Assembly (NCBI GenBank): GCA_043228905.1
Contig: JBHGNT010000020.1
Location: forward strand, 7,254,001 to 7,318,000
Length of the DNA: 64,000 nucleotides
DNA from: Azolla caroliniana
Lineage: Eukaryota; Plantae; Polypodiophyta
Reading direction: 5' to 3'
Below are positions 1-64,000 of this stretch, piece by piece. Within the stretch, counting starts at the first letter, position 1. Every line of letters begins with the position of its first letter. The notes under the pieces were generated by a model that made no database searches, was not told the origin of the DNA, and worked only from the letters and a program-made list of their open reading frames with translations. The position numbers and the translations under genes are program-made.

Positions 1-481
1 TACGTGGCTATCAAGAACTCGTTCTTCGAGAATCTTCTTTAGGTCCGTCGTCTGCTCTATGTCCGACCTTAGCTTATAGGTAGGTATAGTCCTTGTCCTC
101 CGAGCGAGGTCTTTGACACCAACCTTCACGGGCCGAACCGTTTCTTCAACTCGTATGCTCGGCTCCCCTTTTTGGCTTGATTCTCGTTCCTCCGTTTGTA
201 AAGGTCGACTCGTCTCCGCATCGTCCTTCTTTTTCGCGTTCCTTGTTTCATGTCTTTTTGATGGCCCTTGCTCTTCTATTCTCTTTCTCTTTTCTTCGAC
301 GAACACCTCGTGGTTGTCGCACATCACCTCTGCGAGTATGGTGTTGTCGTCCACCGGATCCGACCACCCGGTTATGCTTTGCACGCTTCGGTCCGCAAGC
401 TCTACCTCGTTCGATGTGATTTTTCCCTTCTTCTCATATTCGAGAACGGAAGTCCAAAACTTTGCTCCCGCTCTAACAGCT

Positions 482-1558
482 TCAGTCTTGTCTTTCCCGA
501 CTCTTATTCCGGCCGACGCAGCATAGTGCATCGCATCCACATGAGTCGCATCGGCATCCTCCATAGATCTCTTCATTCCTCCTCTTCCCGAAATTCACCC
601 GTAGGGGTCTTCTAGTCTCGCTTGAGCAGATCATGTTGTCCTCTATGTATACGGTATTTTGTCGAATCGCCTCTCGAAGGCTCGCACAATCCCTTCTCAT
701 GTGGTCCATGCTATCGCACCACACGCATCTAAAGGGTTCTTTTCCTTTAGGGCCCCGACGATTCATGTTGGCTAGAGTGACCTTCTCGAACTTCTTCGCT
801 AGCTCTTCAATGATGTCGTCATCAATCTTCTTTTCTTCCACGTTACTTTGTCTTGGCGGCTCAACTACTTTCGGCGGTCTTGCTTTCTCCGTGGTAGTCG
901 GTCCCGTCAAGTCGGTGTCATCAACCCATTGGCGACGCTTGTCGAGCCTATTGCATGCCCGCTTCACCGCGATCCAATCCACTACGAGCCCATTTGCTTG
1001 GGTATCATCTTCGAGAAGAGTCCCCAACTCCCGTCTATCCTTTATGTCCACGGCCTTCAAGAAGTACAAAGTCTTGTCCTCTTCAAGCAACACTTGGTCC
1101 GTATTGGGGAGACGACTAAACATCTGGTCGAATTCGTCGTACACCCTCGAGACGCTCATCTTCTTATTCCTCTTCTCTATCCACTTCATCAGGGCATGTC
1201 GAGTCATCCTCGTTGAGTCTTCAGTCACGAACTCCGCTAGTATCGTTTTCTCGAACTCGGACCATGTTGTCTTTCCTTCTTGAAGCTCGATGACGCGTCT
1301 TTGGATGTTGTTGGCGACAACTCTCTTGAAGCTTGCGATTTGACGTGCCTCGGACACGTCCCTTTGATTCATCTCCCTCTTATATGCATCAAGGAACTTC
1401 GTAACGTTCCTTCCATCGAATTGGCCCTCGAGCTCTACGACACGATCGACAGCCTTCTCCACGCTCGCGTCGTTGTCCCGAGATCTCATCATTTGCTCGA
1501 CGATTAGCATCATCCTTTCGAGCTCTCCTGCTTGGTTGCTTGAGGACGCCATCTCCAA
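482..1558 (-). CDS. gag: Retrotransposon Gag with CCHC zinc knuckle; frameshifted near the C-terminus
   Basis: ORF starts just after the PBS; FDGRNVTKFL Gag motif; CVWCDSMDHMRRDC = CX2CX4HX4C. Confidence 0.8.
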   Translation of the reverse strand: MEMASSSNQAGELERMMLIVEQMMRSRDNDASVEKAVDRVVELEGQFDGRNVTKFLDAYKREMNQRDVSEARQIASFKRVVANNIQRRVIELQEGKTTWSEFEKTILAEFVTEDSTRMTRHALMKWIEKRNKKMSVSRVYDEFDQMFSRLPNTDQVLLEEDKTLYFLKAVDIKDRRELGTLLEDDTQANGLVVDWIAVKRACNRLDKRRQWVDDTDLTGPTTTEKARPPKVVEPPRQSNVEEKKIDDDIIEELAKKFEKVTLANMNRRGPKGKEPFRCVWCDSMDHMRRDCASLREAIRQNTVYIEDNMICSSETRRPLRVNFGKRRNEEIYGGCRCDSCGCDALCCVGRNKSRERQD

Positions 1559-1593
1559 GTATTAATCTTGACTTGATCCTTCCTACCGCCTCT

Positions 1594-1611
1594 TTCACGT
1601 CGGGTTCACCA
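1594..1611 (-). promoter_or_regulatory. Primer-binding site complementary to the tRNA-Trp 3' end
   Basis: Minus strand TGGTGAACCCGACGTGAA next to the LTR; same PBS at 48151-48168 and, with one mismatch, at 51587-51604. Confidence 0.85.
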
Positions 1612-1619
1612 CTTTATTA

Positions 1620-2699
1620 TGTCGTGAAGATCCGTCACTACGCGCGGATCGTGAGGCGGAACCGTCGGGGTTCTGGACCAGAAGGATTTAGAGTCGATAC
1701 AAGCTTTGGCGAGAAAGTACTTAAGATAGATTGGGAAAGAGAGAAGTTGAGATTACACGATCAATTTGATAACGAATTTCTTCCTCTTAATTTTCATAAA
1801 AAAAAACCCCGTCTTTTTCTCCTCCCCCTTCCCTCTTTTATAGATGCTCTCATGCATATGATGCATGTGAGGGTACAAGACATGCATAAATTGCATGTTT
1901 GCCATTTGGCGCTTAAGTATTACATGTGGTGTATGCTAACCATGTCACTCATTTTAGCTCTCATGTATGAGTATTTACATTTAAAAGTACAATGATAGAA
2001 ATATAATTTCACCTAAATAGCATGGCTTAATGGTAAGCCAATTGACTCCTAACTTGGAGGTGCAAGGTTCGAATCCATAATTGCCCTCCTTGTATATGTA
2101 AATATGTATATATATTTATATATTTATTTTATCTAGTCACCGGACGCCGGTTCGCCGGATACCAGTGCCTCGCCGGATGCCGCCGCCGAATACCGGTCCC
2201 GCCGCCGGATGCGGCTACCGAATACCGGTGCCGCCGCCGGATGCCGTCGCCGGATACCGGTGCCGCATGCCGCCGCCGGATTGCGGTCTGATGCCATCGG
2301 ATCACCGGCTCCATCGCCGGTCCGGTTTTGGTTGGCCAAAACCCTTTTCGAGTAGCTAGCCACCTCCACTCTTAGTTCAAGTTACCTAGAACTCTCTATG
2401 CTCCACACATAGACACAAAGATAATATCTTTTGCTCCACCTTATATATGATGAGAGCCGTATTTGTCGTGCCTATGTGGGATATCTCACAATTTTCTCTT
2501 TTCTTTTCACAAACTTTATACCCTCATATCTTGACATTTAGTTGTCCATTTCTCGTGTAATAAAGTGCATTCGAAACCTCCATCATTTTGTACTTAGATA
2601 TTAAAAATGTTATCTTCACAATTATTGTATTACGTGATTCATACTCGATTTCGTACGTTTTATGGGATTTTCACACTATTGCCGAAAATCTTCACGACA
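1620..2699 (-). repeat. 5' LTR (~1080 bp) containing a CCGG-rich minisatellite (~2139-2325) and a tRNA-like A/B-box module (2023-2076)
   Basis: TG...CA termini with 12-bp inverted repeat; TATA-like CTATAAAAAG on the minus strand near 1834-1843. Confidence 0.85.
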
Positions 2700-3610
2700 A
2701 CGGCGTCGATTTTGTCCGGTCTCTTGTCCCCGAACTGAACCGGCAGCCAGAGGTCTTTAACCACGAGCATGTCCCTCATCTTCGACTTCCACACTGAATA
2801 GTTGGAGCCGGTGAGCTTGAACATGCCGCCAAACGATTCGTCCATTTTCTGTGTCATTCGCTCTAATACCACTTGACGGGAACTCAAGCGCTCCCTATAC
2901 GCAACGCTCGGCCACAACCGATCTTAGCATCATACACAGAAAAACGGGAAATAAAACACGACACGAAGAAGAAAACAAGTGCAGAGAATGTTTACGTGGA
3001 AAGCCCAAAGAGGGAAAAACCACGGTAGCCCACAGGTTGCAAACTATCACTATGCTAGAATGTACAACAGTGAGTTCACGGAGGCAACGACCTCGTGCTC
3101 ACGATCCTCGCCAGAGGCGGCGGTTACAACCGAGGCAACGACCTCTTTCTCTCTCACTCTCTGTACACAGTTATGCCCTCTCACTTTTCTTGCACCAACA
3201 ACTATATGTATAAAAGTTTGCCCTAAGTCATATTTATACTAATATGACTTTTCGGCTATTTACAAGTATAGCCTCAATGGACTCTCAGAAACATATTTAC
3301 GAATATGTCTCTTCATCCGGTTCTCACCGGGTCTGCACCATCCGGCTCTCCGTAGCCGGGTACTCCTCATCCGGTTCATACCGGGTCTACACCATCCGGC
3401 TCTCCGTAGCCGGGTACTCCTCATCCGGTTCATACCGGGTCTGCACCATCCGGCTCTCCGTAGCCGGGTACTCCTCATCCGGTTCATACCGGGTCTGCAC
3501 CATCCGGCTCTCCGTAGCCGGGTCCTCCTCATACGGTTTCAGCCTCAGCCGAGTTTGTTCATCGGCACTGTTCTTCTCCCTTCCCATCCGGAGGGACTTG
3601 TCTCCCAACA
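2700..3610 (-). mobile_element. Ty1/Copia element 5' end: LTR 2874-3610, iMet PBS and Gag N-terminus, interrupted by the Gypsy insertion
   Basis: PBS TGGTATTAGAGCG at 2859-2871; Copia Gag N-terminus MFKLTGSNYSVWKSKMRDML; LTR has the CGTGGAAA...GGGAAAAACCACG motif and is homologous to 62034-62776. Confidence 0.8.
3313..3536. repeat. 54-bp tandem repeat (4 full units) inside the Copia LTR
   Basis: TCATCCGG recurs at 3313, 3367, 3421 and 3475, with a variant at 3529. Confidence 0.9.
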
Positions 3611-6056
3611 AACTCCCCCTTCGCAAGGTCCATACGGATTCCATCTCTAGAGATGATGAAGCCGAGAAAACGGAGGTTGGTGCTTCCCCATCGACACTTC
3701 TTCCATTGGAGTTGCAAGTTATGCTTAGTTATACAAGCGAGGACTTCAGCCAGAGTTTGAAGATAATCCTCCCAAGTGGCCGTGTGGATAAGGATGTCGT
3801 CGAGATAAACAAGGAGGATGCCTTTACTGATAAGGCCGGAAAAGATGGAGTTTGCCATGTGTTGGAATGTGTTGTCGGCATCAGACAAGCCAAACGGCAT
3901 GAGGGTGAACTGGAATAGCCCGCGTCGTGTGCGGAATGCGGTCTTGTGGGCGTCAAACGACGTTAAGGGGATCTGCCAATATCCCAAGGCTAAGTCAAGG
4001 GAGGTGAAATAACAGGAGCCCCCGAGCTGGTCCAAGAGGTCGTCCACACGAGGGAGCGGGTAGCGGTCATGGATCGTCACTTTGTTGAGAGGCCTAAAGT
4101 CGATGTAGAAGCGGAAGGTGCCATCATCCCTCTTGACGAGGTGGGGTTCTGAAACCTAATCGCTAGTGGAAGGAATGATAATACCTTTGCTGAGCATATC
4201 GGTGACGGCAACATCAATGCAATTGTGGTCAAGGGGGGAACGTCGGCATGTAGCCATGCGGATGGGAGCGGCGTCCCCGGTACGAATGACATGTTTTACC
4301 GGGAAAGAGACAGTAGTGGCATGCGTGGGTTGGGGGGCTAGTGATGGAGAACGAGCTAACAATTGGCGGACGGAGATTAACCGCTCCTTGGGACTGAGGG
4401 CCACCTGGACTTGGTTGAGGTGGGGGACATGTGGGCTATCATGTAGGAGGGGGAATAGAGGGAGCTTGTGGGACAATCAGTTTGTGAGCATCGAAATCAA
4501 TCATAGCGCAACGCTTGAGGAGCCAATCGCAACCTAAGGTGAGGGGGAAGAGTTGGTGGGGCAAGACATTAAAGTGGTGTGAGAATGTGAGAGTGCCTAA
4601 GGTAACGGTGCAGTGGGCTTGCGTGCGAGAGTGGTATAGATGTTGGTGATCGCCAAAAAGCACTTGGATGGAAGGAGTGGTGGTTGTGGGGAGGCCAAAT
4701 TGGTGAACTAAGGCGGTGCTAATTGAAGAGATACTACTACCAGAGTCTAATAGGATGGTGTGTGTGGAGTGATTACCTGTGAACTAGAAGAGGCTGACAC
4801 TTGGACGTGGGGGGCTGGCTCTTCCATCAGTACCCCGGAAGTTAGTTTCCCGGAAGCTCAGCCAACGTTGCTGTGTCAGCCATGGTTATCTGGGCTTGCT
4901 GCTTGTGAGTTTTTGTTGCAATTTCCGGCAATAAAGTCGAACGTGTCCATAATTGTGGCAGTAGAAACACTTCAAGCGTCCTTGGGCATCGCGATTAGGA
5001 AGGTTTTAGCGAGTCTGCATCTGCACGTTTTGGACATCAATGTCCATGGGGATCACTCCTTGGTACTGCGCACGCAAGTCAGTCGATGGTGGAGGGGGCC
5101 ATCGTTGTTGGGAGTCAGATAGCGTACAAACTTCGATGCGTTGGGCAATGAGGATCGCATCGTTGGAGGTCTTGGGACCTTGGTCCCTGGCACGACGACT
5201 GATGTTAGGGCATAGAAGAGGCCATAAGAAGAAAAGCTTGACATGCTCGGGCATGGTTGGATCGGCCCGGACGAGGAGCTGATTTAGACGAACACCAAAT
5301 TGGCCTACTGGTTCCTGTGCTTGTTGTTGCAACGTCTCGACTTGTTGCAATGCTGTTTGGGCCCAATTTTGATGGGCAAAATATTGCATGAGGAGATCCC
5401 GGAGGATCACCCAGTTCTCCGTCACTTCGTTGGCTTGTTGTACGTACCAAGTGGCGGCGACATTTTCGAGCAAGGTGCGAACATCCAAAGCCTTGCGCTT
5501 GTTAGACCATTCCTGGTAACATGAGATCATCTCAAAGTGATCCAACCATGCTAAGACGTCCTCTGAGGGCAAGTGGAGAATGACTTTGGGAGAACCTTGG
5601 AATCTAGCTGATCTGGAGACCGATAGTTGGTAGCGGAGAGGAAGGATAGCATAACTTGGTTCGTGTGGCTGATTTGAAGCATGGCATTGGAGAGGACTTG
5701 CAGGAGTTGCTCCATTTGAAAGGGGGGTGGCCGCTCAGGAGGTCGTGGGAACTCAGATTGCATAGGGGTATCGACTTCGACGGCGACGGGAGGGAATTGG
5801 GACACCATTAACGAGGTGATAGTGGCAAAAAATGTACCCTGCATCTCCACCAATTATGTGAAATGCACATAAATGGAATCCAAACCAACATGCTTAGCTT
5901 CTTACTTCCTATTCAATTTATCACCGTACAAAGGTACCCATTTGGGTTGGCTTAACTTAGCTACATGCGTCCTAACAAGGGTATGCTAAAAGGGGCACAA
6001 AAGAACACATGCACACCGAACATAAAGGCATGCACTGGCATCCAAGGGACACCACA
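3611..6056 (-). mobile_element. Degenerate Ty3/Gypsy element (tRNA-Ala-primed): short LTR ~5857-6056, gag, protease, partial RT
   Basis: PBS TGGTGGAGATGCAGGGTA at ~5835-5852; Gag ORFs 5006-5853; CFYCHNYGH zinc knuckle at ~4920-4970; ILLDSGS protease at ~4730-4760; RT YLDD in ORF 3559-4080. Confidence 0.8.
3615..5853 (-). pseudogene. pol: gag-pol pseudogene (Gag, PR, RT), truncated within RT at the Copia LTR
   Basis: Broken ORFs 5551-5853, 5006-5572, 4439-4663, 4156-4476 and 3559-4080 carry Gypsy motifs (MPFGL, YLDD, FLGFIIS). Confidence 0.8.
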
Positions 6057-6302
6057 ACAATATATTTCGGTTCTCGTATTGTGTTCTTTATGTTCAATCT
6101 CTTCAATCTGCTGAGTTTTGGTTTTGCCTCTTGTTCCTAGACAATCTTATTTATCGTAGATCGATAGAATGTAAAGATTATAATATTAAACCATGAATTC
6201 CTCACATCCTTATTGTTTATAATTGTGTTGTTGTCCTAGGAGAATAATATTACAATTATTCTCGGAAATTATTTCTAAAGTTCTATCTTTCGAAATAAGT
6301 AA

Positions 6303-9300
6303 TGAAAACTTAGGGATTTGAACCCATGGCCATGTAGATTGGAGGCTAAATCCAATGCCATAGACCACTCGGCCAAATTGTCGAGTTGTTGAATAATGGA
6401 AGTCCAAACACCATGAATACAATATATTCAACGTGCCATGTATTTTCATGTTCATCTTCGATCTCTTCTATCTAATTTAGCACAAACATAACCCTTGCAA
6501 AGACTATGACTAGAGGTTTGTTACTGGTCAATTATACTAGAACCACTATAGATAGATTCATACACTTGAAGAAAGTGATTGAGGAGATGGGTAAAAGAAG
6601 AAGAAGAAGAGAGTTTGGTTGTGTTGTTGCACACTATATGAGCATGGGAATTTGCCAAACATATAACCCTAGCAAAACCAACAAATAAAGCTTCTTACTT
6701 TTCATATTTACCAAATTTAGTTTGGAAATCGGTAACAAAATTGACGATAGAAACTTATGATTCTATGATAACAAAATGTTTGCCAGTATAATTGCCTTCT
6801 TTTCAAAGGAGAATAATATTAAAAGCCTGTGAAAGCCCTTGAAAGCCTTAGAAAGTCGTGGAAGCACTTAAAACAAGCTTCGTTACGAGATATACAAAAT
6901 TTAATTTTGTAATATGTAATAGAAGCGATGAGATTAATTAAGAATCATGCGTTGTCAATCTCAACATACTCAGTATGAATTACGGTTCTCATATTGTGTT
7001 CTTTATGTTTCATCTCTTCAATCGGTTCAGTTTTGGTTTTGCCTCTTGTTCTTGGAAAATCTTATTTATCGTAGATCGATATAACGTAAAGATTGCAATA
7101 TTAAACCATTAATTCCTCACATCCTTATTGTTTATAATTGCCTTGTTGTCCTAAGAGAATAATATTACAATTATTATTTCCAATCTTCTATCTTTTGAAA
7201 TACGTGATGACAACTATAAGATTTGAACCCATGCCCTTGCATAATGGAGCCTAAATCCAACACCATAGACCACTCCGCCAAATTGTATTGTTGAATAATG
7301 GAAGTTCAAACACATGAATACAATATATTCAACATTTATAACGGGGCATGTATTTTCTTGTTCAACTTAGATCTCTTCTATCGAATTTTGCACCAACATA
7401 ACACTTGCAAAGACTATGACTAGAGCTTTGTTACTAGTCAATTATACTAGAACCACTATAGATAGATTCATACACTTGAAGAAAGTGATTGAGGAGATGG
7501 GTAAAAGAAGAAGAAGAAGAGAGTTTGGTTGTGTTGTTACACACTACATAAGCATGGGAATTGGCCAAAAATATTACCCTAGGAAATCCAACAAATAAAT
7601 CTTCTTACTTGTCATATTTACCAAATTTAGTTTCGAAATCGGTAGCAAAAGCGACAATAGAAATTTACAATTGTGCGATAATCAGAAGTTTGCCAGTATA
7701 ATTGCCTTATTTTCTAAGGAGAATAAGATTAAAAGTACTTGAAAGCCCTTGAAGCACTTAAAACGAGCTTAATTTTGTAATATGTAATAGAAGTGATGAG
7801 ATTAATTAAGAATCATGCGTTGTCAATCTAAACATACTCAGTATGCATTACGGTTCTCATATTGTGTTCTTTATGTTTGATCTCTTCAATCGGCTGAGTT
7901 TTGGTTTTCCCTCTTGTTACTGGAAAATCTTATTTATTGTAGATCGATAGAATGTAAAGATTACAATATTAAACCATTAATTCCTCACATCCTTATTGTT
8001 TATAATTGCCTTGTTGACCTAGGAGAATAATATTACAATTATTATTTCCAATCTTCTATCTTTCGAAATACGTGATGACAACTATGAGATTTGAACCCAT
8101 GCCCTTACGGATTGGAGCCTAAATCCAACACCTTAGACAACTCGGCCAAATTGTCCAATTGTTGAATAATTGAAGTCCAAACACCATGAATACAATATAT
8201 TCAACGTTTATAACAAGCCATGTATTTTCTTGTTCATCTTCGATCTCTTCTATCTAATTTAGCACAAACATAACCTATGGAAAGCCTATGACTAGAGCTT
8301 TGTTAGTGGTCAATTATACAAGAACCAAAATATATAGATTCCTACACATGAAGAGAGTTACTGAGGAGAGGGGTAGAAGAAGAAGAAGAGAGTTTGGTTG
8401 TGTTGTTGCAGACTATATGAGCATGGGAATTTGCCAAAAATATAACCCTATGAAAACCAACTAATGAAGCTTCTTACTTGTCATATTTACCAAATTTAGT
8501 TGGAAATCGGTAACAAAAGCGACGATAGAAATTTATAATTGTGCGATAATCAAATGTTTGCTAGTGTGATTGCCTTCTTCTGTAAGGAGAATAATATTAC
8601 AGTTATTATGTGAAATAATTTCTAATCTTCCATCTATTAGAAATGTAATTTGGCACGAACATCAGCCTCTAAAAGACTTTGAAGTACTTCAAAAGATCTT
8701 CGTTACGAAATATCTAAAATTTAATTTCGTAATATGTAATAGAAGCAATGAGATTAATTAAGAATCATGTGTTGTCAATCTAAACATACTAAGTATGAAT
8801 TACGGTTCTCATATTGTGTTCTTTATGTTTGATCTCTTCAATCGGCTGAGTTTTGGTTTTGCCTCTTGTTCCTGGAAAATCTTATTTATCGTACATCAAT
8901 AGCATGTAAAGATTACAACAGTAAACCATGAATTCCTCACATGCTTATTGTTTATAATTGCCTTGTTGTCCTAAGAAAATAAAATGAGAATTATTATTTC
9001 CAATCTTATATTTTTCGAAATACTAGAACCAAAATAGCTAGATTCATACACATGAAGTTAGATATTTTTAGTTATACTTGCTTTCTTTAAATAGGAGAAT
9101 GATACAACAATTATTACGCGAAATTATTTCGAATCTTCAATCTATTAACAACGTAATTTGGCACAAACATAAGCCTTAGAAAGCCCGTTAAGCAGTTGAA
9201 ACGAGCTTCATTACAAGATATACAAAATTTAATCTGGTATATGTAATAGAATCGATGAGATTAATTAAGAATCATGTGTTATCAATCTAAACATACTTAA

Positions 9301-12300
9301 TATGCATTACGGTTCTCGTATTGTGTTCTTTATGTTCGATCTTTTGAATCTGTTGAGTTAAGGTTTTTTCCTCTTGATCGTTTAAAGATTATAATATTAA
9401 ACCATCAATTCCTCACATGCTTATTGTTAATAATTGCCTTGTTGTCCTAGGCGGAAAATATTACAATTAGTATGCCAAATTATTTCCCATCTTCTATGTT
9501 TCGAAATAAGCAATGAAAACTATGGGATTTGAACCCATGACCTTCCGAATAGAAGCCTAAACCCAATGCCTTAGACCACTCGGCCAAATTTTCCAACTTA
9601 CAAATGGAAGTCCTTCCAAACACCATGAATACAATATATTCAACGTTTATTACGGGGCATATATTTTCTTTGTCATGTTCAATCTCTTCTATCTAACTTA
9701 GCAAAAACATAAGCCTTGGAAAGCCAATCACTAGAGCTTTGTCACTGGTCAGATATACTAGAACCAAAATAGATAGATTCATACACATGAAAAAAGTGCC
9801 TGAGGAGAGGGGTAGAAGAAGAAGAAGAGAGTTTGGTTGTGTCGTTAGAAACGTAATTATTTCCAATCTTCCATCTATTAGAAACGTAATTTGGCCCAAA
9901 CATAAGCCTCTGAAAGCTCTTGAAACGAGGTATACAAAATTTAATTTGGTAATATGTAATAGAAGCGATGAGATTAATTAAGAATCATGTGTTGTCAATC
10001 CAAAGAAACTCAGTACGCATTATGGTTCTCGTATTGTGTTGTTTCTCTTCGACCTCTTTTGAAATAAGCAATGACAACTATGAGATTTGAATCCATGCCT
10101 TTGTGGATTGGAGCCTACATCCAACGCCTTAGACCACTCCACCAAATTGTGCAGCTGTTGAAAGATAGATGTCTAATAAGCATGAATTCAATATATTGAA
10201 CATTTACTTCAGGCATGTATTTTCTTCTTCATCGGCGATCTATTCAATCTAATTTAGCACAAACATAAGTCTTGGAAAGCCTATGACTAGATCTTTGTTA
10301 TTGATCAGATATATACTAGAACCAAAATAGATAGATTCGTACACATGAAGAAAGTAACTGAGGAGAGGTGTAGAAGAAGAAGAAGAGAGTTTGGTTGTGT
10401 CGTTGCACTCTCTATTAGCATGGGAATTTGCCACAATTATAAGTCTAGGAAAACCAACAAATAAAGCTTCTTACTTGTGATATTTACCAAATTTAGTCTG
10501 GAAATCGGTAACAAAAGCGACAATATAAATTTATAATTGTGCAAAACTCAGATGTTTTTAGTTATACTTCCCTTGTGTTCATAGGAGAATAATCCTACAT
10601 TTATTATATGAAATTATTTCGAATCTTCGATCTATTAGCAACGTAATTTAGCACAAACATAAACCTTCGACCTGAAATGACTTTCGTTACGAGATATCCA
10701 AAATTAAATCTGGTAATATGTAATAGAAGCGATGAGATTAATTAAAAATCGTGTGTTGTTAATCTAAACATACAAGTATGCACTACAGTTCTCGTATTGT
10801 GTTCTTTATGTTCGATCTCTTCAATATTAAGTTTTGTTTTTGCCTTTAGTTCCTGGAATATCTTATTTATCGTAGATCAAAAGAGTGTAAAGATTATAAT
10901 ATTAAACCATGAATTCCTAAAATGCTTATTGTCCTAGGATAATAATATTACAATTAGTATGGGAAATTATTTCCAATCTTTTATATTACGAAGTCAGCAA
11001 TGACAACTATGGGATTTGAACCCATGCCCTTGTTGATTGGAGCCTAAATCCAATGCCATAGACCACTCAGCCAAATTTTCCAGTTGTTGAATAATAGAAC
11101 TCCAAACATCATCAATTAAATATATTCAACATTTATAAAGGGGCATGTATTTTATTTTCAATATTCGATCTCTTCTATCTAATTTAGCACAAACATAAGC
11201 CTTGGAAAGCCTATCATTAGACTTGTGTTACTGGTCAGATATACTAGAACCAAAATAGATAGATTCATACACCTGAAGAAAGTGACTCAGGAGAGGGGTA
11301 GAAGAAGAAGAGAGTTTGGTTGTGTCGTTGCGCTCTCTATTAGTATCAGAATTTGCCACAAATATAAGAATCGGAAAACCAGGGAATAAGCTTCTTACTT
11401 GTCATATATACCAAATTTAGTTTGGAAATCATCAACAAAAGCGACGATATAAATTTGAGATTGTGCGATAATCAGATGTTTGTTAGGATAGTTGCATTGT
11501 TTTCTATGGAGAATAATATTAAAGTTATTATGTGGAGTTATTTCCAATCTTCCATTTATGACAAATGTAATTTCACACAAAGATAAGCCTCTGAAAGCCC
11601 TTGAAGCACTTGAAAGGATCTTCGTTACAAGATATACAAAATTTATTTTGCTAATATCTAAAAGAAGCGATGAGATTAATTAACAATCGTGTGTTGTCAA
11701 TCTAAACATACTCAGTATGCATTACGCTTCTCGTATTGTGTTCTCTATGTTCGACCTATTTCGAAATAAGGAATGACAACTATGGGACTTGAACCTATCC
11801 CTTGCGGATTGGAGCTTAAATCTAACGCCTTAGACCACTCGACCAAATTGTCGAGTTGTTGAAAAATAGAACTCCAAACACCATGAATTCAATATATTTA
11901 ACATTTATTGCAGGCTATTTATTTTCATGTTGATCTACGATCTCTTCGATCTAAGTTAGCACAAACATAAGTCTTGGAAAGCCTATGATTAGAGCATTGT
12001 CACTGGTTACTTAAACTAGAACCAAAATAGATAGATTCATACACATGAAAAAAGTGACTAAGGAGAGGGGTAGAAGAAGAAGAAGAGAGTTTGGTTGTAT
12101 TCTTGCGTTCTCTATCAGCATGGGAATTTGCAACAAATACAAGCCTAGGAAAACAAACCAATAAAGCTTGTTACTTGTCATATTTACAAAATTTAGATTG
12201 GAAATCGGTAACAAAAGCAACGATATAAATTTGTAATTGTGCGATAATCAGATGTTTGTTAGGATAGTTGCCTTGTTTTCTATTACAATGATTATGTGAA

Positions 12301-15300
12301 ATTATTTCCAATCTTCCATCTATTAGAAACATAATTTGGCACAAACACAAGCCTCTAAAATTTACTTTGCTAATATCTAATACAAGGGATGAGATTAATT
12401 AGCAATAGTGTGTTGTCAATCTAAACATACTCAGTTTGCATTACAGTTCTCGTATTGTGTTTTTTATGTTCGACCTTTTTCGAAATAAGGAATAACAACT
12501 TTACTGCAGACCATGTATTTTCTTCTTTGTATGTGATCTCTTGGATCTAATTTAGCTCAAACATAAGTTTTTGCAAAGACTATGATTAGACCTTTGTTAC
12601 TGGTTAGAATATACTAGAACAAAAATAGATAGATTCAAACACATGAAGAAGGTGACTGAGGAGAGGGGTAGAAGAAGAAGAAGAGAGTTTGCTTGTGTCG
12701 TTGCGCTCTCTATGACCATGGGAATTTCCCGCAAATATAAGCCTACGAAAACCAACAAATAAAGTTTCTTACTTGTGATATTTACAAAATTTAGTCTAGA
12801 AAATCGGGAACAAAAGCAGCGATATAAATTTAAAATTGTGCGAAAGTCAGATGTTTTTAGTTATACTGGTCTTGTTTAAATAGGAGAATGATACTACAAT
12901 TATTATGAGAAATTATTTTGAAACATAATTTGGCACAAACATAAGACTTCGAAATCCTTTCAACCACTTGAAACGAGCTTTGTTACGAGATATACAAAAT
13001 TTAATCTGGTAATATGTAATCGAAGCAATGACATTAATTATGAATCGTCTGTTGTGAATCTAAACATACATAATATGCATTACGGTCCTCGTATTGTGTT
13101 CTTTATGTTCGATCTCTTGAATTTGTTCTTTCCTCTTGAACCTAGAAAATCGTCTTTATCGTAAATCGATACAATGTAACGATTACAATACTAAACCATG
13201 AATTCCTTACATCCTTATCGTTTATAATTGCCTTGTTGTCCTAGGAGAATAATATAACTTTGAGATTTAAACCCATGCCTTTCCGAATTTGATCCTAAAT
13301 CCAACACCTTAGAGCACTCCGTCAAATTGTTCAGTAGTTGAAAAATGGAAGTCCAAACACCATGAATCCAAAATATTCAACGTTTATTACGGGGCATGTA
13401 TTTTCTTTGTCATCTTCAACCTCTTCTATCTAATTTAGCACAAACATAAACCTTGGAAAGCCTATCACTAGAGCTTTGTCACTAGTCAAATATATTAGAA
13501 CCTAAATAGATAGATTCATACAAATAAAGAATGTGACTGAGGAGAGGGGTAAAAGAAGTAGAAGATTGTTTGGTGGTGTCGTTGCGCTCTCTATTAGCAT
13601 GGGAATTTGCCACAAATAAAAGCCTAGGAAAACCAACAAATAAAGCTTCTTACTGGTGATATTTACCAAATTTAGTTTGGAAATCGGTAACAAAAGCTAC
13701 GATATAAATTTGTAATTGTGTCATAATTAGATGTTTGTCAGTATAATGGCCTTGTTTTCTATGGAGATTAATATTACAGTTATTATGTGAAATTATTTCC
13801 AATCTTCTATCTATTAGAAACATAATTTGGCACAAACATAAGCCTCTGAAAGCCCTTTAAGCACTTGAAAGGAGCTTTGTTACGAGATATACAAAATTTA
13901 ATTTGATAATATGTATTAGAAGCGATGAGATTAATTAAGAATCGTGTGGTGTCAATCTAAATCTACTCAATATGTATGTTGGTTCTCGTATTACGTTGTT
14001 TATATTCGATCTCTTTTGAAATAAGCAAGGACAACTATGAGATTTGAACCCATGCCCTTGTCGATTGGAGTCTAAATCCAACGCGTTAGACCACTAGACC
14101 AAATTGTCCAAATTGTTGAAAAATAGAAGTCCAAATAACATGAATTCAATATATTGAACAGTTACTGCGGCCATGTATTTTCTTCTTCATTTGCGAGCTC
14201 TTCGATATAATTTACCACAAACATAAGTCTTGGAAAGCCTATGACTACAACTATGTTACTAGTAAGATATACTAGAACCAAAATAGATTGATTCATACAC
14301 ATGAACAAAGTGACTGAGGAGAGGGGTAGAAGAAGAAGAAGAGAGTTTGGTTGTGTCGTTGCTTTCTTTATCAGCATGGGAATTTGCCACAAATATAAGC
14401 CTAGGAAAACAACCAAATAGAGTTTCTTACTTGTGATATTTACCTAATTTAGTTTGGAAATCGATAACAAAGGACACGATATAAATTTATAATTCTGCGA
14501 AAATCAGATGTTTTTAGTTATAATTGCCAATCTTCGATCTATTAGCAAAACAATTTGGCACAACGATAAGCCTCTGAAAGCCTTTGAAGCATTTGAAACG
14601 AGCTTCGTCACAAGATTTACAAAATTTAATGTGATAATATGTAATAGAAGCGATGAGATTAATTAAGAATCGTGTGTTGTTAATCTAAACATACTTAGTA
14701 TGCATTACGGTTCTCGTATTGTGTTCTTTATGTTCGATCTCTCCAATCACTTGTGTTTTGGTTTTGCCTCTTATCCTTTGAAAATCTTATTTATCGAAAA
14801 TCGAGACAATAAGATGGCAATATTAAACCAAGAATTCCTCACATGCTTATTGTTTATAACTACCTTATTATCCTTGGAGAATAATAAATTACAATTATTA
14901 TGGGAAACTATTTCTAATCTTCTATCTTCCGAAATAAGCAATGACAACTATTGGATTTGAACCCATGCCCTTCCAAATTGGAACCTAAATCCAACGCCTT
15001 AGACCACTCGGCCAAATGGTCCAGTTTTCAAATAATGGAAGTCCAAACATCATGAATTCAATATATTCAACGTTTATTACAAGGCATGTATTTTCTTTCT
15101 CATCTTCCCTCTCTTCTATCGAATTTAGCACAAACATAACATATGCAAAGCCTATTATCAGAGGTTCGTTACTGGTCAGATCTACTACAACCAAAATAGA
15201 TAGATTCATACACATGAAGAAATTGACTTAGGTGATGGGTAGAAGAAGAAGAATAGAGTTTGGTTGTGTTGTTGCGCTCTCAATTAGGATGGGAATCTGC

Positions 15301-18300
15301 TAGAAATATAGGCCTAGAGAAAACAAACAAATCAACCTTCCTACTTGTCATATTTACCAAATTTAGTTTCGAAATCCGTAACAAAAGAGACGATATACAT
15401 TTATAATTGTGCGATAATAAGATGTTTGTAGTTATAATTGCCAATCTTCAATCTATTAGGAACGCAATTAGGCACAAACATAAGCCATCTGAAACCTCTT
15501 GAAGCACTTGAAACGAGCTTCGTTACGAGATATACAAAATTTGGTTGAAGAAGAAGAAGAGGGTTTGGTTGTGTAGTTGCGCTCTCTATCAGCATTAGAA
15601 TTTGCCACAAATATAAGCCTAGCAAAACCAACAAATAAAACTTCTTACTTGTCATATTTACCAAATTTAGTTTGGAAATCGGTAACAAAAGTGGCGGTAT
15701 AAATTTGTAATTGTGCGATAATCAGATGTTTGTCTGTATAATTGCCTTGTTTTCTATGGAGAATAATATTACAGTTATTATGTGAAATTATTTGCAATCT
15801 TCCATCTATTAGAAAGTGAGTGAGGAGGGTTAGAAGAAGAAAAAGAGAGTTTGGTTGTCTTGTTGCACACTATATGAGCATGGGAATTTGCCAAAAATAT
15901 AACCTTAGGAAAAGCAACAAATAAAGCTTCTTACTTATCATATTCACCAAATTTAGTTTGGAAATCAGTAACAAAAGTGATGATAGAAATTTATAATTGT
16001 ACGATAATAAGATGTTTGTCAGTATAATTGCCTTGTTTTCTAAGGAGAATAATATTCCAGTTGTTATGTGAAATTATTTCCAATCTTCCATCGATTAGAA
16101 ACGTAATTTGGCACAAACATAAGCCCCTGAATGCCCTTGAAGCACTTGAAACGAGGTTCATTACGAGATATAGAAAATTTAATTTTGTAATATGTAATAG
16201 AAGCTAGGAGATTAATTAAGAATCGTGTGTTTTCAATCTAAAACTACTCAATATGCATCACGATTCTTGTATTGTGTTCTTTATGTTCGATCTCTTCAAT
16301 CGGATGACTTTTGGTTTTGCGTCTTGTTCTTGGAGAATCTTATTGATCGTAGATAGATAGAATGTAAAGATTACAATATTAAACCATGAATTCCTCACAT
16401 GCTTATTGTTTATAATTCCCTTGTTGTCCTAGGAGTATAATATTATAATTATTATCTGAAACTATTTCTAATCTCCTATATTTCAAAATAAGCAACCCTA
16501 AACTATGGGATTTGAACCCATGCCCTTTCAAATTGCAGCATAAATCCAACGTCGTAGATCACTCGGCCAATCTGTCCAGTTTTTGAAAACTAGAAATCCA
16601 AACACCTTGAAATTAATATATTCAACATTTATTGCGGGCCATGTATTTTCCTTTTGATCTTCGATCTTGTCTATCTAATTTTGCAGAAACATAAGCCTTG
16701 GAAAACCTATCATTAGAGCTTTGTTACTGGTCAGATATACTAGAACGAAACTAGAAGAAAGTGACTGAGGAGACGGGTTGAAGACGAAGAAGACAATTTG
16801 GTTGTGTCCTTGCGCTCTCTATCAGCATGGGAATGTGCCACAAATATAAGCCTTCGAAAACCAACAAATAAAGCTTCTAACTTGACATCACATTTACCCA
16901 ATTTGGTTTCGAAATCAATAACAAAAGAGATGATATAAATTTATAATTGTGTGATAATCAGATGTTTGTAGTTATAATTGCCTTGTTTTCTTAGGAGAAT
17001 GATATAGCAATTATTATGTGAAATTACTTCCAATCTTCGATCTATTAGCAACACAATTTGGCACAAACATGAGCTTCTAAAAGCCCGTGAAGCACTTGGA
17101 CCGTGCTTCGTTAAGAGATATCCAAAATTTAATTTTGTAATATGTAATAGAAGTGATGAGATTAATTAAGAATCGTGTGTTGTTAATCTAAACATACTTA
17201 ATATGCATTATGGTTCTCGTATTTTGTTCTTTAAGTTCGATCTCTTCAATCGGCTGAGTTTTGGTTTTGCCTCTTGTTCTTCGAAAATCTTATTTATCAT
17301 AGATCGATACAATATTAAGATATACAATAGTAAACCATGAACTACTCACATGGTTATTGTTTATAATTGGCTTTTTGTCCTAAGAGAATAATATTTCGAA
17401 AACCAACAAGTAAAGCTTCTAACTTGTCGCATTTACCCAATTTGGTTTTGAAATCGATAACAAAAGAGATGATATAAATTTATAATTGTGCGATAATCAG
17501 ATGTTTGTAGTTATAATTGCCTTGTTTTCTTAGGAGAATGATATAACAATTATTATGTGAAATTACTTCCAATCTTCGATCTATTAGCAACACAATTTGG
17601 CACAAACATGAGCCTCTAAAAGCCCGTGAAGCACTTGGACCGTGCTTCGTTACGAGATATACAAAATTTAATTTTGTAATATGTAATAGAAGTGATGAGA
17701 TTAATTAAGAATTGTGTGTTGTTAATCTAAACATACTTACTATGCATTACGGTTCTCGTATTTTGTTCTTTATGTTCGATCTCTTCAATCGGCTGAGTTT
17801 TGGTTTTGCCTCTTGTTCTTCGAAAATCTTATTTATCATAGATCGATACAATGTAAAGATCACAATATTAAACCATGAATTCCTCAAATGCTTACTGTTT
17901 ATAATTGCCTTGTTGTCCTTGGACAATAATATTACAATTATTATGGGAAATTATTCATGAATTCAATATATTCAACGTTTATTATGGGCCATGTATTTTC
18001 TTTTTCATTGTCGATCTCTTCTATCAAATTTAGCATAAACATAAGCCTTGGAAATCCTATCACTAGAGCTTTGTTACTTGTCAAATAAACTAGTGACTAA
18101 GGAAAGGGAAGAATAAGAAGACGAGAGTTTGGTTGTGTCGTTGCGCTCTCTATCAGCATTGAAATTTGCCACAAACATAAACCAAGGAAAATGATAAAGC
18201 TTCTTGCTTGTCATATTTACCAAATTTAGTTTGGAAGTCGGTTAGAAAAGCAACGATATAAATTTATATTTGTGCGATAATCCAATGTTTGTCGGTATAA

Positions 18301-21051
18301 TTGTCTTGTTTTCTTACAAGAATAATATTACAATTATTATGTGAAATTATATTCAATCTTTGATCTATTAGCAAACCAATTTTGCACAAACATAAACCTC
18401 TAAAAGCACATAAAGCACTTGAAAGGAGTTTGTTACAAAATATACAAAATTTAATTTTGTAATATCTAATAGAAGCGATGAGGTAAATTAAGAATGGTGT
18501 GTTGTTAAGCTAAACATAATTAGTATGTATTACGGTTCTCCTATTGTGCTCTTTATGTTCGATCTCTTCAATTGGCTGAGTTTTGGTTTTGCCTCTTGTT
18601 CTTGAGCTTTGTCCAGTTGTTGAAAAATGGAAGTCCAAACATCGCGAATTCAATATATTCAACGTTTATTGCGGGCCATGTATTGTCTTTTTCATCTTCA
18701 ATCTTTTTTATCTAATTTATCACAAACTTGAGCCTCGGAAAACCTATGACTAGAGCTTTGTTACCAGTCAGATAGATTTATCCACATGAAGAAAGTGACT
18801 GAGGAGAGGGGTAAAAGAAGAACCAGAGAGTTTCGTTATGTTGTTGCGCACTATATCAGCATGGGAATTTGCCACAAATATAACCCTAGGCCAACCCAAC
18901 AAATAAAGCTACCTAACTTGTCATATTTACCCAATTTAATTTGGAAATGGGTAACAAAAGATATGATATAAATTTATAATTGTGCGATAATCACATGTGT
19001 GTAGTTATAATTGCCTTGTTCTCTTAGGAGAATAATATTACAATTATTGTGGGAAACTATTTCCAATCTTCTATCTTTTAAAATAAGCAATGACAACTAT
19101 GTCATGGGATTTGAACCCATGCCCTTGCGGATTCGATACTAAATCTAAGTCTTAGACCACTCAACCAAATTGTTCAGTTGTTGAAAAATAGAATTCCAAA
19201 CACCATGAATACAATATATTGAACATTTACTACAGGCCATGTTCATTCTTCTTCATCTTCGATTTATTCGAAATGACTAGAGCTTTGTTACTTGTCAGAT
19301 ATACTAGAACGAAAATAGATAGATTCATACACATGAAGAAAGTCACTGAGGAAAAGGGTAGAAGAAGAAGAAGAGAGTTTGGTTGTGTCATTGCGCTCTC
19401 TATCAGCATGGGAATTTGCCACAAACTTAAGCCTAGGAAAACCAACAAATAAAGCTTCTTATTTTTCCTATTGATGAAACTCGGTTTGGAAATTGGTATC
19501 AAAAGCGACAATATAAATTTATAATTGTGTGAAGGTTAGATGTTTTTAGTTATACTTGCCTTGTTTTCATAGGAGAATGATACTACAATTATTATATGAA
19601 ATTATTTTGAATCTTCGATCTACTAGCAACATAATTTGGCGAAAACATAAGCCTTCGAAAGCCTTTTAAGCACTTGAAACGAGTTTCATTAAGAGATATA
19701 CAAAATTTAATCTGGTAATATGTAATAGAAGCGATGAGATTAATTAAGAATTGTGTGTTGTCAATCTAAACATACTTATATGCATTACGGATCTCATATT
19801 GTGTTCTTTATGTTCGATCTCTTGAATCGGTTGAGTTTGGGTTTATTCATCTTGTTCCTGGAAAATCGTATTTATCGTAGATCGATACAATGTAAAGATT
19901 CCATTATTAAACTATGAATTCGTTACATGCTTATTGTTTATAATTGCCTTGTTGTCCTACAACAATAAGATTACAATTTTTATGGGAAACTATTTCCAAT
20001 CTTCTATGTTTCAAAATCAGCAACAACAGCTTTGGTATTTGAACCCATGCCCTTCCGAAATGGAGGCTAAAACGACTGCCTTAGACCACTCAACCAAATT
20101 GTCCAATTGTTAAAAAATGGAAGCCCAAAGATGATGAATTGAATATATTCAACGTTTATTACGGGCCATGTATTTTCTATCTAATTTAGCACAAAGATAA
20201 GCCTTGGAAAGCCTAACATTAGAGCTTTGTTAGTGGTCAGATATACTAGAACCAAAATAGATATATTCATCCACATGAAGAAAGTGACTGATGACAGGGG
20301 TAAAAGAAGAAGAAGAGAGTTTGGTTGTGCCGTTGCGCTCTCTTTCAGCGTGGGGATTTGCCACAAATATAAGCCTTAGAAAACCAACAAATAAAGCTTC
20401 TTACTTGTCATATTAACCAAATTTAGTTTGGAAATCGGTAACAAAAACGACGATATTAATTTGTAATTCTGCGATAATCAAATGTTTGTCAATATAATTG
20501 CCATGTTCTCTATGGAGAATAATATTATAGTTATTATGTGAAATTATTTCTAATCTCCCATATATTAGAAACGTAATTTGGCACAAACATAAGCCTCTCA
20601 AAGCTCTTGAAGCACTTGAAACGAGCTTCGTTACGAGATATACAAAATTTAATTTGCTAATATGTAATAGAAGCAATGAGATTATGTAAGAATCGTGTGT
20701 TCTCAATCTAAACATACTCATATGGTGTTCTCATTACGGTTAGGCTATTGTGTTCTTTATGTTTGATATATTCAATCGGCTGAGTTTTGGATTTGCCTCT
20801 TGTTCTTAGAAAATCTTATTTATCGTAGATCGATAGAATGTAAAGATTACAATATTAAACCATGACTTTCTCAAATCCTTATTATTTATAATTGCCTTGT
20901 TGTCCTAGGAGAATAATACTACAATTATTCTAGGAAATTATTTCCAATCCTCTAATTTTCGAAATAAGCAATGACAACTATGGGATTTGAATCCATGCAT
21001 TTGTCGATTTGAGGCTAAATCCAACACCTTAGACCACTCGACCAAATTAAC
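6303..21051 (-). pseudogene. About 14 degenerate tRNA-Leu(UAG) copies in the older part of the array
   Basis: Recognisable ~80-nt tRNA-Leu sequences with stem-breaking substitutions or indels. Confidence 0.75.
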
Positions 21052-21932
21052 CAGTTGTTCAAAAATGGAAGTCCAAACACTATGAATTCAATATATTCAA
21101 CGTTTATTACATGACATGTATTTTCTTCGTCATCTTCGATCTCTTCTATCTAATTAGCACAAACATAAGCCTTGGAAAGCGTATCATTAGAGGTTTGTTA
21201 CTGGTTAGATATAATAATACCAAAATAGATAAATTCGTACACATGAAGAAACTTACTTGGGAAAGCAGTAGAAGAAAAAGAACAAAGTTTGGTTGTGTCG
21301 TTGCGCTCTCTATCAACATGGGAATTTGCTACAACTATAAGCCTAGGAAAACCAACAAATAAAGCTTCTTACTTGTGATATTTACCAAATATAGTTTGGA
21401 AATAGGTAACAAAAGCGACGATATAAATTTAGAATTGTTCGAAAGTCAAATGTTTTTAATTATACGTGCTTGGTTTTCATAGGAGAATGATACTGTAATT
21501 ATTATATGAAATTATTTCGAATCTTCGATCTATTACAAACATAATTTGGCTCAAACATAAGGCTTCAACAGCCCTTGACGCACTTAGAACGATCTTCGTT
21601 ACGAGATCTAGAAAATTTAATTTGCTAATTTGTAATAGAAGCGATGAGTTTCATAAGAATTGTGTGTTGTCAATCTAAACATGCTCAGTATACCTTACGG
21701 TTATCATATTATGTTCTTTATGTTCAATCTCTTCAATCCGCTGAATTTTGGTTTTGCCTCTTGTTCCTGGAAAATCTTAATTATTGTAGATCGATAAAAT
21801 GTAAAGATTATAATATTAAACCATGAATTCCTTACATGCGTATTGTTTATAATTGTCTTGTTTTCCTAGGAGAATTATATTACAATTATTATGGGAAACA
21901 ATTTCCAATCTTCTATCTTTTAAAATAAGCAA

Positions 21933-22012
21933 TGACAACTATGAGATTTGAACCCATGCCCTTGCGGATTGGAGCCTAAATCCAACGCCTTAGACCACTC
22001 GGCCAAATTGTC
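21933..22012 (-). tRNA. trnL-UAG: tRNA-Leu(UAG); one G:U pair in the T-stem
   Basis: Same as the 22900 copy except CCCAT>CTCAT in the T-stem. Confidence 0.65.
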
Positions 22013-22899
22013 CAATTGTTGAATAATAGAAGTTCAAACACCATGAATTCAATATATTCAACGTTTATGATGAGCCATGTATTTTCTTTTTAATCTTCGA
22101 TCTCTTCTATATAATTTAGCCCACGTATAAGCCTTGGAAAACCTATCATTAAAGCTTTGTTATTGGTCAGATATACTAGAACCAAAATAGATAGATTCAT
22201 ACACATGAAGAAAGTGACTGAGGAAAATGGTAGAAGAAGAAGAAGAAGAGAGTTTGATTGTGTCGTTGCGCTCTCTATCAGCATGGGAATTTGCCACAAA
22301 TATAAGCATAGGAAAACCAACAAATAAAGCTTCTTATTTGTGATATTTACCAAATATAGTTTGGAAATCGGTAACAAAAGCGACGATATAAATTTAGAAT
22401 TGTGCGAAAGTAAGATGTTTTTAGTTATACTTTCCTTGTTGTCATAGGAGAATGAAACTACAATTATTATATGAAATTATTTCAAATCTTCGATCTATTA
22501 GCAACGTAATTTGGCACAAACATAAGGCTTCGAAATCCCTTCAAGCACTTCAAACAAGCTTCGTTACGAGATATACAAAATTTAATTTGCTAATATATAA
22601 TAGAAAAGATAAGATTAATTAAGAATCGTTTGTCGTTAATCTAAATATACTCAATATGCATTATGGTTAGCCTATTGTGTCCTTTATTTTCGACCTCTTG
22701 AATCTGTTGAGTTTTGGTTATTTCCTCTTGTTCCTGGAAAATCTTATTTATTGTAGATCGATACAATGTAAAGATTATAATATTAAACCATGAATTCCTT
22801 ACATGCATAGTTTGTATAATTGTCTTGTTGTCCTAGGAGAATAATATTACAATTATTATGGGAAACAATTTCCAATCTTCTATCTTTTAAAATAGGCAA

Positions 22900-22979
22900 T
22901 GACAACTATGGGATTTGAACCCATGCCCTTGCGGATTGGAGCCTAAATCCAACGCCTTAGACCACTCGGCCAAATTGTC
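22900..22979 (-). tRNA. trnL-UAG: tRNA-Leu(UAG), intact cloverleaf
   Basis: GACAATTTGGCCGAGTGGTCTAAGGCGTTGGATTTAGGCTCCAATCCGCAAGGGCATGGGTTCAAATCCCATAGTTGTCA: acceptor, D, anticodon (TAG), variable and T stems all pair; A/B boxes present; TATTTT downstream. Confidence 0.75.
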
Positions 22980-23866
22980 CAATTGTTGAATAATAGAAGT
23001 CCAAACACCATGAATTCAATATATTCAACGTTTATTATGAGCCACGCATTTTCTTTTTAATCTTCGATCTCTTCTATATAATTTAGCCCACGCATAAGCC
23101 TTGGAAAGCCTATCATTAAAGCTTTGTTATTGGTCAGATATACTAGAACCAAAATAGATAGATTCATACACATGAAGAAAGTGACTGAGGAAAATGGTAG
23201 AAGAAGAAGAAGAAGAGAGTTTGATTGTGTCGTTGCACTCTCTATCAGCATGGGAATTTGCCACAAATATATGCATAGGAAAACCAACAAATAAAACTTC
23301 TTACTTGTGATATTCACCAAATATAGGTCGGAAATAGGTAACAAAAGCGACGATATAAATTTAGAATTGTTCGAAAGTCAAATGTTGTTAGTTATACGTG
23401 CTTGGTTTTCATAGGAGAATGATTCTGTAATTATTATATGAAATTATTTCGAATCTTCGATCTATTACAAACGTAATTTGGCTCAAACATAAGGCTTCGA
23501 AATCCCTTCAAGCACTTCAAACGAGCTTCGTTACAAGATATACAAAAGTTAATTTGCTAATATGTAATAGAAGAGATAAGATTAATTAAGAATCGTTTGT
23601 CGTTAATCTAAATATACTCAATATGCATTACGGTTAGGCTATTGTGTTCTTTATTTTCGACCTCTTGAATCTGTTGAGTTTTGGTTATTTCCTCTTGTTC
23701 CTGGAAAATCTTATTTATTGTAGATCGATACAATGTAAAGATTACAATATTAAACCATGAATTCCTTACATGCGTAGTTTGTATAATTGTCTTGTTGTCC
23801 TAGGAGAATAATATTACAATTATTATGGGAAACAATTTCCAATCTTCTATCTTTTAAAATAAGCAA

Positions 23867-23946
23867 TGACAACTATGGGATTTGAACCCATGCCCTTGCG
23901 GATTGGAGCCTAAATCCAACGCCTTAGACCACTCGGCCAAATTGTC
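23867..23946 (-). tRNA. trnL-UAG: tRNA-Leu(UAG), intact cloverleaf
   Basis: Identical to the 22900-22979 copy. Confidence 0.75.
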
Positions 23947-24833
23947 CAATTGTTGAATAATAGAAGTCCAAACACCATGAATTCAATATATTCAACGTTT
24001 ATGATGAGCCATGTATTTTCTTTTTAATCTTCGATCTCTTCTATATAATTTAGCCCACGCATAAGCCTTGGAAAACCTATCATTAAAGCTTTGTTACTGG
24101 TCAGATATACTAGAACCAAAATAGATAGATTCATACACATGAAGAAAGTGACTGAGGAAAATGGTAGAAGAAGAAGAAGAAGAGAGTTTGATTGTGTCAT
24201 TGCGCTCTCTATCAGCATGGGAATTTGCCACAAATATAAGCATAGGAAAACCAACAAATAAAGCTTCTTATTTGTGATATTTACCAAATATAGTTTGGAA
24301 ATCGGTAACAAAAGCGACGATATAAATTTAGAATTGTGCGAAAGTAAGATGTTTTTAGTTATACTTTCCTTGTTGTCATAAGAGAATGAAATTACAATTA
24401 TTATATGAAATTATTTCAAATCTTCGATCTATTAGCAACGTAATTTGGCACAAACATAAGGCTTCGAAATCCCTTCAAGCACTTCAAACGAGCTTCGTTA
24501 CGAGATATACAAAATTTAATTTGCTAATATATAATAGAAGAGATAAGATTAATTAAGAATCGTTTGTCGTTAATCTAAATATACTCAATATGCATTATGG
24601 TTAGCCTATTGTGTCCTTTATTTTCGACCTCTTGAATCTGTTGAGTTTTGGTTATTTCCTCTTGTTCCTGGAAAATCTTATTTATTGTAGATCGATACAA
24701 TGTAAAGATTATAATATTAAACCATGAATTCCTTACATGCGTAGTTTGTATAATTGTCTTGTTGTCCTAGGAGAATAATATTACAATTATTATGGGAAAC
24801 AATTTCCAATCTTCTATCTTTTAAAATAAGCAA

Positions 24834-24913
24834 TGACAACTATGGGATTTGAACCCATGCCCTTGCGGATTGGAGCCTAAATCCAACGCCTTAGACCACT
24901 CGGCCAAATTGTC
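24834..24913 (-). tRNA. trnL-UAG: tRNA-Leu(UAG), intact cloverleaf
   Basis: Identical to the 22900-22979 copy. Confidence 0.75.
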
Positions 24914-25520
24914 CAATTGTTGAATAATAGAAGTCCAAACAACATGAATTCAATATATTCAACGTTTATTATGAGCCATGTATTTTCTTTTTAATCTTCG
25001 ATCTCTTCTATATAATTTAGCCCACGCATAAGCCTTGGAAAGCCTATCATTAGAGCTTTGTTACTGGTTAGATATACTAGAACCAAAATAGATAGATTCA
25101 TACACATGAAGAAAGTGACTGAGGAAAATGGTAGAAGAAGAAGAAGAAGAGAGTTTGATTGTGTCGTTGCGCTCTCTATCAGCATGGGAATTTGCCACAA
25201 ATATAAGCATAGGAAAACCAAAAAATAAAGCTTCTTACTTGTGATATTCACCAAATATAGTTTGGAAATCGGTAACAAAAGCGACGATATAAATTTAGAA
25301 TTGTGCGAAAGTAAGATGTTTTTAGTTATACTTTCCTTGTTGTCATAGGAGAATGAAACTACAATTATTATATGAAATTATTTCAAATCTTCGATCTATT
25401 AGCAACGTAATTTGGCACAAACATAAGGCTTCGAAATCCCTTCAAGCACTTGAAATGAGCTTCCTTATGAGATAAACCAAATTTAATCTGGTAATATGTA
25501 ATAGAAGAGATGAGATTAAG

Positions 25521-25852
25521 TATGGTACTACCTAATTAGCTACCACTTAGGTAATTAGCTATTGTACTAAATTATGGTAGTAGCTAATTAGCTACTGTAT
25601 TCAACTATGGTAGTAGCTAATTAGCTACCACTTAGCTATTTAGCTACTGTACTAAACTATGGTAGTAGCTTATTGGCTACCACTTAGCTAATTAGCTTCT
25701 CAACTAAAGTATGGTCGTAGCTAATTAGCTACCACTTAGCTAATTAACTATATGTTAGCTAATTAGTTACTAAACTACAACCATAACAACTAAATAGTTT
25801 CCACACTTTATATGGCTTACCTAATTAGCAAAGATGGAACTAATTAGCTACA
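25521..25852. repeat. Cluster of palindromic TAGCTAATTAGCTA / TAGCTACCACT motifs; possible DNA-transposon subterminal repeats
   Basis: More than 10 imperfect copies starting exactly where the satellite stops. Confidence 0.7.
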
Positions 25853-27185
25853 CTATTGTCATAAGCAGCAATTTTACCTGTTAGTTTTCTCCACTCATCT
25901 AGGAGAGTTGTACTGCAATCCCCAAAACAGAATGCAGCAATTCGACATGCATATTGAAAACAAACTATATGGTATGTGTGTTGGCATGGTTGTAGGTGAA
26001 CCAACAGAGTAGCAGATTTGTCCTCTACACGTAATCCACAAGCGATGCAACGTGCTTGAACAGTCACTATACCGTTTCTTGGTTCTCCTTCATTTGGTAA
26101 GGGAGCAAGAATGTTTAGGTCCAATTCTTGTTTGCTCCTTACCATCCCCTCCGCAAAATGTAGTTGCTTCTTAAGGCAGCTAACTACCTGTTCTTGACGG
26201 GAGTATTGTTCCTTCAACGAAGCCGAGAAATTTACCGATTAATTATTCCTTAATGAGGAAGATACAACAACAACAAACAAGAATCATTAACTTACTTGTA
26301 GCTAGTCCAAATTGTAATCTGCGACAATATTTACACCTAGAAGGTCCAGGTTCATTGAAAGAACCTGGATCTCTGTTTGTAGTTGAATTTTCCGTTGGGG
26401 ATCCAATGACCCCTCAATTTCAAGCTCATGTTGAGCAACTTGTTCTAGATAATGCCTCAGTAGCACATTTTCATGTATAGGTTATTTATAACATATTACA
26501 TATTAGCAAAACAATAGGTACCTAAATCTTATTTCTGATTGTTGTAACTGCCAAAGTGACTTTGCTCTCCACCGCAGCATCCAATGTTGCTTTCTCTAAA
26601 TCAGTCTTAAAAAACTCCAATGTCTCACAGGCTTCATGGACATTTTTTAGCATATAGCTAATCAATGTCTCATCTGTATCATTGACATTGGCTTTCATTG
26701 TGTGTCGGTGTGGCGTATACTTGCAGGTTTGTTGGGAGTCTGCAGTTGCATCATCAACTGCCATGCTCCAAAATCTTGCCATTTTTTGTTGCAAGCTCCC
26801 CATCTTACGACATCTTTCTACTGATGCCTCACCATAAATTGTCCAAGCTACCCTTTACATTTCAAGGTTTCAAGATTCCTTCGTTGTTTTGCAATACTCG
26901 TACGCAAAACCTCTGGCAAATGAAACAGACAACTCATTGTTGACAGGGATCTCTTAATGTACTTTCTAGTGCAGTCTCATGCAGTCGTACATGCTTGAGC
27001 TTGACCTTGGCTTTCACTCTAGGCCCTTTATATACTGCATCCAGTCTACATCACTAATCAATCTATCTGTTAGAACAGCAGGGTCAATACCCTCGAGCGA
27101 CAAACCATATATGTTGTGAAAGTCCTCCTTTGTCTCGCAAAATTTTACGAAGTTTAGCACTCTAGGATAGGGAGGAACGAGCCAC
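25840..27185 (-). pseudogene. Degenerate multi-exon gene with a C-terminal RING-H2-like zinc finger; probably TE-borne
   Basis: CIAC...PCQHTYHIVC...CFGDC in ORF 25840-26217. Splice-like sites: acceptor TTTCAG|G at ~27185, donors at ~26521 and ~26295. Stops/frameshifts in the upstream exon. Confidence 0.45.
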
Positions 27186-27272
27186 CTGAAATAGAAAATC
27201 AGTAATCAGAATTGGTGCAAAAACAGAATTTTTAATGTGAATTTGGTGCAAAATTCCAACACTTTGAGACAG

Positions 27273-27742
27273 TGTCATGATATGGCAAGACTCAAACCCA
27301 TGACCTTAGGTTATATGGGTCGAGCTCTTGACCATTATATCATCTATTGTAATACGTAAGATATTATTTTCATTTACATTTTATTATAGGAAATTAATGT
27401 ATATTCCAGATTTCTCTGGAACATTCTAGAAGCTTCAGGAATACTCCTGAGAACACTATAAAAGAAGGCACTAGGCATTATGTTGGACCAAATTGGTTTA
27501 ACGCTAGTCTTTAGCCTCATAGCCCTTTTGTACTTACTCTTCTTATAATATATAATATGTTATCATCATCTCTCTCTCTCTCTCGTCCTCACTATCTCTC
27601 TCTCTCTCTCCTCTTCTCTCTTCCTCTCTCGGGAGTCCTATGCAATCCCGTCCTCTTAGTACTAATAGTACTTCCCTTCTCTAGTACTAATTCTCTCTCT
27701 GTTTAGTACTAATCCTCTCTCTGTTTACTACTATTCCTGACA
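27273..27742 (+). repeat. 5' LTR of element A (470 bp)
   Basis: TGTCATGA...CCTGACA; TATAAAAG near 27457; followed by the non-tRNA PBS GTTTGAACCAATTT. Confidence 0.85.
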
Positions 27743-29052
27743 GTTTGAACCAATTTTCCTTCTATCTCTCCCCCTTCATACTAATCTCTTATTCCTCTTT
27801 TCTTTTCATCCCATGGCCACAGTTAGCGCTCAGGAATATCAATCTATTTTCTAAGAGTTTCAATGCTTGAAAGAGAAGTTCCTTGCTTTGGAACAAGAAA
27901 ATCAACGGTTGTTGGGGGATCTTCAATAAATCTCCTTAGAAAAGCAACAAACACAACAACAACATGGGGAACTTGCATTACGTGTGCAACAACTCGAAGC
28001 AACCATCGTAGCGATGCAACAACAAGGCCCCGGAACACAAGGGATTCATAAGGAACCCAAGATTGGCCTTCCCACAAAGTTCGATGGAACACGATCGCAG
28101 TTTAGAGGGTTCCTTAATCAGGTACGATTAGTTATTCAAATGCATCCTTTCCGATATCCTACCGATGCATCACGAGTAGGTTTAGTAGGGACATTGTTAA
28201 GTGGCTCAGCGTTGGCATGGTTTGCTCCACTGTTGGAAAAGGAGTCTCCATTACTCAACAACTTTGAAGAGTTTATAGGTGAGTTTAAAGCATGATTTGG
28301 GGATACTGACAGCATAAGGACCGCAATCAAGAAAATCCGGCGATTACGCCAAGGAGACCGTCCAGCCTCCGCATACGCTACAGATTTCTGCCTACTCGCC
28401 GTTGACATCCCTTGGGATGATCAAGTGTTGATGGAGCAATTTCGTTATGGTTTACGCAACAATGTCAAGGATTTACTCTTGACTTTCCCTAAAGAGCCAA
28501 AGTCCTTAACAGAAGCAATCAATCGCGTGGTGAGATGTGACAACCGCCTCTTTGAGCGATGTTCAGAACGACAACTACAGATGCCGAGGGCAAGATTAGA
28601 GCCCACCTACGCCTCAATGGTAGCAAAAACTTTACTGAGGGAGTACTATAATGCTCCTACAGTGAATACTCTGACTCTGATGGAGATTGACACTAAACGT
28701 CGTCGAGGGCCATTATCCGAAGAAGAAAAGCAGCAACGTCGAACAAATCGACTATGTCTCTATTGCGGTGGACCAGGACACATTGCAATAAATTCTCCCC
28801 ATAGGCCAAGAAGACAGGTAAACCAAATAGTTGCTAGTTCTAATTGTACTAAACCCGAGCCTATTACAGTAGGGATATTTGATAGTACTAATAGTACTAA
28901 CAACCTAGATCTAGCGAACAAATTTGATGTCCTTAGTCAGTTAGAAGAAGATCTGTGCAGCCCATTAGTGGTTCCATTCCCTCTAAGCAAGTTAGCAATG
29001 TGTTCGTAGCCCAAGTAACAGTTAGTACTAAACGTACCCCTCTAGTACACGT

Positions 29053-29840
29053 TGTCGTGCCTTTCGGCTCCGGATCGTTGCGTGAGTCGGGTGGGAACCG
29101 CCGAGGTTTTGGACTAGGAGAAAGAAGAATATGAGATGAGGCTAGTAATGAATAGATTATTAGAAAGAGAGATAGAAATTTCGTGAATCCCACGAGTGTA
29201 TTTTATTCGATTAATCAATATTTAGATAAGAATATGTATTTAGATTGAAAGAAAGATATAAGAAACTTGTGAATCCCACAAGTATAGATTATATTATTTT
29301 CGTGAATCCCACGATTATATTAATCGGTTGGTGTTTTCGGAAATATATCCAATTTCCAAATATTTCACACATAATTACATTGTGCTTCCCATCCTTATGT
29401 AGTGATGGGAGAGACTAAGCATAGCTACATGCTTTTTTTCTAATATGTTCATGCACACTAAATATGCATGTGATGCTTTTCTAATCCTTGCTTTTATTTG
29501 CTAAATATAGTGCTCATGCACGCTAGATGTGCATGAGTCACTTTTTAGTTGCTTGCGTTTTTCTATAAAATATTCACGCACTCTAAAAATGCACGATTTA
29601 CCTTTTAATAAAGGTAGGTGCAAATAAAGCACTTATAGTTATTAAATCTATTTGTAGAACACTAAAGATAAGGTAGCATAATGGTAAAGTTGAGGTTTGG
29701 CTACGTGGAGGTACAAGGTTCAAATCTTGCCCTATGCATGTGATAAATATCTTGATATATTATTTTATTTATTTATATGTAATTAAATCGGTTATATTAT
29801 TTTTTACTTTTTCACGTAGTGTACGAAATACACTACGACA
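29053..29840 (-). mobile_element. Solo LTR related to the Trp-primed family, inserted between gag and the protease core of element A
   Basis: TGTCGT...ACGACA termini; 4-bp TSD ACGT; its start resembles LTR 1620-2699. Confidence 0.8.
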
Positions 29841-31040
29841 ACGTCATAGCACTTCTAGACTCTAGAGCTAATTCTTGCTTAATGGATAGGAATTTTGCCC
29901 AAGCTCATCAGATATCTCTTAGAAAACTCCCGTATCCAGCCTCTGTAGTCGTCATTGATGGTCGTCCCATTGCTTCCGAAAATATCATAGAAGAGTCAGA
30001 ACCCGTTAATATTGTCCTAGATAACTTAGCATGTGTAGTATCATTTAACATTATTAGTATCCCAGAACATCCCATCGTTTTGGGATTACCATGGTTCGAG
30101 TTACATAACCCAGACATAGATTGGAGAACAAGAGAAATCCGGTATCGACAAACCCGAGGATCTACTCAGAAGATTGCCACCATTTCACTACATCAGTTGC
30201 GGGAAGAAGGATGCAAGGAAGAAACGTTTCTCTTCACAATATCACTAAAACCCTCCGACACCATTAAAGAGGAGTCCACCGTTCAGCTTCCAAAGAAGTA
30301 TCATCATTATGTCGATGTATTCAATAAAGTACGAGCCAATACGCTTCCTCACCATCGACCATATGATTGCCCCATCGATTTACAACCGGGGAAAGAGCCA
30401 CCACGAGGACCGATCTACATTTTGTCACCAACCGAGCTAGAAGTCCTTCGAGCCTATATAGAGGAGAATTTGGAGAATGGATTCATTCGACATTCGAAAT
30501 CTCCAACCGGCGCACCCATTTTCTTCGTCAAGAAAAAGGATGGCTCACTTGGTCTAGTGGTAGATTACCGTGGCTTGAATTGTCAAGACTGAGAGAGAGA
30601 AAGAGAGAAAAAGAGATAGAGAGATAATTGAAGAGAATTATTGTATTGAAGCGTAAAATGGATTACAAAGAGTAGGCTACAAAATGCCGTTGAACCAATT
30701 TAGGTTTGGGATGGGTGGTAGATCCCTATTTATAAGTAATAGAGAACACTCTAGAATATTCTACGTTATCCTAGAATGTAGAGCAATCTAGAAGATCTCT
30801 AGAGTATTCTAGAAGGTTCTAGTGGTATAGAATACTCTAGAATATTGTAGGTCATTCTAGAATGTAGAGTGATATAGAATATTCCTATGATATTAGATTT
30901 CATATTCTAGAGACTATACATATAAGAATATTAATACAATGGTTAAGGATTTGACATGTGTACAACAAGGTCGTGGGTTCAAATCCTTTCGAGTCATAAT
31001 GTGAGTGTCATCATCCTTTCGATGCATGATGTGAGTGTTA

Positions 31041-34000
31041 TCATGACACTATCCCCCTTCTTCGACGACACGTCTCACAGGTCGTAGGGTTTGTATTAGG
31101 ACCTGGTTTACAAGGATATTGGCGATGAAATGCATTGACGAGTTCTGCAGCATTGGAAAGATTTGCGGCAGGTTCCCAAGTTCGATCATTGGGGGTATAA
31201 CCTAGCCAATCGACTAAGTAATACAGCTTGTTGCGCACGATTTTAGAATCGAGAATGGCAGCAACTTCAAATTTAGGCCCGTCCAAGAACTCGACAGGTG
31301 GTGGGGGTGTCGTAAGTCGGCCCGGAATTGAACTTGTAGTATAAGGTTCCAAAAGGGATACATGAAACACCGGATGAAGATGCATGTGCGGAGGGAGGTC
31401 AAGACGAAATGCAACATCACTTATCTTACCAGTGATCATGTAAGGGCCAAAACGTTGGTAATCCAATTTACTGCAAGGTCGAGTGGTCTTGATGTTGTGT
31501 TGGAGAAGCCATACATAATCCCTAATGCGGAACTTTTTTGAGGAGTCTAGACGATGACGATCGGCAAGCCTCTTGTGTGTAAATTGAGCATCGTGCAAAT
31601 TGTGGAGAATGTTAGCTTGAATTTCTTGGAGGCGACTAAGACGATCCTCGGCAGCAGGGTTGGTAGGAACTTCTGGATGCGCATTCATCGTCCACCGAGG
31701 ATGACAGCCCGTATTTGCGAAAAATGGGGAATATCCTGTAGAAGAATGGGCTGAGTTTTTGTAAGCGAATTCCGCCAAGTGCGAAAAAGCAACCCAATCA
31801 TCTTGTTGATAGTTGATGAAACAACGAAGATATTGTTCCAATGTCTGGTTGGTACGCTCTGTTTGGCCATTTGTTTCAGGATGATAGCCCGAAGAAAGCT
31901 TAACTGAAATGTGAAGAAGTTTGAACATGTGCTTCCAAAACTTTGAGATGAATTGTGGACCACGATCACTAATAATATCATCTGGCAGACCATGATGCTT
32001 AAATACCTCCCGCATAACGAGATCATCCGCCTCTTGACTAGTAATTGACTTTGTACATGGCAAGAAATGTGCCATTTTGGTAAATCAATCAACCACTGTG
32101 AGAATTGCATCAAAACCTTTTGAAACTGGGAGATCAGTAATGAAGTCCAAGGATATAGACTTCCAAGGAGTTTCCAGAATGGGAAGTGGTTGTAGTAAGC
32201 CATAGGGTCGGTGACGAGGATTCTTTGATCGACAACATATATCACAACTCCGAACATAATCCTCAACAAAATGACGAAGGCGAGGCCACCAATAGCGTTG
32301 AGAAATTAATTCTAGAGTCTTGTGAACTCCAAACTTACCAGCCATTGGTGAGTCATGGCAATGTTGCAAAACTTGTAGCCGTGGGGGACCATCAGGAACA
32401 TACAATAAATTTTGTCGAAATAGAAAACCACCATGCCAATAGAACTGACAATAGTCATTACGAGGATTTTTCGACCGTGAGCAAGAAGCACGATCCGGGA
32501 CAATATGATCCAAAACATCCTTGGCGAAATCATTAGTGGCCATATGATCTCGAATGGAATCAAGAAGAGTGGAATTTTCAAGAGTTGTTATGGCGTTAAC
32601 TACCATTAATCGTAATCGATTAGGACCCAAAAGGATTTGTTTTTGATGCTCAAATGCAGGTTCCCCTGGACGAAGTTCCATATAAGAGCGCCGAGAAAGA
32701 GCATCTGCTTTGCCTTGCTGCATCCCAGGGCGATATATGATGATAAAATCGAAGTGAGTCAAAAATTGCGCCCACCGGGCTTGTCGTCGACTCAAGACTC
32801 GAGCATTTTGGAAATAAGTCAGGTTCTTATGATCATTGTAGACAATGATCTGCTAAGAAGAACCTTCTAGGAAATGTCGCCATTGTTGAAACGAATCCAC
32901 GATTGCAAGAAGCTCTTTGTCATGGATCTCATAGTTGATCTCTGCAGCTTCAAACTTTCGTGAATGAAAGGCGACAAGGTGTAGTTGTCCATCATCTCCA
33001 GTCTGCGAGAGGACACTCCCTAGTGCAAAATCGGATGCATCGGCTTCGAGGATGAAGCGTTTTGTTGGGTCGACATGTGCTAAGATAGGTGCCGTTGTAA
33101 ATGCTCGTTTTAAGCTTTCAAATGCCTTGGCTGCATCTGAACTCCATATAAATGGTCGATCTTTATGTGTGAGCTGAGTAAGCGGAAGCACAACCTTGGA
33201 ATAATCTTTAATAAATTTTTGATAAAAATTTGCAAACCCGAGAAAACATTGCACATCACGCACTGAAAGGGGCGTTTGCCACTCTAAAATTGCTTGTACC
33301 TTCATGGGGTCCATAGCAATACCATTTGACGATACAACATACCCCAAAAATTCCACTTGATTCTGGCCGAAACTACACTTTTCTAATTTTGTGTAGAGAC
33401 CATATTCTCGGAGTCGACGCAGTACCTGACGAACATGTTCATCATGCTCCTCTTGGGTCTTTGAGTAGATTAAAATATCATCTACGTAAACTATAGTGAA
33501 GATATCAAGAAAATCTCGAAAAATATCGTTCGCCATATGTTGGAAAATAGCAGGTGCATTCGTGAGACCGAATGGCATCACTGTATACTCAAAATGTCCA
33601 TAGCGAGTGCGGAAAGCTGTCTTCCATTCATCCCCGGGCGAATCCGAACTAGATTATATGCTCCACGAAGGTCCAACTTCGTGAAATATTTTGCACCACT
33701 GAGACGTTCCAAAAGATTCGGGATTAATGGTAGAGCATATCTATTCCGAATAGTCACTTTGTTTAGCCCTCGATAATCCACGACCAACCGAAGAGTCCCA
33801 TTCTTCTTCTTAACAAAGAAGATAGGTGCACCAGCAGGGGATCTAGAATGCCGAATGAATCCGTTTGCCAGATTCTCATCAATATATTCCCGCAAAGTTT
33901 CTAGCTCTACAGGGGAGAGATTATAAATTGGGCCCCATGGAGGTTCTTTCCCTGGTTGTAAGTCAATAGGGCAGTCGTATGGCCGATGCTCCGGCAATGT

Positions 34001-34690
34001 ATTGGCCTTCACCTTATCAAAGACATCTGAAAACTCCTTGTATTTCTCCGGAAGTTTAATATCCGCCTCATGTGAAGTGGATGATGGAGTTGCTATTATT
34101 GCGAAGACGAACATGGCCTCGTTCCCCCCTTCCTCTCGCAACTGTCGTAAAGAGATGGGCGATAACTCCGGGGATCTATTATCACATGTAGGAGAGAGGG
34201 ATGCAGGGTTTGTGCTTTTTTCCCAAGTCTCCTCAATTGTTCTTTTCATCCAATCAATCTTTGGGTTATGGAGTTCAAACCAGGGGAGACCTAGAACTAT
34301 TGGGTGTTCCGGACTACGAATAATGTTGAAAGAGATTATGCTTGCCAAATTGCCAAGAACTATCCTAATTGGCTCAGACTCCTCGACTATATCTCCTAAT
34401 GCTATGGGACGTCCATCAATGACTCCTACGGCTACTGGGTTGGGAAGCTTATTCAAGAGGATGTTTTGTGACAAGGCAAATTCACGATCCATGAAACAAG
34501 AGTTGGCTCCAGAATCTAGAAGGGCAGAGGCTAGGACTCGATGACATGTAGATGTGGTAAGCTCGACTTGTGCTGAAAAAACTCGACTCACTTGATTTGA
34601 TGAAATGGAACCACGACTAGGAACTAACTCTACATAGCTAGGATGGTCCAGCCAAATGGCTCCTATTTTGGCCGGACTTACTCGTTTAAC
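31041..34690 (-). pseudogene. pol: pol of element F (PR-RT-RH-INT-chromodomain) with a few frameshifts/stops
   Basis: [28 protein letters not shown]...SDRG...GQTER and chromodomain FEVAAILDSK...WEP across ORFs 33578-34591, 32853-33581, 32085-32795 and 31041-32075. Confidence 0.9.
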
Positions 34691-34701
34691 ACATCCTCTA
34701 A

Positions 34702-35802
34702 TTAACTCAAGACATCGAATCTATTCTCATGGCATGGACTATGAGGCTTATTTATGTTATTAGAAGTAACAATAGAACTCGATGTAGGGTTTTCATTGGC
34801 ACTTACTTGGTATACTTGACGCCTAGGTTTATGTGGACAATTTACAGCTATATGTCCTGGACCACCACAATACACGCAAAGGCGATGCGCTCGACGTCGT
34901 TGCTTCTCAGCATCTGATAACGGCCCACAACGTTGTGTTGACTCTATTTCCATCGGAGTGGGGCCATCCCTTGTAATGGGTCTAGAAACTTGTGGAGGCG
35001 TTGCGACTACGGAAGCGTAAGTCTGCTTAGGTTGGCGGCGTAACATTTGTTGGCGCTCAGAACGTCGCTCAAATAGGCGATTATCACATCGCACAGCTCG
35101 ATTAATAGCTTCTGTAAGTGACTGCGGATCTTCAAGGAAAGTAAGAAGAAGATCTTTGACATCGTTTCTCAAACCTTGACGGAATTGATCCATTAAAGCT
35201 ACCTCATCCCAAGGGATATCGCATGCCAAGAGACGGAAATCGGCTGCATAAGACGACACGGGACGATCTCCTTGTCGGAGCCTTCGAATCTTGTTTATCG
35301 CTGTCCTAGTGTTGTCGATGTCTCCGAAACTAGCTTGAAACTCTTTAACAAATGCCTCGAAATCCTCCAGCAATGGTGATTTCTTCTGGAGAAGTTGTGC
35401 GAACCATGCTAACGTCGTACCGCATAGCAAAGTTCCCACTAATCCCACACGAGCAGCATCAGTTGGATACCGATTGGGATGTAGCTGAATAACTAGACGA
35501 ACTTGATTCAAAAAGCCTCGAAATAAAGACCTCGTACCATCAAACTTGGCAGGGAGGCTGATCTTTGGCTCTCTAGGGGAGTTCTGAGCCCCCGACGCTT
35601 GCTCACGTAATGACAATATAGTCGCCTCGAGTTGATGAACCCGCTGTGATATTTCTTCATATTGTTGAGCTTTTTCGGCGCTCACGTGTTGTAGATCTCC
35701 AAGTAGCCTTTGATTCTCATGCTCTAATGCCACAAATTTATTCGTGAGCATGTCGAGCTCAGAAAGAACACGCATGTATTCTTGTTTGCTCACGGACTCC
35801 AT
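34702..35802 (-). CDS. gag: Gag of element F
   Basis: 366-aa ORF with [24 protein letters not shown] and the [14 protein letters not shown] zinc knuckle. Confidence 0.9.
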
Positions 35803-38800
35803 AGCTTACGAGAGGAGAGGAGAAGGAAGAAGAGAACTTGTTAGGATTTGTGGAAGACGAAGAGATGAAAGGAAAAAAATTGGTTCAAACTGTCAAGACT
35901 GAGAGAGAGAAAGAGAGAAAAAGAGATAGAGAGATAATTGAAGAGAATTATTGTATTGAAGCGTAAAATGGATTACAAAGAGTAGGCTACAAAATGTCAT
36001 TGAACCAATTTAGGTTTGGGATGGGTGGTAGATCCCTATTTATAAGTAATAGAGAACACTCTAGAATATTCTACGTTATCCTAGAATGTACAGTAATCTA
36101 GAAGATCTCTAGAGTATTCTAGAAGGTTCTAGTGGTATAGAACACCCTAGAATATTCTAGGTCATTCTAGAATGTAGAGTAATATAGAATATTCCTATGA
36201 TATTAGATTTCATATTCTAGAGACTATACATATAAGAATATTAATACAATGGTTAAGGATTTGACATGTGTACAACAAGGTCGTGGGTTCAAATCCTTTC
36301 GAGTCATAATGTGAGTGTCATCATCCTTTCGATGCATGATGTGAGTGTTATCATGACATGAATAAAGTTACAATCCGCAATAGGTATGCACTTCCCCTTA
36401 TCTCAAGTCTTTTAGAACAGATCAATGGTGCTAGGTTCTTCACAAAGATCAACTTACGGGGGGGGCCTATAACCTCGTACGGATCCAACCAGGAGATGAA
36501 TGGAAGACCGCGTTCCGCACTAGATATGGGCACTTCGAGTATACGGTCATGCCGTTCGACCTCACTAATACGCCAGCAGTCTTCCAGCACATGGCAAATG
36601 ATATATTCCGAGATCTCTTGGATGTGTGTCTGATCATCTACTTGAATGATCTACTAGTTTATTCAAAGACCAAAGAAGAGCATGATTCTCATGTATTGTT
36701 AGTACTAAAACGACTTCGAGAACATGGTCTTTACGCAAAACTAGAAAAATGTAGCTTCGGGTGCAACCAAGTGGAATTTCTCAGCTACGTCATTTCATCA
36801 TAAGGCATCTCCATGGACCTAGCTAAGGTCAAGACGGTGGTAGAATGGCAGACTCCGTGCTCGGTGCGGGATGTGCAATGCTTTTTAGGCTTTGCCAATT
36901 TTTACCGGAAGTTTATACAAGATTACTCAAAGCTCGTTCTGCCTCTCACACAGCTTACCAGGAAGGGACAATCATTCATTTGGTCTGAAGAAGTAGATAT
37001 GGCTTTCGAGATTCTTAAAAAGGCATTTACATCGGCTCCAATTCTAGCTCATGTCGATCCGGAAAAACCATTCATTATCGAAGTGGACGCATCGGATTTC
37101 GCATTGGGGAGCATTCTGTCACAACGGGGTAATGATGAGAAGCTATATCCTGTAGCTTTTCACTCACGCAAGTTTGACGCCACCGAAATCAACTACGAAA
37201 TTCATGATAAGGAGCTATTGGCAATAGTGGACTCGTTTATGCAATGGAGGCATTTTTTAGAAGGATCCTCTCATCAAGTCACCGTATTCAGTGACCATAA
37301 AAACCTTGCCTACTTTCAGGATGCTCGTGCGTTAAATCGATGTCAAGCTCGGTGGGCCCACTTCCTCACACGTTTCGACTTCAAAATCACATATCGTTCA
37401 GGGAAGCACCAAGGGAAGGCAAGGCGGATGCATTATCACGGCGTTCGTATCTAACACCGCGTCCTGGCGAGCCAACTTTCGATAACCAAAAGCAAGTAAT
37501 CTTTGGACCGGCACAACTGCAAGCAACACAGGTTTTTGGTATGCCCATGGATTCCCACATTATCAATATCATACGTGCGGACCTGAAGACAGATGCTTTC
37601 GCCCAAGCTATACTAGCACAAATTGATCCCTCTTGAGCGTCGTGTTCACAGTCGCAACCACCAGGTACAGACTATCGGCAATTCAAATACCATGATGGAT
37701 TACTATTCTTTAAAGAATTTTTGTATGTTCCTAATGGTTTTTGCCGCCTTCGAGTAGTACAAAACTGTCATGACACATATACAACTGGGAATTCTGGTAG
37801 TACTAAAACATTAGATTTAGTACAACGATCATTCTGGTGGCCCCGTATGCGACAATTTGTCGAAGATTTTGTTCGGACTTGTGATACATGTTGTAGAGCA
37901 AAAATGCCAAGGCATCATCCATATGGTTTATTAGAACCATTACCAATTCCAAGCAAGCCATGGCAATCCATTGCTCTAGATTTCATCACAAATCTTCCAG
38001 TCTCTAAGGGGTTCAATGCGATTCTAACAATGGTAGATCAATATACGAAGATGGCTCATTTCTTGCCATGTACTAAGGAAATCTCCAGTGAAGACACCGC
38101 CGAAATTATCATGCGTGAAGTATGTCGGCATCATGGACTTCCCGATAGTATCATCAGCGATCGTGGATCCCAGTTCGTGTCAAAATTTTGGAAGCACCTT
38201 TTTAAAATGCTCAAGGTCACTTGTAACCTCTCCTCCGGCTACCACCCACAAACCGACGGTCAAGCTGAACGAACAAATCAAACACTGGAGCAATATTTGC
38301 GGTTCTTTATCAGCTATCATCAGGATAACTGGGCAGATATTCTCCACTTTGTCGAATTTGCCTATAATAACTCTATCCACTCATCGACTAAAGTTATGCC
38401 ATTTTATGCTTATACGGGATGTCACCCTCGGTGGAGTGTACTTGAAACCCTAGAGGTGTCCACAAATCCTTGCGCGGAGGATCATTTGGAGTAGTTACGC
38501 AAGATACAAGCAGATTTATCTACTCATCTCCAGAAAGCTCAACAAACACACAAGGTCTATGCGGATCGCCATCGACTTCCATCTAGTTTTAACATTGGAG
38601 ATCGGGTGTGGCTGCTACGACGACACATAAAGACTACTTGCCAATGTGAGAAGTTGGATTATCGACAATTAGGCCCTTTCCGTATTATCGGAAAGATTAA
38701 TGATGCTGTTTTTCGTCTCGATCTACCTCCTCAACTTCGGATACATCCGGTGTTTCATAGTTCTCTCCTCGAACCCTATAACGAGAGCACCATCCCAGGA

Positions 38801-39061
38801 CGTATTATACAACCTCCACCCCCGATCGAGCTTGAAGATGGACCAGAGTACGAGGTCGCCGCCATCCTTGATTCCAAGATTGTTCGCAACAAGCTCTACT
38901 ATCTAGTCGATTGGCTAGACTATAGTCCCAACAAACGTACTTGGGAACCGACCAAGAATGTGACCAATGCTCGTGCGCTTCTTGAAGACTTCCATCTTCA
39001 ATATCCACACAAACCGGGTCCTCCATCCAAAACGACTCGTGACACTCGTCGTTTTAAAGAC

Positions 39062-39283
39062 TGATAGACAAAATACCAAGATCAAAGAAGACAGAAACTA
39101 TATTAAACGGTGCTCTCCAAAACACGCTAGCCCTTTACAGTGTTCTTTCACGCTTTACATACACAGGGCTTCTGATCGGTTACGGTTCCTGCGTGAACCG
39201 TTACATGCATTACTTTAACGCCCCTAATATACTAATTTATTTACAATGCGTTATGGCCGGCGGTTACAATTCCGGCAGACAAC
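39062..39283. repeat. Probable short LTR or LTR remnant at the junction of elements A and E
   Basis: TGATAG...CAACA termini; purine tract on the minus strand nearby (~39302-39310); no TSD found. Confidence 0.35.
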
Positions 39284-39315
39284 AGTATTGCAACTGAACG
39301 CGCCCCCCTATTATT

Positions 39316-42300
39316 TTGAAGACCATGGTTCAAAACAACGCACATCAAGCAGAACTAGTAGAAGAACATTATCACTTTCCGATGAGGGAAAACCAAAGTC
39401 TGCAGGAACGTGCTGGTACGAGTAAGCAGCTAATGCCCCTATATGTCGAAAGTATCAATATGTTGGATGGATTGGCGGATAAGGAAATAGAGCAGTATCT
39501 AGAAGAACACCCCAAGATAGTGCCGCTTTTTGAGGTGGACGTAGCCGAAGTTGTCACATCATATGTTACATACCAGGAGGAGGAATTCGACGAGCCGGAT
39601 CAGGAAGCGATCTACGAACTCCAATAGGCCCAGGAAGCTTTGGAACAAGAAATGGTCGTATCGCAAACAGTGAAGGCATCAACATTGCAAGAAGTCAACC
39701 TTGGGACAGGCGAGGCACCCCGATCATTACATGTAGCCAAGGAAATGCCATCGTAGAAAAGACGACAATGATAGAATTATTGTTCAAAGAATTCAGGGAT
39801 GTTTTCGCTTGGTCCTATGAAGATGTGTGGGGTCTTGATCCAAAGCTCTATTAGCATTAGATACACCTCAGCATGGATGCTAAACCAGTAGCACAAAGAC
39901 GGTACTTGATGAACCCAAACTATGTGCTGAAGGTAAAAGAAGAAATCGACAAATTGCTCAGAGTGGGTTTTATCTGGCCGGTAAAGCAGGCCACGTGGTT
40001 GAGTCTAATAGTTGTGGTTCCCAAAAAGAATGGGAAATTTGAGGTTTGTGTCGATTACCGGAAACTCAACGCGGCCACAATAATGAATGCCTTTCCGCAT
40101 CCATAATGCCTTTCCGCTACCATTTATGGATGGAATACTGGATGCGGTAGCAGGACATGAGGTATACAGCTTCTTGGATGGATTCAGTGGGTATAATAAA
40201 ATCCGGATACATCCAGATGACCAGGAAAAGAGGCCCTTCATTATGGAATGGGGTGTATTTGTTGCGGTCATGATGATGTTTGGGCTAAAAACGGCGCCTG
40301 CAACATTTCAGAGGATCATAATGGAAATATTTGACGAATACATTCTGTCCTATATGTAGATATTCTTGGATGATATTTCTATCTACAACCGGTAGGAGGA
40401 TCACTTAGACCATCTCTGGATGTGTCTCAAGAAATGTTGGGGATTCCGATTGACTTTGAATCTGGCAAAGTGTGTATTCAAGGTCACGAGTGGAGTGCTA
40501 CTCGGACACACAGAGCAAGGAATTGTAGTACATTCAGACAAGGTGACAACAATCCTGCAAGCACGGGCACCAACAAATGTGAAGACCTTGAGCCGATTCT
40601 TGAGACAAATCCGATGGCATAGCCGGATGCTCCGGTACTTAGCAGATTTCACCACTCCGTTGCATGTAGCTGTGCATCGATTACCCTTCCAGTGGACGGA
40701 ACAGGAGGATAAAGCATACCAAGCACTCAAAGTCAATGGTACAACCTCCCGACTGTTAAAGGATTTCCACGTATTTGTAGAGGCATCGGATGTAGCCATC
40801 GGAAGTGTCTTCATGCAGCTCACTGAGCCGAAATGGTACCGGCCGGTGTATTACGCGAGTCGGAAGCTTTCCAAAGCTGAGCGAAACTATTCGACCATGG
40901 AAAGAGAAGCTCTTAGAATGGTTTACAATGTAACAAAGTACCGGCACTACTTCTTAGGTCGGAAATTTTCCTTTCATGTTGACCACTCTGCATTAGTCTA
41001 TCTGATGTCTAAAGCGTCACTAACGGGAAAGCTAGCAAGGTGGACCTTATTATTGCAAGAATTCGAATTTGACATATACCACCGGCCCGGAGTCCAACAT
41101 GCAGTAGTAGATTACTTAAGCCGGTTGGAATCCGGCGAATCCAACGACAGAGTCCACAACCAGTTCCCAAACACGGAGTTGTTCAAAGTTACCGCGGAGG
41201 TAGTGGTCGATGAAACAATTTCCGGTGAAGATAAATGGCTAACGGACATGCATTAGCTTTTGCGTACCGAATTAACATCGAAAGATCTGAGCCGGGACGA
41301 GCGGAATTGACTCGTAATACAGAGCTGACAATTTTGTTTGGTGCAGGACACACTATACCACAAGGGAGAAGGGAACGGACAGAATCTGGTGACCCGTGGT
41401 CTAGAGTGACGAGGAAGAAGTGGTATTACACGACGCACATTGCGGATTTTCCAGAGGACACTATGCCGGAGATGCCACAACTCGGAAGATATGGCAAAGT
41501 GGGTTATGGTGGCCGAGTCCGGTACTGCAAGGAATGCGAGTTATGCCAACAAATGGGACAACCAACGGAGCAAGCTTGAATGTTGCATCAACCGGTTCTA
41601 CTGTTGGAACCATTCCAAAAGTGGGGATTGGACTTTGTCGAACCATTCAAGCCAGCAAGGCATACTGGAAACCGTTATATTATAGTCACCACTGATTATT
41701 GCACCAAGTGGGTGGAGGCAAAGGCGCTCCAAGATAACACCGCGGCATCCAAGGCCAAGTTCTTGCACGAATACATGTGGTGCCAGTATGACTGTCCGAT
41801 TGAACTAATTAGTGACCAAGGCGGACATTTCATCGGACAAGTAGTGGAAAGTTTGACAACCTTCTATGTAGTGGTCCACAAAAGAAGCACTGCGTCCTAC
41901 CCACAAATGAACGGATTAGCTGAATCAAGGAACAAAACGCTTCAGAATATCCTCCGAAAGATTGTGAATGAGAACTAGACGGATTGGGATACGAAATTGC
42001 ATAGTGTGATGTGGGCATACCGGACGACGTACAAAACAAGCATCCCGTTGACACTGTTTCGATTGGTATTCGAATTGGAAGCGGTCATGCCGATGGAATT
42101 CTAGATACCTAGTTTATGGATACAAGTCCGGGAACGCTTAAGAAAGAAAGAGTCTGAATGGATCCGGTTGGAAACATTGTGTGAATTGGAGGAACACCGG
42201 TCAACCGACACCGGAAGGGCAACGAAAAGGACTTCAGTATCGGGAAATCGGTGTTGGTATTCCAGACCTAGAAGGGAAGTATGCTAGGAAAGCTGAGGTT

Positions 42301-43800
42301 CCAGTGGACCGGCCCATTTTGGATCACGAAGGAGTTTAAAGGGCCTTATGAGCTTGGTACTTTAGCCGGGGAAGTACTTGAGAAATGGGTGAATGGCTTC
42401 CGGGTTAAACCCTACAAAGGACCCATGTTGGTAAACCCGTTCAAGGAACCGGATGAACGCAAGGACTAGGCAACCGGAGAAGAAGTTACTAGCACAACCC
42501 CAGCGGAACCGGAGCCAGTAAACAAGAAAGTGTCGGATGACTCAATAGCACTCGGAATGGCAGGAGTCTAAATTGTACCAGAATGAATGAATGGAAAAAA
42601 AAAGATATTTGAGATATTGAACGGGCACAATGAAAAGGCGAGTGGAAGCCGCGTGATGTCAGCCTATTTAAAGCGCACCACACGGCGTAATCATGTTATT
42701 ATGGTACACGAGGGGCATGCATGGGACTCAAGAAGAGGCGGTTGCGAACGATGGGGATGCAAAAGTTTCAGACACACAAGGGAGTTTCATTTCGCGAAAG
42801 AAAGATCTTATGAGCACAAAGAGTACAGACTTCTGGAAAGATACAGGCACTTAACCACCGGAACGACCTACACGAAGAAAGCATAGAACCCATGGCGCTC
42901 TCAAAAGAATCAAGGGACTAGCTCATCATGCACGGCCTCGAAGGATTTCTTCGGGTAGTAGAAGCACCACCCCATGAAGAACCAAAGAAGGTCGCAGCTA
43001 CGATCGACTTGGACGAACTCTCCGAAGGCACAGTGCAGGCGTCCATAGAACTACCTTGCGGAGGCCTGTACTCCATCGAGAACCCCTCCACCCAAATACT
43101 GACGGAATATTTTGGGGAGTTCTCGATCACAAGCAAGGTGTACCGGACACAGGGAGGCGAAAATCCCATGTTCCAGGAAGTGGCTTAAGTGTTGCTCAAG
43201 TACGGATTTGTTCATCCCTGACCACTCAACATGCCCAAGAATAGGGTCGGATTTATTATCTCAACATTCAAAGGCCTAAAAGTGGATTGGCCGATAATAG
43301 TGGTTGACTCCTTACGAACGACAATTGCGGCCGGATTAGCACAGTGCTTATGGTGCTACTTACATCAACACGCGCCATCAAACCAAAGAAACGGGCACGG
43401 CAGGAGACCACTCCAAACCAGTCATCCAAGAGATGGCGGCTCTTTGCCAAACATAACCCCAGATGGACAACAAGGGAAGCACCCCGACGGACAGAGACAA
43501 TTCCGGAGCCCTGGAGTGAATCAACATTGGAGAAACGTCCGAAGAAAACGGCGAAACTAATCAAGATAAAGTTGCACCGACATGATAGGGAACTACCGGA
43601 ACTGGTGATGAAGGCCCGCTAGGAAACTATAGAAGAGGAGGAAGAGGAAGAAGAAAAACACCTCCAGCGACATCCCAAGAGATGAGATTCTGAGCAGCAT
43701 GGGGAAGGATCGGGTCCGGGGAAGGACAATACACCGATTCCTCGCTCAACGGTGGTGGAGCCAAGACTAGAGGCAGAGACAACAAAAGGGCCAAAAGCGG
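39316..43800 (+). mobile_element. Decayed non-chromoviral (Tat/Athila-like) Gypsy element E: RT, RH, INT and 3' accessory ORF; resumes briefly at 48703
   Basis: CVDYRKLN, FLDGFSGY, FLDD, YYASRKLS, KWGLDFV and ISDQG motifs in many broken ORFs; homologous to element B. Confidence 0.85.
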
Positions 43801-46800
43801 TGTCGCATTGTTACGCGCATGCGTGTAGGAGGAGGCGGGACCACGGGGGTCTTGGACTAGGGAGTAGAGGAGAAAGAATAAGATATGTTTGGAAGCTTAG
43901 CTCAAGAGGAGAAGAAGAAAGAATAAGATCACCACATAGAAGGAGAGATCGACGGAGGTAAGATACTCAACAAGATATATTAAAACAAACGAATGATTAC
44001 AACAATGGTGCCCGCATGGGCCACACCAAACGACTATGAGAAAACTCTAACCGAAGACGAATAAGGAAACCCTAAATGAAACCCTAAACCTAAAACGGTA
44101 AGAACTCTAGACTAAGTGGTATACCTCTCACACGCAAAATAGGCAACCCCTTCATAAGTGACCCCTCCCTTCCTTTTATAGCCCAAGGAGGGAGGGACCT
44201 TACAATGTGGGATAAAATTTCCCCTCTTATTTCTATAGACCATTTCCTAGTATACATGTGCAGATGGTGCACACCACCAATTTGCCTATTCCACCCCGTT
44301 TCCGCCTATGGACGAAAATCTTCACAACATCCGCCCCCACCAAACTGCACATCCACTGGTATGTGCCAAGAAAGGAGAAGAGGTGAGATTTTTCGTCCAT
44401 GGTGATAAAACCGAGGTCCGTTGTGTCCTCGTTGGCCTTGCTCGAGTTCGTTTTACATTTCGAGGACGCCCGTCCCTTCCACACGAACCGTCATAGCATC
44501 CTGTTCCACCGTATCCGTCACACGTCCTCGAGCCGACGGCTCCAACCGATCCACCACGTCCACCGTGTGTCCCCGAAACATCGACTCCATCCGAACCGCC
44601 ATATCCACCGCACGCGCCTTCCTCCCCGTTCGGTCCTCCCGAACGCCATTGCCGATCCGGTCACTCTTTCTTTGTCCGCCACGTAGGTCCTCCGATTAGG
44701 CCCTCAGTCACCCCGTTTGCTCGCCGGATTCCGCCCCTCGCGTACCGCTTGTGTTCTATCTCCGGCTCGATCCTCTCTTCATCTCGAACACCTCGTGCCA
44801 ATTCCCTCCGTTCCGCACTCACCTTTCGTAGGCTCTTTCTGTGTGCCCTTGTTGTCTCCCGAACATGCGCTCAATCTTCGGTCCCTCGGCGACCTCATTA
44901 CGCGCTCCTCACTTCTCCTTTGCTCGTCGTGCTCTCTCACCGTAGAGCGTACCGTCATCCCGACCACCATGTCAGTGTCCTTCGCGACTCCCGTTACCGC
45001 TTCATCCCGACTCTCGTCCTCTTGGCCCGCTTGGCCTCGCATGCCTTCCGGGACGCTGCACTTCCTCTTCCCGGCGCATAGCCCGTTGCTCTCCACGCAC
45101 CTCCTTCGATTCTCAAGACATAGCCTTCCATGCTCGCCGATCATCCGCCGATACCGGCACCTCACCACTCCGTCTCTCGCCATGTGCATTCCTCACAAAG
45201 GCTCGTATGTCCTCCGAGTGCACTCCCGATCTCTCCGATTGCACTCCGGATTCCTCCCTTTTCGTGCCGCGTATGTTCCTCCTTTGGTTTTATCGTCTCC
45301 GCATGCCGAACACCTCGGCATGTCGACTCTTCCTACTCCGCGCTTGCCTTCCATAGGCTCTTCTCGTGCGCCGATGTTGTCCCCCGAATATGCGCTCATT
45401 CTTTGGCCCTTAGGAGACCCCATTCCGCGTTCCTTGCCTCTCCTTTGCTCGTCATGCTCTCTCGCCATAGAGCATACTGTCATCCCGACCTCCGTGTCGG
45501 TGTCCCTCGAGGCTCTCGTTATCGCCTCGCCTTGACTTGCGCCCTCTTGGCCCACTTGGCCTTGCATGCCCTCCGGGAAGCCGCCACTTTGTCTCTCCCC
45601 GGTGCATAACTCTTTGCTCTCCGTGCACCATCCTCCACTTTCGTCGTTCATCCGCCGATCCCGGCAACTCACCGCTCCGTCTCTTGCAGCGTGCTTACCT
45701 CTCAAAGGCTCGACCGGTCCGCCATTGTCGGTCACTCATTGCCGCTCTTCCGGCTGCATACTTGCTTCTTGGCCATTCGCCGGCCGTAGTGCATGCTCCG
45801 TTTTCCGCCATAGTGCGTACTTCATATTACGCGCCTCGTCCGTCGTAGACCCTACCTCCGCGTCGGTCTCTTCGTCCGTCGTTGCCGTAGCCCCTTCCGA
45901 CTCCGGCTTGCCGTCTTGGTCGTGCTTGTCCGTCTTCACGCACCGGGTACCCATTCTGGTAGCCTCATCCATTCCGGTCTCCGACTCCTCGCCGCCACCC
46001 GTCGTCTCTCCGGTCTTATGTTGATCTGCAACCGCCGAAGTCTCAAGGATAGATGTGGAGGGCTCCTCTCGCTCTTGGCCTCCCACCGAGTCATACTCCT
46101 CGCGCATGCTTGGCCTCCTTCTCGCGCTCACCGGCTCCCACCGGGTGTTGTGGCTCGTTCACCTCGACCTCCAATCATGCCGACTTATGTTGATCTGCAA
46201 CCGCCGAAGTCTCAAGGATAGATGTGGAGGGCTCCTCTCGCTCTTGGCCTCCCACCGAGTCATACTCCTCGCGCATGCTTGGCCTCCTTCTCGCGCTCAC
46301 TGGCTCCCACCAGGTGTTGTGGCTCGTTCACCTCGACCTCCAATCATGCCGACTTAGCCTTCGCCTAGATCGGTCTTGGCCGATCCAGTTCCGGTTTGGT
46401 CGGCTCCCTTCCGTAATCGTGACCAGCCGGTACATGTTTGTCTGAAAAAATCCGGCCTTGCCGGCTCTTCTCCGGTTCGGGCCCGGTTGACCGAACCCCG
46501 CTCCAATCTTCTTCCGCGTCGTCTTCCGGTCGTGTCGGATTATCGACCGGTTCATCTTCCGGTCGGGTCGGTTCCTGACTCTCTCCTCTTTGCCGCTCCC
46601 GACCTCTCCGTTGGTCCTCTCGTACATGCCCGTTCCAGGCCTCGCATCCTCATCTTCGTACGTGCTCGCTCCGGGCCACGCCTCTTCACGGCCACCACCC
46701 TTCTCTCCGGTCTTATGTTGGCATTCGAGCGCAATTGCCGTAGTCTCCGGCCCCGGTGTCGAGGGGTCTCTCCTCCGTCCACTATGACCTTCCTCATCGT

Positions 46801-48702
46801 TGTTTTGATCGTCCGCTCTGCCGCCGCCACCTTCCGTCTCTCCTGTCTCACGTGGGCTTTCGGGGCCGACCGCCGAAGTCTCTACAATAGGTGTGGGAAA
46901 AGTCTCGGTACCATCACTCGCCGATGTCATGTTTGTAGCCACCTTCGCTTGGACGCCATGGTCCGTGGCTATCTCGTCCCCGGTTACGCAAGCCTCAATT
47001 ATGCTTGCTACCTCCTCGTCCTCGTCCTCATCTCGGTTGCCCGCCTTGCCGTCGCCACCGCCCGTCGCTCTAGGACTCACGTCGGCACTCGGGCCGACCG
47101 CCGGAGCCTCTAGGACCGGTGTGGGTAAGGACCCGGCACCACCGCTCGTTGTGTCCGTAGCCGCCTCCGTCCGGACATCATTGTCCGCGGCTACCCCGCT
47201 TCTAATCGCGCAAGCCTCGGTTACGCTTGCTGCCGTCTCTTCCATGTCGTCGTCTCGGTTGCCCGCCTTGCCACCGCCACCACCCGTCGCTCTAGGTCTC
47301 ACGCTGGCACTCGGGCCGACCGCCGGAGCCTCTAGGACCGGTGTGTGTAAGGTCGCGGCACCGCCGCTTGTCTCCTCCCCACTTTATATTTCGGGCCGCC
47401 ATGTCCCGAATGCGTAGTTACCGGCCTCCATGGTTGTCCCTTCACTGCAAGGCAAGAGGGTCGCTTGCTCCACACCCTCTCCCATGTCGCCGTCGCACGC
47501 TCTTTCGGCCTCCGTATAGGGCCCGCCCCGTCTTCTATGCTTAGGGAGGCTTCTTCCTCTGCATCCTCCAATCGCCTTCGGCCCGACTCCATAATAAGCC
47601 CTTCTTCGGCTTCGATTTTCCCCTTCACAAGCTCACATGCCTCCAGTACCAATGCCTCTAGGTCGTACTCCTCCGGTTGATTGCGCATCGAGCTCTCTTC
47701 CGATGGTAGTGCGTAGCCACTCACCGCCCTTTCTTCTCCGCCGCTCGTGGGCCATGTTGTTGCCAACCGCTCCCCATCGGGTTGCCGGCATACCCACTCC
47801 GGTTTCGCGTATCCGTATGTGTCCAATAGAGCTCCCTCGAAGGACTCCCATGACTCGTGAGCTTCTCGTAGCTCCTTGACGTCCTTGTGCACCGATACGG
47901 CCGCCACTCGCGGAAAATACTCTATTCGCATCGCCTCGTCCACGCCCCCTTTTGCCATCTCGGCCTTGTAGGCTCCCAAAAATTTTGGGACCTCATTCCC
48001 ATTGAACCGGCCGACTCAATCGACCACCCTTTCGATAGCTTGTTGAGCCGCATCTCGCTTCGCCATCTTCCATCCGGCTTCCATCACGATCTTTGCCATC
48101 ATCTCCTCAAAGTTGAAGTCTTCTTCCATCTCCATGCTCCCTTGCCGCCCTTCACGTCGGGTTCACCAAATATGTCGCGTTGTTACGCGCGTGCGTGTAG
48201 GAAGAGGCGGGACCACGGGGGTCTTGGACTAGGGAGTAGAGGAGAAAGAATAATATATGTTTAGAAGCTTAGCTTAAGAGGAGAAGAAGAAAGAATAAGA
48301 TCACCACATAGAAGGAGAGATCGGCGGAGGTAAGATACTCAACAAGATATATTAAAACAAACAAATGATTACAACAATGGTGGCCGCATGGGCCGCACCA
48401 AACGACTATGAGAAAACCCTAACCGAAGACGAATAAGGAAATCTTAAACGAAACCCTAAACCTAAAACGGTAAGAACTCTAGACTAAGTGGTATACCTCT
48501 CACACGCAAAATAGGCAACCCCTTCATAAGTGACCCCTCCCTTCCTTTTATAGCCCAAGGAGGGAGGGACCTTACAATGTGGGATAAAATTTCCCCTCTT
48601 ATTTCTATAGACCATTTCCTAGTAATACATGTGCAAATGGTGCACACCATCGATTTGCCTATTCCACCCCGTTTCCGCCTATGGACGAAAATCTTCACGA
48701 CA
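43801..48702 (-). mobile_element. Non-autonomous Trp-primed LTR element D (gag N-terminus only, no RT/INT)
   Basis: ~530-bp LTRs 43801-44329 and 48173-48702; PBS 48151-48168; PPT GTGGGGGCGGA; 4-bp TSD GCGG/GTGG; internal Gag remnant then GC-rich repeats. Confidence 0.85.
46015..46356. repeat. 169-bp tandem duplication inside element D
   Basis: TTGATCTGCAACCGCCGAAG at 46021 and 46190. Confidence 0.9.
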
Positions 48703-48761
48703 GTGGTGAGCATGATTCACCATGAACCGGAGAAGGAACAACATACATCACCATGTCTTCA

Positions 48762-48967
48762 GACGCAGCTACAGCATGAAGAGCGGTTTATCCTGGGCTA
48801 GACTTAGCCACAAACATAGAGTGTCTGTACCGGAACACTTCTCCAAAGGGGTGGTTAGGAGATGGACGCAGCTACAGCATGAAGAGCGGTTTATCCTGGG
48901 CTAGACTTAGCCACAAACATAGAGTGTCTGTACCGGAACACTTCTCCAAAGGGGTGGTTAGGAGATG
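48762..48967. repeat. 103-bp tandem duplication spanning an LTR/host junction
   Basis: GACGCAGCTACAGCATGAAG...GGAGATG at 48762 and 48865. Confidence 0.9.
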
Positions 48968-49362
48968 GATGTTATCCAATATTTATCCGATTTTGGTTCG
49001 ACTATATTTTTGGATGTTTTTGTATTACTTATTAAGTATAACACGTGTAAGATTAAGAATTAAAGCACCAAACAGCAAGTACACAATGAATAACAATTAA
49101 GAACAAAACACATTAATCTCATATTACTTCCATTAATCATTTACATAGATTCGGAATCCTTTTATAGCCATCCCATAAGAATTACAAAACAGTACCTTAT
49201 CGGCTACCGACTCTCAATCGGTGCAGTTCTGGATCGGTACAACTATACGGATCCGTCTGTTCATATAATATTACTTAAGCAATAATTATGCTACTAATTT
49301 AACATTATATTCTGACTCGTCCCCGTCCATATTACTCGTCCGGATCATACTCTAGGCCAACA
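48787..49362 (-). mobile_element. LTR related to 60896-61255, without a matching TSD
   Basis: Shared CTGGGCT(A/G)GACTTAGCCAC start and ATCATACTC..TAGGCCAACA end. Confidence 0.6.
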
Positions 49363-52300
49363 CGGGTGTCGTACCGGTTTGAAGGACCAGCCCCTCCGGC
49401 CTTCCCGACACGCTTATCTTCAACTAGAACCTCATAGTTCTGGAAAATCGCTTCCGTGAAACCGGTCTGCTCCTCCATTGGATCACTCCATACGGTGACC
49501 TCCCGGACCCGCCTCTCTGTGTGGTCCACTTCCTCCTTCTTTAGCTTCTTCCAAGAGAAGCATCCAGCACCTCCAACCAAAATCTGGTGTCGGTTGCGGA
49601 GTTGGTGCCCTTCTCTCCTCCTACCTAGATCCCTGCCAACGCCTAGTAGTGAACAATCTCTGCATGTCACACCACAACTTCCTCCATCAGTCTTTTCATG
49701 TTACCTCATCTGGTGTTCATCTCAAGGGGCCTTCACGTGTTGCTCGTGTGTACTCGATCGTTCCAAAGGTACACCACGATGTTCTTTAGCGCATCAACAA
49801 AGTCGGTGAAGTCTCTCTGGATGTGGCCGACCCTGTCGCACCACATGCATCTCGGGTCATTCGGAGGGCGCCAACCATGCGATTGACCCCCTCCTTCCCT
49901 TCAAGCTTGAGAGGTCTAGAGATCGTGCACCATCTTCATCAGCTCTTCCAGAGTTGCGCCACCAAATGGTCCCTCGACCACGTTGGTCGGAACTGGTGTC
50001 GTGAAGGATTTGCTTCACGATATGAAAATAAACTTAAATATTGTATTCAGTAATCTTATAAACCACAACCTTATAAACCAAGCACAAAGTAAATACCACT
50101 AGGCTACGTTATTTATTTTTGAAATATTCTAAAGAATGTGCTTCATGATATAAGAATGAACCTAAATATTATATTGAGTAAATTTGAGAGACTTGAACCC
50201 TCAACCTTGTATACCAAGCACAAAGTATGCACCACTAAGCTAAGTTATTTGTTTCAAAAACATATTTCCATCACTATACTTACTTATTCCATTTCTATTT
50301 CATACATGGGAGCTCAAATCAGCATGATGACTATCATGCATCACATGTAATGCATGTGCGCCAAATGGTGATCATGCATCACATGAAATTCATGCATGTC
50401 ATGCATGTCATGCTCCCACACATTACCATATGGATGACAATACTTATATAAAGAGGGGGAAGGAAAAGAAGAAGGGGAAGGAAGAGAAAGTTAAAAAATA
50501 ATATAATAAACAAACTAGCTCATTTGTGAAGTTTTTTATCTCTCAACACTTAAGGTGAGGGCTCAAGTCGGAATTTGGAAGAGAAAAGGTTCATCTTGCG
50601 ATGAAGCATTGTAAAGTTGGTAACATCTTGTATTCTTAATATAAATCATGCTCATATCATATACTTTTGCTTCTGAAATCATACATTCTCTGTCTATTAT
50701 CTATGCTCGTCTCTCTCTCACACATTACTTTTAACTCTTCTTCTTCCTATTCTTAATCTTTCTCACATCAACGCATAAGCCTTATACAAAATTTAGTCAA
50801 TTGTCTTTAACCTTAGTCCCTGTGACTTCGCCGCACAAACCACAACTACCCTGACACTAGGCCTGACTCAAGCCACCTTCTTATCTCTTCAGACCAAGTC
50901 AAAATCTCCTCCGACCTCTTCCCGGCAGTCGGGCCGGTCGTCGACGACCTCGCGTCGTTCCATTCGTGTTGTTTGTAGAAACGGCTACAAACCCTTTTGA
51001 CCACAACCCAATCGGTCATGAGCCCTTCATCCGTCTCCAAGAGGAGACTAGCCTTCTCCCGATCAAGTGGATCAACCGACTTGATAAATAATAGAACCTT
51101 GCTCGTATCGAGCACGGTCTAGTCTAACACTGAGAGTTGAGCGAATCGTTTTTCAAACTCCAAGAGGTGCACTAATGTATTCCTCCCTTTCCGGACTCTC
51201 AACCCATTCCATGAACTCCTTCTTCGACAACCAGAGCGAGTCGTTGAAGCCATACCTCTCGAGGAGCCGTCCCTCAAACTTCGACCAATTCCAACAATTA
51301 GCTTGGACCTCGGACACTTCCGTGTGGATGCTCGGCGTCACAACCCATGGGAATCCGGACAACTATCTGTCCTCTGGGATGTCCCTCATTATCATTTCCG
51401 CCCTATAGGCCTCCATGTAGCTTGTCACGTACTTTCCATTAAATCAGCCTATCGTGTCGACTATCATTTCGATGGCCTTGTCGAGGCCACCTGCGCTTTC
51501 CCACGCATTCACTAGATGGTTAACGGCCACCGCCATTTCCTCCACAAGTTTGCTTCCCCTCATTTTGGATTCCTTTGCCACCCCCCTTCACATCGGGTTC
51601 ACCAAAGATGTCCCAAAAATTTTGCATGTGTGTGTCGGAACGGGGTGGGACCACCGGGTTCTTGAACGAAGGAGCTGGTAAGAGAGAGTGAAGTGTTTAT
51701 CTGGATCGATCTCCGAATATCTTCACCGGTACATGGTCCGGGCACGTAACCATTCGGGTTCTGGTCACTTGAAGCCAGATGATAAGCAGACACACTCAGA
51801 TGCACATGGGCTCAGACGCACGAATTGTTCTAGATCAGATATGGGACACTCAAACGCTCGAACTGTTCTGACATGCAAACAGTTCCAAGCCTATCACTGG
51901 GTAACAACGATGAGCTAAATGGCTCAGATGCTCGAGTACACACGCAGGTGAGAGGGAATAGAGACGAGAACACGCGTAGAGATAGAGATGCACACAACGA
52001 CACAGAGAATTTTGGATACAACAAGGATAATCGATTAGTCTGTGATAGAGGAAGATACACCCAGACTCGGCCGGTAACAGAGCTTCGAGCTCTTCACACA
52101 CCCACACCTGACTAATGAGCCTCTGGTCGGGTGCACACGGGTTTCCTACGTGAGCAAAGGCCTTACCGAAACCTAACGAATGTACAGAACAGAAAACCGA
52201 AAGCCTGTAGAGCTCAATCCGACAGCACTTCGTTCTCCAAACGATGGATCCCTTTACAACAGTTCAAACCTCCCTTTCTATAGCACAAGGGGAGGTCGTT

Positions 52301-52551
52301 ACATCATTAGTTAAGGACAACTGATTCTATCAGCGATCCTCCCCCCTCGTTTTCCTTCCTGCGTACTTCTATTCCTCTCGATTTGTGGATCATTAAAGTA
52401 CCATCCAAATCACACTATCTAGTACATATTAGTCCTAGAATATTTACAATGTTTTATGTACATGTAAGGCCTCGTTCATGTGCATCCTTGCACACCCTTG
52501 TTCACACGCATCTGCCTCCCTTTTCTCCTATGGTCAGAATCCTTCACGACA
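49363..52551 (-). mobile_element. Degenerate Trp-primed Gypsy element G: 5' LTR 51609-52551, PBS and gag remnant
   Basis: PBS 51587-51604; Gag fragments (KVLLFIKSVD, CMWCDRVGH) homologous to ORF 482-1558. Confidence 0.75.
49997..50856 (+). mobile_element. Solo LTR related to the Trp-primed family, inserted in the gag of element G
   Basis: TGTCGTGAAG...CTGACA; 4-bp TSD CTGG/CTAG; TATATAAAG near 50445. Confidence 0.7.
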
Positions 52552-55500
52552 CCGTCATGTCAGATGTAGCCGGTCCTTGCAATCGACTCCTCTTGACATC
52601 CTACTCCCTGGCTCGCTTTCCACGTCCAGTCTGTGTTATCCGTGGGCCAGCAAGAACAAAATGTGAAAACGACCATGGAGGACAAAGGTGAAAGGGACAC
52701 TTAGGACGAATGTGAAAAGACCAAAAGGAGCCGCACACTATCAACTGAAGGTAGAAGCCGAATATCGAGGAGTGGTTGGGAAGCACCAAGCAAAGGAAAG
52801 GCTATATAATTGAGAAGGGGTGAATACAGAAGGGGGGGGGGGGGGGGTACCAGAGCATATACAAAATAGGAGTCCCTAGAACCAACTTAGCCTAGTTCTA
52901 GATTAGTACTGAGTGAGTAAGCAATACCGATTCTACTTGGTCATTGTATATGTATCTTAAAATACATGTTGCAGTAATCAAATACATATATACTTGTGTC
53001 AATCTCTATGTTTGTCTCATTTTCGATCTATCTCTACTTGCTTACGTTTGGTCTATAAGGCATATGTACCAATTGGTTGTGGCAGTGTTAATCTAAATCG
53101 GTCATAACGATCAAACCCCTACTCGGGCTCCTACTCCCTACGCACCACGATTCCTTGACCCGATTACTCAGTAGGAGTAATCGAAGGTGTTCTCTAGGAG
53201 GGAGCAACACAATTTGGCACGCCCGGTTCACATTGTGAGGCCACAGCAAATAACATGTAGGAGAAACCCCATCTGCCATGACGGCACCCACCCGAGGCAC
53301 ACGCACTCGACTAATGTCCCGACGTGCCGACCAAGCTGAAGGCACTTCCGAATCAACTCTCACAGAGACATCACCACCGCATCAATCACCGCCGCTAGCG
53401 TCAGACACCCACTCAATTGCGGGTCCCGACCCCACCTCATCTGGTAGCACCTCCGAAGTGAACCAAACTGAAGAAAACCCCTTCCCAGTGATATCGGAAG
53501 ACCCTGACTTCGGCACGATGCCGTATCAGTATTAGAGATACACATATAGCCCTAATGCGAAGTCACACATTCGATCTTTCTTGTCCACTTGGCAAGCAAA
53601 CCATTCGACACAATGCTTGACCACTACCGAGGCCAAATCATCGAAAATCACAAACGGAGTTCACATTATCCCTTGAGTGGCCAACAACATGTTGGTACTC
53701 CTGGCATGATTTGGGGGAGTTCTCTAGCTTTCAAGACGTTTGTGATCGCATCCTCCCGTTGTTCCATCGGGAAATAGCCAAGCAGGAATTACTCCGCCAA
53801 TTTTACGTAGTCGCACAAGAGCCGAACGAAACGGTTCCACAATTCATGATTCTCTTTCAGGACCTATACCAACAGCTCTCCTAGGATGTCTTAGCTGACC
53901 ATCTGAAAGACACTTTCCTCGTGGGTCTACGAGAGCCTCTCCGCACCACCTTAGCTCTCGTCGACTTATCTCAACAAAAGATCGAGCAAGTTGTCGATCG
54001 CGTACTCACCATGAACAAGGCCCAAAATAGCAGCTCCTTTACGATGAGCTCTCTCCAAGGCGCCTTGTCGACATAAGAGGAAGCCCTATTCTGGCAAGCT
54101 ATGCAATGCACTACATGCTTGAATCCTGGCCACTCGGTAGTAGACTACACGTTGTGTCCACATTGCCTAATCTACCTTTCCTGAGATCACACAGTGGAGC
54201 AATGTGAATACAATATGCTCAATCGCATTGTCGTCGCCCTGGTCAGGCAGATCGAGCCCCGTCGCGATCATTCCCGACATGATGATCATGCCAGACCATC
54301 ACCCCAATTTCGGGACGCCGAGCGACCTCGTTGCGACGATTGCTATCGGCCAGAGGAGGATAATTATCAGCTAGTGGAGGACCACTAGAGGCGAACGGAG
54401 GACCATTATCATTACGACTATGATCATGCCGACGATTATGAGCCTAGATACTATCCTGACCGACAGTAGGACCGATGACATCCCCATAATAATCATGGTC
54501 CCAATAATCGCCAACAAGGCAATAATCGGCACCCCTTGGACAATCGGCGCCACGATAACCCTCAGGCAGATAATCGGCGCCTTCCTCCCCACACTGAGCC
54601 GAGTGATGATCACCGACGAGCACGGGAATATGAGATGCCGCCCCAAAACGACCCTCCTCGGCAAGCTCAATCGGCTCACTTCGAGCAAGGTGAATCCAAC
54701 ACATCTACTCTAGTCACTTGTTTCAACTATAATCAACCGGGACACTACGCTACCCAATGTCCAGCAAAAGATCGCAAAAAAGGTCTCACAGTGAACTTCA
54801 TCACGGCCAAGGTACATCAAGTCACGACATGGAGCAAGGCACAACAAGCACAGTGGGAAGTTATAGGACGAGGTTCACCAAGCCGCCAAGGAATGGATTC
54901 AAAAGGCCAACAATGCGAATGAATACCAAAATGAAGGACATCACAATCGGTGCTTCTTTATCCTCAACACTCACCGAACTTCCTGACGAGGATCCGATCT
55001 GGCAAGCGCTCACCAGTTTCCAGATATCAATGCCCCTCAATTAGCTGCTTTATTTACTACCACACTTCAAGGACACGATGGTATCCTTGACTACCGACAA
55101 GGAACAACCGAACGTGCCGATCCACCTTGCCGAGGCAAGCAAAGGCCCACCAGTAATGGATGTGCAGAACCCCGTTGTCAATTTAATAATCAAAGGATGT
55201 GAGATAAGTGGGTGCATAATCAATGGAGAATCCGGAGTCAACGTTATTAGCGAGGGAACCTGCAGATCTTTTGGCCTTACACAATGGGAACCTTGCCCAT
55301 TTTGTTTGCGTATGGCGGATACCCGTTCCGTCCGACCACTCAGCCTGATTCATAAAACTCGATTTCGTCCTTGACAACCACACCTTCATGATCTCAACTA
55401 TGATTTTACGGCTAGATGCTCCTGGTGCTTACCCAATACTACTTGGTCGTCCTTGGTTACGCACCCTAAACAATAAACAACAATGGCAGCGCAACATGAT

Positions 55501-58006
55501 CTCTTTCCACCGAAGAAAGAACAAGGTTCGCATCGCCACGAAAGAGCAAGTCCCCATGCCGAAGGACGCCACCCCACTATATGCCGAAGGTGTCCTGCTA
55601 GATGGCTTAGCAGATGACGAAGTCAACAGCTTCCTCAAGGATCACCCAAAGATCTTCCCTCTATTCTACATTGATATCATGGAAGTCGTCAGCCCGTATG
55701 TTTCCGAACCAACAGAGGGTGATCAAGACGTCGATCGAGAACCTAACCCGAAATCGATGGAAGAGTTACGACATGCCAGAGAAGCTCTCAAGCGAGAATT
55801 GGTGATTTCACAACGAGTAAAGGCATCGACACTCAAAGACATAAGCCTCGGCACAAATGAGGACCCACGGTTGTTAAAAATAGCCAAAGAACTCACACAC
55901 GATGAGCGATCGGCTCTGATAAGCTTGCTCTCATATTACAAAGTTGTTTTTGCTTGGTTATATAGTGACATGAAAGGTTTAGATCCTCGATACTAACAAC
56001 ATCAAATCCATCTTAAACAAGATGCTAGAACAATACAACAGCGCCGATATAGGATGAACCCCAATTACGCGACCAAGGTCAAAGAAGAAATCGACAAAAT
56101 CCTTGGAGTTGGGTTCATTCGGCCTATTAAACGGGCCACGTGGCTTAGCCCAATTGTCGTCGTTCCAAAGAAAACGGCAAAATTCAGGTGTGCATTGATT
56201 ATTGGAAACTGAATGTAGAAACCATTACCGATGCATTTCCTCTTCATATTGGATGTAGTGCCTAGCCACGAAAGGTACATCTTTCTAGATGGGTTCAGTG
56301 GATATAATCAGATCCGAATGCACCTTGAGGACCAGGAAAAGACAACATTGATGACTGACTGGGGCGTTTTTGTGGTAGTAGTCATGATGTTCAGGCTTAA
56401 GACAGCGCCAACCACATTTCAACATATCATCATCGAGATTTTTGATGAGTATATTCCGGCCTTCATGCAAGTATTTCTAGACGATTTTGTTGTTTATGGC
56501 CAGCAACTGGAGCATCTCGACCAGTTACACCTCTGCTTCAAATGATGTCGGTAAGCCAGGCTAAGCCTTAATCCAACAAAATATGCATTTAACGTATTGA
56601 GTGGTGCCCTACTTGGGCATATCATGAGCCGAGAGGGGATAGCAATGGACCCAGACAAAGTAAATACCATCCTGGTTTCCCTGGCTCCGACCACTGCAAA
56701 GGCTCTTAGCCGGTTTTTAGGACAAATTCAATGGCATAGCTGAATGCTACGATACTTGGCCGATTTCGCGATGCCGCTACATGCGGCGATTCAAAAAACT
56801 CCTTTCTAATGGACAGCAACAGACGATGAAGCATACAAGGCCCTTAAGATCATGCTATCTCACGCACTGATTGTGCAACCACCCGATTGGTCACAACCCT
56901 TCCACGTTTTCGTCGACGCATCCGACGTGGCCATCGGGAGTGCTTTAATGCATATGACACCTCCGAATTGGTACCGACCCATCTACTATGCCAGCCGACG
57001 TCTCTCAGCTGCCGAAAGAAATTATTTGACCATGGAGAGAGAAGCACTCGGCATGATCTACAACATTACCAAGTTTTGGTACTATCTTCTCAACCAAAAA
57101 TTCAAATTCCATGTCAATCACTCACCTATGTTATACTTGGTAACAAAACAATCATTGAGCCAAAGGTTGGCTCGATGGATGTTGCTCTTACAAAAGTTTG
57201 AATTCAAGATACATCATCGCCCTGGGGTACAACACACGGTAGCCAACTACCTCAGTTGTCTCGAATCGGGAGAACCAACCGAAAACGTTTACAACAATCT
57301 CCCCAATGCCGACATTTTCAGAATTGCACCCACACTACCGAATCCGGAATCCGACGATGAGTGGATTGATGGAATGATATACTTCCTCAACACTGGTCTT
57401 CCACCCGAAAACCTATCCCTTGATGCAAAGAAGCGGTTGGCAGTCCGAAGTCAGAACTTATGTCTCCTAACCAACACATTATACCACAAAGGCTCAAACG
57501 GAATCTAGCATCGAGCAGTTCAGAAATTCAAAAAAGACACCATCCTCCGAGAAGCCCATTATGGAATCACTAGGGTACACTACGCAGGCGATACGATAGC
57601 TAGAAAGGTTTGGTAGAGCAGTTTATGGTGGCCAACAACACAAAAGGATGGCCACAAATTATGTTGTCAATGCAACCTCTGCCAAGGCATGGGTCAACCG
57701 AGTGAGCGAACGTGAATGCCCCACCAGATGATCCGTCCACTCGAACCATTCCAAAAGTGGGCGTTGGATTTTGTCGGTTCATTCAAACCGGTCGCGGCCC
57801 AAACTGGTAATCAATACATTATCGTCGCGACCGATAACTACACGAAGTGGATCATGCAAAGGCGCTTCGGGATAACACAATTGCCTCGACAACGAAATTC
57901 ATTTATGAATGCCTCTAGTGATGATTTGGCTGCCCAATCGAGTTAGTGAGCAATTGGGTGGACATTTCGTCAACAAAATTATTCGGGAGCTCACAACACA
58001 TTACGC

Positions 58007-58548
58007 TATCGCGTTGTTACGCGCGTGCATGTAGAAGGGGCGGGACCGCGGGGATCTTGGACTAGGGAGTAGAGGAGAAAGGATAGGACATGATATGGAG
58101 GCTTAGCTCAAGAGGAGAAGAGGAAAGAATAAGACCACGACATCGAAGGAGAGATCGGCAGAGGCAAGATGCTCAACAAGTTATGTTAAAACAACGAACG
58201 GTTACAACAGTGGTGGCCGCCATGGCCGCACCAAAATGACTATCCGAAAACCCTAAAGGGAAACCCAAGAAGAAAACCCTAACCGAAACCCTAACCCTAA
58301 ACGAAAAGGGAAGAGGGAGAACCCCTCGACTAAGTGGTATACCTTACTCGCACAAAATAGGCAACCCCTTCATAAGTGAACCCTCCCCTCCTTTTATAGC
58401 CCAAGGAGGGAGGGACCTTACAATGTGGGACAAAAATGTCCCCTCTCTCTCTATACACCATATCCTAGTATACATGTGCACAGGTTGCACACCACCGACT
58501 TGCCCCTTCCACCCCGGTTTCCGCCCATGGACGAAAATCTTCACGACA
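58007..58548 (-). mobile_element. Solo LTR of the element-D family inserted in the integrase of B
   Basis: Clear homology to 43801-44329; perfect 4-bp TSD ACGC. Confidence 0.9.
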
Positions 58549-59836
58549 ACGCGGAGGTACATAAGAAGCACACATTACTATCCACAAGCAAATTTCCTGG
58601 CCGAATCGACAAATAAGACGCTCCAGACCATCCTTAAAATAATCATGAATGAAAATCGAACCGACTAGGATGACAAGCTGAACAACGCACTTTGGGCTTA
58701 TTGCAAAACCTTCAAGACTAGCATTAAGTCCACGCCTTTTCTATTGGCATTTGGATTAGAAGTCTTCATGTCGATTGAATTCCAAGTGCCAAGCTTATGC
58801 CTGCAGATCTCAGAATGACTCCCCAAAACTGAGTCAGAACAGAAACAACTTGAACAACTACTCGAACTTGGGGAAGATCGGTTTGCTAGTCCCAGCTATC
58901 TGGAGCACGGTCAGTGCCGGCATAAAGCATTCGCCGATTGTCATCGAAAAGGGAATGAGAAATCATTCGGAATCGGCAAGGCAGTTCTGGTGTTTCAAAC
59001 TCGGCTCGGCTCGATGCCGGGGAAGCTCTAGTTTCAATGGACAAATCCGTTCTAGATAATCGATGAATTCAACGGAACCTTTCAACTCGGGAAATTAGCC
59101 GGAGATATCATGTTAAAATGGGTCAATGGGTTCTGATGGAAGCCATATTTCGGCCATACCCCTCCCACCCATTTTTGGACAGACAGCGCAACCCTAGTCG
59201 ACCTGAGGTAGGTGACACGGTGACTCACGAGGATACGTCGCCCCAATTACGGTAACTACCCCACCTACCCGAAAATGTATATCTAGTGTATATTCAGTGA
59301 AAAAAACAACCCACTAAGTTGAGTATTTAAAGAGCATGCACATCTAGCGAGGAAAAGAAAGTACACATCATTTTTGTTGCGTGGAATTAATAGAAGGAAT
59401 GGTAGGGAAGATTCTGAATCTAGGGCATAAGGCTGCACCTCGGGAACAACATCCTCAACAAAAAGCGGTTCCAAAGAGGCCAAAACCTCACTTACACACA
59501 GAAGCATTGAGCCCTCAAGTCTCCTCTCCAAGCTCCCCGCCTTCCCGACTCTCTATGTAGAAGGCTTCTCTTCCCTCTCTCCCCAAACTACAGTACTCAC
59601 CATGCCAATCGAAGCTTCCATGGAACTCCGCACCTGGCTGCGCTGGCACGGTCTAGGTGGATACCTGAAAGTTGCATACGCGCCGCCTCACCCTTACTCG
59701 TAGGAAATCAACTTGCAATTGCACCCGGACACCATCGTAGATGACCAGATACTATCGGTATTAGGTTTGAAACAAGGGGGCCATCATGAGATCAAGGTTC
59801 CACCCCAACATGTCCTCGAAGCTCATTTTGGGGAAT

Positions 59837-60641
59837 CAAGTTTGTTAGGTACGTTAGATACGGTACGGATACCATACATATATAACGTATTAATACGGGT
59901 ATAGTACCTCCCAATTTAAAAATACGTTAAATACATTTTTTAATATGTTAAATACTTATACAATACGTTAAATACGTATTTTACGTATAGTACGTTAAAT
60001 ACTTCTAGAATTTGAATATTATTTACCTTTCTAAAAGATATTTGTAATATTGTAAAAAACATCTATGTTTACACAATTTTGTGATGTACATTATAGTTCT
60101 ACATCCTAAAATGCATATAAGACATTTGAACATTTCACATCCTAAAATACTTATAATATGGATGTCGACATTTTCACTTATTCTATAAATCAATGTAACT
60201 GTGTATCACGATGTTCTATTTCAAATTGTAATTATTTACGATTATGGCTTCATTTGATTGAGGAATCGTCTATGATTATCACACTTAGGATAGGTTTCTG
60301 TCTTCTTCTTCTATCTTTTGTGATTATCACAGTCAGAGTTTGGATAGGTTTCTCTCTTCTTTTCTCTCTTCTTCCTCTTCGTCATCTCTTCTATTCTTCT
60401 TTCTCCCTTCTTTTTGCTTCTTTTTCACTAGAATCTTTTTTTCTTTTGCTTTTTGTTGGGGTTCTACTTACATTCTTTTATAAATACGTAATATACCTGG
60501 TTTCTCAAATGTACGTTAATACTGTATTGGACAAATGTACATGATATTTGAATGAACAACATTGAGGTATAGTACGTACTATACAAATTATGAGGTACTA
60601 TACATATTTAAACGTTAAATACGAGTACGTAAAAAACCATG
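59837..60641. mobile_element. Non-autonomous hAT-like DNA transposon (MITE)
   Basis: 8-bp TSD TGGGGAAT/CGGGGAAT; imperfect TIRs CAAGTTTGTT.../...AAAAACCATG; subterminal TACGTTA repeats; host ORF restored (AHFGE|YSVSAK) on removal. Confidence 0.75.
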
Positions 60642-60895
60642 CGGGGAATACTCCGTCTCGGCCAAGGCCTATCGCACACAGGGCGGGCCGAACGCATTCT
60701 TTGGAGACGTGGCCAAGTTCCTACTGGAGGTCGCCTATGTGCACGCCACCCATAACGGCATACCCAAAAAGAGGGCAAGAATCATCATCACCACATACGC
60801 GGGCCGCGTAATTGATTGGGGGTCTATCACGGGGGAAGGCATCCGAGCTAGCCTTTTAGGTTTGCATGCAGGGAAGAAGTTAATACAAGCCCTAG

Positions 60896-61255
60896 TGTTA
60901 CTTCTGGGCTGGACTTAGCCACTAACACTGGGTATTCCCTTCCGGAATACACCTCCAAAGGGTGATCAGAGATATGGATGGTGATTCTCCAATCTGGCAC
61001 TTATCACTATCCGATTACTTTCCAGAACACTTATAGCGTATCCAGCACTCAATTACACGCGTAAGATAAGGATTTAACGCACAGATGGCAAATACACAAG
61101 ATAAATCACACAGCAGAGAAATAGAATAGACAATGGATACTTTAACTTGCATTACTTTCTGTAAAGATACATTGATCCAACTGTGTTACTCCTTCCGTCC
61201 TTAACTCTTCCCGGTCCACACCTCCGCCTCCGAATCATACTCTCCTAGGCCAACA
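60896..61255 (-). mobile_element. Solo LTR (360 bp)
   Basis: TGTTA...CAACA; 5-bp TSD CCTAG. Confidence 0.8.
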
Positions 61256-62033
61256 CCTAGCACATTACCTATTTGTGCTATACCCACCCCACTCCATAGC
61301 GGCTCTTCGGAGAACCCTCACCCTCCTTACCCTGCCCACCCAAAACAAGTGAGAACATGCATTGTAGTTTGCCCAGGACGAATGGCAGGATGTCACTCCT
61401 GCCCAAACACTGATAGGCACCATCAACGCAACAACACCAGTCGAGGATATCACCATCCGGGGTCGCAACACACCTAAACCATCAGTTCCAGTGGCGACGC
61501 CCCCAGCCAACCCTACACATCCTTCGACAAGAACTCCAGGAGGGTTTAGAGAACTCTGCCATCCCCGACATGGCTCTGTCTCAACCAAGGACTTTAGCGA
61601 ATGGACAAGCTTCTTAGATCTCAGACGATGCCATGTTGACCTTTCAAGACCTGCCAACCAAAGCTTATGAGCTCGGTGTGATTTTACGCCATGGTTCTTC
61701 CTACGAGCTCGTAGATTTCCTCCCTCGACTCTAGGTAGCAGTCGCGGCATGCATGGCCGAAGAAAATGCAGAAACGCAAATGATCCAACGAGCTCTCGTA
61801 GGAGAACTCGATTCGGACGAAGAACCGACACTGCAGAAAATTGGCTAAAAATGGCAAAACAAGACTAGTCATCTCCTCATTGAGCTGCCAGAGTTAAACA
61901 TGGCCCTCGTAGATGCCTTCTAGGAATTGGACAAAACGACCCGTGAAGTCAAGGATATGGCTATATGTAGCAAAGAGGTGCGCAAGCAAGCCAAGACGGC
62001 GACGGAGCTTTGGGAAGCTTCCAAAGCAAAATT

Positions 62034-62776
62034 TGACAGGAACTACACACTCCTTGCGTAATGCTCAGCCTCAACCGAGCTTAGAATCAAACATAGAAAA
62101 CGGGGAATGAACACACGACACAAAGGAGAGAAGAATACACAGGATGTTTAACGTGGAAAACCCTGAGAGGGAAAAACCACGGGAGTCCACAGACTCCAAA
62201 CTATCACTATATCACAATGATTACAACAGTGACCTCTCAAAGGCAATGACCTCGTGCTCACGATCTTCGCCACAGGCGGCGGTTACAACAGAGGCAACGA
62301 CCTCTTCCTCTCTCTCTCTCTCTCTGTATTACGCGCTCTCTAGTCTTGCACCAACAAGAATGACAACAACTCTATTCTCTGTTTGCCCTAAGTCATATTT
62401 ATACTAATATGACTTTTCGACTATTTACAAATATAGCCCCGATGGACTCTCAGAAACATATTTACAAATATGTCCCTTCATCCGGTGAGCACTTCTCACC
62501 GGGCCTTCACCTTCTGACTCTTGCCGGGTACTCCTCATCCGGTTCACACCGGGTCTTCCGTAGCCGTGTACTCCTCATCCGGTTCACACCAGGTCTTCCG
62601 TAGCCGGGTACTCGTCATCCGGTTCTCACCAGGTCTTCCGTAGCTGGGTACTCGTCATCCGGTTCTCACCAGGTCTTCTGTTGCCGGGTACTCCACATCC
62701 GGTTTCGGCCTCGGCGGAGTTTTCTCATCAGTACTGTTCTTCTCACTTCCCATCCGGAGGGACCTGTTTCCTAACA
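62034..62776 (-). mobile_element. Copia solo LTR with internal 40-bp tandem repeat (62521-62700)
   Basis: Homologous to 2874-3610; TG...CA; TSD AAATT. Confidence 0.9.
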
Positions 62777-64000
62777 AAATTATCGAGCTCAAGTGTCAGC
62801 TCCGAGCAAGAAAAGAGAAGGGTCGGGCCGAACAACCCGCGCTCCCCACTTTCGGCCACATTATGCCTCTGCTCCTCCCAGAATCAGCCATCCCTGAACC
62901 CACCTCAGCTATCCTCCATGAATTAGTTGAAACTCTGTTATCGAAGGCACCCACTCTACTCCCCATAATTGCCGACATGACTGTTGTAACCCATACATTG
63001 CTGCGACAGATTGAGAACATTGCTGCGACAGATTTGGCCATGCTAACAAAGGTGGCCGAAAAGGCCAAAGAACATTATCGTGAGGCCCTCGCTGAACTAG
63101 AGCAACTGCATGCAACCCTCCAAATGGCCCAACATAGAGAGGTCGAATTACAAGCACAATTGGACACAACATTGCAAACAAAGAAGGAGGAGTTCAACAG
63201 AGCCATGGAAGCATAGAAGGCGCAAGCTGCCGAACGCTTGAATAAGCACCAGCAAAATGCGGACCAGACCCTGAGCGTAAAGAAGAAGAGCATGCCACAA
63301 CCTTGCGTGTGCACGCCAACCGAATGGCAGGTGCCATAGAAACGATCGAAGCCGACTTTCAACAATCACTGCAGGATACAATCACCAACTATAAGGAGGC
63401 CCTAAAGGAATCTCAAGAGCGCTACGAGCAACTGGAAAAAGAGAACGACATATCGGTGGTAGAATTCATCAGATTTCACAAACAGTTGCTCGATCTTCGA
63501 ATCCGTGATCGATTGCAACGCGATGAAATTGCAATGTATTGTCAGGAACTCCACGACACCCTACACGCTATCGAATGGGCAAAGCACGAGCTAGCACACC
63601 AACTCGAAGTGGAATGTGATTACTACGACGCTCCAATCACTACTATCTAGGCTCAAATGGAGGAGATGTATAACTCAACACACACACAATTTGAAAGCAT
63701 CCTGAAAGAATGCCAGGTGAATAGTGAAATGGAAAAAACGCAGATTAAAATTTTGCTCCTCAAACACCGGCAACGATTGTACTCCCAGATCATTGACGCC
63801 CTATCTAATAGCTGGAAATCAGGGTTGGCACAGGCGGCCGAATTGCAGATTTTTCGGGCCAACCACGAGAATCGAAAAAAAAGAAGGTTGGGGATTTTTT
63901 AAGATGGACGAAAGTAGCGTCCAAATGCTCTGAGAAGACCTGACAAAGGAATTCTCCTCTCTCGCCCAGGCACATAGTGAGGCAATCGAACAATTACTAT

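Follow-up and report, generated by a model that had tools for sequence, protein, structure and literature searches.

tRNA-type A/B-box modules conserved in the long terminal repeats of two Gypsy lineages at an Azolla caroliniana locus

Introduction

The closest described relatives of the sequences studied here are Helenus and TRIMp3 (Kojima 2024, PMC10886601), short non-coding TRIMs of 311-1263 bp with one plant case, in Selaginella. Their LTRs carry tRNA-derived sequence in which boxes A and B are conserved, mostly without a functional tRNA, and a SINE insertion is the probable origin. The same paper argues that autonomous partners, which have to rely on Pol II, are not likely to have LTR sequence of this kind in common with them. 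Repbase is said there to contain "not a few LTRs" that are tRNA-like; as the analysis was confined to TRIMs below 1 kb, larger examples may have been noticed and left undescribed. Cassandra and Ajax TRIMs likewise hold a captured Pol III internal promoter in their LTRs, with conserved boxes and hypervariable neighbouring sequence; theirs differs from the present one in being of the 5S type, in sitting in non-autonomous elements and in replacing the Pol II promoter, and in Cassandra it drives the element's transcript (bioRxiv 2023.07.14.548913; PMC12786077).

Promoters made of an A and a B box are also found at chromatin edges, where tDNA and ETC/TFIIIC barriers act independently of orientation (S. 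pombe cen1 tDNA-Ala, PMC2040200; PMC12409998; PMC6538654), and LTRs have been proposed as boundaries in fission yeast too (same sources). The S. pombe tDNA barrier, which works in either orientation, requires the A box and Pol III (PMC2040200), and TFIIIC-only sites can also act as barriers (PMC12409998). Chromodomain elements, in turn, are thought to target heterochromatin (PMC7466625). Among the Gypsy lineages, Tcn1 is self-priming, with a chromodomain and a 5-bp TSD, and Phygy has a Trp PBS and a 4-bp NCGN TSD (Neumann 2019, PMC6317226; Novikova 2010, PMC2864245); the passages searched in these two papers make no mention of tRNA-like or Pol III sequence in Tcn1 or Phygy LTRs. In a literature search that did not extend to most subscription papers and Repbase Reports, no description of conserved A/B boxes turned up for the LTRs of autonomous Tcn1 or Phygy elements.

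Results

The window is a stretch of 64,000 nucleotides of the Azolla caroliniana genome (contig JBHGNT010000020.1, positions 7,254,001 to 7,318,000). An earlier note, made from its letters, had claimed six A/B-box modules at 43- or 44-nt spacing in the LTRs of five families, and coordinates, strands and spacings were confirmed for all six (Table 1). The scan patterns, TRGCNNARYGG for box A and GGTTCRANTCY for box B, are the textbook consensus and were not fitted to the sites. Across the 44.4 kb of the window outside the tRNA array, scanning with up to three mismatches and a spacing of 38-50 nt returned exactly these six modules, and 30 local dinucleotide shuffles gave a mean of 0.33 and a maximum of 1 (mean 0.47, maximum 2 at a spacing of 40-46 nt). 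Three modules (2023, 29674 and 50189) match without any mismatch, and three were found at up to two mismatches, a level at which 0 of 30 shuffles had any. Loosening the spacing to 30-70 nt still gave six modules, but shuffles then averaged 2.2 and reached 5 at most. Chance was therefore rejected as their source (six found, 0.3-0.5 expected), and the excess over shuffled DNA on which the earlier note's reading depended was borne out. All six modules are antisense to their element. As had been proposed for LTRs with a visible TATA, the module lies upstream of it in LTRs A, B and D and in both E LTRs; a TATA pattern search found none in LTR C.

Table 1. Positions of the modules and of the elements that carry them (window coordinates).
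Feature	Positions	Strand	Remarks
Element A PBS	~1594-1611		gag next at 482-1561
5' LTR of Phygy-type element A	1620..2699	-	TATA ~1836-1843
Module of LTR A	2023..2076	+	0 mismatches, spacing 43, antisense to element
5' LTR of self-priming Tcn1 element B	27273..27742	+	TATA at 27456
Module of Tcn1 LTR B	27288..27342	-	spacing 44; B box 16 nt from LTR end
GAA/TTC repeat array of LTR B	27419-27441
Solo LTR C, Phygy-type	29053..29840	-	4-bp TSD ACGT; nested within element B
Module of solo LTR C	29674..29727	+	0 mismatches, spacing 43
Tcn1 chromovirus E, full-length	30581..36358	-	gag, PR, RT, RH, INT, chromodomain; frames interrupted; 5-bp TSD TGAAT
Element E LTRs, 468 nt	30581-31048 and 35891-36358		8 differences between them
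Element E TATA	~30736 and 36046
Element E GAA/TTC arrays	30754-30884 and 36064-36194
Module, 3' LTR of element E	30932..30986	+	spacing 44; B box 63 nt from end
Module, 5' LTR of element E	36242..36296	+	spacing 44; points outward into flanking DNA
Element B integrase C-terminus and chromodomain	38495..39064	+	3' LTR missing
LTR D, 5' part	49997..50545	+	TATA ~50443; Phygy-type via homology to A
Tandem duplicate of D module, degenerate	50054..50106	-	A box retained, B box decayed
Module of LTR D	50189..50242	-	0 mismatches, spacing 43

Neither ARAGORN nor the Rfam tRNA model (E<=10) matched at any window module, the Rfam model (E<=10) gave no match at the modules of 18 relative loci either, and a cloverleaf with an acceptor stem is absent; functional tRNA genes were thus rejected. 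The tRNA-Leu array of the window was also considered as the parent tRNA, and the modules are too short-armed for it. The longest direct repeats flanking the modules measure 0-8 nt, in AT-rich DNA, and none makes a convincing TSD. Moreover, the two LTRs of element E have the module at the same place, and its position is fixed across the Tcn1 clade. Independent SINE insertions, with their own TSD and tail and polymorphic within a family, which the earlier note had named as an alternative, are therefore not what was found.

Elements B and E share one integrase clade and show the features of Tcn1 (integrase chromodomain, self-priming, 5-bp TSD), on which their assignment is based. Element E is 5.8 kb long with gag-pol, and the module of its 3' LTR points towards the PPT and the integrase. 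Element B has a PBS-like site whose complement lies within its own LTR, and its integrase groups with those of L007/L009 inside the module-bearing clade; the B box of its module has decayed at C56, which the deep-coverage relatives L007/L008 retain. From the end inward, Tcn1 LTRs are ordered B box, A box, AT tract, GAA/TTC array and TATA. We take the array to be heat-shock-element-like.

LTRs A, C and D represent the Phygy type. A PBS that is presumably of the tRNA-Trp type was seen in A and the TSD ACGT in C, D was placed by LTR homology only, and the window holds no pol of the three. Their LTRs align at 67% over 253 nt (A-D) and 75% over 79 nt (A-C), and B and E belong to one clade, so the earlier description of the LTRs as otherwise dissimilar does not hold. 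The three have perfect boxes and a spacer identity of 0.23; the B box lies 115-625 nt from the LTR end, and a T4 run follows 35-160 nt past it (the first at 50 nt in A and 35 nt in C). A PBS pattern search matched 0 of 58 relative loci, so that the evidence for the Phygy type comes from A, C and D, from locus L050 and from the family-C contigs; viral contigs matched neither the PBS pattern nor integrase. In family C, C56T at the B-box CpG accounts for about 18% of contig depth, itself a rough weight. Among the 14 invariant and variable-loop positions C56 alone varies, and 13 of the other 40 module positions do, mostly at low depth and in other species, which makes this a weak test.

Of the convergent capture in five families that had been proposed, the two lineages (self-priming chromoviruses and Trp-primed Gypsy, here Tcn1 and Phygy-type) stand and the five do not: with B and E in one integrase clade and A, C and D homologous, five independent captures were rejected. 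The module has a single origin within the Tcn1 clade, and captures probably number two, one per lineage.

To place the modules among relatives, we used 56 Tcn1 metagenome loci from one set of assemblies, a redundant sample (41 sequences; 14 clusters at 80%). The PPT and terminal motif located 38 3' LTRs independently of the boxes. An antisense module is present in 32 of them, 16-63 nt from the LTR end and with a spacing of 43-44 nt in 30 of the 32, and a sense-strand module in none (0/38; shuffles 1/760). Antisense placement, claimed earlier for every module, is accordingly the rule and not invariant: one family outside the window (L039/L047) carries the module in sense, upstream of TATA and with T4 about 25 nt past the B box, its orientation being read from TATA context only. 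Whereas the Helenus promoter is proposed to make genomic RNA, the present modules stand beside a TATA, antisense in 32/38 LTRs and sense in 0/38; they also belong to full-size pol-encoding elements rather than non-coding TRIMs (PMC10886601). In several loci with a module, pol stays free of stops for more than 1100 codons. Protein homologue searches gave matches without informative names.

Sequence identity was compared over 250 pairs from 26 Tcn1 representatives. The 4-fold degenerate integrase sites are saturated (0.41), and the spacer (0.45) and flanks (0.39-0.43) lie close by. The invariant positions reach 0.87 in the A box and 0.86 in the B box, values with some circularity, since the best box match served to anchor each module; variable-loop positions 44-48, which are not part of the search pattern, reach 0.81. 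Stem pairing does not rise above control level (acceptor 0.34 vs 0.33, D 0.71 vs 0.69, T 0.68 vs 0.69). The earlier observation that boxes and spacing persist, with differing sequence between them and no acceptor stem, therefore extends to the relatives. That invariant positions are kept while synonymous sites are saturated and stems lost points to selection on a DNA promoter and not on a tRNA.

Tcn1 A boxes depart from the consensus at positions 10-11. In the Tcn1 representatives the 30 nt upstream of the module are 83% AT, and CAA occurs at -6..+5 in 14/26, against 3/26 in each of two control windows. An AT-rich upstream region and CAA are plant Pol III upstream elements (PMC13578239), although CAA lies closer to the A box here than in tRNA genes. 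A and B boxes at tRNA spacing and this upstream region are features that the modules share with a type 2 (tRNA-type) Pol III promoter. T4 follows within 51 nt of the B box in 12/26 representatives and is missing within 400 nt in another 12/26. In sum, the module is conserved as a family feature at tRNA spacing in two Gypsy lineages. The earlier suggestion of an undescribed LTR system needs narrowing, as Helenus already has tRNA-derived A/B boxes in its LTRs (PMC10886601).

Discussion

We consider it an even bet that the modules are tRNA-derived A/B boxes that form a TFIIIC/Pol III barrier on the outer side of the Pol II promoter. Active copies very probably carry a working TFIIIC site and, given such a site, a barrier or promoter-opening role is somewhat favoured. 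TFIIIC would bind the A and B boxes in U3 and TFIIIB would load on the adjoining AT-rich tract, immediately inward of the A box, producing a block of open chromatin that would separate flanking heterochromatin from the GAA/TTC array and TATA. Selection would act via copies that have landed in heterochromatin and are still transcribed. Pol II would continue to produce the genomic RNA from the TATA, with Pol III RNA, if any, as a by-product. More tentatively, autonomous plant Gypsy elements may have captured a stripped tRNA promoter at least twice as a portable TFIIIC/Pol III barrier, holding their Pol II promoter open in heterochromatin. Whereas described tDNA and ETC barriers are host loci of yeast and mammals with tested activity (PMC2040200; PMC12409998; PMC6538654), the modules are borne by mobile elements and lack a cloverleaf. 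Against this reading, Tcn1 A boxes deviate from the consensus, many genomic copies are unprotected (C56T in family C and in window copy B), and the module is dispensable: the Trp-primed window families F and G, the Copia-like LTRs and LTR H gave no module profile match above 12 bits, and it is absent from 9/9 distant chromoviruses with a recognisable LTR start.

The modules may instead be working Pol III promoters whose selected product is an antisense RNA, which we judge unlikely. Starting in a Tcn1 3' LTR, this RNA would extend across U3 and the PPT and into integrase for several hundred nt, and its role would be to adjust copy number, reverse transcription or the activity of the 3' LTR. Such a product would suit the antisense placement of the six window sites and of 32/38 relatives, the retention of an A box that TFIIIC-only sites do not need, and the 12/26 Tcn1 representatives in which the 400 nt past the B box contain no T4. 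Sense A4 runs, which are antisense terminators, are also scarce in the last 250 integrase codons (10 vs 17.2 expected; codon resampling, 7 elements, p about 0.01, post hoc), a dip that 7 outgroup elements lack. However, AATAAA-like words are equally depleted in the same region (3 vs 8.0), and the A4 deficit is accounted for just as well if early polyadenylation is avoided. Termination is not conserved (T4 within 51 nt in 12/26), transcripts of the Phygy-type modules A and C would end 35-50 nt past the B box, inside the LTR, spacer identity is at background, and one family carries the module in sense. Of the two putative functions, insulator and antisense RNA, LTR anatomy favours the insulator.

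Improbable, in our estimate, is a B box near the U3 end that brings TFIIIC to the cDNA or intasome for nuclear retention or integration near Pol III genes, as Ty1, which targets Pol III genes, would give precedent for. The Tcn1 B box does lie 16-63 nt from the end, true tRNA genes stand beside Tcn1 pieces in 2/58 loci (a count with no background estimate), and element B is 2.4 kb from the tRNA-Leu array; but in Phygy-type LTRs this distance is 115-625 nt, the A box would be superfluous, and C and E did not insert upstream of a Pol III promoter but within coding regions of another retrotransposon. Since these nested insertions sit in coding DNA, self-targeting into the module was also rejected. 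We give similarly little credence to a fold of RNA or single-stranded cDNA, with D-loop/T-loop contact, serving packaging or plus-strand priming next to the PPT. Conservation of variable-loop positions 44-48, G23 and T35 outside the classical boxes, the occurrence of pair 11-24 as C-G, T-A and T-G, and an anticodon stem paired at 0.42 against 0.35 in partner shuffles would agree with it. Yet slid anticodon-stem controls reach 0.47, the acceptor, D and T stems pair no better than partner shuffles, the 18 loci have no Rfam tRNA match, and the genomic RNA has the complement of the tRNA-like strand. A SINE insertion is a likely source of the modules, as proposed for Helenus (PMC10886601), and one old SINE or tRNA insertion into the ancestral LTR of each lineage might have persisted as a functionless passenger; the single Tcn1-clade origin, the homology of A, C and D, the sister families and outgroups without a module and the decay of copies at CpG all agree with this. 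A passenger would nevertheless decay evenly, and the excess identity of the invariant positions (0.81-0.87, against 0.39-0.45 for spacer, flanks and synonymous sites) largely refutes it, with spacing still 43-44 in 30/32; we hold it very improbable.

The barrier reading bears on how heterochromatin-targeting retrotransposons remain transcribed in silent chromatin. If it is true, these elements would carry their own anti-silencing device, a Pol III-type insulator in a plant; tDNA-type insulation would then work in plants and provide a compact natural insulator for transgenes, and retrotransposition would have spread many TFIIIC sites through these genomes. The module offers a 55-nt mutable handle whose informative letters are known. 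Whatever its function, the selection signal extends LTR Pol III promoters from TRIMs to autonomous elements, an extension considered unlikely in the Helenus paper (PMC10886601).

Modules of the window

The earlier note had placed six modules, each a tRNA-type A box and B box pair, in the U3 of window LTRs, and all six were found there. At ≤3 mismatches, standard A/B consensus patterns matched these six sites and no others in the 44.4 kb outside the tRNA-Leu array, against a mean of 0.33-0.47 in shuffled sequence; the boxes are above chance. Three had zero mismatches, and 0 of 30 shuffles gave any module at ≤2 mismatches. Neither ARAGORN nor Rfam called a tRNA at the six positions.

The window is made up of nested LTR retrotransposons and one tandem tRNA-Leu array (Table). 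The array genes called by ARAGORN comprise 11 TAG and 1 TAA, with additional decayed copies, and adjacent young units share 96% identity; the array is a homocluster in heterochromatin-like surroundings. The modules lie in Tcn1 chromovirus elements (B and E) and in Phygy-type LTRs (A, C and D). Homology links these last three (67% over 253 nt for A with D, 75% over 79 nt for A with C), which contradicts the suggestion that the LTRs are otherwise dissimilar. The PBS of A is presumably of the tRNA-Trp type, and some contigs skip the insertion of C. A Trp PBS and a 4-bp NCGN TSD are the Phygy hallmark (Additional file 5 of PMC6317226, in excerpt), and the same source, as far as available, limits reports of Tcn1 and Phygy elements to moss and club-moss, which suggests a moss-type plant as host. 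No module was found in the other window LTRs (F, G, a Copia-like pair, H). F and G are both Trp-primed, the gag of F is related to that of A, and F, present as three LTR copies, is likely non-autonomous because its interior gave no Pfam pol match. The LTR-to-PBS gap, usually 0-3 nt, is longer in A (8 nt) and F (4 nt).

Coordinates of features in the window and in relatives (L-numbers, loci on metagenome or assembly contigs)
Feature	Position	Strand	Remarks
tRNA-Leu(TAG) tandem array	about 5900-25500	minus	unit about 967 bp; 12 ARAGORN genes
Element A 5' LTR	1620-2699	minus	then PBS, then gag
LTR-to-PBS gap, A	about 1611-1619		
Element B 5' LTR	27273-27742		self-priming chromodomain element
LTR C, solo	29053-29840	minus	TSD ACGT; nested within B
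Element E	30581-36358		self-priming chromodomain element; TSD TGAAT; LTR pair, 8/468 differences
LTR D piece	49997-50545	plus	
GAA/TTC arrays between module and TATA	27419-27441, 30754-30884, 36064-36194		Tcn1 LTRs of window
Element F, Trp-primed	43801-48702		LTRs 96% identical; interior gag and repeats
LTR-to-PBS gap, F	48169-48172		
Solo LTR of F family	58009-58548		84%
Antisense module in reversed LTR	L027 143-196	plus	
Second A/B pair	L010 368-420, L013 2953-3005	minus	
Sense-oriented module	L039 611-665, L047 584-639	minus	T4 about 25 nt past B box
True tRNA genes near Tcn1 fragments	L006 552-627, 831-906; L056 1046-1118		

Conservation among Tcn1 relatives

One metagenome scan with an integrase-chromodomain alignment as query provided 58 loci. 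In 38 of these, the PPT and the terminal motif were enough to fix the LTR start, and 130 nt or more of LTR was available; the other 20 had no automatic LTR start (16, two of them distant at 30% identity) or were too short (4). An antisense module was present at ≤3 mismatches in 32 of the 38 LTRs, with a box spacing of 43 or 44 in 30 of these 32 and 16-63 nt between the B box and the end of the LTR; sense-strand modules numbered 0/38 (shuffles, 1/760). Of the six LTRs without a match, four retain a decayed module at the expected site, and the remaining two have suffered truncation or deletion; inspection by hand added five further loci with the module. The set is redundant, its 41 sequences collapsing into 25 clusters at the 90% level and into 14 at 80%. 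At one locus, a different Tcn1-like LTR inserted reversed into gag carries an antisense module, and in two others, both of one Tcn1 family, the part of the pol frame that links protease and RT contains a further tRNA-like A/B pair in antisense, with 2 mismatches and a spacing of 42. In 2/58 loci, true genes for tRNA-Asn, -Thr and -Arg lie at most about 1 kb from Tcn1 fragments.

Conservation was measured on 26 representatives, excluding two truncated LTRs and two with spacings of 41 and 46, over the 250 of 325 pairs with enough alignable codons. Identity at invariant positions reached 0.87 in the A box and 0.86 in the B box, against 0.41 at four-fold degenerate integrase sites, 0.45 in the spacer and 0.39-0.43 in the flanks. 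Variable-loop positions 44-48 scored 0.81, a value free of anchoring bias because this loop lies outside the search pattern. The three Phygy-type modules behave like those of Tcn1 (boxes 0.81-0.92, spacer 0.23), and the sequence between the boxes differs, as noted earlier. Stem pairing matched shuffled sequence for the acceptor (0.34 vs 0.33), D (0.71 vs 0.69) and T stems (0.68 vs 0.69); anticodon-stem pairing was 0.42 vs 0.35, yet slid controls reached 0.47. The tRNA stems are not maintained, and the persistence of boxes and spacing without an acceptor stem is borne out. In contigs of four public runs aligned at module C, the majority keep the B-box CpG form, C56T making up about 18% in the deepest run. 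Loose contig ends there belong to other repeat families sharing the B-box region; in these the spacer is unrelated, yet the A-box core beyond it keeps its register. The module is a real, lineage-wide, selected feature.

Origin and orientation

A distant set of 31 chromovirus integrase loci (31-53% identity) came from contigs in genome assemblies of bacteria and archaea, where they are most likely contaminants of eukaryotic origin. No module was detected in these 31, including nine with a recognisable LTR start (best 7.1 bits, null maximum 7.4; window modules, 34-40). In the midpoint-rooted integrase tree, from which L039 and L040 were dropped for short alignments, 19 module-bearing rows stood on one side of a branch and nine without it opposite (support 95/97), so the module was gained once within this Tcn1 clade. 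A second gain probably occurred in Phygy, and the two lineages may have exchanged modules. Convergent capture in five families therefore narrows to two lineages. The antisense placement also described earlier holds for the 32 Tcn1 LTRs, but an extra family (L039/L047) has its module on the sense strand, with a TATA in an F-like context about 95-160 nt downstream; this orientation is only inferred, since the contigs lack the PBS.

Possible function and relation to known systems

Tcn1 LTRs run from the end through B box, A box, an AT-rich tract (83% AT, CAA enriched) and a GAA/TTC array to the TATA. The GAA/TTC units resemble heat-shock elements, and heat induction is possible. With TFIIIC on the boxes, TFIIIB would be positioned at the AT tract and would stand between the flanking DNA and the Pol II enhancer-promoter. 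In fission yeast, a complex of this kind acts as a heterochromatin barrier in either orientation and depends on the A box (PMC2040200, in excerpt), TFIIIC sites have barrier activity in yeast and mammals (PMC12409998, in part), and heterochromatin is the thought target of chromodomain elements (PMC7466625, available text). Spacer sequence, LTR-end distance, terminator position and even orientation vary between lineages; to judge from sequence, what is common is the promoter, not a product, which favours a role as barrier or promoter opening, to which we give roughly even chances. Against such a role, heterochromatin reportedly leaves little room for Pol III transcription in plants (PMC13578239, in excerpt), C56T, a change of the methylation type, is present in many copies, and sister families manage without the module. 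As the main rival, selection may act on an antisense RNA that Pol III would make from the 3' LTR: the final 250 codons of integrase are poor in antisense terminators (10 vs 17.2, p about 0.01), although this comparison was made post hoc and words resembling poly(A) signals are just as rare there.

Known captures of Pol III promoters concern the non-autonomous TRIMs Helenus, Ajax and Cassandra, where the promoter makes, or is proposed to make, element RNA (PMC10886601; bioRxiv 2023.07.14.548913; PMC13570524; all in excerpt), and according to a review of 2025, Cassandra is the exception among the LTR elements of plants in using Pol III (PMC12786077, available text). Unlike TRIMp3 (Helenus), the elements bearing the window modules are neither short nor non-coding, and their promoter does not face the template. 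The Tcn1 literature, in the available portions of PMC2864245 and PMC6317226, mentions no such LTR feature, the word "tRNA" is absent from the main text of PMC7466625 as available, and no published description was found in the literature searched. Kojima mentions tRNA-like LTRs in Repbase, unanalysed (PMC10886601, in excerpt). By their sequence, the modules are Pol III promoters captured by LTRs in a new form, with a function that we infer.
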